UHGV virus genome: UHGV-1376410
Length of the DNA stretch: 47,591 nucleotides
Direction: 5' to 3' (one strand)
From: a virus
Shown here: one piece after another, positions 1 through 47,591 of the stretch
Layout: every line of letters starts with the position of its first letter
Numbering within the stretch: the first letter of the stretch is position 1
Position numbers and translations under genes: made by a program
The notes under the pieces: generated by a model
What the model was told of the DNA's origin: nothing
Seen by the model: only the letters and a program-made list of their open reading frames with translations
The model's database searches: none

Positions 1-1
1 G

Positions 2-79
2 TACTTCTGCCGCGTGATGGATTCGGCAACCAGTCCTGATTACGTTGACTCCACCAAGTGTATTGTTACCGTTACGTAA
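2..79 (+). CDS. 3' end of an unidentified + strand ORF (partial, runs off the window start)
   Basis: Open frame from the window edge to TAA at 77-79, followed immediately by a terminator hairpin. Confidence 0.3.
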   Translation, partial: YFCRVMDSATSPDYVDSTKCIVTVT

Positions 80-80
80 T

Positions 81-110
81 AAAAAAAACCCCCGAAAGGG
101 GGTTTATTCT
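81..110. terminator. Rho-independent terminator (bidirectional)
   Basis: A-run, CCCCC-GAAA-GGGGG hairpin, then T-rich tail. Confidence 0.7.
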
Positions 111-304
111 GTTCTGACATATCTAAAAAACAACTTATCTTGAGATATCATCTTTAATTTGCCATCTCGCTCCATTCTTCTTGCTATCCTCCGCATGTTA
201 CCATGCGAAGATTTAAATTTATGGACATAAATCCAGCCGTAATATTCAATCATTTCGTTCACATGGCTTTCTTTTTTTATTTTATGAATGGCTCTCATTA
301 TCAC
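104..304 (-). CDS. hypothetical small protein
   Basis: ORF only; basic 66-aa product. Confidence 0.3.
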   Translation of the reverse strand: MIMRAIHKIKKESHVNEMIEYYGWIYVHKFKSSHGNMRRIARRMERDGKLKMISQDKLFFRYVRTE

Positions 305-471
305 GCCTTCCTCGTCTTATTTTTAATCGCCAACAAAATCAGATTAGCCATAAACTCAGATCGCTTTAAGTGAATGGCAATCGCGTAATTAATGTCAATG
401 CACTGTCCGGCATAGGCGGATATGACATCAGCATCTGTTTGGTCAACCACCATTGGTTTTCTCCCGCAACA

Positions 472-723
472 TCATACACACTCATCAAGCTGGCGGCGCA
501 ACATGCATAGCGCACCGCGTGGCATTGCCTGGCGACTCACGCCGTCGAAAATCTTCCGGTTGAGGTAATTGGTCACTCGCGGCCTGATAGCCTGCCAGCA
601 CGCCTTAATGCTGCCATTTACCGGGCGGCGCTCGAGCATGGCGAACTTTGCAGATAGTTCCAGCGTCACCAGTGCATCAAGGTATTGCTCGCAGGCATAG
701 CGATTTTCGTTATCCATCATCAT
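472..723 (-). CDS. hypothetical protein
   Basis: ORF abutting the HNH gene (ATGA overlap at 720-723). Confidence 0.4.
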   Translation of the reverse strand: MMMDNENRYACEQYLDALVTLELSAKFAMLERRPVNGSIKACWQAIRPRVTNYLNRKIFDGVSRQAMPRGALCMLRRQLDECV

Positions 724-1205
724 TTACCATGGTTCTCATGAAAATCATACTTAACCTCCGCCTTTCTCCTTGTTTCAGATTCCATATTTAAGTCAGAAAA
801 CAATCCAAGATGAATCTTTACACCATCAACTTTTATGTTTGAGGCCCATTTTTTATGTTGTTTATCCCATGAAACACCAGTAACACCTGATTTGTTTGTC
901 ACCCTGAACTTCATGTTGTGATTATTCTCTTTTGGAGTGACAAGCCTGAGGTTATCTATCTTATCGTTTGTTTTATTGTGGTCTATATGATCAATCTGCA
1001 TTCCGTCAGGAATTTTCCCATTATGCATTTCCCAGATGATGCGATGAACAAGATACTTGACGCCATAGATTCCAACAATCTTATATCCATTGCCTCCTAC
1101 CGCCTTCACCTCGCTTCCGATTTTCACTCTGTTTGAGGTTCTTATCTTCCAGTAAATAGCCCCATCACAATAATAAAAAATATCTGACCAATCAGTTATT
1201 TTCAT
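720..1205 (-). CDS. HNH homing endonuclease with AP2-like DNA-binding domain
   Basis: IDHIDHNKTNDKIDNLRLVT HNH motif; C-terminal GVTGVSW...KW...K AP2-type domain; paralogous to ORFs at 14698 and 34431. Confidence 0.85.
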   Translation of the reverse strand: MKITDWSDIFYYCDGAIYWKIRTSNRVKIGSEVKAVGGNGYKIVGIYGVKYLVHRIIWEMHNGKIPDGMQIDHIDHNKTNDKIDNLRLVTPKENNHNMKFRVTNKSGVTGVSWDKQHKKWASNIKVDGVKIHLGLFSDLNMESETRRKAEVKYDFHENHGK

Positions 1206-1326
1206 CGAATGTCACCCCTACCATTGCAAGTAATTTTTTCGCCATCAACTCGGCCTCATCATAGGTAAACCCGCAATCAACGTACAGGTCAATGTAAAAT
1301 CTCAAATCAGCATCAGTTTCGCTCAT
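1192..1326 (-). CDS. possible 44-aa ORF upstream of HNH
   Basis: ATG at 1326, overlaps the HNH start; no other support. Confidence 0.2.
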   Translation of the reverse strand: MSETDADLRFYIDLYVDCGFTYDEAELMAKKLLAMVGVTFDENN

Positions 1327-1352
1327 CTTATGCGCTCCTTATGGCTTACAGA

Positions 1353-1394
1353 ATCAATCTACGTCAGCTTTGCACGCCCTGTCAATGGTATAAT
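1353..1394. promoter_or_regulatory. Divergent promoter region containing the conserved motif AATCAATCTACGTCA
   Basis: - strand TTGACA(1385-1380)-N18-TAGATT(1361-1356); + strand extended -10 TGGTATAAT (1386-1394) 29 nt before ATG 1423. Confidence 0.5.
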
Positions 1395-1422
1395 TACGTC
1401 ATTATGAAAACAGGATTTAGAC

Positions 1423-2130
1423 ATGAGACAACGCACACCGCTAACAGAAATCGGAGAAATGCGCATCTCCCTGGATGACAAGTCTTTTTTCTTCAAACCA
1501 TCATTTGCGGCGATGAATGAGCTTGGCTCACCAAAAGAGATTGTCGAGCTGTATGCTACGCTTAATGGCTATGAATACGCGGCTGTACTTGGCGCCATTC
1601 AGTCATTGCCATACGGCGCACAGATTCAGGTGGCAAAAATCCTGTCGCGTCCTGCCTATGGCAAGAAAGTGCTCAGCGCTGCCTGCCTCATCATGCAGTC
1701 CTGTTGCGATGATGATATCTCGGTGCTCATTGGATCATGGAAGCCGACTCCGCGCGGTGTTAAGTACGTCACCGGACGAATGCCAGTAAATGACATTATT
1801 ATTATTGCTCGCAACCTGATGGAACATGGCGTCATCGGAAAGTCTCCGCTCAAGGTTCCTCAGCGCTCGGAAAACCAAAAGCGCACAACCAGTGAGTTGA
1901 GAATGTCGGATTACATCATCTCAGCTCGCACCCATTTCGGAATCACCCGCGAGGAAGCCGAAGACCTGACCATGACCGAGTATCAGCAGATGATAAAATC
2001 AAAATACCCGGAACCGGAAGGCATGACGCGCGAGCAGTATGATGCTTCCTATGAGCGGGCCAAACTGAATAAACAGAAACTGAAAGAGAAAGCCGCCAGA
2101 AAGGCCGCTAAAAGCAAAGGAGCAAAATAA
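1423..2130 (+). CDS. tail assembly chaperone (G/GT-like)
   Basis: Immediately upstream of the tape measure with TAATG overlap; basic, Lys-rich C-terminal extension typical of the T-domain. Confidence 0.5.
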   Translation: MRQRTPLTEIGEMRISLDDKSFFFKPSFAAMNELGSPKEIVELYATLNGYEYAAVLGAIQSLPYGAQIQVAKILSRPAYGKKVLSAACLIMQSCCDDDISVLIGSWKPTPRGVKYVTGRMPVNDIIIIARNLMEHGVIGKSPLKVPQRSENQKRTTSELRMSDYIISARTHFGITREEAEDLTMTEYQQMIKSKYPEPEGMTREQYDASYERAKLNKQKLKEKAARKAAKSKGAK

Positions 2131-5100
2131 TGGCAGAAGAAGTTGGCGGCATTGTCTATGAGGTTGGCATTGACACATCTCAGTTAGCAGCTGGAAGTCG
2201 TGAAATAGAGTCGATGCTAAATGACCTCAGTGGGAACATGGGACGGCTCGAGGCCAGTGTAAACAGGACGGAGCGCTCTATAAGCTCAATGGAAGGAACC
2301 ATGTCGAGCCTCACTGGTGTCGCAAAAGGCTTGCTTGCAGCACTTTCCGTGCAACAGGTTGGCGCCTACGCTCAGGCGTGGCAGGATATGAGTAACAAAC
2401 TCTCTAACGCCGTGAGAGATTCGGTTCCGCCGTTTGAAACCCTTGCCGATGTAACTAATCGTGTTTTTGATATCGCGCAGAAAACACGCTCAGGACTTGA
2501 CGCAACGGCCACCTTGTACGCCAGACTTGAGAGGTCTACCAGAAGCTACGGTGTAAGCGTGGAAGACCTGACAAGGCTGACAACAATAATCAATCAGGGT
2601 TTTGTTGTATCAGGAGCGTCAGCTGAGGAGGCGAGCAACGCAATTATACAGCTTGCACAAGGCATGGCATCTGGCGCCCTTCGAGGAGATGAGTTTAACT
2701 CAGTAAACGAGCAGGGAAACCGGCTCATGATAGCTCTTGCCGACTCTCTGGGTGTTGGCATAGGTGAGCTTAGAAATATGGCCGCCCAAGGCAAATTGAC
2801 AACTGATGTTATAGTTAATGGCCTTCTTTCGCAGGGAGACAGTATTGGGAGAGAGTTCGCCAAAACAACTTCTACCATCAGCCAGTCTCTGGAGATAGCC
2901 GGAAATAACGTTGCAAGATTCTTTGGGGAAAACGCAACGGTAAAAACAGGCGTAAAAATCTTTAGCGATTTAGTGATACTGGCAAGTGAAAACATTCAGG
3001 CCCTCGGCACAGCACTAACCATTGTAGCTGGCGTAATGGGGAGCCGTTATGTTGGCGCGCTGGCAATGTCCACTGCCGCGAAAATATCAGATATAGCGGC
3101 ATCAAGACAGCGATTAATAGCTGAGAATCAGCAGGCACAATCTGCACTCTTTGCCGCCAATGCCGCCCGGAGAAAAGCTTTCGCTGATAAAGAGGCGGCG
3201 CTAACAGCTTTGTCGGTGGCCAAGGCTGAATATGAGGCCGCCAAAGGCAGCGCCGCAGAGATGCTGGCGCTTGATGCTCTGGTTGCAGCAAAATCAAGAG
3301 CTAGAGCAGCGTCACTATCCCTTGCTCAGGCTGAAAACGCACAGGCTACGGCATCAGCGAGAGCAGCATCCGCGGCAAGAGCTGCATCGGTAGGAATTGG
3401 CCTTGCCAGAGGTGCGCTTGCATTGATAGGCGGGCCAGCAGGCGCGGCGATGTTGGCGGCGGGGGCAATATTTTACTTTTGGCAGAAAGCACAGCAAGCC
3501 AGAGAAGAAGCAATCCGCTTTGCTGATGGCCTGGATGAAGTTAATGCCTCAATGAAGGAGATGAACAACACCAAGCTCAGGGGGGTGATAGCTGACACCA
3601 ATGTTTCAATTAGGGCGCAAGAGGAAGCTATTAGCGATCTGAAGGACACCATTTCAGACCTGCAATCCGATTACGAGAAATATACAACGCTTGCAAGAAA
3701 GTACGGGGTTGCCGAAGATCAAAATAATGGGTTCGTGATTAAGGCAACGGATGCCGCAGACCAGTTAGCTAAAAAGCGTAGGGATTTAGCTGATGCTGAG
3801 GAAAAACTAGCAAGAACTCAGGAAACAGCAGCCGAAGCAAGCAGGACCCTTACAAACAACATGCTCACGTCCATGGGTGTGCATGATGGTCTGATTGAGA
3901 AAGGTTCGACTCTTGAGAGAGTGCAGGGCGCTGTAGCAAGAGCATTTGGCCTGACTGCCGATGAGATAAACCGAGCAAATCAGGCAGGCCAAAACTTCAA
4001 CCCAAAATCCTTGCAAGTGTCGCCCCCAACAGAAGAAGCTGACAAGATAATCCTCAATCTTGAGGAGCAAAACCAACTTTTAAAAATACAGGATGAAAGA
4101 CAAAGGGCAGTAACAAAGGCGAGAATGGAGGCAGCTAAGGTAACTGATAACCCCAATCAGATAGCCAGAGCTGGTGAGCTTGCAGGGCAGATATATGATT
4201 TAAATGAGGCTGAGAAAGCAAGAGAAAAAGCGCAAAATGATTCTCAGTCAGCGGCCAACAAGGCAGCCACAGAGCAGGAGAATATCGCCAATAAACTTGA
4301 GCAGCTTCGCCAGGAGTCACTGCTTACCGCTGAAAGTACAAGAGAGCTTAGCCGCGAACAGTCAATACTGGCTGCTCAGCAATCCCTTGGCAAGGGGGCC
4401 ACTCAGGAGCAGATTAATCTTGCCGGGCAATATGCGGCTAAGGCATGGGATAATGCCAACGCGATCAAAGCTCAGGCAGAGGCAGAGAAAAAAAGAGTCG
4501 AGGCTGTCAAGGGGTTCGCTGCATTAAAATCGCAGACATCCCCAATGTTTGCCGTTGAAACAAATTATCAGAAGGATTTAGCAGCGCTCAATGCTTACGC
4601 AGTAGCTTACCCGCAAAAGATAGCGGAGGTTGAGCAGGCTAGAGCAGCTATTGAGGAGCAATATCGACAGCAGCGCCTTGATGCCATGTGGCAGGAGTGG
4701 AGCCAGCAGAATGCGGCTACGCAAGCAGCAGCTGCTGCATTTGATGCTTTTGGGCAAACAGCAAGCAATGCCTTGACCGGTGTTCTGACTGGCTCAATGT
4801 CTGTTAGCGAGGCGCTACAGTCAATAGGGAGTAATGTGTTAAATGCGGTTATTAACTCTTTCGTTCAGATGGGTGTGGAGTGGCTTAAATCAGTAATAAT
4901 GGGACAGGCAGGAATGGCAGCAGCATCTGCCGCAACCGCCGCTCAGGCGGCAGGAATAGCAGCGGCTATGGCGCCGGCAGCGGCAATGACCTCGCTTGCC
5001 ACGGCTGGCGCTAACGCAATCCCTGCACAGGCTGGCATTGTTTCCACCGTTGGTGTGGCTAAAGCCATGTCTGTTGCTGGAGCATTGAAAAATGGTGGCC

Positions 5101-5429
5101 CTGCACAGGCTGGCTCTATGTATCAGGTTGGCGAGAACAACCTGCCTGAAATCTTCCAGGCCAGCAATGGCAATCAGTACATGATACCTGGCGACAACGG
5201 AAAGGTTATCAGCAACAAAGACCTTAGCGGCGGTTCTTCTGGTGGTGGCTTGATTATAAATAACAATGTTTATAATAATTCAAGTGGAGCAACAGCAACT
5301 ACCAGTGCGAGAGACAATGGGGATGGCTCGATTACAATTGAAACAATCGTCGCAGATATAGACAATGGAGGCGCTGTTGGGCAGGCAATTTCAAGGAATT
5401 ACAGCACCAACAGAAGAGCTACAGAGTAA
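2130..5429 (+). CDS. tail tape measure protein
   Basis: 1099 aa, Ala/Gln-rich coiled coil, hydrophobic Ala/Gly-rich segments, position in the tail module. Confidence 0.9.
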   Translation: MAEEVGGIVYEVGIDTSQLAAGSREIESMLNDLSGNMGRLEASVNRTERSISSMEGTMSSLTGVAKGLLAALSVQQVGAYAQAWQDMSNKLSNAVRDSVPPFETLADVTNRVFDIAQKTRSGLDATATLYARLERSTRSYGVSVEDLTRLTTIINQGFVVSGASAEEASNAIIQLAQGMASGALRGDEFNSVNEQGNRLMIALADSLGVGIGELRNMAAQGKLTTDVIVNGLLSQGDSIGREFAKTTSTISQSLEIAGNNVARFFGENATVKTGVKIFSDLVILASENIQALGTALTIVAGVMGSRYVGALAMSTAAKISDIAASRQRLIAENQQAQSALFAANAARRKAFADKEAALTALSVAKAEYEAAKGSAAEMLALDALVAAKSRARAASLSLAQAENAQATASARAASAARAASVGIGLARGALALIGGPAGAAMLAAGAIFYFWQKAQQAREEAIRFADGLDEVNASMKEMNNTKLRGVIADTNVSIRAQEEAISDLKDTISDLQSDYEKYTTLARKYGVAEDQNNGFVIKATDAADQLAKKRRDLADAEEKLARTQETAAEASRTLTNNMLTSMGVHDGLIEKGSTLERVQGAVARAFGLTADEINRANQAGQNFNPKSLQVSPPTEEADKIILNLEEQNQLLKIQDERQRAVTKARMEAAKVTDNPNQIARAGELAGQIYDLNEAEKAREKAQNDSQSAANKAATEQENIANKLEQLRQESLLTAESTRELSREQSILAAQQSLGKGATQEQINLAGQYAAKAWDNANAIKAQAEAEKKRVEAVKGFAALKSQTSPMFAVETNYQKDLAALNAYAVAYPQKIAEVEQARAAIEEQYRQQRLDAMWQEWSQQNAATQAAAAAFDAFGQTASNALTGVLTGSMSVSEALQSIGSNVLNAVINSFVQMGVEWLKSVIMGQAGMAAASAATAAQAAGIAAAMAPAAAMTSLATAGANAIPAQAGIVSTVGVAKAMSVAGALKNGGPAQAGSMYQVGENNLPEIFQASNGNQYMIPGDNGKVISNKDLSGGSSGGGLIINNNVYNNSSGATATTSARDNGDGSITIETIVADIDNGGAVGQAISRNYSTNRRATE

Positions 5430-5456
5430 AAAAAGCCCCTTACGGGGCTTCTTTCA
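5427..5456. terminator. Rho-independent terminator (bidirectional)
   Basis: AAGCCCC-TTAC-GGGGCTT hairpin flanked by an A-run and a T-rich tail. Confidence 0.7.
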
Positions 5457-6120
5457 TTATCTCATTCATAAGTTCTGGTGAATATTTAAGCCACTCCGTT
5501 GCGCCGTTAAAGCCTTTAAAACCACTGGATTCGTATTTCTTATGATAATAATTTTCAATTTTACGAGCCTTAACTCCATCTGTTTTTATTTTATGTATGA
5601 GATCAAAATCAAATGGAGTGACTATCTTCAAGTGCCTGACCCTATTTTTTATATCCTTTGTAACGCCAACTTTTATCGAGCCCTCTCCCATCAAGAAGTA
5701 CACAAAAGAAACTCTGTTTCTATCAAATCCCCTAACTGCGCAAGATGGGCATCCTTTTCCAGATATGTGCGCGGATGGAGTCTGCTTGAAATCACCATGC
5801 TTCATGCATGTTATTGTCACAGGCGTGTGGTTATTTTTATATTTAACATTATTATAACCATATTTATCCCCATGGATAGAAATTGCCTTGCTGACAAATC
5901 CAGTGGAGTTCATTTTCTTCTTTCCTGAACACATGGAACAGCCAAATCCAGCAAGGTGACTATAAGCCCTTTGCATAAACTCACCGTGGTATCGGCATGT
6001 TATAGATACTTTGTCATGAATTTTGTTAAATTTTACAAGATTGTAGTCATACTTGTTGCCGTGAACATCTTTGGCTCTAGAAATGAATTCTTCAATGGTG
6101 ATCTTTGCTGGCATAAACAA
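5440..6120 (-). CDS. free-standing homing endonuclease-like protein (tandem Zn-ribbon repeats + T5orf172/GIY-YIG-like domain)
   Basis: Two about-55-aa repeats (HG.KYDY...ITC..HG.F.Q....H..G.GC..C); C-terminal VYFLMGEGSIKVGVTKDIKNRVRHL region; opposite orientation inside the tail operon. Confidence 0.65.
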   Translation of the reverse strand: MFMPAKITIEEFISRAKDVHGNKYDYNLVKFNKIHDKVSITCRYHGEFMQRAYSHLAGFGCSMCSGKKKMNSTGFVSKAISIHGDKYGYNNVKYKNNHTPVTITCMKHGDFKQTPSAHISGKGCPSCAVRGFDRNRVSFVYFLMGEGSIKVGVTKDIKNRVRHLKIVTPFDFDLIHKIKTDGVKARKIENYYHKKYESSGFKGFNGATEWLKYSPELMNEIMKEAP

Positions 6121-6131
6121 CCTCGTAGCAG

Positions 6132-6147
6132 GTTCGTAGATTGAGGG
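6132..6147. promoter_or_regulatory. Copy of the conserved motif (GTTCGTAGATTGAGGG on the + strand)
   Basis: Between the - strand endonuclease gene start and the + strand minor tail gene; TAGATT -10-like hexamer on the + strand. Confidence 0.4.
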
Positions 6148-6202
6148 TGCAGCAGGATGTCTACGTTCATCTTTTCGTCTGGCCGGACTAGCTGCACTGT
6201 GA

Positions 6203-6721
6203 TTGTACCATCAACGTGCTAAAATACAACAATACAAAATGGAGACCGCTATGGCTATCCCTTACCCATCATGGCTTCCGCTGGCGCAGCGGGCCAGCAA
6301 GAACATGACGACTCAAACCCCATTCCGCAGCGATCAGCCTGCGGTTGGGGCGCCAATATTTCAAAAGTTAACTACCGATGTTGCAGTAACATGGAGTTTG
6401 ACGTGGGTTTTTACTCTGGAGCAAGACCGGGCTTTCATGCAGTGGTTAAGGAGTCCCAAGTATCTCAATAAATGCAACGAATGGTTTACAATGGATGTTG
6501 ATCTTGGGGGTAGTGGAAGACAAAACCAGACATTGCATTTTACTGACTATCCCGTTCAAACCAGCATCAATGGTGGCGTCGTAACATGGACAGGAAACGT
6601 GATAGCAAAAACGTTAAATAATAGTGATGATGGCTCTGATGATATTATCGTTGAATATCCACCAAGCCAAAGATTGTGGCTCGATGAAATTGTTAACAGA
6701 GACTGGCCGGAGTATCCATAA
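6203..6721 (+). CDS. minor tail protein (distal tail/M-like position)
   Basis: Gene order after the tape measure; alternative starts at 6239 or 6251. Confidence 0.5.
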
Positions 6722-7191
6722 TGCCAACATTGCGTGAATACCAGTCGAAAAGACCAAACTGGAAACTGTATGACACCATAACCTTTTATCATTCTTCATT
6801 TGGTTATGTCCGGCTAGTTGGCAATGAGTTTTCTGATATTGTACTTGGCGGTCATACTTACCAGCCAGTGCGCATGGATGTAACCAGAAGCCAGCAATCG
6901 AACACACCGGTAATCAATGCCACGCTGAAGTTTGCGCGACTGGCTAATGACTTTAAGCAATATTTAAAGTTATGGTCAGGTTCTGGACGCATTGAGCCTA
7001 TCACTGCGTTATACCAGCGTTTTGACGAGACCGACAAAGACACACCATTAAAACCATATACGCTTTATGTGAACGATGTGACGCTTGATCAGTCTGATGT
7101 AACTGTCTCCATCTCCATAAAAAACCCAATTAATGGCAACGTGGCAAAACTTTATGACATCACAGAATTTCCCGGACTGCGTACCGTTTGA
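6721..7191 (+). CDS. minor tail protein (L-like position)
   Basis: Gene order; ATGA overlap with the upstream gene. Confidence 0.5.
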
Positions 7192-7612
7192 CGATTTTGA
7201 AAGGATGATGCTTGGAAAGCCATACGTCGACAGATGTTGTCACGTTGATGCAGTGGACTGCTGGGGTTTGGTGGTGCTGTTCTATCGCCTTTGCATGAAT
7301 GTTAATGTCCATCATGATAATTCATATTCAAGTGGCGGCGATTTTGTCACTTGTTTCAATGGAGAAGTTTCATTCTGGAAAGATACCGAACAGCCAAAAG
7401 CTGGCGATGTGGTGGTTGCCTATAGAGGGAGTCATCCGGTACATGTCGCGCTATGGTGGGGGCGTGATAAAATACTGCATGCGCGAGAGAAAACGGCAGT
7501 CAAGACAGACCGCCTTAAAACACTCGAAAAATTATCAACAAAATTAAGGTTCCTGACTTATGCCGGTTATTCACATTCAGAAGATGCCAGGTGTTCCAAA
7601 AGAGACGGGTAA
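7133..7612 (+). CDS. tail assembly protein K-like, NlpC/P60 peptidase fold
   Basis: VDCWGLVV (catalytic Cys) and HVALWWG (His); likely start at 7154. Confidence 0.75.
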
Positions 7613-10040
7613 TGTCCCTGCTGGCACTAATCTGTGGAGATGGCTGGAGAATTCCGGCCTTCCATCTGATATCAGGATTGCACTGAATGGCCGCATTTTT
7701 GGCCCTGATGATGAATTGTCGATATCGTTAAAGCAAAACGATATTGTTAACATTTACTGTCAGCCTCGCGGCGCCATTGGCGACCTTATCAGCACGATAC
7801 TCAAGCCTGTAACTAAGGTTCTTTCTTTTCTGCTGCCAAAAGCATCAACGCCATCAACCAGCACCGGCACGACTGTTGAATCACCCAATAACAGCCTGAA
7901 ATCGCAAACCAATATTGCGCGAAACGGAGAGGCAAGACCTGACAACTTCGGTCAGGTAAGGGCATTTCCAGACCTGATTCAGGAATCGCTTTTTGAATAC
8001 ATTGACGATCTGAAGTACGTCACCGAGTTCATGAATTTTGGCCTTGGGAAATATACCATTTCATCGGTTCGCTATGCGGAAACTAACCTTGGCTCTCTGC
8101 CAGGCGCCACTCATGTCATCTACAATCCAGGTGATGTGATTGGACAAATCATTGAGCCTTATCAGTTCGACGGGCTTGATGGTCAGGAGGTTCCAGGGCT
8201 AAACGAATCGGATACAACTCCTGTTGAGTCTGCAACAACAACATCTGTTACCAGCGGTGATTATGCTGGCGGTCAGCTGTTAATGGTCATACCAAAAAAT
8301 ACTGATTTTGATTACTTTATGGGGCTATCTTTGCCACACTCAGTAACATTAACAATAAATATTACTTACAATACAACATCTGGCCCTGTAACAAAAAATA
8401 TCGAACTCAGCGGCAACATCATTTCAGCTAAGGAAACTGAGACAGGCGTCATTCCTGATATTCAGTATTTTTATAATTTCACCTTCAATAACCTGACTGG
8501 CGCAAATATTGGCAACCTGAGCGGCGCAACCATCAACAATACTTATTTCCAGATTGTGGATAATGAGGCGCTCGTTGTTGGCCCATATGTTGGAGCCGTG
8601 GAATCGACGCAGGTATGGGTTCATGTTCAGTCTGAGCTTGGGCCAACCAGTGGCACGGCGGATTATCTGATCAAGGTATGGGCGGTTGATGATAATGGAG
8701 ACGCCATTCCAGGAACCGAGGAGCAGCTTGCAGACAGTATTGACAACCCATTCAATCAGACAACCAAAAACTATTATCGCACGTATAAGTTAACTCCTGC
8801 TTATGGGCTGGCTAAGTATGCCATCAGCATTGAAAGGACAAACAACTCAAACTCTGGCAACCGCGTAACGTTGCAGGCGGCGCATGCCATCAACATCCGC
8901 GAGAATGTAGTTTATCCTGATGACACCCTTGTTAAAGTCACGGTGAAGGCTACGCTTCAGCCAACATCAGTTACTGAGCGCAAATATAATGCGCTGATCA
9001 CCCGCTGGACTATTGGATACAACAGAACAGCCGGGACAGTCGACTATACGTTAAGTCCATCAAGAAGTTTCGCAGATTCAGTGCTGCATAACTGGCTTAT
9101 TACCGCTGGTCAGCCTGAAAGCACCATTGACGTGGGAAGGCTCTATGAAATAGCTGATGCGCTGCCTGATGAGCGCCTTGGGTATTTTGATTACACCTTT
9201 GACGATGAGGATAAGTCCATTGGTGAGCGAATTCAGACCATCTGTGATGCAGCTCGCGTAACGGTTTTTTGGGATGATGGTGTCTTGTCTTTCTCAAGGG
9301 ATGAGGAAAAATCAACTCCTGAAACCGTATTCAATACCAGAAACACAAAGGCCGATGGCTATAAAATGTCTTATGACATGACTTTGCCGGGGTCATATGA
9401 TGGCGTAAGTGTTCAGTACCGCGACCCAAACACCAACAAACAGGCTTATGTTTATTATAAAGTTGGCACTTCTGGTATAGAGCCGGGAGAGCCAACCAAA
9501 CCGAAAAAATTCGACATGCTATATGTTCGAAACCTGTATCAGGCAACAGACCGGGCCATGCTTGAGTGCAACCGTCTCATGTACTCACGCCGTGGAATGG
9601 AGATAAAAGCACTTGCTGATGGTGAGTGGGTGAACGTTGGCGATATGATTTCTGTTGTCGACATTTATGATTCAGTGCAGCAGACGGGCGTTATCCGATC
9701 AAGGTCTGGAAACGTATTTACCACCAGTGAACAGCTCACGGCAGGAAGCGGCCTATTTGTGGTTATCACCGGTGCCAATGGGAATGTATCAGAACGCCTT
9801 ACCTGCACTATTACCGGTTTGAACACGTTCGAGTGCGCATTGCCATCTGACTTCGAGTTAAACATTTTTGACGGTGTTAATGTTCAGTCGGAATCAAGAT
9901 ATGCTATCTCCACAGAGGTTGAGCTTGACTCGACGTTATGGACAGTCAGCCAGAAAACCCCAGGTACAGATGGCACAGTGTCTCTCACAGTAACTGAGTA
10001 CAATGACGCCATGTACGCCTACACCAACCCTGTTGCATGA
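7560..10040 (+). CDS. tail tip / host-specificity protein (possibly an I-like N-terminal region fused to a J-like body)
   Basis: 826 aa, follows the K-like gene, Thr/Ser-rich beta-type sequence. Confidence 0.55.
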
Positions 10041-10069
10041 TACAATAGGGCAATTAATGATTATGGAGA

Positions 10070-12532
10070 TTGCAGCCAATGGCTACTACCCCAACTAACA
10101 AGCCAATTCCATCTAATGACCTGAATGATTTTAGATTCAACTGCGAAAAAGTTGATGAGATTGTAAATTCAGATAGCGAGAAATACACTGATAGATTCGG
10201 CGTGGAAAGATATACCATTGATGGGGTAAGAAAAAATCTTATTCCTCTTGGTAAGCAATATATGACACTTTCTGATGCACAGGCTGATATTGCTAATATA
10301 CCGGTCAACTCTTACACATACGTGCGCGATGCTTCGGGTACATCTCTGGCGCTGGAATATCAAAATGTAGCTGGTACTCTAACAGCAACTGGTCGTGCAA
10401 TGCCGTCACAACAATCAGTAGACAAAGCATCAAAAGCCGTTGATTCCGGTTTGAATGTTTTGTTTGATCCGCTATTTGAGGTATTGCTATCCAATCCTAC
10501 CGTGGGAAGCAAAACACACATTGTTCGCGGAACGTTAACCGCGGCTTTGTCGACCAATGCTAAATTAGGCTTCCCGGCTATTGTGGCTGGCCCCGCCGCG
10601 GGCGCCGTTGCCGCTCGCAGATTATGGCTCGCCGATTGTGCCGTGGCTGTCGGGGATACCATATCTTTAAATGTTATCGCATGGTACGCCAACGCTGGTG
10701 GGCGCGTTGCTTTTGTTTTTCGTAATGCGTCTGGTACTGCTATAGGGACACAGGATTTATTATACGCCACCGGAACAGGATTCAATCGGTATTTGCGCAC
10801 TCTAACAGTCCCATCTGGGGCGGTTATGCTGGATGTGCGTATCGAAAACACCGCTAATGCGGGTACGGTAGAGCTGGACGCAGTGTTTTTGATGTCTGCT
10901 ACATCCGAAGCACATCCAACTGTGCCTGGTAGACCCGTGGCCCCCTATGCAGTGCCTCTGCAAAACAACGTTGTGACTACTTCTTCAATTCAAAAGGCCG
11001 CCGTCACAGTGGATAAAGCATCATTTTTCATTCCAGGAGTTAACCTTTTTGATAAAGCTGCCGTCACATCGGGGTGTTACGTTAACTATACGACAGGTAA
11101 TTTACTCGCTAACTCATCGTATTCTGCTTCTGACTATATTCCCGTAATAGCCAGAGAGAATTACACCCAAAGTTTTTCGCATCAAACCGCGTTCTACGAT
11201 GCAAACAAAAATTATATTTCTGGCGTTGAAGCGCTAGCCTCTCCATCAACAGCCAGGACTTTAACTATTCCGGTTGGGGCAGCTTATGTACGAATGTCAG
11301 TCGCAAATACCGTACTCGATACGATGCAATTCGAAAAAGGTAATGAATCCACAAGTTACCAGCCATATGCATTACAGCTGGACCCGTCTTTAATACCAAC
11401 TACAGCAGCCCCAGTCGTCGATTATGTAGAGAGAGCCTATCAGCTTCGCGTTACTCGGATGAAATTGGGGCAACTAGAAGCCGGTGTATCGGCCATTCTT
11501 AATGTTGGTATTTTTGGCGATTCATGGGGAACATTAACCGAAAGATTCGCGAAACCTTTAGCAAAAGCGATTCGTGCTAAATATGGTAGTGGTCCTGGTG
11601 TTGGCTGGGTATCATTCGGCCGTCACAGCACATCCGCATCAATAATTAACGGCAACATTTTCTCAGTCAGCCGCGACCTGCCAACGCAATTCACATGGAC
11701 AGGATCATGGTTGTTTAGTTATAGCGGCACGAAAAACCCAACCAACTCCAGTCCAGATACTGCTGTTGTTACGTCCTCTACACCAGGGGATGCACTGAAG
11801 GCTACGGTCCCTGGCACCTCGGACGGCGGGTGGTCAACTTGCCGCCTTGGGTTTGTCGGTACAAGCGACGGTGTTATTCGATATAACTGGGATGGAGGTG
11901 CGTGGACGACGCTCAACGTGCAAGGTAGTGGATTGCTTTTTGTCGATATTAACCCGCCAGCGACCGTAAATGCGTCTAACGTTCTAAATATAGAAAACGT
12001 TTCTGGTACAGTTTCGCTTTGCGGATTAAAACCAATAGGAACAGGGGCAGGCGTTAGCGTTCATAAGCTAGGTGCGTCTGGCTCAAGTCTTGCATCATGG
12101 TTATCTATGGACGCTACTGATTTTGGCAAGGCTTTAACAGAATTAGCTCTTGATACGGTGATTATTATTACCGGCACAAATGACCAGAGGATAACTGGTG
12201 GCGCTACTGCATTTGAGTCTAACCTGCGCTCCTTTATCGCCCGCATCAGGGCGACATTGCCCGGCGCTGATATCCTGTTTGTCATGCCGTGTGAGAACCA
12301 AAGAACTGACAACCCGGTATCGATGGCTTCAATGGCCGCCAGAGCCAGAACGGTAGCCGCAGATCTTAATTGCACATTTATAAACCTGCAATACATTTTC
12401 GGAGAGAATGCGGCAGATTATGCATACGGTTCTACGCATTCATGGTTTGCTTCTGACGGAATACATCCAGCCCCTGCTACTGGAGGGTATTTAATAAAAG
12501 ATGCAATATATCGTGTAATGACAATGAGATAA
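10070..12532 (+). CDS. tail fibre/spike with C-terminal SGNH (GDSL) hydrolase domain
   Basis: GIFGDSWG block (about nt 11510-11530) and DGIHP (about nt 12455-12469) in the C-terminal third; conserved fibre N-terminus. Confidence 0.75.
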   Translation: MQPMATTPTNKPIPSNDLNDFRFNCEKVDEIVNSDSEKYTDRFGVERYTIDGVRKNLIPLGKQYMTLSDAQADIANIPVNSYTYVRDASGTSLALEYQNVAGTLTATGRAMPSQQSVDKASKAVDSGLNVLFDPLFEVLLSNPTVGSKTHIVRGTLTAALSTNAKLGFPAIVAGPAAGAVAARRLWLADCAVAVGDTISLNVIAWYANAGGRVAFVFRNASGTAIGTQDLLYATGTGFNRYLRTLTVPSGAVMLDVRIENTANAGTVELDAVFLMSATSEAHPTVPGRPVAPYAVPLQNNVVTTSSIQKAAVTVDKASFFIPGVNLFDKAAVTSGCYVNYTTGNLLANSSYSASDYIPVIARENYTQSFSHQTAFYDANKNYISGVEALASPSTARTLTIPVGAAYVRMSVANTVLDTMQFEKGNESTSYQPYALQLDPSLIPTTAAPVVDYVERAYQLRVTRMKLGQLEAGVSAILNVGIFGDSWGTLTERFAKPLAKAIRAKYGSGPGVGWVSFGRHSTSASIINGNIFSVSRDLPTQFTWTGSWLFSYSGTKNPTNSSPDTAVVTSSTPGDALKATVPGTSDGGWSTCRLGFVGTSDGVIRYNWDGGAWTTLNVQGSGLLFVDINPPATVNASNVLNIENVSGTVSLCGLKPIGTGAGVSVHKLGASGSSLASWLSMDATDFGKALTELALDTVIIITGTNDQRITGGATAFESNLRSFIARIRATLPGADILFVMPCENQRTDNPVSMASMAARARTVAADLNCTFINLQYIFGENAADYAYGSTHSWFASDGIHPAPATGGYLIKDAIYRVMTMR

Positions 12533-12533
12533 C

Positions 12534-12558
12534 AAAAAGGGCCATTCGGCCCTTTCTT
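12534..12558. terminator. Rho-independent terminator (bidirectional, between convergent genes)
   Basis: AAAGGGCC-ATTC-GGCCCTTT hairpin. Confidence 0.7.
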
Positions 12559-12560
12559 CA

Positions 12561-13064
12561 TCAAAACGGAATATCATCATCAAAATCCATCGTCGGCTCG
12601 TTTACCGGTGGTTTTTGTGTATTTGATGGTTGCTGCGGTTTACCCCACCCTGATTGCTGATTACTTCCTGACTGTTGCCGCTGCTGTGATTGTTGGTTTC
12701 CATTATCACTTGATTTACCACCAATCATTTGCATAACGCCGTTCATAGGCTGCAAGACGATTTCAGTAGTGTATTTTTCAACACCGCTTTGATCTGTCCA
12801 TTTTCGAGTGCGTAATTTACCTTCTACATACACATGAGAGCCTTTGCGCAGGTGTTCTCCAGCTACCTCTGCCAGCTTTCCGAAGATAACCACGCGATGC
12901 CATTCAGTTTGCTCTTTCTTTTCACCTGTGGCCTTGTCATTCCACTGTTCTGATGTTGCCAGAGACAGATTGCACACAGCGCCGCCAGATGGCATATATT
13001 TAACTTCCGGGTCTTGGCCGAGTGTGCCCAAAATGATTACTTTGTTGATTCCGCGAGATGCCAT
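12561..13064 (-). CDS. ssb: single-stranded DNA-binding protein
   Basis: OB-fold N-terminus ([10 protein letters not shown]...), Gln/Gly-rich linker, C-terminal DDDIPF tail. Confidence 0.9.
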
Positions 13065-13073
13065 AATTTACCC

Positions 13074-13736
13074 TTAAAAGTTTTCGATGTTCTGTTGAGA
13101 TGTTGATGGCTTCTCTTCGTTTGCAGATGACGCAGGCGCATCTGCTTTCTGGAGTTTGGCCGGGTTAAAATCACTGCCGCCAGCAATGAATTTCGCTTTC
13201 ATTTCCTGGTATGCGCCGACGATTACGCGAGTGGCGGCGTCATCACCACGAAATGATTTGTATTCTTCACCATAAATGGCAGTAAGCTCATCCATGTTTG
13301 CTGCTGAACGAATGAGAGAAGCTGCATCTTTAGGAGACTTGCGCGCCGCATTGCCATCGTCATCGGCCTGGGCAATACCAAACATCGAGGCGATAGAATA
13401 ACGCCGAGCATACGTCATTGCAGATCCATAACCCTGAGCATCTTTCTTGGCAACCGGCATTGGCATGACTGAAGACATGTATTCACCAGACTCATGCATA
13501 ATTGTTGTTTCCAGCTTCAAAACATCAACCGTATCGCTCTCAATGGCGTTCTGGATGATGATAAGACCGTTGGCCTCAAGCGCTGGCCTGATGGCATTCA
13601 GGAATGACTCAAGGTTAGCATAGTTGCTTTTAAGGTGCGGGTTTTGCGCGTTCTTTTTAGCGCTGCTACTCATTACCTTGCGCGCCTCTACAAGAGCCTT
13701 AATCAGGTTTGCTTTCTGTTCTGAAAATTTCATCAC
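13074..13736 (-). CDS. erf: Erf-family single-strand annealing protein
   Basis: NPHLKSNYANLESF and MTYARRYSIASMFGI blocks match the P22 Erf family. Confidence 0.8.
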   Translation of the reverse strand: MMKFSEQKANLIKALVEARKVMSSSAKKNAQNPHLKSNYANLESFLNAIRPALEANGLIIIQNAIESDTVDVLKLETTIMHESGEYMSSVMPMPVAKKDAQGYGSAMTYARRYSIASMFGIAQADDDGNAARKSPKDAASLIRSAANMDELTAIYGEEYKSFRGDDAATRVIVGAYQEMKAKFIAGGSDFNPAKLQKADAPASSANEEKPSTSQQNIENF

Positions 13737-13756
13737 TTCACCTCATTTAATATAAA

Positions 13757-14701
13757 TTACATGTTAAACTGCTTCTTGAACCATTCCGGCGTTTCCATTT
13801 CGATGACCGGATTACCCATTGAGTAGCTAGGCCATGAGTTGGCCTTTTTGCACGCCTTATAGATTTCCATCGCGCTACGCAGCTGAATGCGACCAATGCG
13901 TAACTGCTCATCCGTCAGGCGAATCAACGCAGGGATGAATGGCGATTTCTTCTCCTGCACCAGAAGGTTTACCGAGCGAGGCGCATGCCCATAAGCCTCG
14001 ACAAACATATCGTGCTGCATTGTCATCTTCATAAAGTACCCGAGCCGCGCTGCATGGCGGAAAAACTCATCAGGCTTGGCGCTAACCGCTGTTTTGTAGT
14101 CAATAATGTCGCCACCGCGAGTAAGGCAGTCAAAGCGTACTTTTGATGGCTCGCCAAGCAACTGACCGAGAATTGATACCTCAGAGTAAGCGCCAGAAAG
14201 CAGGCTGCTGTAATAGCTGTTTGCATGGATTACGGCACGCATCTGCATGATGGCGTCGTAGTCATCACCTTCCAGCAAAATTCTGCCTTTCGCATTGAGT
14301 TCAGCAAACAGGCGCTCTTCATCATAGATTCTAACTGGCTCTCCAGTTGAGCGGATGATTTTAATCACCTCAGCCTTTGTCTTGCCAGAAAGCCCCTTAA
14401 TGCCGCGCTCTTTTGCCCATGAGTTCATGTCGCTCACAGTAACAAGCAGTTCTGCGCCGAAATCCTCTTTCGTCGGCATGCGGGCATATTCTGCCTCGAA
14501 GCGCTCAGGCTCAAGAAGCGCTGTATGGCTACCTGTGCCGAAGACAAGAGCCTTTGATTGCTCATCCTCTTCATCTTTGTAGTGCCAAGCTGCGGGGCAT
14601 CTGTCATATATGTTCCACAAGCCAGAGCCGTTTATGTGCTCGGTGTCTGCGTGGTAAGACTCATTGCTGAGTTCATTGTTGAAATAGACTTTCATCATCA
14701 C
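13757..14701 (-). CDS. PD-(D/E)XK-type exonuclease (recombination partner of Erf)
   Basis: GGDIIDYKT D..D.K nuclease motif; position next to Erf and SSB. Confidence 0.55.
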   Translation of the reverse strand: MMMKVYFNNELSNESYHADTEHINGSGLWNIYDRCPAAWHYKDEEDEQSKALVFGTGSHTALLEPERFEAEYARMPTKEDFGAELLVTVSDMNSWAKERGIKGLSGKTKAEVIKIIRSTGEPVRIYDEERLFAELNAKGRILLEGDDYDAIMQMRAVIHANSYYSSLLSGAYSEVSILGQLLGEPSKVRFDCLTRGGDIIDYKTAVSAKPDEFFRHAARLGYFMKMTMQHDMFVEAYGHAPRSVNLLVQEKKSPFIPALIRLTDEQLRIGRIQLRSAMEIYKACKKANSWPSYSMGNPVIEMETPEWFKKQFNM

Positions 14702-15324
14702 TCTCCGTGGTTACAGAATTCTTTATGCATCTTTTCTCTAAACTTCATGACAGCAACTCTTGCTTTATCAATATCATGAAATAATCCAATGTGGTATTTA
14801 ATACCATTAACCGTACATCTGGCATGCCATTTTTTGCATTGTTTGTTCCAGTAAACACCTTTCACTCCAGATGTATTATTTTTTTGCTTTTTACGATTAA
14901 ACTGATTCTGTTCATTGCTTGCTATTCTTAAGTTATCAATCCTGTTGTCATCTCTAATGCCATTAATGTGATCAATATTATCTTCTGGCCAATAACCATA
15001 ACAAATCAACCACGCGAGTATATGAGCATAATACCTATTATTATTTATGCTTATTTCTATGTAACCGTTATCTTTTTTGCAGCCCGCCAAATCTCCATTG
15101 TTTACGCAACCAACAGTCTTGTTCCATGCAAACAAACCAGTTACCCGATTGTAAGTTAAGTTATCTAAAACAACATTACGAGGTATTCTTTTTCTTCCAC
15201 CTATGGTGTTTGACCCTGCATTTCCCTGAGCAAAATCTTGCTTTTGCAGTTCCGATAAACTTATTTCCGCAAACCTCGCACTTCTTAACGGTGATAGCCA
15301 TTTCTTAACCTCTATTGTAATCAT
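14698..15324 (-). CDS. HNH homing endonuclease with AP2-like domain
   Basis: IDHINGIRDDNRIDNLR motif plus GVKGVYW...KW AP2 block. Confidence 0.8.
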   Translation of the reverse strand: MITIEVKKWLSPLRSARFAEISLSELQKQDFAQGNAGSNTIGGRKRIPRNVVLDNLTYNRVTGLFAWNKTVGCVNNGDLAGCKKDNGYIEISINNNRYYAHILAWLICYGYWPEDNIDHINGIRDDNRIDNLRIASNEQNQFNRKKQKNNTSGVKGVYWNKQCKKWHARCTVNGIKYHIGLFHDIDKARVAVMKFREKMHKEFCNHGE

Positions 15325-15369
15325 TTACCGTTACATTGCAAGTAACTTTTATTTGTTACTAACAATACA

Positions 15370-15795
15370 TCAATCTACATCATTCAGCAAGCCAAAATAG
15401 AAAAGTGTGGCTCTTTTTAGTTCATCAAGACCGTAAGCAATGGCGGCATAATGACCAAGCCTGCACATCTCTGTTAGCACAGACGATTGCTCTTTGCTCA
15501 CTCTGCTTTTGCTTTTATCGCGACGCTTTGCTTCAATCATCCCGCAACTGTGCTTCGCCCCCGGCGTCATTATCACATTGTCGCCTATTCCAGTCTTAAC
15601 CCCCATCTTCTGGCGCTTCAATACAAACTGAACCCTGCTTGATGTGCCAGTTTCGTTGGGGACATGAAACCACAGAACATCAGGGAAGCGGTGTTGCATC
15701 CATGTGCCGTAACCCATCTGGTCAGTCTCCTCTTTTGGGCATTCGCCGCGATAACCGCTATCAAATACCCATATGCCGCTATCAAGCTGCTTCAC
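15370..15795 (-). CDS. VRR-NUC domain nuclease
   Basis: FHVPNE...G...D...IEAK arrangement; size 141 aa. Confidence 0.45.
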   Translation of the reverse strand: MKQLDSGIWVFDSGYRGECPKEETDQMGYGTWMQHRFPDVLWFHVPNETGTSSRVQFVLKRQKMGVKTGIGDNVIMTPGAKHSCGMIEAKRRDKSKSRVSKEQSSVLTEMCRLGHYAAIAYGLDELKRATLFYFGLLNDVD

Positions 15796-15805
15796 TTTGT
15801 TCTCC

Positions 15806-17740
15806 TTAAAATTCTTTGCGGTGGATTATGTCTCGGCCTTTATCGTTAAAGCGATGCGTGATGCGTTTAGGTGCGCGGATAAGGCCAGTAAATGCCATGA
15901 ATTCTTTTGCGTTGTGGCAATTCATGAGGTTATCAATCAGATTCCTGTCTGATACATGGTTTAGCAATCCTTTAATCTTAAACTGATTTTTCAGATACTT
16001 CTCCTGCCTCCCAAAAGGATAAAAGACCTCATTAGCCCACCCATCTTTGCCATTCTCTTTTGTAATGAAATAACGATAAACAACACCCTTTTCATCTTTC
16101 GTTAATTCAATCTTGAAGTCTTTAACATCAGTCCACTCATTATCAGTATACGCACGCTCATTCAGTGCCGCATTCGGGTCGCGCAAAACGTGATCGCAAT
16201 GCCGGCAATAACGAGCTGTCGGGTCGTTCTTTGTGCCGCAACCATCATCAAAAATACGGATGCCGTGCTTGTCGAAACCACAGCGAATGAAGCTGAAAAA
16301 CTCTTCGCAACGACCATCTGGCGAAGTTGAGTCTTTACCGATGCAACGCCTTGCATATGGGCTGTTCATCGTCTGGCATTTAGGGCATGGAACCTGCTCT
16401 CCGCTGCGCTTGGCGCGCTGTGCTTCTGCTTCCTCAAGGATGGGGTCTTCGTACAGACCGCCCAACTCGAACATGGTTCCGGTGAAGTCAAGGCAAAGAT
16501 GGTTTTCTTTCACCAAACCTGCGGCAACCTGCTCAGGCTTTAAAAGTCGCATTGGTCGGCCAAGCAACTGCGTCAGAAGCGTCAGGGACATAATTTTTCT
16601 CAGGATGACAGACGTATCCCAATATGGAATATTAACGCCAGTAGTGAGGCAACCGATTTGCAGCGTGTATTTTTTACGCCCGGTTGCCGCATCTTTCAGC
16701 GCTTTCCGTCTGGCTTTCTGTCCCATATCCTCAGTAACAATGGAATAACTGCCTTCTGGTAAGTATTTTGCAGCCTCCTTGCAGTGTTTTTTCCCTGCGC
16801 AGGTAATGAGTACGCCGAGCCTGTCGCGCGTAAGCTCCATGACTTTGAGCATGATTTTTTGTGTCAATGTACCCTGCTTGAGGATTTCTTCCTGCATCTC
16901 TTTTAGCTGGCTATCAGTGAAGTCCTGCACGCCGTCAACGTCACTACTGGCAAACTCATGCAGATCGTATTGCAAGTCCTCGATATCCTGCCCACCAAAG
17001 ATGGTAGGAACAAGAAACCCAAGATCGACAAGGTATTTTGTGCTGATGTTGACAATTTCATGTTTCCAGTAAGCCCCCTTGATAGATTCAACGCCGCGAA
17101 ATGGGCTGCCGGTGTAGCCAATGACAATCACCTCATGACCGTACTTCGCTTTACAGCGCCGGTTAAGTTCATTCATGATGACACCGTACTGCGTCTCTGG
17201 CTGCTCTGATATTATGTCCTGCCAGTTAACCTGATGGCATTCATCAACCAGTATGTAGCGTGGTGAAAAGTCTGATAGCAGTGATTTCGTCACGGTGCCA
17301 TCATCGGCTGTCTTATCAAAAAGACCATTTATTATTGTGCCCTCCGTTCCCGCTATAAGCGGATAGGCATATGCTTTACGCCCAAGTGAAGAGCTAAACA
17401 GAGAGTTTTTTACACTCAGGTTCCAGAGTTCCTCTGCATCCTGCTCAATAATTTCGCCTTGTCGCGCGATGACAAGCCCTTCCCACCCCATATCCTGAAA
17501 ACGACGGGCAATCATGGCTATCATGATGGTCTTACCGGCGCCAACTGACGCGGTAACATAACTTGGCTTTGGCTGCTTACCAAACTTGCGGATAACCTCA
17601 GCTGTCTTTTCATATACCAGCCATTGGTATGGGCGCGGTTCAATTTCCCCGGTATGGATGCTGGCCCGCAGCTTATCCATATCCAGCTCAGCAATCATTG
17701 CATCAATTTTTTGCACTTCATCCACCTTTATGTTGCTCAA
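15806..17740 (-). CDS. SF2 DNA helicase with C-terminal Cys-rich zinc-binding region
   Basis: Walker A SVGAGKT, DECH box, QLLGRPMR motif VI, CPKC...C..C clusters; listed start is TTG, more likely ATG at 17698. Confidence 0.8.
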   Translation of the reverse strand: MSNIKVDEVQKIDAMIAELDMDKLRASIHTGEIEPRPYQWLVYEKTAEVIRKFGKQPKPSYVTASVGAGKTIMIAMIARRFQDMGWEGLVIARQGEIIEQDAEELWNLSVKNSLFSSSLGRKAYAYPLIAGTEGTIINGLFDKTADDGTVTKSLLSDFSPRYILVDECHQVNWQDIISEQPETQYGVIMNELNRRCKAKYGHEVIVIGYTGSPFRGVESIKGAYWKHEIVNISTKYLVDLGFLVPTIFGGQDIEDLQYDLHEFASSDVDGVQDFTDSQLKEMQEEILKQGTLTQKIMLKVMELTRDRLGVLITCAGKKHCKEAAKYLPEGSYSIVTEDMGQKARRKALKDAATGRKKYTLQIGCLTTGVNIPYWDTSVILRKIMSLTLLTQLLGRPMRLLKPEQVAAGLVKENHLCLDFTGTMFELGGLYEDPILEEAEAQRAKRSGEQVPCPKCQTMNSPYARRCIGKDSTSPDGRCEEFFSFIRCGFDKHGIRIFDDGCGTKNDPTARYCRHCDHVLRDPNAALNERAYTDNEWTDVKDFKIELTKDEKGVVYRYFITKENGKDGWANEVFYPFGRQEKYLKNQFKIKGLLNHVSDRNLIDNLMNCHNAKEFMAFTGLIRAPKRITHRFNDKGRDIIHRKEF

Positions 17741-17778
17741 TCTACGTCACAATAGTAGACTGAATCTACGGCAATAAT
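17736..17778. promoter_or_regulatory. Tandem copies of the conserved motif in the helicase/primase divergent region
   Basis: CTCAATCTACGTCA (17736-17749) and TGAATCTACGGCA (17761-17773) upstream of ATG 17791. Confidence 0.45.
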
Positions 17779-17790
17779 CAAGGTTAAATT

Positions 17791-18684
17791 ATGCGATACG
17801 ACTGGAAGGATATAGAGCCTTTAATGGTAGGCAACTGGGAGGCCGCGCTGCTATCAATAGTGAATATTGACAGGAAGGTTTTTAATGGAAAGCATCAGCC
17901 ATGCCCTCATTGCATGGGTAAGGACAGGTTTAGGTGGGATAACAACTTCGAAACAAAAGGCGACGGCGGCGCCATCTGCAACCAGTGCGGAAACGGGAGC
18001 GGCATCACCTGGCTAATGAAGCTTTCAGGAATGACGTTTCCAGAGTCAATGGAGGCACTTGCCGGATTTCTGAACATGCACCCACGCGAAAAACTTGAGG
18101 CGATTAGAAAGCAACTTCCGAAGGTCAACCATGCTTCTGACTACCTGACAGAGACAGAAGTGGCGGCCATCATGGAAAAAGCAGGAGACGACACCATAAC
18201 CGGTAAAACTGGTGAACTGGTGGCGATACCGCTCTATATGGCTGGAACCATGACGCCATGTAATGTGGCTTTTCTGGCAGACGATGAAAGCGTGTCATTT
18301 CGCGCGGGTTTTAGCCATGAGTACACTCGCGGAAGACTTACGCGAGGTGCAGTTACACCCATCGGCGATAAGACTGAATGGACATACCTTGTTGCGGATT
18401 ACTTCGATGCCTGGCGAGCGCACCGGCTTACTGGCGCACATGTCTGGTGTTGCTGGTCGCCGGAAAACATGTGGGAAGTTGCGCGCAATGTGAGCGATGA
18501 GCAGCGCACTAAACTACGCTGTATCATTAATAATAATTTCGATGCGGTATGCGCCGCCGAGAATGCAGGTCTTCCGATACTGATTACTGATGATGGTCAG
18601 GATATCCGTTACAGCAGTGCCATCAGAAAAAGGCTGTATAAACCAGAAGAGCTATTTGAAGCACTAAAAAACAAACCCTCCTGA
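17791..18684 (+). CDS. DNA primase (N-terminal zinc ribbon + Toprim-like region)
   Basis: CPHC...CNQCG zinc finger; divergent from the helicase. Confidence 0.6.
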   Translation: MRYDWKDIEPLMVGNWEAALLSIVNIDRKVFNGKHQPCPHCMGKDRFRWDNNFETKGDGGAICNQCGNGSGITWLMKLSGMTFPESMEALAGFLNMHPREKLEAIRKQLPKVNHASDYLTETEVAAIMEKAGDDTITGKTGELVAIPLYMAGTMTPCNVAFLADDESVSFRAGFSHEYTRGRLTRGAVTPIGDKTEWTYLVADYFDAWRAHRLTGAHVWCCWSPENMWEVARNVSDEQRTKLRCIINNNFDAVCAAENAGLPILITDDGQDIRYSSAIRKRLYKPEELFEALKNKPS

Positions 18685-18700
18685 TGGAGGGTTTTTGTTA
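18670..18700. terminator. Rho-independent terminator (bidirectional)
   Basis: CCCTCC-TGAT-GGAGGG hairpin then TTTTTG. Confidence 0.7.
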
Positions 18701-19054
18701 CTCAAGATTGTACTTTTTGACGGCAGCATCCATAGCCTTGCAGCAGTGCCTTATTGCTCTCATTTTTGTGTTTGATTTGCCACACGCATGTATCTGGTGA
18801 GCACCGTCATGGCGATAAATAAAATCAGTAGCGATGGCTCTCCAGTCATTATCGTGAGACGTAACTCCGCGCCTGAAGCAAAGAAAATAATGACCATTAA
18901 AGCATTCCTGAGTAAGATCCATTACCTCAGAATGAAATACGGACGCATCAAATAAACACTGGTCTGCCGCGCCTTGTAACCCGAACCACATGCCATCATG
19001 AGTGCCTGACATGGCATAATAAACTGCGGCAGTAACGCGAGTATTAACTTTCAT
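18698..19054 (-). CDS. hypothetical protein, Cys/His-rich
   Basis: ORF, ATGA-type overlap with the upstream gene. Confidence 0.4.
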   Translation of the reverse strand: MKVNTRVTAAVYYAMSGTHDGMWFGLQGAADQCLFDASVFHSEVMDLTQECFNGHYFLCFRRGVTSHDNDWRAIATDFIYRHDGAHQIHACGKSNTKMRAIRHCCKAMDAAVKKYNLE

Positions 19055-20706
19055 TTCAGACCTCTCATAAATTTCATCCTGTTAACGGCGGCTGAAAGTA
19101 TGTTTCTCACCGAGGCATTCATTCGCAGTCCAGACCATGACCCATCGTCCCTGAAGACGATTTTTGACCCTCCATTAATAGCAGAAGCCTCAATGTCGAT
19201 AGGTGAGTGTCTGTTTTCTGTAATGGAAACCAGAACCTCAGAAATGAACCTGTCAGGCGTTACCTGTAGATGATTTGAGTTTGCCGCCTTGATGATTGTC
19301 TCAATTCGACCACGGCACAATCCGCTTTTCAGTACGGAAGTGTAAGGCTTATTAATGAATTTTTTCCCGGCCATCACCTTTCTCATTTTGGCAATGATGT
19401 TTTCCCACTCATCCTCTTCAAGGCCACTGAATGCAACGTCACCTTCTACATAATCACGAAGCGAGCGAAGGTGGTTTATCACTGTCATATAAGCCCATTC
19501 AAGATGCCTGTCGCACAAAACTGGCGTCATTCCATTGCGACTCGAAAGGTCTGCAAATGCGCATATCGAGGCAAGGTCTACGATCATCTGCCCGGCGCGC
19601 GGGACAACATCGCCAATTACACCATCTACATTTCCGAGACATTTCTCAAGGTGGCACGTAAGCTCATAACGCCTGTCGTTTACCTTTTCACTTTCAAATT
19701 CAACGCGGGTTATTGAGCGGAGGATTCTTTGCTTCCATTCATTTACTATTCTCCTGTTTACCTCACCTGCAGGCTGCTCTCTTTTTAGTAATGGCATTTC
19801 CTCGTCATCGCCATGACCAAGGATGAACAACGTCCTGCCCATGCCACCATCCTTCTGCCATGACCTGACCGCATCAATACCCTGAACTGGCGTTACAGTG
19901 ATGAGAGGAATAAATCTTGCGTTCTCAATACCTCCATCACGAGTGCATAATTCATGCTCAGCCATCACTTTTTTCAGGTTCCTGCCCACACTGTGATCCA
20001 TCTGAGACAATCTTTTATAGTCAATCATCCCATCCTGCGCACCGCCAATACGCGGAACAATCCAGCCTTCCGCCATAGCAACACTAACTATCGTCTTGGG
20101 GTTCATGGCTTTAGCCATATTCTCCTCAATATCCCTGATTATTGTCCTGGTTGGAACCCACCCACCTTCATCAGTCAAACTGCGATACCACGGCGCAGTT
20201 CCGCCAAGATATGCGCTTCTAGGGTCATTCCATGAGTCAATATGCTGCTTATCATCGTTTACGACGTAAAGCAGAGAGCCATCACCTTCAATCATGCTGG
20301 TCTGTATCTGCTTTAATGATGTAGCAGTAGTGGTGCAAAGGCGGTCGCTTATCATCAGGGCTTCAGCATATTGCTTTATAAAATTAACTGGCGCCTGCTT
20401 GCCAGCTCCAGACCTCGCCACGAGGAAAATCCCAGTAGAGCACTTACTTCCAGTAGGGCCAATAATAAATCTACCAGCCATTATCTGAGCAAGGCCAAGC
20501 GCGCCAACAAGTCGATATTTTTCTCCATCATCACGGCGCTCGAAATTTTTCTCTATCTCCTCTATGAACTCCCCAAGTGAACCGGGTGGAATCTTGTATT
20601 TTTCCCTGAACTCAGGAATGTCAGCCTCATCGAGCGGGTCTATTGATGAATCCGCTTTCCCGACGGATTTTTTCATGGCGATAATTTCGTAAGTATTCAT
20701 CAGCAA
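19051..20706 (-). CDS. large hypothetical protein of the replication module (551 aa)
   Basis: Long ORF with gene-like composition and translational coupling to its neighbours; no motif I can name with confidence. Confidence 0.5.
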   Translation of the reverse strand: MLMNTYEIIAMKKSVGKADSSIDPLDEADIPEFREKYKIPPGSLGEFIEEIEKNFERRDDGEKYRLVGALGLAQIMAGRFIIGPTGSKCSTGIFLVARSGAGKQAPVNFIKQYAEALMISDRLCTTTATSLKQIQTSMIEGDGSLLYVVNDDKQHIDSWNDPRSAYLGGTAPWYRSLTDEGGWVPTRTIIRDIEENMAKAMNPKTIVSVAMAEGWIVPRIGGAQDGMIDYKRLSQMDHSVGRNLKKVMAEHELCTRDGGIENARFIPLITVTPVQGIDAVRSWQKDGGMGRTLFILGHGDDEEMPLLKREQPAGEVNRRIVNEWKQRILRSITRVEFESEKVNDRRYELTCHLEKCLGNVDGVIGDVVPRAGQMIVDLASICAFADLSSRNGMTPVLCDRHLEWAYMTVINHLRSLRDYVEGDVAFSGLEEDEWENIIAKMRKVMAGKKFINKPYTSVLKSGLCRGRIETIIKAANSNHLQVTPDRFISEVLVSITENRHSPIDIEASAINGGSKIVFRDDGSWSGLRMNASVRNILSAAVNRMKFMRGLK

Positions 20707-20978
20707 ACCTTCCAGATGTACAGGAATTTACCCATCGGGCCATTTTTGGTCTTGATGTTCATGTTATGCGCAATGGCAATCTTTGCAGCATAGGAGCGGA
20801 ACATGTTTCTGTTCATCCTGTATTCTGGAGGGATATCAGATAAGCTGCACTCCTCTTTGTAACCCCTGACTACTGAATCTGATAAATCATTTTCGAAATG
20901 GACGGATATCACCTCCCCGCTCTTCATGGCGGCAAGGTGGTCATAAACGAACTTCATCTTTGAGCCTTCTGCGTGCAT
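20700..20978 (-). CDS. hypothetical protein (first gene of the leftward operon)
   Basis: ORF overlapping the downstream gene by 7 nt. Confidence 0.45.
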   Translation of the reverse strand: MHAEGSKMKFVYDHLAAMKSGEVISVHFENDLSDSVVRGYKEECSLSDIPPEYRMNRNMFRSYAAKIAIAHNMNIKTKNGPMGKFLYIWKVC

Positions 20979-21036
20979 AGCTTCCTCCTTCTTGCGTTAT
21001 ACAGATTGTACTGAACAATCTGCACTCGCGCAAACC

Positions 21037-21053
21037 ATTTAATCTACATAAGC
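21037..21053 (+). promoter_or_regulatory. Degenerate copy of the conserved motif (TTTAATCTACATAAG)
   Basis: Sequence match in the control region. Confidence 0.3.
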
Positions 21054-21096
21054 CACCGGCATCGACTCAGTATGTATAGTGGTCAATTTTTAACCA

Positions 21097-21361
21097 GTTC
21101 CCAAGAGTTCCCGCGCATTTGGGAACTCTCAGGCCGCGCGTGGCAAGGCTTGCAGAGGAGTTCCCGAGTTCCCCGGGAATTCCTCTAGTAAAAAAGTAAT
21201 ATATACCTTTAATAGATGTTGTTGTTTTTATTAGTAAAAATAGAATTTCTGATTTTTGGAAAAATTCATTTCTAAGGAAAAAGCTGGGAACTCGGGAACT
21301 CTTTGATTTATAACAATAAATCGCGGGAACTGGTGCGGGAACAGTTGGGAACAGCGGGAAC
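21097..21361. repeat. Iteron-like arrays of GGGAAC/GTTCCC flanking an AT-rich core
   Basis: GTTCCC at 21097, 21107, 21160, 21168; GGGAAC at 21121 (plus GGGAAT 21175); 100-bp AT-rich segment at 21181-21280; GGGAAC at 21286, 21294, 21325, 21337, 21347, 21356. Confidence 0.7.
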
Positions 21362-21403
21362 ACTGTAATAATGTACAGTGATATATTTATTTTCCCTATC
21401 ATA

Positions 21404-21432
21404 TTGACGTAGATTGAGCGACATCGTATAGT
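21404..21432 (+). promoter_or_regulatory. Consensus sigma70 promoter for the rightward operon
   Basis: TTGACG-N17-TATAGT; the spacer begins TAGATTGAG (conserved motif). Confidence 0.6.
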
Positions 21433-21456
21433 TTCCACACCAACAACAAAGAGGTG

Positions 21457-21570
21457 ATGAAGATGAGTAAGAAAACGCAATTTTCAGTAAGTAACTTCCA
21501 TAATGAGCATGTCATGCGCTGGCACTGGCAGAAACTCAAAGGTCGCTACCTTGCACGGCATGGCAAATAA
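21457..21570 (+). CDS. possible 37-aa basic peptide
   Basis: AAGAGGTG SD, first ORF after the promoter. Confidence 0.25.
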   Translation: MKMSKKTQFSVSNFHNEHVMRWHWQKLKGRYLARHGK

Positions 21571-21616
21571 ATAGCATAGCGCCACTTCGGTGGCGCATAA
21601 CCAGAGGTGATAAAGA

Positions 21617-21802
21617 ATGACCAAAGCAATCTACACGCGCACTCAACTGGAGCCTGAAATGGGCGCAGTGAAAGCGCAAAACTTTATGATGGCGCAGGCA
21701 ATGCATGCATACAGCAACGGTAAGCGCGTCTGTCGAGTTTTTAGTGGTGAAGGTAAGCATAGAGTGCTTGAGCAGGTTATCGTGTCATCTGGTGGAAACT
21801 AA
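21617..21802 (+). CDS. hypothetical protein
   Basis: ORF with GAGGTG SD. Confidence 0.4.
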   Translation: MTKAIYTRTQLEPEMGAVKAQNFMMAQAMHAYSNGKRVCRVFSGEGKHRVLEQVIVSSGGN

Positions 21803-21817
21803 ACCGGTTTAGCAACA

Positions 21818-22096
21818 ATGAATAAATTACTGGCAGTGGCTTTACTGGTTATCGCTAACGCGGCAAGCGCTGAGGCTATATGGGTCACGAAGTACGCGCT
21901 GACCCGTGGCATTCAGAAGTACGAAAGCGCACAGCTATTTGCTGATGGTCAGGTGGCTGTAGTTGGCGAGGTTTACTTTAAACGTGGTGAATACTGGCTT
22001 GATGAGCAACAGGCAAAAGAGCATGCAGAGACTTTGCGGCAACGCCGTGTATCTGCATTGATGCGTGAGCTTGAGCGTTTACAGGCTGTTAAGTAA
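21818..22096 (+). CDS. hypothetical secreted protein
   Basis: N-terminal signal peptide MNKLLAVALLVIANAASA. Confidence 0.5.
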   Translation: MNKLLAVALLVIANAASAEAIWVTKYALTRGIQKYESAQLFADGQVAVVGEVYFKRGEYWLDEQQAKEHAETLRQRRVSALMRELERLQAVK

Positions 22097-22117
22097 AAAA
22101 TATTTGTGAGGTGTGTG

Positions 22118-22297
22118 ATGACAAGCAAAAAGAAGGTAGCAGACAAGAAATTTCAGGATGCAATGCAGGCTGATTTTATTGGCCGTAATATGACAGACAT
22201 ATCTCAGCAGGCGCGCAAAGCTGGCTGGCGCATCAGCAAAAACCGGCAACGCTGCTATGCGTTGTGGCACAAAATTTCACGGGGAGCCAACCAATGA
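22118..22297 (+). CDS. hypothetical basic protein
   Basis: ORF (listed from 22106). Confidence 0.4.
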   Translation: MTSKKKVADKKFQDAMQADFIGRNMTDISQQARKAGWRISKNRQRCYALWHKISRGANQ

Positions 22298-22857
22298 CCA
22301 GTAAATTAACCAGAGAGCAGCTTCACGAACGCGCTCGTGAAAACGTCAAAGCTCTGAAAATGGCATCACGACAGACAGCATTCGAAAGCGCACGCGAAGA
22401 AATATTGGCTGACCTGCAGCTTGCTGAACTGGCGCTGTCCGCAATGGACAGCGAGCCGGTGGCAGAAGTGGTTTCAATTTATGGTGACCCCGAAGATTTT
22501 GGGGAGCGAGAGATTAGACCGCTTGTCGGCATTCAGCAAATGCCATACGGGACGAAGCTCTATCGCCACGCACAGCCAGCTCCGGTAGTGCCGAATGGTC
22601 TGCGTTTGGCCCTCAGTAACGCCGGTATAGCAGCGCCTGAATCAGATGAGATGCTGGCGGCAACATGTGAAAAGCATATTCAGGCGCTGGTTACCTGGGT
22701 GAAGGGTAGGAAGCCGTTCCAGTCAGCACCGGTAGTGCCAACGTTCGATGAATGGCTGGAACTTAGCGGTAATAAGCCACTTGGCTGGGTAAAAGACGCG
22801 ATGCGAGAATCTTATGACGCCTGCCGCGCCGCCATGCTCAACGGAGGTAAGTCGTGA
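22294..22857 (+). CDS. hypothetical protein
   Basis: ATGA overlap with the upstream gene; 187 aa. Confidence 0.5.
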   Translation: MTSKLTREQLHERARENVKALKMASRQTAFESAREEILADLQLAELALSAMDSEPVAEVVSIYGDPEDFGEREIRPLVGIQQMPYGTKLYRHAQPAPVVPNGLRLALSNAGIAAPESDEMLAATCEKHIQALVTWVKGRKPFQSAPVVPTFDEWLELSGNKPLGWVKDAMRESYDACRAAMLNGGKS

Positions 22858-23107
22858 AACCCTACATCATCCGCAGACTGATTGCCGCAGCTCTGCTGGC
22901 ATTCTGGACTATTGTTGCACTGGCTATCTACTTTATCGTGAGGTGAATCATGTTGTGGAGCGATATACAGGCTGCATGCGAAGAGGCTGACTTTCTGTAT
23001 GAGGAGACCGGGAAGCATCACGCCGTCATTCAGGTTGGCAGCATGATGATGGTGGTTGAGCATAACAGCATGCTTCGGCATATGTACTCAACAACGAGGT
23101 GTCAGTA

Positions 23108-23302
23108 ATGCCGCAAAAATCAAAGCAGGAGGTATGGCAGGAGGCGAAAATTGAAGGCGTCGACCACTTTATAGCAGCAATCGCCAAAGCCTTTCCTGAT
23201 GCTATTGAGGTGGTTCACGTTCAAAGCAATAACTGTAATGTTTGGTGTTATGCGAAAACTGATGTACAATCATCTCATCGATCATCACCCACCACCCTTT
23301 AA
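23108..23302 (+). CDS. hypothetical protein
   Basis: ORF (listed from 23099). Confidence 0.35.
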   Translation: MPQKSKQEVWQEAKIEGVDHFIAAIAKAFPDAIEVVHVQSNNCNVWCYAKTDVQSSHRSSPTTL

Positions 23303-23385
23303 GCCAGCATTGCGCTGGCTTCTTTTTTATCTACGCCATGTGGTAAGATATGTCCTATGTGAGTTACTAAAAGGACACATATAAA

Positions 23386-23826
23386 ATGGCAAATCCGAAC
23401 CCTAAGCACAAATTTTCATCCAGTAATCAGCCGCCACCAAGAGGAAAAAGCTACAGGACAGTGCTTCTTGAAGCATTACGCGCTGCAAATACGCCGATGA
23501 ATGAGATTGAATTCGTCACGTACTACATCAACAAGGCTATGACATGCGAAGACGCTCAGGCTACCGGCATGCTGCGTGAGATATTCCTGCGACTGAACCC
23601 AATTCCAAAACCTGTAGCGCCTCCTGTTGAGTTTGATTTCCCTGCCGACGGCACACCTGTACAGAAGATGGATGCGATTATCAAGGGCGTCTCTACTGGC
23701 GTTGTTCCAGCCGACATTGGCAAGATGATGGCAGACATTCTGAAGGCTGGGCTTGATATCGAAGAAGTAACAGAGCTCGCCGCACGCCTTGAGCGACTGG
23801 AGAAATTACTGGAGCAGCAACAGTAA
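23386..23826 (+). CDS. terminase small subunit (candidate)
   Basis: Immediately upstream of TerL; basic N-terminus, C-terminal coiled coil. Confidence 0.5.
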   Translation: MANPNPKHKFSSSNQPPPRGKSYRTVLLEALRAANTPMNEIEFVTYYINKAMTCEDAQATGMLREIFLRLNPIPKPVAPPVEFDFPADGTPVQKMDAIIKGVSTGVVPADIGKMMADILKAGLDIEEVTELAARLERLEKLLEQQQ

Positions 23827-23910
23827 CTGATTTATAATAATCAATGCGGCTAGGGGGCACCCGAAAAGCGACTCATCACCGCCTGCCGCATTCACTTCAA
23901 TGATGCCCTG

Positions 23911-26445
23911 ATGAGGAATCTATATATGGCACGCAAAAGACTCTCAGCACCAGCAATTGAAAAACTCGAAGAGATTATTGGCGATGGCGTGATTGATGCG
24001 CCTGAATCTGCGGTGTTCGGTGTTGTTAATACAGATAAGCAGATTGTTCGCAAACTAAAAATGACGCAAAGCGGAGTTGATGACGTTAGCGACTCTGATA
24101 TTGGCGTTGATCACCTGATACCAGAAAAGCTGGAAAAGCTACTTTACCCCAAGCGTAATAAGATTGTGTTTGGCGGGCGCGGATGCTTAGCCATCGGCAC
24201 GATGGTGAGGATGTTTGATGGTAGCCTAAAACGCGTAGAGGATATCGTTGTTGGCGATAAGGTTATGGGTCCAGACAGTAAACCACGAAATGTTTTAAAC
24301 ATCTGTCGGGGGTTTGATGACATGTATACGGTTCATCAAAAATATGCTGATGACTACACTGTCAACTCAAGTCACATACTGTCATTACGAAAGATTCCAT
24401 CTGCTATCAGTGACGAGACAAAAACACCGGATGGTAAAAGAATTTATCGTTATTACCCGAATGAACCTGAAATACTGAATATTGGTGTTTCAGAATATTT
24501 GTCGCGCGCAACTTCCAAAAAGTTCCGCCATGTCTTTAAAGGGTGGCGAACAGGATGGGATTTTAATGACCAAAGCGTCCCAGTTGACCCGTACTTTCTT
24601 GGTTTATGGTTAGGTGATGGTTCATCTCGTGGTGTTGAAGTGTGCACGCCTGATCCAGAGATAGTTGACTACATTCACAACGTGGCAAGCAAATACGGGA
24701 TGCAGGTAAAGGTTCGCGACGATGATAGATGCCCTGCCTATGCGATAACTAATGGTCGAGCTGCTGGCATGGGGAAGAACACCAACCCGTTACTAACTAA
24801 AATGCAGCAGCTTGGGGTGATTAATAATAAACACATACCTGACTGCTATATCAAAAACAGCAGAGAGGTAAGACTTCAGATTCTGGCTGGGCTATTGGAT
24901 ACTGATTCGCATTATGACCAGAAAAAGAAAAGCTATTCTTTCACATCAATAAATAAAGAAATGGCCTTCTCTTTGATGGATGTGGCAAGATCGCTTGGCT
25001 TCAAGTCAAGCATAATCAAAAAGACTGATGTCACCTTTGAATATAAAGGTGAGAAAAGAATATACGAAAAGGACGTATGGGAGGTGTTCGTTAGTGGTGA
25101 CCTTCATACAATCCCATGCCGAGTAAAAAGGAAGATAGCAGAGAAAACCAAGTCAACCCGTGGAAAGATGACTGAGGTGTCATTGTCTTATGTCGGGCAT
25201 GGTGAATACGCTGGGTTCACTATTGATGGCGATCATCTTTTCCTGCTTGCTGATGGCACGGTTACACACAACAGCGGAAAAACAAGGACAGTAACAACAA
25301 TACTTACGGAGCGTGCACGCTTTAAGCCTGACAGGATAGCTTGTTTTCGTGAGATTCAGCAGTCTATTGAGGATAGTTCATATCAGGAGCTGAAAGACGA
25401 GATTGACAGGAAGGGCGAGACAAAAGAGTTTCGCGTCATCAACAACGAAATAACACACAAGGTAACGAAAGCAAAGTTCCGCTTTAAAGGCCTGTATCGC
25501 AACCAGACGACCGTAAAAGGCTTCGCTGGCATTACAGTAGCTTGGGTCGAGGAGGCGGAAAACGTCAGCCAGACAAGCTGGGAAATCCTCACCCCAACAG
25601 TCCGCGCTGAAGGGTCAGAGATATGGGTGACTTTCAACCCAAATAAAGAGCATGACCCGACGTGGAAAATATGGGTTGAGCCTTTTTATAATAAATTGCG
25701 CGAAAATGGCGGCATCTATGAGGATGATGAAAACCTGATTATGGAGTGTAATTACTCAGACAATCCGTGGTTCTGGGATACTCCGCTCCCAAGCCAAATG
25801 CAACGCATGAAAGAGACCGACTTCGACCGCTATCAATGGGTGTGGGGTGGGCGCTTTAATAAGCGTAATGATGAGCAGGTATTTGGCGGTAAGTGGCGCG
25901 TTGCTGATTTCGAGGTTAAGCCGGAATGGCATGGGCCTTACTTTGGCATCGACTTTGGATTCTCGCAGGACGCAACGGCGATGGTTGAGGTTTACATTGA
26001 GAAACTTCCTGATGACCGCCGCAACCTTTACGTCGCGCGCGAATACGGCCGTGTAGGCCTTGAGATTACCGACACACCTACAGCGATGGAGCAATCATTC
26101 CCACTCTCCAGGAAGGCAAGATGGTATGGGGACTGCTCTCGGCCAGAAACAATCAGTCACATCAAACGCGCAGGATTTGATATCCATCCATGCAATAAGT
26201 GGCCCGGGAGCGTGGAGGATGGTGTAACCTGGCTCAGGGGTTGCGACAGCATCATCATTCATGACCGCTGCACACAGACTCAGGAAGAGTTCACTATGTA
26301 CAGTTACAAGGTGGACAAGCTGACGGGTAACGTGCTCACAAATATTGTGGATGCGTGGAACCACTTCATTGACGCAATCAGATATGCATGCAACGATCAC
26401 ATCGTACAGCGTGGCTCTGGATGGATTAGAAGGAGCAGGAGATAA
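23911..26445 (+). CDS. terminase large subunit, intein-containing precursor
   Basis: Exteins reconstitute the Walker A VFGGRG|SGKT; C-terminal RNase-H-like nuclease region; 844-aa precursor, 481-aa mature. Confidence 0.9.
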   Translation: MRNLYMARKRLSAPAIEKLEEIIGDGVIDAPESAVFGVVNTDKQIVRKLKMTQSGVDDVSDSDIGVDHLIPEKLEKLLYPKRNKIVFGGRGCLAIGTMVRMFDGSLKRVEDIVVGDKVMGPDSKPRNVLNICRGFDDMYTVHQKYADDYTVNSSHILSLRKIPSAISDETKTPDGKRIYRYYPNEPEILNIGVSEYLSRATSKKFRHVFKGWRTGWDFNDQSVPVDPYFLGLWLGDGSSRGVEVCTPDPEIVDYIHNVASKYGMQVKVRDDDRCPAYAITNGRAAGMGKNTNPLLTKMQQLGVINNKHIPDCYIKNSREVRLQILAGLLDTDSHYDQKKKSYSFTSINKEMAFSLMDVARSLGFKSSIIKKTDVTFEYKGEKRIYEKDVWEVFVSGDLHTIPCRVKRKIAEKTKSTRGKMTEVSLSYVGHGEYAGFTIDGDHLFLLADGTVTHNSGKTRTVTTILTERARFKPDRIACFREIQQSIEDSSYQELKDEIDRKGETKEFRVINNEITHKVTKAKFRFKGLYRNQTTVKGFAGITVAWVEEAENVSQTSWEILTPTVRAEGSEIWVTFNPNKEHDPTWKIWVEPFYNKLRENGGIYEDDENLIMECNYSDNPWFWDTPLPSQMQRMKETDFDRYQWVWGGRFNKRNDEQVFGGKWRVADFEVKPEWHGPYFGIDFGFSQDATAMVEVYIEKLPDDRRNLYVAREYGRVGLEITDTPTAMEQSFPLSRKARWYGDCSRPETISHIKRAGFDIHPCNKWPGSVEDGVTWLRGCDSIIIHDRCTQTQEEFTMYSYKVDKLTGNVLTNIVDAWNHFIDAIRYACNDHIVQRGSGWIRRSRR
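24184..25272 (+). mobile_element. intein with LAGLIDADG homing endonuclease, inserted in the TerL P-loop
   Basis: Starts Cys (CLAIGTMV), ends ...VTHN followed by Ser+1; LAGLIDADG blocks FLGLWLGDGSS and LAGLLDTDSH; in frame, 363 aa. Confidence 0.85.
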
Positions 26446-26446
26446 G

Positions 26447-26476
26447 AAAAAGCCCCGTTGCCGGGGCGGTTTGGTT
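26447..26476. terminator. Rho-independent terminator (bidirectional)
   Basis: GCCCCG-TTGC-CGGGGC hairpin then GGTTTGGTT. Confidence 0.65.
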
Positions 26477-26783
26477 ACTTGATATTTTCCCAGTGATTTA
26501 TTGCGTCACTCTTGTTTTGGTAGCTTTTCACCATGCGCCAGGTTTTTACCATCTTCCCGCGCGAATAGTTTTCGCAAAGCACGTATACCTTATAAGTGTC
26601 TGCAACAACTTTTTCAGTGCATTCAGCAGCAACATCGTTAGGGATGCCATCTGGTTTGCGAAAGAACTCAACGTGGTGATGAGCAACAGCATATTTCTTT
26701 CCGTTTTTTGCTGTTTTCGCTTTACTAATCCAGTTTTCAATATTCATCGATTTAACCTCACTCACCGGCGGCGCCATTGCCAC
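26475..26783 (-). CDS. hypothetical protein (likely start at 26747)
   Basis: ORF; own promoter at 26796-26824. Confidence 0.45.
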   Translation of the reverse strand: MAMAPPVSEVKSMNIENWISKAKTAKNGKKYAVAHHHVEFFRKPDGIPNDVAAECTEKVVADTYKVYVLCENYSRGKMVKTWRMVKSYQNKSDAINHWENIK

Positions 26784-26795
26784 CTCAATGACTTC

Positions 26796-26824
26796 AATCT
26801 ACACCAACCACAAATCCACGTCAA
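26796..26824 (-). promoter_or_regulatory. sigma70-type promoter TTGACG-N17-TAGATT
   Basis: The hexamers are the reverse complement of motif pieces CGTCAA (26819-26824) and AATCTA (26796-26801). Confidence 0.5.
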
Positions 26825-26837
26825 TATTTATAATAAA

Positions 26838-27128
26838 TTATTTGTAAAGCCAGCAATGAATTCCCACATTGCGCATGGCCGCATAAATAACATCATCAGA
26901 CACGACAGCCATTGCCACCCTGTCAGCGTCAATCTGCTGATGGGATGCCATGATGTCATCATAGAAAACATCGTTAGCATGCAGCCACTCATACGCATGC
27001 TTTGCCCTCATGATTAGCACATCGTGACCGGCAGAGTAGAGCGACTTAGCCAGCGCAACGTTGCCAGCAATGGCATTACCCTCAGCATCGCGCAGCACGC
27101 CATCAAGCTCGAAAATGACACATTTCAT
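26838..27128 (-). CDS. small HAD-like phosphatase/nucleotidase candidate
   Basis: N-terminal MKCVIFELDGVL (HAD motif I), later K and SDDV (motif IV-like); only 96 aa. Confidence 0.4.
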   Translation of the reverse strand: MKCVIFELDGVLRDAEGNAIAGNVALAKSLYSAGHDVLIMRAKHAYEWLHANDVFYDDIMASHQQIDADRVAMAVVSDDVIYAAMRNVGIHCWLYK

Positions 27129-27151
27129 AAGATTTCTCCGAGAGGTTTCAT

Positions 27152-27183
27152 TTTAATCTACGCCATGCTAGAATCTACGTCAA
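27152..27183 (-). promoter_or_regulatory. sigma70-type promoter TTGACG-N17-TAGATT built from two tandem motif copies
   Basis: TTTAATCTACGCCA and GAATCTACGTCAA; 20 nt upstream of ATG 27128, with a GGAG SD. Confidence 0.5.
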
Positions 27184-27217
27184 GGCGCATTGACATAACT
27201 ACATCACCAGGGGCATC

Positions 27218-27457
27218 ATGAAGGCATACTCATCTTTTTCGTGGGAGCAGAAGGAAAAAATATACTCACTCGCAAGAGCTGGTGTGTCGGATGAGGCACT
27301 GTGCGAAAGGTACGATGTGGATGAGGCTATTCTTCTGCGCATGTATGATGAAGTGCTGTGTGAGTTGCAGCGGCGTCGTGGTTATAGTGGCCTGAAGACG
27401 ATTAATGATTTCTTTCGGAATGTTGAGCTAAATAACGATGAGGGTGGTGATTTATGA
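27218..27457 (+). CDS. hypothetical protein
   Basis: ORF. Confidence 0.45.
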   Translation: MKAYSSFSWEQKEKIYSLARAGVSDEALCERYDVDEAILLRMYDEVLCELQRRRGYSGLKTINDFFRNVELNNDEGGDL

Positions 27458-27633
27458 TTATTGAAGGTCATACAAAATTAGATGAGTGCAATCTAATAAT
27501 TAATGGAAGGCTGTCAGATGAGCATGATTTGATGTTGTGTCAATTCCACGACACTGTAATCATCGACAAACACCAGGCCGCGCAGCTTATCGAAGTCCTG
27601 CAACGCTGGATTGATGGCGAGGAGATTGAGTGA
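27454..27633 (+). CDS. hypothetical 59-aa protein
   Basis: ATGA overlaps on both sides; not in the supplied track because under 60 aa. Confidence 0.35.
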   Translation: MIIEGHTKLDECNLIINGRLSDEHDLMLCQFHDTVIIDKHQAAQLIEVLQRWIDGEEIE

Positions 27634-27851
27634 TGAAAGCCGTCAAAACAATCCTGTTCTGCATCATCAATCCGCACCTGATTGTGATGCTGGTATTCGC
27701 TGCCATGCTTCTTGGAGCAAGGGAGTCACTTTATTATCCTTCCGACAAGCTGAATGATGCTGCACGTTACATTCAGAGTGTTGACTATAAACTCGCTGCG
27801 AAGTCGCAGCCAGCATGGTTCAGATCGCTGGTTGATGATGAGGCGAAGTGA
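27630..27851 (+). CDS. small membrane protein
   Basis: N-terminal TM helix ILFCIINPHLIVMLVFAAMLLGA. Confidence 0.45.
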   Translation: MMKAVKTILFCIINPHLIVMLVFAAMLLGARESLYYPSDKLNDAARYIQSVDYKLAAKSQPAWFRSLVDDEAK

Positions 27852-28033
27852 TGTCGTATTTCTTCCTGATATTCGTAATCACAAGCAACACGTCCAATAT
27901 GCAGGTGGTGCCGATGCAAAGCATGGAGCAGTGCAGGGCGGCCATTACGGCAATGAAAATCGCTGAGGAAAAGCGGACGTGGAATGATGTAAGTCCAAAT
28001 GTTGACAATTTGCAATGCGTTGAGGTGAAGTGA
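27848..28033 (+). CDS. small membrane-anchored protein
   Basis: N-terminal hydrophobic segment; translationally coupled. Confidence 0.4.
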   Translation: MMSYFFLIFVITSNTSNMQVVPMQSMEQCRAAITAMKIAEEKRTWNDVSPNVDNLQCVEVK

Positions 28034-28230
28034 TGACAAGAAAACAGATTCATGATGTTGCGGTTGGTTGCAGGAAGTGGATTGAGGAGATATGGTTTAA
28101 GCCTGGATTCAGTGGAAAGCGCTATAAATTGTACGCCAAATGTCGCGGTTTGGTTCTTGGGGATAGAATAGAGCTTGCTATATTCCATAACAATGACCAG
28201 GCCCTTCAAGAGAGAGCCTTTGGTGACTGA
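28030..28230 (+). CDS. hypothetical protein
   Basis: ORF, coupled to the upstream gene. Confidence 0.4.
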
Positions 28231-28268
28231 TACCATGCTATAATCCCATCCATGCGAGGAGATTTTTT

Positions 28269-29717
28269 ATGGTGACGAAAATGTCAAAGTTAGAGGCGGT
28301 AAACGCCTATATTCAGCAGCGAGTGGCGAACAATAACAGGCTCATCGAGCGGCAGCGTCGGGAGTTTAGCGGTGTAAACATAGACCAAAAGCACACCAGA
28401 CTGTATGTCGAATGTGGCTACCCTGAAGAAATCACCGCCGAGATGTTCCGCTATGCCTATGAGCGCTACGCACCGGCAACGGCTGGCGTCAATCGCGTGC
28501 TCGATAAGTGCTGGCAGACTCCGCCGCAAATCCTTCAGGAGGGCGCCGATGATAAAGCGAGCACTCCGTGGGAGAAGGCCGCCAACAAGCTGTTTAAGCG
28601 TGCTGTGCCATTCATCAAGGATGCAGACCGCCGCAACCTCATCAACCGCTATTCCGGCCTCATACTGCAAATCCGCGACGGAAAGCAGTGGAATGAGCCG
28701 GTAGACACCACGAAAACAAGACGTATCAAGGATGCTGCCATTGTCCGCTACATTCCGGTGTGGGAAGAGCAACTCCGCGTCAGTGAGTGGGAAAATGACG
28801 AATCCAGCGAAGACTATGGTCAGCCGAAGATGTACGAATATCAGGAGTCGGTAGTCGGCGCCTGCAACAGCGACGGCAAGCCAACGCGCTCCCTGAGCAT
28901 TCACCCCGATCGCATTATCGTATTTGCCGAGGGCGCGATGGATGGCTCTATTTATTCCGGCGTTCCGCTTCTGCGTGCCGGATATAACCACCTCATCGAC
29001 ATGGCGAAAGTCACCGGCTCAAGCGCCGAGGGCTTCCTGAAAAATGCCAGTCGGCAGCTCAACGTTAATTATAATAAAGACAGCGTTTCCACTCAGTCTC
29101 TGGCGCAGCAAATGGGCGTGCCGATGGAAGAGCTGGCAGATGTGCTCAATGAGGATGTGGCGCGCCTGAATGAGGCAATTGACGCGGCGATGTTCACGAT
29201 GGGCGCTGATGTCAAAGTGCTCTCGGTGACGCCAGCAGACCCAGGGCCAACATGGACAATTGCGGCCAACCAGTTTGCGGCATCCATCAAGAAGCCATTC
29301 ACCATCCTGTTTGGTCAGCAGACTGGCCGCCTTGCATCCGATGAGGATAAAACCGACGACGCCATGAGCGCCAAACAGCGCCGCGAGGACTGGCTGGACT
29401 ACATCATTTCGGTGTTCATCGACCGGATGATTTCCTTTGGCATTCTGGATAAAGCGCCAGAGAGCGGTTATTACTGCAAATGGGATGACCTGCTTGCACC
29501 TTCCGAGCTGAACAAAGCAGACCTGCTGGTCAAGCTTGCCACTGCAAACAAATCTGTATTCGATGCAGGACAGATGGCCCTGATGACCGCAGATGAAATG
29601 CGCGGCATTGTTGGCATGGAGCCTCTGGAGGAGCAGCTTCCTGACGGATTACAGGAAGGTCAGCAGCAACAGCAAGACCAACAGCAGGGCCAGACCGATG
29701 CGCCTCCTCAAAATTAA
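28269..29717 (+). CDS. portal protein
   Basis: 482 aa, first large gene after TerL, acidic Gln-rich C-terminal tail. Confidence 0.7.
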
Positions 29718-30642
29718 TGCCCGGCTTCCGCAGCCAAAATTAAGCATGAGCCTGACAGACCCACTCGGCGCAGTGGGTCGCGTCAATAAGATGGTGCGCG
29801 ACGTTGACGCCAGATATATGACGCTAAAATCGCAGGTTGCCGAGCTGTTCCGCACCATTCCTGTGGCGACCGGCAATGCTGAGGCTGGAAATTATTATTA
29901 TGATTTCTCCGCCTACCGCGCATCGACATTCTTTGATGAACTTCAGCGCATTCTTGATAGTCATCTGCTGGAAGGTGATGATTTCACGCACGGAAGAATG
30001 TGGGCATCATCTTATGTCAGCGATGCCATGTATGCCGGTACGCAGAAGGCAAACTCAGACCTTGGCGACCTGTCGTCGGCATATAAAGACAGCAGGCCGC
30101 TTGCTGAAATCCTGTACTCTCAGCCGTATCTCGACAGGCTTCAGTTAGCGTACACGCGCACGTATAACGATTGGGGTGGCCTTTCAGATTACACGCGGCA
30201 ACAGGTGGCAGAGGTCATCACTGCTGGCATTGCAAATGGCGACGCTCCTGGAGTGGTTGAGCAAAACATCGTTAACCGCATGGACGTGTCAAGGAGTTAT
30301 GCGCGGTCAATCGCTCAGACTGAAATTACCAACACCCTGCGCGAGGCTAACAGGCGCGAAGTGAAAGAGGCGCAAGTCACGCTGGGGATGGATACCATCA
30401 TGCTCTGGCAGTCGGCGTTGATGAAGACCACCCGCGTTACTCATGCCGCGCGTCATGGGAAGTATTACACCCCGGAAGAGATTGATGAGTTCTACAGCGA
30501 AGGCGCAAACCGCCGTAACTGTCATTGTGCACAGACCCCGGCTCTGGTGATGGATGGCAAGCCTGTGATACTTGAGAAGACGCAAGAAAGGCTCGATAAG
30601 CAGCGTGAAGCATGGCAGGACACACACAAGAAAGCCGCCTGA
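29698..30642 (+). CDS. head morphogenesis / minor capsid protein (SPP1 gp7 / Mu F-like position)
   Basis: Follows the portal with a 20-nt overlap; listed ORF start 29593 is probably too far upstream. Confidence 0.5.
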
Positions 30643-30660
30643 TGGCGGCTTTTGCTTATT
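30630..30660. terminator. Rho-independent terminator (bidirectional, between convergent genes)
   Basis: AAGCCGCC-TGAT-GGCGGCTT hairpin and T-run. Confidence 0.7.
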
Positions 30661-30847
30661 TGTATTTAGGGGTTCTGTCACACATCAGGAATCCAGTGTT
30701 ATATGAGTATGCGCAATCCCATTTATCTCCGTGATTAACCTCAACCCCACGATCAAATCCGTACTTTTCGCCGAGCGCAAATCCAGAGACAAATATAAAT
30801 ATGACAACAATTGTTGCAATCAAAGTCTCTTTCGCACCTTTCTTCAT
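30656..30847 (-). CDS. small membrane protein
   Basis: TM helix LIATIVVIFIFVSGFALG; start 2 nt after the stop of the 251-aa gene. Confidence 0.5.
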   Translation of the reverse strand: MKKGAKETLIATIVVIFIFVSGFALGEKYGFDRGVEVNHGDKWDCAYSYNTGFLMCDRTPKYK

Positions 30848-30848
30848 T

Positions 30849-31604
30849 CTATCCCTCCAGCTTCATGCCAGGCACTTTTCCAGCGGCAACGAGGTCGTAA
30901 ATTTCCTCAGCGGCAGCCTGGCACCATCCAGTTGACATAATTGTTTTCACTGCCTCATCGCGTTTTCGATCGGCTTCTGAGCGGATGGGGCGGAATGTAA
31001 CGTCGCCAATGTTATATGCATCCTCTCTACCGCTTTCTTTTAGCTTAACGACAACAATTTGATTGCTTACGAAGAGTATCTGGCACGGCTTCCATTCATC
31101 GCCAGCCCACGAACGCTCGCAATCACACCCAACCGGCGGCAAGCCTTCGCCGCTCCACACCTGAGACGCCTCAAATTGAGCATATTTCTCAGATGGCATG
31201 CTCATGCGGTAGGCAATGATATCCATATCGCTACCATCCTGAGACCAACGCAGTAGGTTGGCGTCAGAAGTCTTGGCGACATGAAATGCAGTCCTATTTC
31301 TGAATTGAACCTCAACAAGCGCATCATCAGGAACCGGGCATTCACCACCGCCCCAACTAATCCAGCCGTCACTTTTGGCAGCCAGCGCGGCTTCGTACTG
31401 TTCGCGGGTGACCGCATTTGTGTAACTGTGCGGGTGTTTATATTTGTTCCATGCGTCGGATGCCATAGGTAAAGAAAACCCCCGCGGCGCGAATCGACCA
31501 TCAAAGAACACTCGTCCGGATGCATGTGTAGAGATTTCGCAAACACCCTCTGGCCAGCCACCACGCTTCGGCAGTTCTTCAACCAAAATATCAATCAGCT
31601 TCAT
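30849..31604 (-). CDS. hypothetical 251-aa protein (reverse-strand cassette)
   Basis: Long ORF; Trp/Cys-containing, no recognisable family. Confidence 0.5.
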   Translation of the reverse strand: MKLIDILVEELPKRGGWPEGVCEISTHASGRVFFDGRFAPRGFSLPMASDAWNKYKHPHSYTNAVTREQYEAALAAKSDGWISWGGGECPVPDDALVEVQFRNRTAFHVAKTSDANLLRWSQDGSDMDIIAYRMSMPSEKYAQFEASQVWSGEGLPPVGCDCERSWAGDEWKPCQILFVSNQIVVVKLKESGREDAYNIGDVTFRPIRSEADRKRDEAVKTIMSTGWCQAAAEEIYDLVAAGKVPGMKLEG

Positions 31605-31731
31605 TTCTTATCTCCGTTATAAATGCTTTTCAGCTCACCCATCACATCCAGCCATGCTGCATGCTCATCCATTCCGCGCATCACCAGCCTTACGTAGCGA
31701 TTACGGGCCTTAAACATCAGGCGCGGGCACA

Positions 31732-32022
31732 TTATTTGTCGCCCATCGTTGACAGGCAGACTTCACGGGCGACAGCGGCCACTTCTTTCGGTGTCTTGTC
31801 TGTCATTTTGTATGCCCCATCAACGATGGCCTTGCTGAGTTGGTTAAATTCAGCGCTATACTGGCCTCCAGAAGAAACCATCAGCGCGATCTGCTTTGAT
31901 ACGCCAGCATCACGGGCTTCTGCCGCCGCTTCACCGAACTCACCAACTGCATTGCAAAACTCGCCAGCCGACGCACCAAATGAAGCCATTGCGAATACTG
32001 CTGCTGCGATTAATTTTTTCAT
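31732..32022 (-). CDS. hypothetical secreted protein
   Basis: Signal peptide MKKLIAAAVFAMASFGASA; GGGGA SD. Confidence 0.5.
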   Translation of the reverse strand: MKKLIAAAVFAMASFGASAGEFCNAVGEFGEAAAEARDAGVSKQIALMVSSGGQYSAEFNQLSKAIVDGAYKMTDKTPKEVAAVAREVCLSTMGDK

Positions 32023-32065
32023 CTTGAATCCCCTTTGTTTGTGTAACTACATCATCGCTTACGAT

Positions 32066-32099
32066 TCAATCTACGTCAAGACTATTGTGATAAAATAAT
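32066..32099. promoter_or_regulatory. Motif TTCAATCTACGTCAAG plus extended -10 TGATAAAAT upstream of the endolysin; its reverse complement gives a TTGACG -35 for the leftward cassette
   Basis: Sequence. Confidence 0.45.
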
Positions 32100-32119
32100 C
32101 TGCATCACCGGAGGTAAAA

Positions 32120-32569
32120 ATGAAACTATCGCAGCGTGGCATTGATTTAATTAAACAATTCGAGGGTTACAGCTCGAAGGCATATCCAGACCCAGCCACT
32201 GGCGGAGCGCCGTGGACTATCGGTTACGGCACTACCGTCTATCCATCTGGAGAAAAGGTTGCAAAAGGCGACACGGTAACTCCAAATCATGCTGAATATT
32301 GTCTTCGCAATGACGTAGCAAAGTTTGAAAGCGGCGTCTCGTCACTCGTCACTGCCCCAACCACTCAGGGGCAGTTTGATGCAATGGTGTCGCTGGCCTA
32401 CAACATTGGCCTTGGTAACTTTGGTAAATCAACTCTGCTGAAAAAGCATAATGCCCGCTGCTACACCTGCGCCGCCGACCAGTTCCGGGTATGGAATCGC
32501 GCCAATGGCAAAGTCATGAACGGACTGACCAAGCGCAGGGCGGCAGAACGTCAGGTCTACATGTCATGA
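32120..32569 (+). CDS. endolysin, GH24 (T4-type) lysozyme
   Basis: LIKQFEG (catalytic Glu), YPDPATG (Asp), TIGYG (Thr). Confidence 0.9.
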   Translation: MKLSQRGIDLIKQFEGYSSKAYPDPATGGAPWTIGYGTTVYPSGEKVAKGDTVTPNHAEYCLRNDVAKFESGVSSLVTAPTTQGQFDAMVSLAYNIGLGNFGKSTLLKKHNARCYTCAADQFRVWNRANGKVMNGLTKRRAAERQVYMS

Positions 32570-32799
32570 AGCGCATCAGTAACTGGCTTATCGGCATTTG
32601 GGCATCATTCTGCTCGCTGATTCAGCTCTGGCCTGACGCCATGGTTCATGTGTGGGCTTTCATGCCTGAAGACCTCAGGTCTGCCATTCCGCCGATTGCG
32701 GTAAAGGCGATCAGCTACAGCATCCTTCTTGCCTCGCTGTTTGGAAAAATGCACGGCATGAAGAAAGAGATTAAGGCGCTGAAAAATGACCAGAATTAA
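32566..32799 (+). CDS. holin candidate (two TM helices, charged C-terminus)
   Basis: 77 aa; ATGA overlap with the endolysin stop; TM helices WLIGIWASFCSLIQLW and IAVKAISYSILLASLF. Confidence 0.5.
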   Translation: MKRISNWLIGIWASFCSLIQLWPDAMVHVWAFMPEDLRSAIPPIAVKAISYSILLASLFGKMHGMKKEIKALKNDQN

Positions 32800-33166
32800 G
32801 TTAATTCTAATCGCCATAGGCGTCGCGGTAATCATTGCTGCATCTGGTTATGGCGCTGGATACATGAAGGGATGGTATGCGCACAGCGAAAAAGTTAATC
32901 GTGACGCAGAAAAGCGCAGGCAGGAGGTGCAAAGCAAGCAGGCTAAGTCCACGGAGCAATCTCAGCAGGTGCGCGTTGTGACTGAAACCAAATACAAAAC
33001 CATTTACCGCGACGTGGTGAAATATGTCTCCGACCCGAATCGTAATGTGTGTGTTTTTGATGACAACTATCAGCGGTTGCGCCAACAATCACTCGACGCC
33101 GACGCCTCCGTCAGCAGAGATGCTAGGTCAGGTGTGCGAATTATCGAAAGTGGCGCCAAAAAATAG
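32786..33166 (+). CDS. i-spanin (Rz-like)
   Basis: N-terminal TM, then a charged coiled coil. Confidence 0.65.
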   Translation: MTRIKLILIAIGVAVIIAASGYGAGYMKGWYAHSEKVNRDAEKRRQEVQSKQAKSTEQSQQVRVVTETKYKTIYRDVVKYVSDPNRNVCVFDDNYQRLRQQSLDADASVSRDARSGVRIIESGAKK

Positions 33167-33269
33167 CGACGAAAGTATCGTTATGGAGAACCAGAACACG
33201 GAGTGCGCCACAAAAAGAAAGATGACGATTTACGACTGGCAGGATTGGTATCGCGATAACTTCCAATAA
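33024..33269 (+). CDS. o-spanin (Rz1-like lipoprotein), overlapped with the i-spanin in the +1 frame
   Basis: Lipobox LMTTISGC; starts inside the Rz gene and extends past it; likely start at 33045. Confidence 0.6.
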   Translation: MSPTRIVMCVFLMTTISGCANNHSTPTPPSAEMLGQVCELSKVAPKNSDESIVMENQNTECATKRKMTIYDWQDWYRDNFQ

Positions 33270-33297
33270 AAAAGCCCCGCAAGGGGCTTTGTTTTAG
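33268..33297. terminator. Rho-independent terminator
   Basis: AGCCCC-GCAA-GGGGCT hairpin then TTTGTTTT. Confidence 0.7.
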
Positions 33298-33440
33298 AAA
33301 ATACCAAGGTCAATCTCACGCATAAAGCGCCTCCATTTTGTACCCAAACATGGTCGCATTCTGATGCTCAACACTACCAGCAAACGCCAGATAGCGGCGA
33401 CCACGATTGCTGGTGATGATGTAGGCTGCTGGCTCTCGCT

Positions 33441-33668
33441 TCATAGCTTCACCATCGACGCTTTGCTGACACTTTTGTTGATGTGCTGGATGCACTTGAT
33501 AATCACCCCAACCTCATCATGAGTAAACAGGCTGCAATCATATGCAGCATTGACCTTGTCTCCAGTCACTTCAATAGTCAGGTGCTTGCCTTTGAATCGT
33601 GCGGCAAACCCATTACACTCAAAGTGCCCTGATTCTTGTGCTTCGGTGCTTTTGCATTGTGCCATCAC
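33441..33668 (-). CDS. hypothetical protein
   Basis: ORF, ATGA coupling. Confidence 0.4.
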   Translation of the reverse strand: MMAQCKSTEAQESGHFECNGFAARFKGKHLTIEVTGDKVNAAYDCSLFTHDEVGVIIKCIQHINKSVSKASMVKL

Positions 33669-34138
33669 TTGATCTCCCCATTCAGTTCATTAACAATTAA
33701 TGTTGCATAGCCAGCAATGTCTTTCCAGCTATCGTCGTATGTCGGGTCGCCATTCAGGATTCGACCGATTTTATGCTGAATCATATCGAGAGCTTCCTTC
33801 TGGCTTGCCGTCAGGTTATTCCATCCGTCAGCGTCGCGCATGGTGTCTTTCAGTGACTGCACGATTTCTGCGCCGTCTTTGAATTTCCCGTAGCGGCTGC
33901 CGCGCTCGGTGATAAGGGCTTCTGTGGAACTGGTGCGCCCATTCAAGTCATCATCAGTTACTGGCTCACGATGGGCGATAACAATATCGCCAGCCTTTTC
34001 GATATCCTTATCTCGCCCTGCGTAATCCAAGCCAAGATGGTATACCCTGCCACTGATCGCTGACTTCACAACAAGAATGGCGCCAGGATGGTCGTAAAAA
34101 TCCGCTTCACTTCCTTTATGGTATTTGTATTTCATCAC
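33665..34138 (-). CDS. hypothetical 157-aa protein
   Basis: ORF, coupled to neighbours. Confidence 0.5.
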   Translation of the reverse strand: MMKYKYHKGSEADFYDHPGAILVVKSAISGRVYHLGLDYAGRDKDIEKAGDIVIAHREPVTDDDLNGRTSSTEALITERGSRYGKFKDGAEIVQSLKDTMRDADGWNNLTASQKEALDMIQHKIGRILNGDPTYDDSWKDIAGYATLIVNELNGEIK

Positions 34139-34335
34139 TCACCTCTCAACGTAACTTTGTTTTTCTCATCCACGCTGAAGTGTTCGCGCACAAACGCATA
34201 CATTTCTTCAGCACTCCATTCACGCATTGCTACATAGCAGTGCGCGTAATATCTGACATCTCGCAGGCTTAACGGCTGGCGCTTAGCGATAATCTCAGTC
34301 AGTACTTCCAGTGGTTCTTTGCGTTGTCTCGCCAT
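34135..34335 (-). CDS. hypothetical protein
   Basis: ORF. Confidence 0.45.
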   Translation of the reverse strand: MARQRKEPLEVLTEIIAKRQPLSLRDVRYYAHCYVAMREWSAEEMYAFVREHFSVDEKNKVTLRGE

Positions 34336-34362
34336 TGTCGCTCTCCTGTGAAATCATCTTGA

Positions 34363-34407
34363 CTAATCTACGTCAATTAGTCAATACTAGGTGTTGTAGA
34401 TTATAAC
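34363..34407. promoter_or_regulatory. Inverted pair of motif copies (CTAATCTACGTCAA and reverse TTATAATCTACAAC) in the divergent region
   Basis: + strand TAGATT -10-like at 34397-34402 ahead of the HNH gene. Confidence 0.45.
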
Positions 34408-34430
34408 ATCTTAATGCGAGTGATGTGGAT

Positions 34431-34946
34431 ATGAACTTTATTGACTTGTTTGTTTACGAAAACGGCAAGCTTTACTGGAAGGTTAAGCCGTCAAACAACG
34501 TAAAGGCTGGCGCAAGGATTGGGTGCCTGGAGCCAACGACAGGTTATCGAAAGGTAAAAGTAAAATACACCCAGACATATGAGCACAGGATTGTTTGGGA
34601 GCTATTTAACGGACCAATACCGGAAGACATGGAAATTGATCACATCAACCACATCAGAGATGACAACCGAATAGAGAATCTCAGGCTTGTTAACAGGAGA
34701 GAAAACACGAGAAACAGTTCAATCAGGAGCGACAACACCAGTGGTGTTGTTGGTGTTTGTTTTGATAAAAAGCGCGGCAAGTGGTACGCGCAAATAGTCT
34801 TAAACGGAACAAGGCTGCACTTAGGTCGCTTTTCAGAAAAGAGCGAAGCAATAAAGACCAGACTTGAAGCTGAAATGAAATATGGTTTCCATGAAAACCA
34901 TGGAATCAATAGGCCAAAAAGAATGATAAAAGGTGGTGTGGAATGA
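34431..34946 (+). CDS. HNH homing endonuclease with AP2-like domain
   Basis: IDHINHIRDDNRIENLR and GVVGVCF..KW blocks; listed ORF starts at GTG 34425. Confidence 0.8.
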   Translation: MNFIDLFVYENGKLYWKVKPSNNVKAGARIGCLEPTTGYRKVKVKYTQTYEHRIVWELFNGPIPEDMEIDHINHIRDDNRIENLRLVNRRENTRNSSIRSDNTSGVVGVCFDKKRGKWYAQIVLNGTRLHLGRFSEKSEAIKTRLEAEMKYGFHENHGINRPKRMIKGGVE

Positions 34947-35158
34947 AGAAGTGGCAGGAGGTGACAGAGATTCATAAGCGCGATTGCCGGGAGACTCTGC
35001 AAATGCTTAATGTTCCAGAGTCAATCATTAAATCTATCGAGCGGCGCATTGACCTGGCTGCTATGGAGGCCGCCCATGAAGCCGAGGAAGCGCAAATGTT
35101 GTCATGGATGGACAGAACTCTACCGGGCGTTTTACATTGTGGTAAGACTACCGATTGA
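34943..35158 (+). CDS. hypothetical protein
   Basis: ORF, ATGA coupled. Confidence 0.4.
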   Translation: MKKWQEVTEIHKRDCRETLQMLNVPESIIKSIERRIDLAAMEAAHEAEEAQMLSWMDRTLPGVLHCGKTTD

Positions 35159-35241
35159 AGATGATGACGGGTATCTGCATAACCATAGTCAGGTACTCAA
35201 ATATTATGGCGTTCACTACAAAGTTCTGATGGAGAGAAAAA

Positions 35242-35433
35242 ATGACTACTGATCAGGTGTACGAAAAAGAGTTGCTGAACAAGCTGGAAGAACTTGACCG
35301 TACTCGCGCATGGGTTGAAAGCGAATTGCGCGAGGTTCGCAATCGTATGCAACGGCAGGTAAACCGCGAAATTATCGAATGGCGCGAAGGGCGTCCGCAT
35401 TTCAGCAATATTGGTGAGTGGGTGGCGAAATGA
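35242..35433 (+). CDS. hypothetical coiled-coil protein
   Basis: ORF. Confidence 0.4.
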   Translation: MTTDQVYEKELLNKLEELDRTRAWVESELREVRNRMQRQVNREIIEWREGRPHFSNIGEWVAK

Positions 35434-35654
35434 GAAAAGCCAGCACGTTGCTTCAGTTAATCATGGCTGACATCAGGGAAGACAATGCAAGGGCATCGTG
35501 GCAGAAAAACCAGCCTGACCGCCGAACATTGAAACAGATGCTGCATACCAAGTGCAGGCGACCTGGCATAAAACGCAATTATCGCAGGGACAGGGTACTG
35601 AGAAAACTATGCAACATTCAGGCTAAATACATGATGGGGAAGGTGGTGAAATGA
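35430..35654 (+). CDS. hypothetical basic protein
   Basis: ORF, coupled. Confidence 0.4.
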   Translation: MRKASTLLQLIMADIREDNARASWQKNQPDRRTLKQMLHTKCRRPGIKRNYRRDRVLRKLCNIQAKYMMGKVVK

Positions 35655-35887
35655 AACCAATGATGGGCAGCAATGGGCTGCTTGAGTGCCATAAATGCGG
35701 GAGCCTTGATGTTTACGCCTGCGTAAAGGGTTCGGCGTGGATTATTGAGTGTAATGATTGCGGAAAGAAAGGTGGCGAATATCTCCGCCTTTGCACCGCG
35801 GTGAGGTCATGGAATACCAGGGGTGGCCAGCTATACACGGTCGAAGACTACAAGCATGATGAACTGGAGCGTAAACATGGACTTTAA
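35651..35887 (+). CDS. Lar-family restriction-alleviation-like zinc-ribbon protein
   Basis: CHKCG...C..ECNDCG four-Cys pattern and C-terminal SWNTR motif. Confidence 0.45.
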   Translation: MKPMMGSNGLLECHKCGSLDVYACVKGSAWIIECNDCGKKGGEYLRLCTAVRSWNTRGGQLYTVEDYKHDELERKHGL

Positions 35888-36347
35888 AACGCAAATACTC
35901 ACGGTGATAGAGCGTTGTGGTGGCGCAACCAATGCCATGATACGCAAGCAGACTGGCATGACAAACCGAGCCAGCGTTACTGGCTATCTGATTGAGCTGG
36001 AGGGTATGGGATTTATTATTAAAGAGGAAAGCGTCAGCCATGGCAGGCGCTGCTTTAAGTATTTCCTCAATCCCGATAATACCGCGCTTGATCTGGCAAT
36101 TCAGACGTATCTTGAGGCGAATCCGGGACGCAAAAGCAAGCAGATAGCAGAGGCTATCGGCGTCAACTACACCATCCTCAAGGCACGCATGCGCTATCTG
36201 GCAAGCATTGGTCAGGTTGACCGTGAAATGCTTCCCGGCGGAGCGTGGAAGTATTACTGGCAGGAGGGCATTCCGTTTGGCATGAACCGTGACAGGATGA
36301 TGTTTGAAAAGCTGCTTGCCGGGGCGCGTCAGTCATGTGGGCGGTAA
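35877..36347 (+). CDS. winged-helix DNA-binding protein (two wHTH-like repeats)
   Basis: Repeated helix-turn-helix-like segments; listed ORF starts upstream at 35823. Confidence 0.45.
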   Translation: MDFKTQILTVIERCGGATNAMIRKQTGMTNRASVTGYLIELEGMGFIIKEESVSHGRRCFKYFLNPDNTALDLAIQTYLEANPGRKSKQIAEAIGVNYTILKARMRYLASIGQVDREMLPGGAWKYYWQEGIPFGMNRDRMMFEKLLAGARQSCGR

Positions 36348-36625
36348 AGCATAAATCAGGAACCGTGCTGTTTGTCACCAACTGTGAACGCACGGCCAAT
36401 AATCGCAGAGAGATGGGGTGGATAGTGGAGGAAGTGGATGTGAGCAAGCCAAAAAGCGCATTAATTAAAATTACATGGCATGACGACACGGTTAGCCAGT
36501 GGCATGCAGATTCATTCAGAGAGGGTGAGCACTCCATTGAAATGAATATTGGTGGATGCATCGTTTGCATCCCCTGGAGGTTATACAAAGATGGCGAAGT
36601 TAAACATTTGGATGTGGAGTCGTAA
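36335..36625 (+). CDS. hypothetical protein
   Basis: ORF. Confidence 0.4.
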   Translation: MWAVKHKSGTVLFVTNCERTANNRREMGWIVEEVDVSKPKSALIKITWHDDTVSQWHADSFREGEHSIEMNIGGCIVCIPWRLYKDGEVKHLDVES

Positions 36626-36970
36626 ATGAAACTACAACTTAGCGAAATAATGGAAGCAACAGTCAGTGAACTGGAGGATATCGACATGACGCTTGCCTTT
36701 GAGATTGAGGCTATCGAGCGTCAGCTTGCTGGCAATCAGAATGGAAATAAGGTATGGAGAGAGAAGGCCATGAAGGCAAAGGGACATATGCAGCGCACCC
36801 GCGCGCTGGTTCGCACTCGCCTTGATAAGCTCTACTACGGCGAAGAAAGAATGTTGCACGGCGCCATTCTGGCTGAAATCCGCAAAACGATGCCTATCGG
36901 TAAGTTCATGGATGCCGTAAACCGCGCAAAAATTAACTGCGGAATGTTAAATAAGAATAGTCCTCAATAA
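36626..36970 (+). CDS. hypothetical coiled-coil protein
   Basis: ORF. Confidence 0.4.
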   Translation: MKLQLSEIMEATVSELEDIDMTLAFEIEAIERQLAGNQNGNKVWREKAMKAKGHMQRTRALVRTRLDKLYYGEERMLHGAILAEIRKTMPIGKFMDAVNRAKINCGMLNKNSPQ

Positions 36971-37014
36971 ATTCTTTTCCGTGGCTGTTACCTTGCACTC
37001 AGGAGGTAGCAGCC

Positions 37015-37137
37015 ATGCCAATCATACTGATATCATTCTTTGCTACTCTTTTCGCTTTTACCGCGTCTCCGCTTTACCTTCTCGCGTCCGTTTCGTGGTG
37101 CATATTCATGGTGTGTTATAATCCGGGCATAAAGTAA
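37015..37137 (+). CDS. 40-aa hydrophobic membrane peptide
   Basis: Perfect AGGAGG SD 8 nt upstream; product MPIILISFFATLFAFTASPLYLLASVSWCIFMVCYNPGIK. Confidence 0.4.
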   Translation: MPIILISFFATLFAFTASPLYLLASVSWCIFMVCYNPGIK

Positions 37138-37152
37138 GCGCGGAGAAAGGTC

Positions 37153-38574
37153 ATGATTGTCAAAATTGGCGACAAGTGGGTCGTTAAATCTAAGGATGGC
37201 TCGCACCAGTTTGGCGAGTACGACACCGAAGAGGCGGCTAAAAAGCGCCTTGCTGAGGTGGAGGCATTCAAGCACATGAATAATAAATTACAGGTTAACA
37301 TCCTGTATACCATCAACTCAGCCAGCAACATCAGTGAAAAAATCATTGATGGCGACCCGCATTATGTCATCAAGAATGTTGTGCCGGTTGTGGATGACAT
37401 TGTCATGAATGGCGGCCTGTACCCTGGCGATGAGATTAAAAAATCATTCCATGGGCTTGACGGGAAACCAGCGCCCTATGACCACCCGAAGATTGACGGG
37501 AAATACGTGTCGGCCAACATGACGCGAGCCGCCAATCAGTTCAGCGTTGGTGCATGGATTGAAAACTCATCTCATGACGGCAGCAAAGCACTGGTAGACC
37601 TTTATATTAATAAGGTGGTGGCTGAGCGCTCTGATAAAGGCAGGGAATTGCTGTCGCGCATTGACGGACTCAAAGTTAACAGCGCCGATGCTGAACCTGT
37701 TCAGGTGTCTACCGGTCTGTTACTCAACCGCGAGCAGGCATCAGGAACTTCTAAGGGCAAAAAATATTCCTGGATTGCCCGGAATATGGAATGGGATCAC
37801 CTAGCTATTCTCCCGCCTGGCATTCCCGGCGCTGGCGGCCCTGCTGATGGTGTCGGTATCTTTGCTGCTAACGGCGAAGACATTGAGCGCGTTGTGGTTA
37901 ATCTTGAGGAATCGGCAATTCCAGACGAAAGTGCAAACAAAATCAAATGGTGGCAGCGTGCCATCAATCGCCTGACTGGCAATCAGCTATCATTCACCGA
38001 TATTACTGAACAGCTCCGCAATATCATCAAGGCCGAGACTCAGGCTGATGTATGGCCTTACATCGTCGCCGTTTATGATAATTACTTCGGCGTTGAGATT
38101 GACGGCACCATTTATATGCAGTCCTACGTTATTATAAATGATGTGGTACAATTAGTCGGTGAACGGGTTAAGGCTGTTTATAAGACAGAGCTTGAACCGG
38201 TAAAAACAACTCAAGGGGAAATCTCAATGACTAACGAGGAATTACAGGCTGTATTAGCCGATGCCCTCAAACCGGTTCAGGAATCGTTGACCGCAGTCAA
38301 CCAGAAACTGGCCGATGTGGAGGCGCAAAACAAAACCCTGCGCGACCAGCTTCAAGCCAATGCCGCACAGGAAGAGACCGCAATGCGCACCGCCATTATG
38401 GCTGAGCTGAAGTTGCCGGAATCTGCTGTTAATGCGCTGACTGGCGAAGCACTGCGTGAAACCTATGCACTCACCAGTAAAGCGGCTCCGATTTCCGGCG
38501 GGTTCCAGCCGAACCATGAAGCAGAAGACCAGTGGAAGGATTACGACCTGAATGCTCATCTGGAGGTTAAATAA
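37153..38574 (+). CDS. scaffold/prohead-protease-like head assembly protein (DUF2213-like)
   Basis: Position before the capsid genes; C-terminal coiled coil. Confidence 0.5.
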
Positions 38575-39008
38575 TGGTTGCTCATGTGATTTATCGTGGT
38601 CCGGTTGAGCGTGAGCCGGAGACCATTAACGTTCAGATCGCCACCGCGCTGACTCCTGGTGTTGCCGTGAAGAAACTTGCTGCAAATGCCACCGTCGCCA
38701 CAGACGCTAAAGGCCGAATCTTTATCCTCGGCAATCGCCGTTTCTATGGTCAGACCATCGACACAGCATACGCTGCAAATGAAACTGCAGTTCTGTATCG
38801 TGCGGAGCCTGACCAGGAATACTATGTTCAGTTGGCTGCTGCTGCATACACCATCGGTCAGGAATTGACAGTCGGCGCTGCTGGCGTATTCAAGGCCGCT
38901 GCTGCTGGTGATGTAGTGATCGCATTTTTCGACGAGAAGGCAAACCGCACCCTCAGCGCTCAGGGTTTTGGTGATGTCGTTATCGCTAACGCATACGTGA
39001 AAGCATAA
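38574..39008 (+). CDS. head decoration/structural protein candidate
   Basis: Ala-rich 144 aa between the scaffold and major capsid genes. Confidence 0.4.
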
Positions 39009-39018
39009 GGGGATAACG

Positions 39019-40035
39019 ATGCTTAAGTTTTCCAAAGAACAAGCGGCGTTAATTATTAATGAGCGCCGAAACTATGACCGCCAGCACCAGGTAATGGCTG
39101 CCAACAGCGGATGGCAGAATCGCGGTGGAATTTACACCGATGGCCTGACTGGTAACGCATCAACCCTGCCGAAAGATGTATGGGGCATTTGGGACCGCCA
39201 GGCTGTAGAGATTCAGCGTGATGTACTGGCTGTTTTCAGTGACCTGTCAAGCCTGTCAATGCCAATGCCTGTCGGTAAATTGCTGCATTACTTCCAGACC
39301 GTTTCCGATTCCGGCGAAGTAAACATCAGCCTGGATGGTCGCGGCAAGGCAAAAACCGACGCGCCTGTAATTGATTACCACGGCACCCCTCTGCCGATCA
39401 TCGACTCATCCTTCAGCTTCGGATGGCGTCAGATGCTGGCTGCTCAGACCGAGGGTTATCAGCTTGACACCGCAGCGAGCAACAACGCAGTGCGTAAAGT
39501 AGCTGAGAAACTGGAAGATATGGTAATTAATGGCGATACCAGTATCAACGTTAGCGGCTCCACCATTTACGGCCTGCGTACAGCTCCAAATCGTGCAACA
39601 TTCACGCATGGTTATGACCTGTCTGCTGCGACTGGCGCTGAGTGGGTTGATGCCATTACCAAGGCAATCGCGGCGCTTCAGGCTAAGAACTACTACGCAC
39701 CAGTGACATTCTATGTCAACTACAGCGACTGGTTCTACGCGTCAACCACTGATTATGTGGCAACCTACCCGAAAACCATCCTGTCTCGCCTGCTGGAGAT
39801 TCCTGGCGTTGCAGCAATCATCCCTGCATCTCGCGTTCCAGTAGATGAAATCCTGGGTATCGTTAAACGCTCAGAAGTCTTCCAGATGCTGTCCGGCATG
39901 CCGATTACCACCCGCGCATTTACCCGTCTGCGTCCTGAAGATGATTACGCATTTAACGTAATTGCGGCTGTCGCGCCAGAGTTTAAATACGATGCGCTCG
40001 GACAGGCTGGTTACGTTCAGGGTACACAATCCTAA
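39019..40035 (+). CDS. major capsid protein
   Basis: 338 aa, position, followed by a strong terminator. Confidence 0.65.
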
Positions 40036-40062
40036 CAAAGAGGGGCGAAAGCCCCTTTTTTA
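40036..40062 (+). terminator. Rho-independent terminator
   Basis: AGGGGC-GAAA-GCCCCT hairpin then TTTTT. Confidence 0.75.
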
Positions 40063-40077
40063 TCTGGAGTAAAGAAG

Positions 40078-40335
40078 ATGATTAATCCGAAAAAAGTCCT
40101 GGATGATACTGGTCATTTCAGTAATGTGCCAGCATCAGCCATCCCTGCTGCAACTACCTCTGCCGCTGGCGGTGTAAAAAAGACGCCAGCAGTTACTGAT
40201 ATTGCCACGCAAACTGTTTCTGGTGCAGACGCAGCCGCTGTTGCAACTTCTGCAACCACCGCAGTAAACGCTGTAGGGACAAAGCTTAATGCGTTACTTG
40301 CTCAGTTGCGCGCTGCTGGAATTGTTACGCCGTAA
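40078..40335 (+). CDS. Ala/Thr-rich small structural protein
   Basis: ORF with AAGAAG SD. Confidence 0.4.
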   Translation: MINPKKVLDDTGHFSNVPASAIPAATTSAAGGVKKTPAVTDIATQTVSGADAAAVATSATTAVNAVGTKLNALLAQLRAAGIVTP

Positions 40336-40345
40336 GGAGGAATTA

Positions 40346-40513
40346 TGAAGTGGATTCTTACTCATGACAGCCACCATCTTAAAAAGGGTGATGTCTATGA
40401 GGGTGATAATCTTCCGGCATGGCTTGTTGGTAAGGCTTCTTTGGTAGAAGAGAAGTCTTTCGAAGTGGCAACCCCGCAAGAAAAGACGACAAAGAGAAAG
40501 AAAGCAGAGTAAA
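40346..40513 (+). CDS. hypothetical 55-aa protein
   Basis: GGAGG SD; not in the supplied track. Confidence 0.3.
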
Positions 40514-40515
40514 CT

Positions 40516-40542
40516 GAACCCGCATAATGCGGGTTTTTTATT
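40516..40542 (+). terminator. Rho-independent terminator
   Basis: ACCCGCAT-A-ATGCGGGT hairpin then TTTTTT. Confidence 0.75.
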
Positions 40543-40552
40543 GGGGGTTTCC

Positions 40553-41401
40553 ATGGCTGTAAGATACGACATATTCACCACGCGGGATGACGGAGAGGTG
40601 ATGCTTGACGAGCTGATGTCCGCTGACTGGACTGCGCTACAGGTTAACGTGATGCCACTTGATTCATCTGGTGCATACACGCCACTGGTTAGTGGAACCG
40701 CGTCCGTGAAGGTGTCGCCATTTGAGTCCGGTGATTACTGGATTGATGTCAACAATAATAATTATTACGGCGTAGCGCTGCGCCTGAAGATAATCAAAAC
40801 TGAATTGCCGGCAGCGGTAAGTTCGCTGAGAGTTTCGGTGTGGCGCGCTGGCGTCTCTCCGCAATCGGTAGTAAACCTTCAACCTGACGTGGCGCTAAGC
40901 GATATTACCACGCAGTCATATATTGAACGCGCCAACAAGCAAGGCAAGCTGTTCACTGCGTCGCGCAGAGTAACTGATGTTGCTGGCAGCTCAAACCTTG
41001 ACAGCATCTTTATCACCGGAACAAAACAGGTGATATTTAACCAGCGCATCATTGGTTATACAGGGAAAGGTGTTGTTGCGTCAATCTACCGTGAAGCCGT
41101 AGCCACTGGCGGCACCACTGCGGAGATTAATAACCCAAATGACATCGCGCCGCATACTGCAACAGCGCAACTTCTGACTGGCTCTACTGTGACAAGCATT
41201 GGGCAGCTGACGGTGGCCGCGACCTATAGTGAAGGGAACGCATCTAATCAGGGGCAGGGCAATTCACAGGCAAAACTCGGTGAACAGGTTATCATGGCGC
41301 CTAATACTACCTACCTGTTACGCATTACATCCATGGATACTGCGGCGCAAACTATCAATGCTTACGTTTCGTGGTTTGAGGATGGCGCTTATCTTCCGTG
41401 A
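40553..41401 (+). CDS. hypothetical virion-associated protein
   Basis: 283 aa beta-rich protein (listed ORF from 40541). Confidence 0.45.
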   Translation: MAVRYDIFTTRDDGEVMLDELMSADWTALQVNVMPLDSSGAYTPLVSGTASVKVSPFESGDYWIDVNNNNYYGVALRLKIIKTELPAAVSSLRVSVWRAGVSPQSVVNLQPDVALSDITTQSYIERANKQGKLFTASRRVTDVAGSSNLDSIFITGTKQVIFNQRIIGYTGKGVVASIYREAVATGGTTAEINNPNDIAPHTATAQLLTGSTVTSIGQLTVAATYSEGNASNQGQGNSQAKLGEQVIMAPNTTYLLRITSMDTAAQTINAYVSWFEDGAYLP

Positions 41402-41430
41402 TAAAAGAAAAGCACCAGAATGGGCTTTGT

Positions 41431-41685
41431 TTACTTATGGTCGCGAAGTTGAATGAGATTATCAATCAGCCGCTGGATTGCGGCATTATCTTTAAATGCG
41501 ATGTAAATTTCAGACTCATCAGTATCATTAGTTTTATCGCCAGGAATGCCGCGATTTATGGTATTCGCAAAAGCCATTAACTTTTCTCCATTGCAATAGC
41601 CAAATTTAATGCCAACGTAACCATCGCCAAGACGGGCAACTTTTGAGCCATCTTTCTGAGTAAAAACACCATTCTTTTTCATCAC
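41431..41685 (-). CDS. hypothetical protein
   Basis: Start overlaps the stop of the DnaN-like gene. Confidence 0.45.
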   Translation of the reverse strand: MMKKNGVFTQKDGSKVARLGDGYVGIKFGYCNGEKLMAFANTINRGIPGDKTNDTDESEIYIAFKDNAAIQRLIDNLIQLRDHK

Positions 41686-42221
41686 TAAATCCTCATTGGC
41701 ATAACGATAACTTTTGCAGTCTCGCCAGTAGGCGCACTGATGTTTGCGACGGCGGCGCTGGTGTTGCCATTCAACTCAAATAGCACCGCTTCAAATTTCG
41801 GGTTAAACAACTTCGCCAGCTTCTCAACATCTTCCAGGTATTTGGCATTAAAGCCAATCTGTTCCGCTGGTGCGGTCTGCTTAGGAATGACGCGATCAAT
41901 ATCAGGGAATCGGCCATTAATCTCAGAGCAGATACCTGCGCCTACCATGATTTCATGCTCGTCATGGTAAGTAACAATACCTGTTTTGGTGTCCAGTAGC
42001 GCATGCGCATAACGCTTAGTTGGCGACTTGCTTACCGATACGATGACGTTACTTTTTATCTTGTTTTCGTGCTTACTGGCAATCATGGCGCGATGACCGT
42101 CAGTAGCGGCAACTCGACCATCAGGCATAAAGCAAATGCCATTCAGGTAGTAACGCACATCCTGTTTGGCCTGGAACATCAACGCGCCTTCAAGAAGTAA
42201 CTTGCTGATTTTTAATTTCAT
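41685..42221 (-). CDS. truncated beta sliding clamp (DnaN domain II + partial domain III) homologue
   Basis: AKQDVRYYLNG...ATDGHR, INGRFPDIDRVIPKQ, IGFNAKYLEDV and C-terminal VIVMPMRI align colinearly with E. coli DnaN residues about 140-366 with a roughly 60-aa gap; true start MKLKISK at 42221 (the listed ORF extends further upstream). Confidence 0.7.
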   Translation of the reverse strand: MKLKISKLLLEGALMFQAKQDVRYYLNGICFMPDGRVAATDGHRAMIASKHENKIKSNVIVSVSKSPTKRYAHALLDTKTGIVTYHDEHEIMVGAGICSEINGRFPDIDRVIPKQTAPAEQIGFNAKYLEDVEKLAKLFNPKFEAVLFELNGNTSAAVANISAPTGETAKVIVMPMRI

Positions 42222-42394
42222 CACTTCACCTTTATCATGTGTTGTTTTGCAACCTTCAGGCATTCATCGAAAATCTTGCCATTCTTTTCACTCTGGTTGC
42301 TCCTGTAGTGGGTAATTGCGGCCTCTATAGCCGCGTTGTCGATGCCTGGCAGTTTTTCGCGCAGGTTTTTCTCTATGAATTGTTCGGGGTTCAT
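42221..42394 (-). CDS. hypothetical 57-aa protein
   Basis: AAGGT SD; TGATG overlap with the DnaN-like start. Confidence 0.35.
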   Translation of the reverse strand: MNPEQFIEKNLREKLPGIDNAAIEAAITHYRSNQSEKNGKIFDECLKVAKQHMIKVK

Positions 42395-42530
42395 TATTTA
42401 ACCTTTTTAGAATCATGGTCGCAGCCAATCATTTGATGAAAAACCCACGGAGCAAATCGACCAAGACCTATTCCAGTGCGCTCGCTTATGCTCCATACGG
42501 CAGCCCACAGCATGCGCCAGATGTTAATCA

Positions 42531-43346
42531 TTACAGCTTCTCCAGAATAGCCAGAACTTCACCCAACTCAGCGGAAGGAAGGCGCAAAAATTCTTCTGTC
42601 TCCTGTGCCACATGACCCTCAGCAACCACCATATGATCTGCTTCTTTCAGCAACTGAATCAGGCGGTCAATCGGCTTAACTTTTTTGGCCTTGAGCGTTT
42701 TAGCCGTCACCTTATCTTTGCCCTGCGCTTTCGCTTCCTCAACGGCGGCATCAATAACGTTAACGGCATCATCGCCATGCTCACGTGCGACCGCAACGGC
42801 GTTGGCATAGCTGATTTGGCCTGCATTGATACGCTGCTTGATGGCATCAGGTACATCACCAAGTGACAGGTGCATTTGCACATCAGACACAGAGCGCCCG
42901 ACCTTCTTGGCGATTTCTTCATTCGTCCACCCGAACCCTTTGAGGCGCACATAAGCCTTTGCACGCTCAAGCGGGTCGAGTTGCTTGCCCTGACTTGAAG
43001 ACACCATGAAGGCGATTTTATCCGCCTCATCGCCGGTGAAGTCTTTGCACTCAATTCGCGCAATTGGCACGCCGCGCTCAATGGCACGCAGTGCTCCAAG
43101 GTAACGATGCTGGCCGTCAAGAATCTTGATGCGCTTTCCGTCGGCATCAGGAATAACAGTTAACGCCGGGATTGGCTGTCCTGATTCCCAACACTGCGCG
43201 AAGTATTCAACGTGCTGCTCATCGGCTTCGCGGATGTTGTACCCCGGCTCAAGGTAAAGCTGGTCGACAGGGACCTGATAACCTTTGTTGACCACGATTC
43301 CGCCGCGAGTTTCTTTGTCTGAGTAAATTTTTCCGAGAGATGTCAT
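42531..43346 (-). CDS. ParB-like nuclease domain protein
   Basis: ILDGQHRY ParB/Srx motif; likely start MTSLGK at 43346 with a GAGGGGAAG SD (the listed ORF extends to 43382). Confidence 0.7.
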   Translation of the reverse strand: MTSLGKIYSDKETRGGIVVNKGYQVPVDQLYLEPGYNIREADEQHVEYFAQCWESGQPIPALTVIPDADGKRIKILDGQHRYLGALRAIERGVPIARIECKDFTGDEADKIAFMVSSSQGKQLDPLERAKAYVRLKGFGWTNEEIAKKVGRSVSDVQMHLSLGDVPDAIKQRINAGQISYANAVAVAREHGDDAVNVIDAAVEEAKAQGKDKVTAKTLKAKKVKPIDRLIQLLKEADHMVVAEGHVAQETEEFLRLPSAELGEVLAILEKL

Positions 43347-43466
43347 CTTCCCCTCACTTTGATAAACAGATTGCACTGGCAATGGCGAATCCGATAACGA
43401 TTAACGCCAGCTTGATTTTGAACTTATCCCACGCCTTCAGGTCTTCTTTTCGTATTTCGTGGTGGA

Positions 43467-43784
43467 TCATTTGGATTCTCCGAGTGCTTTCGCGATTGCG
43501 GCACGCTCTGACAGCAATGCTGGGTTATCAATTGACGCCTCATACTGATATGCTTCAACCATATTTTGCAATGCTTCCAGCAACTCCGGCGCGGCAGCGA
43601 TGAGTTGCGCATTTGCCATTGCCACCGGACCGCGATGCTCATCATTATCAAACCAACTTGCGGATGAGCAAACATTCCCAACAGTTCCGCGCACCGCGTT
43701 AATGTCATAAAAATAACCGTTATCTTCGACTTCCCACGACCCCGGCGTACCTTTGAATTCATTCATCTTCATCACCTCTAACAT
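43467..43784 (-). CDS. hypothetical protein (first gene of the embedded leftward operon)
   Basis: ORF directly downstream of the promoter at 43807-43835. Confidence 0.45.
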   Translation of the reverse strand: MLEVMKMNEFKGTPGSWEVEDNGYFYDINAVRGTVGNVCSSASWFDNDEHRGPVAMANAQLIAAAPELLEALQNMVEAYQYEASIDNPALLSERAAIAKALGESK

Positions 43785-43806
43785 TTATTGTTGTTTCTAC
43801 GTCATC

Positions 43807-43835
43807 ACTATAGCGACACCCTCAATCTACGTCAA
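43807..43835 (-). promoter_or_regulatory. Consensus sigma70 promoter TTGACG-N17-TATAGT
   Basis: Nearly identical to the promoter at 21404-21432, including the TAGATTGAG spacer start. Confidence 0.6.
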
Positions 43836-43996
43836 CACTTTATGATAAAATTAAACCAACAACACTCAACCCGCGCTGTTCCGTCCTGAAAAACGTAAGG
43901 CGGCGAAATTGGATATAGCAATCGGCGTTATCGTCATGGCGCTTTCGCTGGTTCAGGTGTACAGATGCTGGAAGTTCATCATTCGGAGAATAATTA

Positions 43997-44284
43997 ATGA
44001 GAGACGCGCTTCAGCACGCCGCAAACCAGATAATTAGTGGCACTGTCGGCCAGGTAATCGACAAAGCCGGTTATACCTCCATCGGCACGGGTCTTGGCCT
44101 GAAGGTGGCAGAGCAGACGCCGGTCGCACAATCATACATTGCCTCAATGATCCCCCATTCGATTACCGAGTGGGCAGCGGTAGCCTCTATACTTGGCGCG
44201 CTGTCACTGGTGGCAAAAAACCTTTTTGAGATGTGGTGGAAGATTCGGGAGAGCAAAAAGAATGGCAGCACCGACAGCAAGTGA
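43997..44284 (+). CDS. hypothetical membrane-associated protein
   Basis: ORF with a hydrophobic segment. Confidence 0.4.
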   Translation: MRDALQHAANQIISGTVGQVIDKAGYTSIGTGLGLKVAEQTPVAQSYIASMIPHSITEWAAVASILGALSLVAKNLFEMWWKIRESKKNGSTDSK

Positions 44285-44654
44285 ACTTGTCGCCGCCATG
44301 GCGTCAAGAGGCGTGACTATCACCACAGCAGACGCAACGGGAATCCTGTGTCTGGTGGCGAGCATCACAGAGTGTCTTGAGCTTAATTACCCTGAAGACA
44401 CATGTAGGCAGGATGCAATTCTGCTATGGGCCTCAATCCTTATCGCCTCAAATACAGCCGGAAGATACATAACCAGCCACCGGGCTCCATCTGGTGCTTC
44501 GCAGTCGTTTGGCTATGGCAGCAAGCCGTGGATGGCCCTCTACAATCAGATGAAGCTACTCGATACGGCAGACTGCACAGGCGACCTTGTGGAAGAGCCT
44601 GATGGAAGTGCAAAGCCGTGGTTTCGGGTTGTCACCGGGAGTAAGTGCAGATGA
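44262..44654 (+). CDS. head-tail connector/adaptor candidate
   Basis: 131 aa from ATG 44262 (the listed ORF starts upstream at 44193); position. Confidence 0.4.
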   Translation: MAAPTASELVAAMASRGVTITTADATGILCLVASITECLELNYPEDTCRQDAILLWASILIASNTAGRYITSHRAPSGASQSFGYGSKPWMALYNQMKLLDTADCTGDLVEEPDGSAKPWFRVVTGSKCR

Positions 44655-44772
44655 AAACGTCAACATTAACTGTAAATATCGCAATCCGTAAATGGTGCAT
44701 GCCGTTGCTGGTTATTCTGGTATTGCTGCGCCTTCCTGTTCCGCGCTGGATTTATACTCTTGAGGCCGCACC

Positions 44773-45117
44773 ATGTCAGCGATAGCGAGATGGTGCTATA
44801 CGCAGCCATGCACAATCTGGCGGCTTACTGGCAAGGATAAGTATGGCAAGCCAACATTCGCCGCGCCAGAGTCCATCGTGTGTGATTATGGCTTCGATAA
44901 GAATCTGACCACCGGCACAGCTGGCAATGAGATCGCACAGAAAAACACATTCTGGACGGAATATCAGAATGCGTCTGTTGGCGACTTCATCATGCTTGGC
45001 ATCATTACCAGCGCTGACCCGCTGACCGCCGGAGCTGACCAGATTAGAAACGTCGTGAATTACGGCAACACACTAAATCGCAACGACCTGCCTGATTTTG
45101 CGCTGGTAACGGGGTAA
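44773..45117 (+). CDS. head-tail joining (head closure) protein candidate
   Basis: 114 aa; position. Confidence 0.45.
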   Translation: MSAIARWCYTQPCTIWRLTGKDKYGKPTFAAPESIVCDYGFDKNLTTGTAGNEIAQKNTFWTEYQNASVGDFIMLGIITSADPLTAGADQIRNVVNYGNTLNRNDLPDFALVTG

Positions 45118-45221
45118 TGTATGAGCAGAAGAGAGAGACTTTTGAAGTGCGCGCAGCTTAATCTTGACTTGATGCGGTTAGGCGTCGAACCCATCTGGCA
45201 ACTGCATTACTGGGTGAAATA

Positions 45222-45638
45222 ATGGCCGCCAAAATGCGAGGTATCCAGCAGGCGATCAAGCGCACTCAGCAGATTGTAGGCGAGATTACTGGTGAGAAGG
45301 CGGTATCAGCAATAAAAGCCGCCAACTATATCATCAGGACTGAATCGGCCTCCATGACGCCAGTGGCCACGTCAGCTCTGATAAACAGCCAGTATGATAC
45401 TGTTGAGGTTAATGGCACTCGCATAACTGGCAAGATTGGGTATTCCGCTAATTACGCCCTGTATGTCCATAATGCACCAGGTAAATTGCTTGGCACGAAT
45501 ACTCCGCGCACAGGGAGACTTAAAGGAAAGGGAAATGTATGGGATAAGAGCGGCGAGCCTAAATTCCTTCTCAAGGCTGGCGAAAACACACGCGAGCTTG
45601 TCGATCAGGTAATCAAAAAAGAGATGACGCTAAAATGA
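45222..45638 (+). CDS. HK97 gp10-like neck/tail component
   Basis: 138 aa; position; N-terminus MAAKMRG... Confidence 0.45.
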   Translation: MAAKMRGIQQAIKRTQQIVGEITGEKAVSAIKAANYIIRTESASMTPVATSALINSQYDTVEVNGTRITGKIGYSANYALYVHNAPGKLLGTNTPRTGRLKGKGNVWDKSGEPKFLLKAGENTRELVDQVIKKEMTLK

Positions 45639-46018
45639 GAGATATGCTTGAGCTTGTTGACCAGTACCTTAGCGATGCCGGTCTTTATGATGGGTGGACT
45701 TCTCAGCTTGAGTTCTGGAACGATACCGAAGTTGGCACAGACCGGTTTATGGTGCTGCAATCCAATGGCGGCACGAACGTAAGCAAAGGGCTAGGTGGAG
45801 ATTACTATTTCTCGCTCTATGTTGTCGGCCAGCAGGGTCAGTACAACATCGAGGAGACAAAAGCAAAAGCGCTTGATGTCATCGCATACATCAAAGAGCA
45901 TCCAGTTGATAGTTGCATTGGCATGATTCAGTTGCAGGCTCCGCTTGGACGCCCGACGCTCACAACGGAGCAGAGACCGGTTTATGAATTGTTGCTGAGG
46001 GTTGTTTTTGGTGAATAA
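45635..46018 (+). CDS. tail completion / tail terminator protein candidate
   Basis: ATGA coupling; position before the major tail gene. Confidence 0.45.
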   Translation: MRDMLELVDQYLSDAGLYDGWTSQLEFWNDTEVGTDRFMVLQSNGGTNVSKGLGGDYYFSLYVVGQQGQYNIEETKAKALDVIAYIKEHPVDSCIGMIQLQAPLGRPTLTTEQRPVYELLLRVVFGE

Positions 46019-46046
46019 AAAAAGGCCGCTGATGAGCGGCTTTTAG
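46017..46046. terminator. Rho-independent terminator (bidirectional)
   Basis: A-run, GCCGCT-GATG-AGCGGC hairpin, T-run. Confidence 0.7.
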
Positions 46047-46228
46047 TAGTCATTACTACATAATAAATAATCAATGGCATCGCCAAGATATTCGAATCGG
46101 GCATCATATCGCCCATTAGCATTTGCGACAACATACCACTTCCCGACCTTTGATATACCAGCAACCCTGCTATTATTTTGGTCAGCTATGCGCCAGTAAT
46201 CATCGTGGATTTTTTGGATTTGTATCAT
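46043..46228 (-). CDS. hypothetical 61-aa protein in reverse orientation
   Basis: GGGGAG SD 7 nt before ATG 46228; the listed ORF 46043-46327 carries an N-terminal extension I do not believe. Confidence 0.45.
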   Translation of the reverse strand: MIQIQKIHDDYWRIADQNNSRVAGISKVGKWYVVANANGRYDARFEYLGDAIDYLLCSNDY

Positions 46229-46339
46229 TGCGCTCCCCGAAGATGGTTCCCGCGACAGGATTCGAATTATTGTTGTGGCCCTGGTGCCTCCAGGTTGCTG
46301 GTCGGTAAATCCAGCAGGCATACCCACAAAAGGAGCATA

Positions 46340-46680
46340 TTTCTACCTTGCCACGTGCGCATAGCCGCATTACCACAACGGAAAGAGTACTGGCTTGGCT
46401 CGACATCAGATAGGGTGGAACAGCCCTCAAATGCCCAATGCTCTTACCTGTTGTGTGTTGTGGAGTGACGCACCATCTCACTCTTGAATGTTAACCCATT
46501 CCCGGCCCAGCAACACACGCTACGGTTAAGATTATTGCGCGTGTTGTATGGTCTTGCTGGTCACAACGGAAAGAGCACTCCAGGACTTACCACACGTACT
46601 TTTGCGCATAGGTCGTCACCAGTGCGGGCGTGTCCCCTGAAGCTACCTGACAATGCTCTTACCTGTTGTGTGCCCATCAT
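46340..46680. repeat. Duplicated non-coding segments
   Basis: AATGCTCTTACCTGTTGTGTG perfect 21-mer at 46436 and 46652; ACAACGGAAAGAG(T/C)ACT at 46373 and 46563; TGCGCATAG and CCGGGCCAG blocks shared. Confidence 0.6.
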
Positions 46681-46840
46681 TAATCACACCGGGCCAGTGC
46701 GCCGAATTCATTGACAAGGAGTCGGAAGACCTTGCTGGTGTTTAGCCGTTAGGCTACTGCCAGATACATTTCTTCGTTTGCATTTATCTTTGTGGTCAGT
46801 TTCTAAAAACCAGCAAAGTCGCACCGAAAACTATCTGCCA

Positions 46841-46883
46841 TTAAATCTACACCACCAATCAAAACCTGTCAACATGATATAAT
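46841..46883 (+). promoter_or_regulatory. Motif TTAAATCTACACCA plus extended -10 TGATATAAT for the major tail gene
   Basis: 35 nt upstream of ATG 46918, with an AGAGAGGA SD. Confidence 0.5.
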
Positions 46884-46917
46884 GCGATTGTTTAGCTAAA
46901 CAGAGAGGATTCTAAAC

Positions 46918-47591
46918 ATGGCTATTTGTGCAAATGATAATGGCATCATCACAGGTCGCCAGTCGCTCATCGAGCTGGCTGATGGCTGCTGGGATGCTGT
47001 GCCAGCAGAGGAAGACTGGAAGTTTTTTGCTCCCATGACCTCAAAAGGCGTCGACTTCAGCCCAAGCACCACTACCTCAGAGGCTGATGATGGCGATGGC
47101 TTTGTTGCGACGCTGGTCACTACCGCAGACCTCACCATTTCTGGTGATTTTGAAGTTCGCAAGGCCGACAAGGCTGATGAGTATGGCGTACATAACCTCA
47201 TCAAATACTTTGTCACCGAAGTAAAAGCGCGTCGCCAGCCGTCGCTGTGGGTTCGCCAGACCACCGGAAATACCGTTGTCGTTGCTTACTGCAACATTAC
47301 CGCACTGAGCTATGATGGTGGCACCAACGACATCATTACCGGATCGGTTGAATTTAAGCCGTATGATGGCTCTACCGTTGACGTGTCGAGCATCGAAGAT
47401 TTGACGCTGACCACTGATATCAGTGCAACCAAAAGCGTTGCTACTGGCGCCACTCTGACGCTCGGCCCGGTAGTTGCGGCTGGCGGTGTCGAGCCTTATA
47501 CCTACCAATGGTATAAAGGCACTTCGCCGATCAGCAGTGCTACTGCCAACACGTTCACCAAGACCACTGCTGCCGCAGGTGATGCTGGTAC
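46918..47591 (+). CDS. major tail protein with Ig-like (Big_2-type) C-terminal region, 5' partial (runs off the window)
   Basis: Strong SD, Thr/Ser/Gly-rich beta-type sequence, ...TGATLTLGPVVAAGGVEPYTYQWYKG Ig-like repeat; no stop within the window. Confidence 0.65.
   Translation, partial: MAICANDNGIITGRQSLIELADGCWDAVPAEEDWKFFAPMTSKGVDFSPSTTTSEADDGDGFVATLVTTADLTISGDFEVRKADKADEYGVHNLIKYFVTEVKARRQPSLWVRQTTGNTVVVAYCNITALSYDGGTNDIITGSVEFKPYDGSTVDVSSIEDLTLTTDISATKSVATGATLTLGPVVAAGGVEPYTYQWYKGTSPISSATANTFTKTTAAAGDAG

Follow-up and report, generated by a model that had tools for sequence, protein, structure and literature searches.

A 13-bp intergenic promoter motif and probable regulator docking site in a Roufvirus-like Klebsiella siphophage genome

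A stretch of 47,591 nt, the window analysed here comprises the complete genome (47.6 kb, circularly permuted) of a Klebsiella siphophage of Roufvirus-like type. Its intergenic regions carry a short motif that is best read as 5′-TTGAYGTAGATTG-3′, in the direction of the gene that it precedes, and this motif marks the 5′ ends of non-structural units only, including three internal starts. In the explanation favoured here, to which a probability of roughly 0.6 is assigned, the motif is a signature promoter module and at the same time an operator with a second reader. That it forms the core promoter of the non-structural units is very likely, the transcription starts being predicted from the DNA sequence; for its function as an operator the chances are about even, and the reader, its identity and the sign of its action are putative.

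Occurrence and conservation of the motif

A sequence-only reading of the window had listed at least 15 intergenic copies of a 13-bp element. The core was present at all 16 positions of that list, the coordinates being off by 0-4 nt; the corrected starts are given in Table 1. Three copies were absent from the list, namely 26812-26824 and the two weak copies 32096-32108 and 23327-23339, and three of the listed copies (6131, 21040, 43793) deviate from the motif. With at most one mismatch, the core TGAYGTAGATT was found 16 times in the window against 1.38 expected, a count reached by 0 of 100 shuffles. The exact 13-mer CAATCTACGTCAA occurred in 3 copies (0.00 expected) and, with up to two mismatches, in 12 (1.1 expected). 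A PWM score of at least 13 bits was reached by 16 matches, all of them intergenic, compared with 1.7 in shuffles, and these counts are partly circular since the matrix was trained on motif copies of the same window. The k-mer and half-coupling tests are free of this circularity: the top over-represented k-mers of the intergenic DNA, which makes up 7.2% of the window and to which the motif is confined, were motif k-mers. A description of the motif was not found in the literature.

The search across related phage genomes that had been suggested as a check yielded 11-16 strong copies per genome in each of nine relatives from three genera (BUCT541, KpV2811, pIS4-A, BUCT610, ZCKp20p, VLCpiS13d and, at 70-74% identity, Bas79, Seszw_1 and Segz_1). 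Flanks and downstream genes differ between these relatives while the motif stays. The motif is absent from T1, which has the same host species as Bas79 and carries a different genome-wide element; the MarA/SoxS/Rob marbox, with the consensus AYnGCACnnWnnRYYAAAY, has 21 matches in T1 and 2 in the window (1.1 expected).

Orientation and sigma-70 promoter geometry

The functional strand of the element is the reverse complement of the orientation in which it had been listed. Read as TTGAYGTAGATTG, most copies are followed by a same-strand start codon 21-61 nt downstream. All four strong copies in minus-minus gaps (15371, 21040, 26795, 26812) point with transcription, the reversed copies 6131, 21404 and 34391 each stand ahead of plus-strand genes, and in BUCT610 the deposited annotation bears out the orientation of 14/14 strong copies. 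The claim that the element occurs at nearly every transcription-unit boundary held for divergent junctions (9/9) and for minus-minus internal gaps (3/4); it did not hold for convergent junctions (0/9), where bidirectional terminators are found instead, or for plus-plus gaps, which contain no copy in sense orientation (0/11). As a map of transcription units, the element is accordingly usable for the 5′ ends of non-structural units and not for other boundaries. The timing of the motif-driven units is presumably early.

A non-transcriptional role, for example in strand-specific nicking, in cassette shuffling through short homology or as a replication signal, would be in line with the position of most copies on one strand, with the Erf- and ExoVIII-type recombination proteins encoded by the phage, and with cassettes (homing endonuclease 5440-6120, extra gene 26475-26783) that bring their own copies, one of them at different places in different genomes: the T5orf172-type cassette and the same deviant copy have a different genomic location in Seszw_1. 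However, gene orientation accounts fully for the strand bias, since reversed copies precede plus-strand genes, and the restriction of the copies to unit 5′ ends, with fixed short start-codon distances and canonical partner hexamers, makes such a role exceedingly improbable. Moreover, a 13-bp site offers little length for homologous exchange.

Within the motif, a TTGAYG half corresponding to a -35 box and a TAGATT half corresponding to a -10 box are fused without spacer, and either register is used. Seven copies form canonical sigma-70 promoters together with a partner hexamer or with a second copy 17 bp away; these have 9-10 of 12 hexamer matches, and their genes begin 21-61 nt downstream. A consensus scanner called promoters at 1385..1356, 21404..21432, 26824..26796, 27183..27155, 32079..32051, 43835..43807 and 46872..46844, by which the five sigma-70 combinations named in the sequence-only reading were all recovered independently and a sixth, TTGACA-17-TAGATT at 46872..46844 (-), was added. 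Host sigma-70 polymerase would use TAGATT as -10 or TTGAYG as -35, single copies would be completed by TTGACA 17-18 bp upstream or by TATAGT 17 bp downstream, and two copies 17 bp apart would complete each other. The units served would comprise replication, recombination, small accessory genes, homing-endonuclease cassettes and the tRNA region. A partner hexamer is missing at 61 of the 141 strong copies in the ten genomes, among them the window copies 15371, 17738, 17762, 21040, 34364 and 34391. The motif is also not an extended -10 element, its TG being located at -17/-16 and not at -15/-14.

Table 1. Motif copies of the window with their predicted promoter roles, extended -10 boxes and candidate reader genes.
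Feature	Position	Strand	Context
CTGACGTAGATTG as -10	1355..1367	-	partner -35 TTGACA 1385-1380, spacer 18; drives genes 1326<-104; TTGACA and TGAYGTAGATT kept in both clades, intervening spacer not
TGGTATAAT, tail operon	1386..1394	+	extended -10; back-to-back with copy 1355
Deviant GGTTCGTAGATTG, 11.6 bits	6131..6143	+	adjoins inserted T5orf172-type endonuclease gene 5440-6120 (-)
ATGATGTAGATTG	15371..15383	-	46 nt upstream of HNH gene 15324<-14698; gap between two minus-strand genes; TTGATG-17-TAGATT in relatives
GTGACGTAGATTG	17738..17750	-	21 nt upstream of DEAD-helicase/recombination operon 17716<-12561; no -35 partner
Second copy TTGCCGTAGATTC	17762..17774	-	24 bp upstream of copy 17738
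Deviant CTTATGTAGATTA	21040..21052	-	61 nt upstream of 20978<- (replicative helicase operon)
Exact TTGACGTAGATTG as -35	21404..21416	+	partner -10 TATAGT 21427-21432, spacer 17; drives 35-37 aa ORF from ~21457 and plus-strand small genes to 23826
Weak ATGGCGTAGATAA	23327..23339	-	no downstream gene; at about -29..-17 of extended -10 box TGGTAAGAT of TerS-like gene 23386; kept in both clades, inverted in VLCpiS13d
TTGGTGTAGATTG as -10	26795..26807	-	-35 from copy 26812; drives ORF 26747/26783<-26475
TTGACGTGGATTT as -35	26812..26824	-	TTGACG-17-TAGATT with copy 26795
ATGGCGTAGATTA as -10	27154..27166	-	gene 27128<-26838; overlaps plus-strand extended -10 box TGCTAGAAT (27166)
TTGACGTAGATTC as -35	27171..27183	-	TTGACG-17-TAGATT with copy 27154
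Exact copy	32067..32079	-	44 nt upstream of 32022<-30656; no good -35 partner; back-to-back with lysis promoter at 32088 (+)
TGATAAAAT, lysis operon	32088..32096	+	extended -10
Weak upstream GTGATGCAGATTA, 12.6 bits	32096..32108	-	29 bp from copy 32067
TTGACGTAGATTA	34364..34376	-	28 nt upstream of 34335<-33316; within spacer of conserved TTGACT-17-CAAGAT; 13-mer inverted in place in Segz_1
GTGTTGTAGATTA	34391..34403	+	21 nt upstream of block 34425-36970 (HNH, Lar-like, tandem winged-helix protein); overlaps minus-strand box TGTTATAAT (34400)
Tandem winged-helix protein, 156 aa, two domains	35877..36347	+	Pfam; weak candidate reader
ParB-HTH/KorB-domain protein	42531..43346	-	Pfam HTH_ParB 43 bits, KorB 28 bits, both above cut-off; unlikely reader
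ATGACGTAGAAAC	43793..43805	-	about -4..+9 of TTGACG-17-TATAGT promoter; operator-like position; identical in 10/10 genomes
Exact copy as -35	43823..43835	-	partner -10 TATAGT 43812-43807; drives 43766<-41685, including ParB/KorB-like gene
TGATAAAAT, head-tail connector operon	43843..43851	+	extended -10
GTGGTGTAGATTT as -10	46843..46855	-	partner -35 TTGACA 46872-46867, spacer 17; reads into 690-nt ORF-less stretch, tRNA genes there in relatives
TGATATAAT, major tail gene	46875..46883	+	extended -10

A separate promoter class at structural and lysis genes

Ahead of the structural and lysis operons the promoters are of another type, extended -10 boxes without -35. Boxes of the form TGnTAnAAT number 23 in the window, 12 of which are intergenic and located ahead of structural and lysis operons. 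The hexamers of the two classes differ, the motif promoters having the non-consensus TAGATT and the late class TATAAT or TAAAAT. Four such boxes had been noticed in the sequence-only reading and were regarded as served by an element 10-23 bp away on the same strand. The boxes themselves are present; motif and box are, however, oppositely directed independent promoters at a variable distance of -1 to 19 bp. Extended -10 promoters without the motif are located at 10038, 28236 and 37114, four late promoters altogether lack it, and the motif copies 15371, 21040, 26795/26812 and 21404 have no extended -10 box. In at least six divergent control regions, motif promoters and extended -10 promoters stand back-to-back.

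The motif could also be taken for a positive-control site, at which a bound phage or host factor would be needed to fire the copies without -35 (helicase, 32067 and 34364 among others) in a T4 MotA-like manner or would activate the adjacent extended -10 late promoters. The 61 of 141 copies without partner hexamer, the upstream second copies 17-31 bp from the -10 copy (around -30 to -45) and the reverse complement of the motif upstream of late promoters in the divergent regions are consistent with this possibility. However, a protein bound to a single copy without -35 would sit on the -10 itself and keep polymerase out, and neither the variable distances to the late -10 boxes nor the four late promoters without motif agree with activation. 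An activator box of the T4 MotA type would be fixed at about -30, and the second copy is found at 17, 23-24 or 29-31 bp; in addition, Pfam scans of the window proteins detected no MotA/AsiA-like or sigma-like protein. Positive control is considered quite unlikely.

Coupling of the halves and a putative second reader

The two halves of the motif are coupled beyond their use as hexamers. TTGACG is followed by T(A/G)GATT in 6/6 intergenic cases of the window and in 0/34 cases in coding DNA, and a G precedes TAGATT in 15/15 intergenic versus 3/13 coding occurrences. When the sites 1355, 21404, 43793/43823 and 46843 were compared across clades, TAGATTG in the spacer of the copies used as -35 was invariant while the rest of the spacer was ~50% identical, and the converse conservation was seen for copies used as -10. 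Tandem spacings of the 141 strong copies in the ten genomes cluster at 17, 23-24 and 29-31 bp, copy 43793 spans about -4..+9, copy 34364 lies inside a spacer, and at two sites the orientation of the copy differs from one relative to another. Because the whole 11-13 bp are constant even where polymerase can read no more than half of them, we infer a second reader: the motif appears to be conserved too rigidly for host polymerase alone and is probably also a regulator docking site. The sequence-only reading had offered a promoter consensus or an operator as alternatives; its direction is borne out, and both may hold at once, in view of the intergenic location, the seven sigma-70 copies and the gene distances.

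The main competitor is a plain sigma-70 promoter consensus whose extra bases T-17, G-16, A-15, Y-14 and G-13 tune strength or kinetics, e.g. as an unusual upstream -10 extension making the -35 dispensable. The seven copies in canonical -35/-10 arrangements are adequately explained in this way, orientation and gene distances fit promoters, and constraints on promoter strength could account for the conservation of the other positions. Moreover, no dedicated regulator was recognised, and phages of Klebsiella, Salmonella and E. coli, hosts with a nearly identical sigma-70, have the motif unchanged. What a plain promoter does not account for is the constancy of TAGATTG in the spacer and of TTGAYG directly upstream of the -10; to our knowledge sigma-70 makes no base-specific contacts that would fix either. 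The position of the TG, the avoidance of the consensus TATAAT by all copies, copy 23327 with no gene to drive, the in-place flips between relatives and the use of a different element by T1 on the same host likewise argue against it, and a plain promoter is therefore rated as rather unlikely.

Under the preferred explanation, promoter module plus operator, a sequence-specific protein would occupy the motif promoters. Such a reader would probably be monomeric because the site is asymmetric and non-palindromic, and its most plausible role would be the shutting down or tuning of the non-structural units, with a shift of polymerase to the back-to-back late promoters. No single switch geometry emerges, because the position of the motif relative to the late promoters varies (ending at -15 to -35).

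Pfam scans of the ~46 window proteins recognised no repressor-like gene; the only candidates they yielded were a tandem winged-helix protein and a ParB/KorB-HTH protein. The former is a weak candidate; it shows 34-43% identity between clades sharing the same motif, and seszw mutants that lack its homologue are viable. The latter could make the motif the operator of a KorB-like global regulator of phage operons, as with OB of RK2, a 13-bp site at most operons of a replicon encoding a KorB-domain protein. Its domain scores lie above cut-off, it is 81% identical between clades sharing the motif, even the smallest seszw mutants retain its gene, and that gene is transcribed from a predicted motif promoter (43823). 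However, parS and OB are palindromes and the motif is not; VLCpiS13d, in which just 25 codons of the gene are left, still has 15 strong copies; and in phage ep3, whose homologue is 50% identical, GTAGATT is absent and the palindrome ACAATSATTGT is present 6 times. This protein is thus a highly improbable reader. A phage RNA polymerase was neither annotated in the relatives nor mapped onto the window.

Among known systems, the 17-bp asymmetric C1 operators (Op) spread over the P1 genome are similar in their many dispersed copies overlapping promoter elements of many units. P1 is temperate with a known repressor, whereas the relatives here are described as lytic, the annotations of those examined list neither integrase nor repressor, and no C1-like protein was recognised; temperate immunity of the P1 C1 or L5 type is thus not indicated. 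The motif is also shorter than Op (11-13 bp) and doubles as promoter hexamers itself. The L5/Bxb1 stoperators, 13-bp asymmetric gp71 sites acting mostly as elongation blocks within temperate-phage operons, share the length, the asymmetry, the many copies in short intergenic gaps and the orientation with transcription; in contrast, nearly all copies here lie at promoters and unit 5′ ends of virulent-type phages. As at the A2b/A2c-A3 divergent promoters of phi29, where p4 operates the switch, early and late promoters stand back-to-back, so that a single bound protein could redirect polymerase. In phi29 there is one control region and its regulator is known, whereas at least six such regions occur genome-wide here and the regulator is hypothetical. 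Like T7-type and T4 middle or late promoters, the motif marks a temporal class of units and is usable as a map, but neither a phage polymerase nor MotA/AsiA or a gp55-like factor was found here.

It is tentatively proposed that Roufvirus, Skatevirus and Segzyvirus may share one 13-bp module at all non-structural operons, in which promoter and operator are the same sequence because -35-like and -10-like hexamers are fused, and that a dedicated monomeric reader, either a host factor or a phage protein such as the tandem winged-helix one, may bring about the handover of polymerase to the back-to-back extended -10 late promoters. If true, this would constitute a genome-wide early-to-late switch with a logic like that of P1 C1 and the L5 stoperators in phages without lysogeny.

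Distribution and orientation of the element

The recurring 13-bp intergenic element that the sequence-only reading had described was confirmed in the window, with small corrections to its coordinates. The exact 13-mer occurs three times compared with 0 expected, and 12 copies with up to two mismatches were found compared with 1.1 expected. The core TGAYGTAGATT with at most one mismatch was counted 16 times compared with 1.38 expected, none of the shuffles attaining 16, and GTAGATT was found 18 times compared with about 6 expected. A position weight matrix derived from the motif's own copies yielded 16 matches at a threshold of at least 13 bits (1.7 in shuffles), all 16 of them intergenic, in a window of which 92.8% is covered by the gene table of this analysis, leaving an intergenic remainder of 3442 bases. 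The core was present at all 16 positions listed before; the coordinates were off by 0-4 nt, and the copies 26812, 32096 and 23327 had been overlooked.

The functional reading of the element is on the strand opposite to that listed originally. Read as TTGAYGTAGATTG, most copies are followed by a same-strand gene beginning 21-61 nt past the motif (special cases are included in the table). Where a gap is flanked by two minus-strand genes, its strong copies (15371, 21040, 26795 and 26812) are without exception oriented along transcription, and the copies of opposite orientation (6131, 21404 and 34391) each lie upstream of plus-strand genes. Likewise, 14 of 14 strong copies of phage BUCT610 fit the deposited annotation. 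Since copy orientations match the following genes, the seeming one-strand bias reflects gene orientation only.

At least one copy is present at all nine divergent junctions and in three of four minus-minus gaps, and none at the nine convergent junctions of the window; seven of the latter carry hairpin terminators readable on both strands. Tail, terminase, portal, capsid and lysis genes are located in plus-strand blocks, while replication/recombination, homing endonuclease and small unknown genes occupy the minus-strand blocks and the plus-strand blocks 21457-23826 and 34425-36970.

Some neighbouring loci are recorded here. The 690 nt of region 46229-46917, located downstream of a near-consensus TTGACA-17-TAGATT promoter, contain no ORF and no tRNA, and Rfam matches were sub-threshold only; direct repeats of 22 nt (46436/46651) and 18 nt (46374/46562) were detected, and relatives have between one and three tRNA genes at the equivalent position. 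A match to the int-alpA RNA (RF02996; 42.6 bits, gathering score 35.8 in Rfam) is situated at 23843-23906 (+) in the gap immediately upstream of the large terminase gene (23911-26445, +). An intein (Hint and LAGLIDADG homing endonuclease, residues ~92-375) brings this terminase to 844 aa instead of ~474 aa; the gene is similarly long in KpV2811, pIS4-A and Segz_1, but not in BUCT541. In the stretch 5440-6250, the tape-measure gene and the tail gene that follows it are separated by an insertion on the opposite strand, namely a T5orf172/MUG113 and DUF723 gene (a putative homing endonuclease gene) equipped with a control region; a near-identical control region with the deviant motif GGTTCGTAGATTG was found in Seszw_1 at ~39436 between portal/head-morphogenesis genes.

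Features of the window associated with the element, the two promoter classes, terminators and candidate binding proteins
Feature	Position	Strand	Remark
Element copy	26795		better start codon ATG 26747, distance 47 nt
Element copy	21404		unlisted ORF of 35-37 aa begins 46 nt downstream
Element copy	46843		directed into ORF-less stretch; tRNA genes there in relatives
Element copy	23327		no downstream gene
TTGACA-18-TAGATT	1385..1356		consensus scanner
TTGACA-17-TAGATT	46872..46844		consensus scanner
TTGACG-17-TATAGT	21404..21432; 43835..43807		consensus scanner
TTGACG-17-TAGATT	26824..26796; 27183..27155		consensus scanner; two motif copies 17 bp apart
Weaker sigma-70 pair	32079..32051		consensus scanner
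TGnTAnAAT before plus-strand genes	1386, 6217, 10038, 27166, 28236, 32088, 37114, 43843, 46875	+	
Further intergenic TGnTAnAAT	37028	+	
Intergenic TGnTAnAAT	6202, 34400	-	
Bidirectional hairpin terminators	86-105, 5433-5450, 18673-18694, 26452-26467, 30630-30653, 33271-33290, 46025-46040		
ParB-HTH/KorB-domain protein	42531-43346		candidate reader; Pfam
156-aa 'MarR-like' protein	35877-36347		candidate reader; two tandem winged-helix domains predicted

Two probable classes of promoters

The two halves of the element resemble sigma-70 promoter hexamers: TAGATT retains both critical -10 bases (A at position 2, T at position 6), and TTGAYG is closely similar to TTGACA. An independent consensus scanner identified seven motif-containing sigma-70 pairs, and all promoter pairs quoted in the sequence-only reading were found again. 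Among the strong copies of ten genomes, a -35 partner accompanies 39 and a -10 partner 40, a single copy has both, and 61 lack any partner; tandem copies are most frequently spaced by 17 bp (15 cases), then by 23-24 bp and 29-31 bp. Read as the reverse complement of the sequence first listed, the element is therefore considered, with a probability of about 85%, to serve the non-structural transcription units as their core-promoter module. An RNA element was rejected as an explanation, as Rfam was blank at the motif and the motif is without dyad symmetry.

A second class is formed by extended -10 boxes (TGnTAnAAT) without a -35 hexamer, 12 of 23 in the window being intergenic. Nine intergenic boxes lie upstream of plus-strand genes, eight of these being structural/lysis operons. 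All boxes quoted previously were recovered, but they had been regarded as same-strand partners of the element. In divergent regions they stand back-to-back with motif promoters at variable distance, and four boxes have no motif nearby; hence they are separate promoters. The -35 independence of this presumed late class hints that the phage may switch the polymerase off -35-dependent promoters.

Conservation and a possible binding protein

A megablast comparison with phage records identified Klebsiella phage BUCT541 for the first 24 kb (94.5% identity over 85%) and KpV2811 for the second half (94.7% over 83%); ZX4 and two Roufvirus members, pIS4-A and pYD38-A, are other relatives. The latter two, deposited as Aeromonas/Vibrio phages, match Klebsiella phages at ~90-93% identity across 52-75% of the window, and it may be worthwhile to re-examine their recorded hosts. 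Mapping of BUCT541 proteins revealed the major tail gene divided between the window ends (46918-47589 and 2-76), and the window thus represents one whole circularly permuted 47.6-kb genome.

The motif search in related phages, proposed earlier as a check, returned 11-16 strong copies per genome in orthologous places in BUCT541, KpV2811, pIS4-A, BUCT610, ZCKp20p and VLCpiS13d. The motif is also present in Bas79, Seszw_1 (Skatevirus) and Segz_1 (Segzyvirus), which share merely 70-74% identity in the helicase-primase region. Aligned control regions show little or no variation in the motif and its partner hexamers, whereas spacers, flanks and even downstream genes vary. The exact 14-mer was found in 118 IMG/VR stretches, of which 40 with at least two strong copies are relatives; the remainder is consistent with chance matches. 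Control region H (34336-34424) contains a compact, part-palindromic block TTGACTAAT...ATTAGTCAA flanking the 13-mer, kept in ten genomes.

Coliphage T1 has no copies of at least 13 bits. An asymmetric element of a different sequence, ATAGCAC-N5-TG(C/T)TAAAA, recurs across the T1 genome (e.g. at 3535, 4344, 4864, 6531, 8362 and 36444), and one subtype of it has a -10 box ~18 nt further on; strings of this element were not found in the literature searched. T1 contains 21 matches to AYNGCACNNWNNRYYAAAY with at most one mismatch compared with 1.1 expected, a pattern which we take to be the MarA/SoxS/Rob marbox consensus.

Recognition by sigma-70 alone does not seem enough to explain the conservation of the motif. 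Intergenic TTGACG is followed by T(A/G)GATT in six of six cases (0 of 34 in genes), intergenic TAGATT is directly preceded by G in 15 of 15 (three of 13 in genes), and the halves are never separated in the intergenic DNA of the window. All motif promoters use the non-consensus TAGATT, the late class using TATAAT or TAAAAT. In control regions D and I (copies 21404 and 43823), where the copy provides the -35 hexamer, the TAGATTG half falls within the spacer and does not differ between clades, the other ten spacer bases being about half identical. In regions A and J (copies 1355 and 46843), where it provides the -10 hexamer, the adjoining TGAYG/TGGTG is conserved and the rest of the spacer is variable. 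Copy 43793 covers about -4 to +9 of a canonical promoter, and copy 34364 lies within the spacer of a conserved TTGACT-17-CAAGAT. Two copies are inverted in place between relatives with their sequence kept, namely that of site H in Segz_1 (3324-3367) and that beside the TerS-like gene; in the window the latter is antisense, at about -29 to -17 of TGGTAAGAT, and in VLCpiS13d it is in sense orientation, spanning the start region of TGATAGAAT. Moreover, T1 shares its host species with Bas79 yet has a different genome-wide element. Taken together, these observations form the pattern expected of a protein-binding site overlapping promoter elements. From these sequence patterns, the chances that the element carries an additional operator function for a putative binding protein, here termed reader, are judged to be even. 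Because the site is asymmetric, such a binder would likely be monomeric or composed of two unlike domains.

Pfam scans of ~46 window proteins provided only two DNA-binding candidates. The ParB-HTH/KorB-domain protein shows 81% identity between clades and is present even in the smallest seszw mutants, but it is unlikely to be the reader. ParB and KorB sites are palindromes and the element is asymmetric; VLCpiS13d has lost the gene and kept 15 motif copies; and phage ep3 (vB_EcoM-ep3) encodes a 50%-identical homologue and lacks the motif. In VLCpiS13d, a natural isolate, 25 codons of the gene are left (15149-15223) and an unrelated 216-aa gene (15979-16629) without Pfam match is located directly behind the site-I promoter. 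The palindrome ACAATSATTGT occurs ~6 times in vB_EcoM-ep3 and may be the true site type of its ParB/KorB-like protein. A MerR-like gene of BUCT541 was discarded, because the window contains the motif without encoding a counterpart of this gene.

The structure model of the second candidate, the 'MarR-like' protein, has a mean pLDDT of 78 and two winged-helix domains; Foldseek returned generic winged-helix and tandem winged-helix matches with TM-scores of at most 0.42. Two tandem winged-helix domains, as modelled, would suit an asymmetric site, which is suggestive only. The clades share K102, R104 and R106 in the second recognition helix, the whole protein having just 34-43% identity between them. 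The deletions of viable genome-reduced seszw phages, e.g. seszw_300L (PMC9825161), include the homologue of this protein, gene 7. The protein could be a dispensable repressor; an essential role as activator is excluded.

A host factor is a possible reader as well. Resemblance of the motif to the sites of FNR, CRP, DnaA, IHF, MatP, Tus, MetJ, NarL and the marbox is presumably partial and limited to half-sites; the marbox was tested on the window and did not account for the motif.

Relation to known systems and significance

The element probably belongs to a type already known, the phage-specific promoter/operator consensus. The operators of P1 C1 are asymmetric and multi-copy, as are the stoperators of mycobacteriophage L5, and the p4 switch of phi29 acts on back-to-back promoters; these systems are closest in logic. 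As with the class-specific promoter consensus of T7 or T4, the element maps transcription units. It nevertheless falls outside all of these families, having no temperate life style, recognisable cognate repressor, palindrome, fixed activator position or phage polymerase associated with it. No description of the motif and none of its 10-mers were found in the phage literature searched, nor was a promoter description for the clade, including the genome papers on ZCKp20p, KlebP_265, seszw (PMC9825161) and the BASEL collection.

The clade comprises well over 100 sequenced Klebsiella, Salmonella and E. coli phages in therapy or biocontrol development, most of whose genes are unannotated. Motif, extended -10 class and bidirectional terminators together constitute a testable transcription map, of practical use for the annotation and engineering of this large clade of therapeutic phages, and the motif marks control regions to be spared in genome reduction and payload engineering. 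Direct tests are feasible with Bas79 on E. coli K-12 and with the deletion series of seszw. If a dedicated reader exists, the element would represent a compact, portable promoter/operator pair and a means of temporal control in a virulent siphophage without its own polymerase or sigma factor.

Follow-up and report, generated by a model that had tools for sequence, protein, structure and literature searches.

Bacterial replication and repair have their central docking hub in the beta clamp, which is also an antibiotic target. Each clamp domain consists of two beta-alpha-beta-beta-beta motifs, and the sheet at each domain boundary is built jointly by motif 1 of one domain and motif 2 of the domain that follows. 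Among viral proteins that touch this machinery, phage N4 gp8 binds the clamp-loader subunit delta. The herpesvirus processivity factors UL42, UL44 and BMRF1 do not form rings and comprise two full domains, and the cognate viral polymerase docks on them through its C-terminus.

In Escherichia coli beta, the pocket that receives clamp-binding motifs (CBMs) consists of two subsites. Subsite I is formed by R152, L155, T172, G174, H175, R176, L177, P242, R246, V247, V360, and M362, and subsite II by H175, N320, Y323, V344, M362, P363, M364, and R365 (PMC11139829). The dimer interface of the ring comprises I78, F106, I272, and L273, together with R103, E298, and E304 (PMC11139829; 2024 review). A monomeric variant carrying I272A/L273A, a laboratory construct, binds DNA and fails as a processivity factor, and delta has an about 50-fold tighter grip on monomeric beta than on the ring (PMC11139829). 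Short phage homologues of the polymerase III beta subunit were reported in 2011 (Kazlauskas & Venclovas, NAR 39:8291; PMC3201878). These were regarded as likely horizontal acquisitions, dispensable for replication, and were left out of the authors' summary; the same study described a raised isoelectric point (pI) as a predictor of clamp homologues that do not form rings and bind DNA directly (PMC3201878). Our search of the literature for functional or structural studies of short phage clamps returned this 2011 census and genome annotations only.

The window analysed here is the whole stretch of 47,591 nucleotides of the virus genome UHGV-1376410, which corresponds to a complete-length siphophage of ~47.6 kb. 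On its minus strand, a coding sequence at 41685..42221 specifies a protein of 178 aa (MKLKISK...VIVMPMRI), hereafter the mini-clamp, with the start codon ATG at 42221-42219 and the stop codon TAG at 41687-41685. The start codon shares the tetranucleotide ATGA with the TGA of the preceding 57-aa ORF; this overlap indicates translational coupling and favours the start at 42221 over an in-frame ATG at 42263. Many database entries begin at the latter codon and list 192-aa versions of the protein. The first-pass annotation, made from the letters alone, had placed a 178-aa product here and quoted several blocks as shared with DnaN. Its reading was accurate and its finding is confirmed as real: QDVRYYLNG (aa 20-28), ATDGHR (aa 39-44), INGRFPDIDRVIPK (aa 101-114), IGFNAKYLEDV (aa 122-132), and VIVMPMRI (aa 171-178) are all present.

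Homology of the mini-clamp to the beta clamp is far above chance. A phmmer search against PDB sequences led to enterobacterial beta clamps (E = 2.4 × 10−12). Overall identity to E. coli beta is ~34%. When a profile built from 97 family members was compared with E. coli DnaN by hhalign, the match reached 99.5% probability (E = 1.6 × 10−22), and its path ran along DnaN residues 137-251 and then straight to 313-366. AlphaFold2, supplied with the 97-member family alignment, predicted a clamp fold (pLDDT 97.0, pTM 0.90), and all of the best 50 Foldseek matches in the PDB (50/50) were beta clamps. Profile and structure comparison had been suggested as the check on the claim that this is a truncated beta-clamp homologue, and both clearly produced clamp matches. 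Single-sequence Pfam matches were weak (DnaN central domain, E = 1.2 × 10−3; C-terminal domain, E = 0.023), scoring 19.6 bits for DNA_pol3_beta_2 and 14.9 bits for DNA_pol3_beta_3, each under the cut-off of 27. The DNA_pol3_beta_3 match spans only profile positions 69-121 of 121, in agreement with the hhalign path. Likewise, the TIGR00663 score of 42.9 bits lies below the curated DnaN family threshold of 137.65. A full-length match was obtained with PHROG 3007 (E = 2 × 10−58; residues 1-178 on profile positions 1-186 of 190). Residue numbers follow an E. coli DnaN sequence that was checked against residue-numbered PDB alignments and the hhalign output.

The mini-clamp is not new as an object; its family has already been noticed and is widely annotated. 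Many GenBank orthologues are labelled 'DNA polymerase III beta subunit' or 'beta clamp domain protein', and the GenBank note on Bcep781 gp15 reads 'DNA Pol III b subunit fragment'. The first-pass annotation had known of no annotated function for such a protein in T1-like phages, a statement at odds with these labels and with the 2011 report (PMC3201878). Other orthologues, in RefSeq and PHROG-derived records, are called 'RusA-like Holliday junction resolvase'. That the mini-clamp is a resolvase of this kind is barely credible. What speaks for it is the label itself, carried by PHROG 3007 and many RefSeq phage records, but no RusA Pfam family matched at E ≤ 10, the matches being confined to two DnaN domains and a weak Cache domain. 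The predicted fold is that of a beta clamp, and Bcep781 has a separate, genuine RusA (gp22). The label is contradicted by the profile and fold results; it is wrong and needs correction in RefSeq and PHROG-derived annotations.

Compared with the three-domain architecture of DnaN (~366 aa), the mini-clamp is reduced in three places, and the model displays two long helices where three motifs need three. Domain I is absent. The domain-II-like part (aa 1-101; 41919..42221, minus strand), delimited by alignments and by the secondary structure of the model, corresponds to E. coli beta residues ~129-237 and contains one inner helix (aa 7-16) and seven strands in the model. It includes a conserved loop equivalent to beta 146-157 (aa 17-28, QAKQDVRYYLNG; 42138..42173, minus strand) with the pocket residues R23 (=R152) and L26 (=L155) and with K19 at the position of H148; across the family, these three positions are occupied by R in 97%, L in 91%, and K or R in 75% of members, respectively. 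Further along, ATDGHR (aa 39-44; 42090..42107, minus strand) supplies the pocket residues T40, G42, H43, and R44 (=T172, G174, H175, and R176), of which T, G, and H are each conserved in 92-99% of the family. In the model, strands 59-63 and 73-77 are connected by a nine-residue loop without a helix, SKSPTKRYA (aa 64-72; 42006..42032, minus strand), at a pLDDT of 97-98. This loop replaces helix alpha2', and the site is 3-11 residues long in 97/97 family members. Judged by the model, domain II of the mini-clamp thus appears to have lost its second inner helix, which the first-pass annotation had not noticed.

The connector between domains II and III (aa 102-117, NGRFPDIDRVIPKQTA; 41871..41918, minus strand) carries the pocket residues P106, R110, and V111 (=P242, R246, and V247). 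Directly after it, beta residues ~252-312 are missing, i.e. 61 residues forming the first half of domain III, and in every family member (n = 97) the spacing from the connector to IGFN is only 5-15 residues. The remainder (aa 118-178; 41688..41870, minus strand) matches the C-terminal half of domain III (beta 313-366) in both hhalign and Pfam DNA_pol3_beta_3. It consists of the strand IGFN, a helix at 126-139, three strands, and the terminal VIVMPMRI, and contributes N125, Y128, I172, M174, P175, M176, and R177 to the pocket. As in beta, the chain ends one residue past the conserved R in 63 of the 97 members. Both internal deletions are common to all 97. The absence of domain I and of about 60 residues of domain III had been claimed from the sequence and is borne out by hhalign. 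Which half of domain III is missing had been left unspecified; it is the N-terminal one. Because of the motif topology of clamp domains outlined above, what remains can be read as the sheet that spans domains II and III, its two backing helices, and a second, helix-less sheet of domain II.

All 18 pocket residues map onto retained segments, and 15 of the 18 are identical to those of E. coli beta. Among the 97 family members, 11 alignment columns are conserved at 90% or more, and nine of these are pocket residues (hypergeometric P = 6 × 10−9); D21 and Y25, which make up the remaining two, sit next to pocket residues in the same loop. Conservation averages 0.74 at pocket positions and 0.37 elsewhere. 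At the equivalents of V344 and L177 the mini-clamp departs from E. coli, and the family shows little conservation at the R176 equivalent. Judging from these alignments, the CBM pocket appears to be retained with both subsites, as the first-pass annotation had supposed for the domain II/III cleft, and the pocket comprises the most conserved positions of the family.

The situation is different for the dimer interface. With domain I and the N-terminal half of domain III missing, canonical ring closure is not possible, as had been proposed; the accompanying view that the domain III dimer interface is kept is wrong, however. In the hhalign alignment, every canonical interface residue (I78, F106, R103, I272, L273, E298, and E304) falls within a deleted segment, the last four of them inside ~252-312. 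The first-pass annotation had also suggested that the mini-clamp acts as a poison subunit, pairing with a host beta protomer through the dimer interface to yield open, non-functional clamps. The retained parts are highly similar to enterobacterial beta, and other phages do inhibit the clamp or its loader (e.g. the complex of Gp168 with the beta clamp, 7evp). Since the interface residues of both sides lie within deleted segments, however, a heterodimer with host beta through the domain I-III interface has no structural basis, and a phage that lacks a polymerase needs the host clamp. We consider this reading quite improbable.

The family to which the mini-clamp belongs is very large. Homologues were found in 249 phage records. 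A search with a profile of six lineages recovered 2,015 clusters at 90% identity, and an exhaustive search of 50%-clustered representatives gave 2,091 matches at E ≤ 1 × 10−3. Over 140 of the representatives at 50% identity, all 170-210 aa long, outscore the first full-length DnaN. Family diversity was drawn from the 50%-clustered representatives, as searches with the single sequence and with the six-lineage profile listed near-identical relatives only; the 97 family members are ~30% identical to the mini-clamp of the window. In BFVD, similar short clamp folds are found in phages of Pantoea, Serratia, Burkholderia, Rhodococcus, Gordonia, Bacillus, Xanthomonas, and E. coli.

This breadth bears on the possibility that the gene is a non-functional remnant of a captured host dnaN. 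The protein is truncated, the gene is lost in some relatives, and Kazlauskas & Venclovas treated such homologues as likely dispensable horizontal acquisitions (PMC3201878). Against decay, ~2,000 clusters (90%) and more than 140 (50%) share the length and both deletions, and surface pocket residues are 90-99% conserved at an overall identity of ~30%. The ORF is also intact and translationally coupled, and its predicted fold is very confident. A remnant is very improbable, and this explanation is effectively refuted by the conservation pattern; the shared length and deletions across the family are a selected design.

The mini-clamp is the fifth of six listed genes in a tightly packed operon on the minus strand. 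The order is (i) a 102-aa ORF of unknown function (43467..43775; PHROG 1273); (ii) a ParB/KorB-like DNA-binding protein (42531..43382; PHROG 1033, E = 1.8 × 10−87; Pfam HTH_ParB and KorB), whose true start is likely M13, at 43346; (iii) a 45-aa ORF of unknown function (42394..42531; PHROG 20955); (iv) a 57-aa ORF (42221..42394; PHROG 4439), whose TGA overlaps the mini-clamp ATG; (v) the mini-clamp; and (vi) an 83-aa ORF without family match, the last of the operon, downstream of the mini-clamp (41431..41682). All are encoded on the minus strand. An extra, unlisted 38-aa ORF lies between the 102-aa ORF and the ParB/KorB-like gene. Blocks of structural genes on the opposite strand flank the operon. 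That the mini-clamp shares a tightly coupled operon with a ParB-like protein had been recognised correctly, but the designation of this protein as a nuclease finds nothing in its matches, which consist of ParB-HTH and KorB together with weak hits to ParB (TIGR00180) and DGQHR. The operon had also been assigned a consensus sigma70 promoter. A candidate, TTGACG-17-TATAGT, does lie upstream of the operon (43807..43835, minus strand) and is near-consensus with 10/12 matching positions; it is not a full consensus, however, and promoter-like sites in the region are no more frequent than in the shuffled background.

The closest relatives of the phage are the Klebsiella phages VLCpiS13c, ZCKP8, and DP01, and Roufvirus, with ~70% protein identity to Skatevirus-type phages of Salmonella and E. 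coli. The description as a T1-like phage does not hold, the relatives being Klebsiella siphophages and Roufvirus/Skatevirus rather than Drexlerviridae. A replication and recombination module encodes SSB, Erf, a RecE-like exonuclease, an SF2 helicase, and a primase. No DNA polymerase gene was found among the window genes, and PADLOC defence and anti-defence profiles gave no match. Elsewhere, the mini-clamp gene often resides within replication or recombination modules. It also occurs in temperate prophages inside plasmids, in an early accessory operon between repressor and integrase, and in Kagunavirus and Bcep781 it is the lone opposite-strand gene amid head genes. Kagunavirus fFiEco03 and Bcep781 combine the mini-clamp with their own family-A polymerase (PolA). 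We tested whether the mini-clamp marks polymerase-less phages, as an adaptor for host Pol III; with PolA also in Kagunavirus and Bcep781, this is rejected as a general rule.

Two close relatives, MK54 and KP591P1, lack the gene. In both, homologues of the 57-aa and 83-aa ORFs adjoin, and all that is left of the mini-clamp gene is its final 21 nt (GTTATGCCAATGAGGATTTAG, encoding VMPMRI-stop). From this remainder we conclude that the gene was ancestral and was then deleted in these phages. The mini-clamp gene is accessory and dispensable, and an essential replisome role is ruled out by the clean deletion.

With a pI of 9.0 and a net charge of +3.9, the mini-clamp is basic. The family median pI is 8.35, and only 6% of members fall below pI 6. 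For E. coli beta the pI is 5.25, and for its segment equivalent to the mini-clamp 6.06. At least 50% of family members carry K or R at three positions that are not basic in E. coli beta, namely aa 11 (E140), 19 (H148), and 134 (N329); further conserved K/R positions are aa 137 (K332, already basic in E. coli), 142, and 70. These residues are found either on the 148-152 loop or where the two retained inner helices face the solvent.

Possibly, the mini-clamp is a DNA-bound clip or adaptor in the manner of herpesvirus UL42/UL44, whose basic concave face binds DNA without a loader and whose pocket tethers a CBM-bearing enzyme to the phage DNA. Such a protein would recruit rather than sequester, the enzyme being the host Pol III core, Pol I, ligase, or a repair factor. 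The basic character of the family, the K/R gains at the equivalents of E140, H148, and N329 together with K137, K/R142, and K/R70, and the frequent location in replication or recombination modules all agree with it, as do the published link between raised pI and non-ring DNA binding (PMC3201878) and the DNA binding of monomeric beta (PMC11139829). Yet monomeric beta does not support processive Pol III synthesis (PMC11139829), one DNA-facing helix is deleted here, and the PolA of relatives is without a CBM. The gene is, moreover, dispensable in close relatives, and host beta and its loader are at hand anyway. We regard this adaptor as doubtful. It is the strongest competitor of the pocket mimic discussed below, and a clip on DNA explains the charge pattern better than a pure pocket mimic does.

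Charge and architecture also bear on a genuine sliding clamp with a non-canonical ring, in which, for example, two C-terminal half-domains would pair about a two-fold axis as a pseudo-domain III and two such dimers would form a ring of 12 motifs. The truncation leaves an unpaired half-domain, and three beta-alpha-beta-beta-beta motifs per chain in four chains do add up to 12. Clamp domains also have an internal pseudo-two-fold symmetry, which counts for such pairing. Without alpha2', however, the channel would be lined by 8 helices instead of 12, and the pockets would face both sides. The high pI is atypical of loader-dependent rings, and a clamp-loader gene is absent. Natural tandem fusions are lacking as well: none, nor any Rosetta-stone protein, was present among the longer matches to the mini-clamp, of which the remaining long ones contain the beta_2 domain only. 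One fusion candidate, P0259 (1004 aa), proved to be a WD40 false positive. A ring of this kind is improbable.

What is best supported for the mini-clamp is a docking module with a single pocket and no ring, in which strong selection maintains the CBM pocket. As to what docks there, a scan of this phage and relatives for CBMs gave no strict QL[SD]LF-type motif in the window and only scattered, non-conserved matches elsewhere, and the PolA proteins of fFiEco03 and Bcep781 had none. No phage protein with a consistent CBM thus emerged from the scan, which, the motif being short, is a tentative pointer to host partners. We tentatively favour a function as a non-ring pocket mimic that would bind the CBMs of host clamp partners and divert them from beta, and would put its chances just short of even. 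Its three components, i.e. CBM binding by the pocket, the host identity of the partners, and competition with beta, we infer from the conservation of the pocket, the loss of the ring elements, the independence of the polymerase source, the dispensability of the gene, and the lack of a phage CBM partner. In such a mechanism, the pocket would bind the CBMs of host proteins that dock on beta, candidates being the clamp-loader subunit delta, Hda, Pol II/IV/V, MutS/MutL, Pol I, ligase, and Pol III alpha/epsilon, and this binding would draw them off the host clamp. The mini-clamp would act as an accessory host-modulating factor and not as a core part of the replisome. Its logic has a precedent in the tighter binding of delta to monomeric beta.

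Several observations weigh against a simple mimic. This phage relies on host Pol III and would itself suffer if delta or Pol III were sequestered without discrimination, so that some selectivity must be assumed, and the conserved basic gains on the helices and the 148-152 loop are not explained by a purely soluble decoy. The deviating equivalents of V344 and L177 and the weak conservation at R176 also count against it. Of the poisoning or titrating effect proposed in the first-pass annotation, general poisoning of the host replisome is unlikely, given that no polymerase is encoded by the phage itself and that close relatives do without the gene. An appreciable possibility is a ring-less, loader-independent clip that would sit on DNA via a newly acquired basic face and whose pocket would capture or re-route, during infection, host proteins that bind the clamp (delta, Hda, translesion polymerases, MutS/L, Pol I, or ligase).

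That a large phage family keeps the pocket, as the most strongly conserved part of the protein, and drops every ring-forming element suggests that phages exploit the pocket itself. If it binds host CBMs, these proteins would serve in nature as competitive traps for clamp ligands or as adaptors within the clamp interactome, and the way in which some phages tune replication or repair of the host could find an explanation here. As small, well-folding pocket scaffolds of monomer size, they would also be of use in biophysics and inhibitor work. If the clip reading is true, the family would represent a widespread, so far uncharacterised way for phages to interfere with the hub of replisome and repair, and a natural minimal pocket module for studies of clamp-ligand binding and for inhibitor screening.

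Among known systems, Twort Gp168, which binds beta (PDB 7evp), and N4 gp8 offer a possible functional analogy in their interference with the host clamp/loader hub. In sequence and fold, however, the mini-clamp is unrelated to Gp168 and to N4 gp8, which bind the clamp or the loader and do not imitate the docking site. A basic DNA-binding surface of the UL42/UL44 kind would fit its pI of 9.0 and the conserved K/R on exposed helix faces. Unlike these proteins and BMRF1, the mini-clamp comes from a phage that encodes no cognate polymerase, and its pocket is of the bacterial type. The I272A/L273A variant of beta resembles it in being non-ring with an intact pocket, but that variant is a full-length three-domain protein and not a natural one. 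Relative to the bacterial beta clamp (E. coli 1MMI/2POL), the mini-clamp measures 178 instead of 366 aa, is basic where beta is acidic, and scores far under the DnaN cut-offs; it is without domain I, the first half of domain III, alpha2', the interface residues, and the canonical ring. The interpretation given in the first-pass annotation is partly supported, being right on the truncated clamp, the kept pocket, and the missing ring, and wrong on the dimer interface and the phage type. The closest likeness is to the short phage polIII-beta homologues of PHROG 3007. The mini-clamp is phage-encoded, lies in the same size class (170-210 aa), corresponds to the C-terminal part of beta only, and aligns with Bcep781 gp15 over its whole length, and we assign it to the same family. 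To the existing description of these homologues, the present analysis adds that only half of domain III is present, that alpha2' is missing according to the model, that the pocket is conserved while the interface is lost, and that the proteins are basic and form a very large family.

The 'RusA-like Holliday junction resolvase' label carried by the PHROG 3007 family, to which the 178-aa mini-clamp (41685-42221, minus strand) belongs, is a systematic mis-annotation, as the protein has a beta-clamp fold. RefSeq phage records bearing this label include NC_071143.1, NC_071151.1, NC_042037.1, and NC_004333.2. In Bcep781, the genuine RusA is a separate protein, gp22. Among the longer matches of the representative search with the mini-clamp family, we also encountered P0259, a WD40-repeat protein of 1004 aa, which matched the mini-clamp with an E-value of 2e-11 over 10 stretches. 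It was rejected as a homologue, since the match is a false positive driven by its repeats. The case is a warning for automated annotation of this family.

The large terminase gene (23911-26445, plus strand) contains an intein. At 844 aa, its product is longer than the 476-aa terminase encoded by the closest annotated relative. The insertion, which precedes the Terminase_3 and Terminase_3C domains, comprises a Hom_end-associated Hint domain (aa 92-178) and, at aa 309-375, a LAGLIDADG homing endonuclease domain. In addition, the genome carries three dispersed genes for HNH or homing-type endonucleases (5440-6120 and 14698-15324, both minus strand; 34425-34946, plus strand), with two of the three falling into PHROG 99. 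Taken together with the terminase intein, these genes point to heavy colonisation of the genome by selfish elements.

The recombination module of this phage is a replacement relative to that of its closest annotated relative, Klebsiella phage VLCpiS13c. In the window, it encodes Erf, a RecE-like exonuclease, and SSB (12561-14701, minus strand), while the counterpart region of VLCpiS13c (its positions 23830-25673) encodes Sak4-like, Gam-like, and SSB proteins. The replicative helicase/primase of the window phage is poorly defined. A 297-aa protein of the primase N-terminal type, with the Zn-ribbon of a primase-helicase, is encoded on the plus strand (17791-18684) and flanked by minus-strand genes. 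For the adjoining 551-aa ORF (19051-20706, minus strand), Pfam and NCBIfam searches gave no match, and the only similarity was a weak one to a PHROG labelled 'primase' (E = 1.9e-14). VLCpiS13c has one single primase of 773 aa.

Within the mini-clamp operon, the first gene is followed by a 38-aa ORF (approximately 43353-43472, minus strand), which starts MIHHEIRKEDLKAWDKFKIKLALIVIGFAI, has a hydrophobic tail, and overlaps the stop codon of the first gene through ATGA; at the equivalent position, VLCpiS13c has a 117-bp gene. The ParB/KorB-like partner (42531-43382, minus strand) displays an ILDGQHRY motif as well as HTH_ParB and KorB domains. Its pairing with the mini-clamp may be coincidental, because ParB is retained in relatives from which the mini-clamp has been lost. 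Cluster O mycobacteriophages likewise have genes for a beta clamp and a ParB-like protein within a single leftward-transcribed region (PMC4351075).
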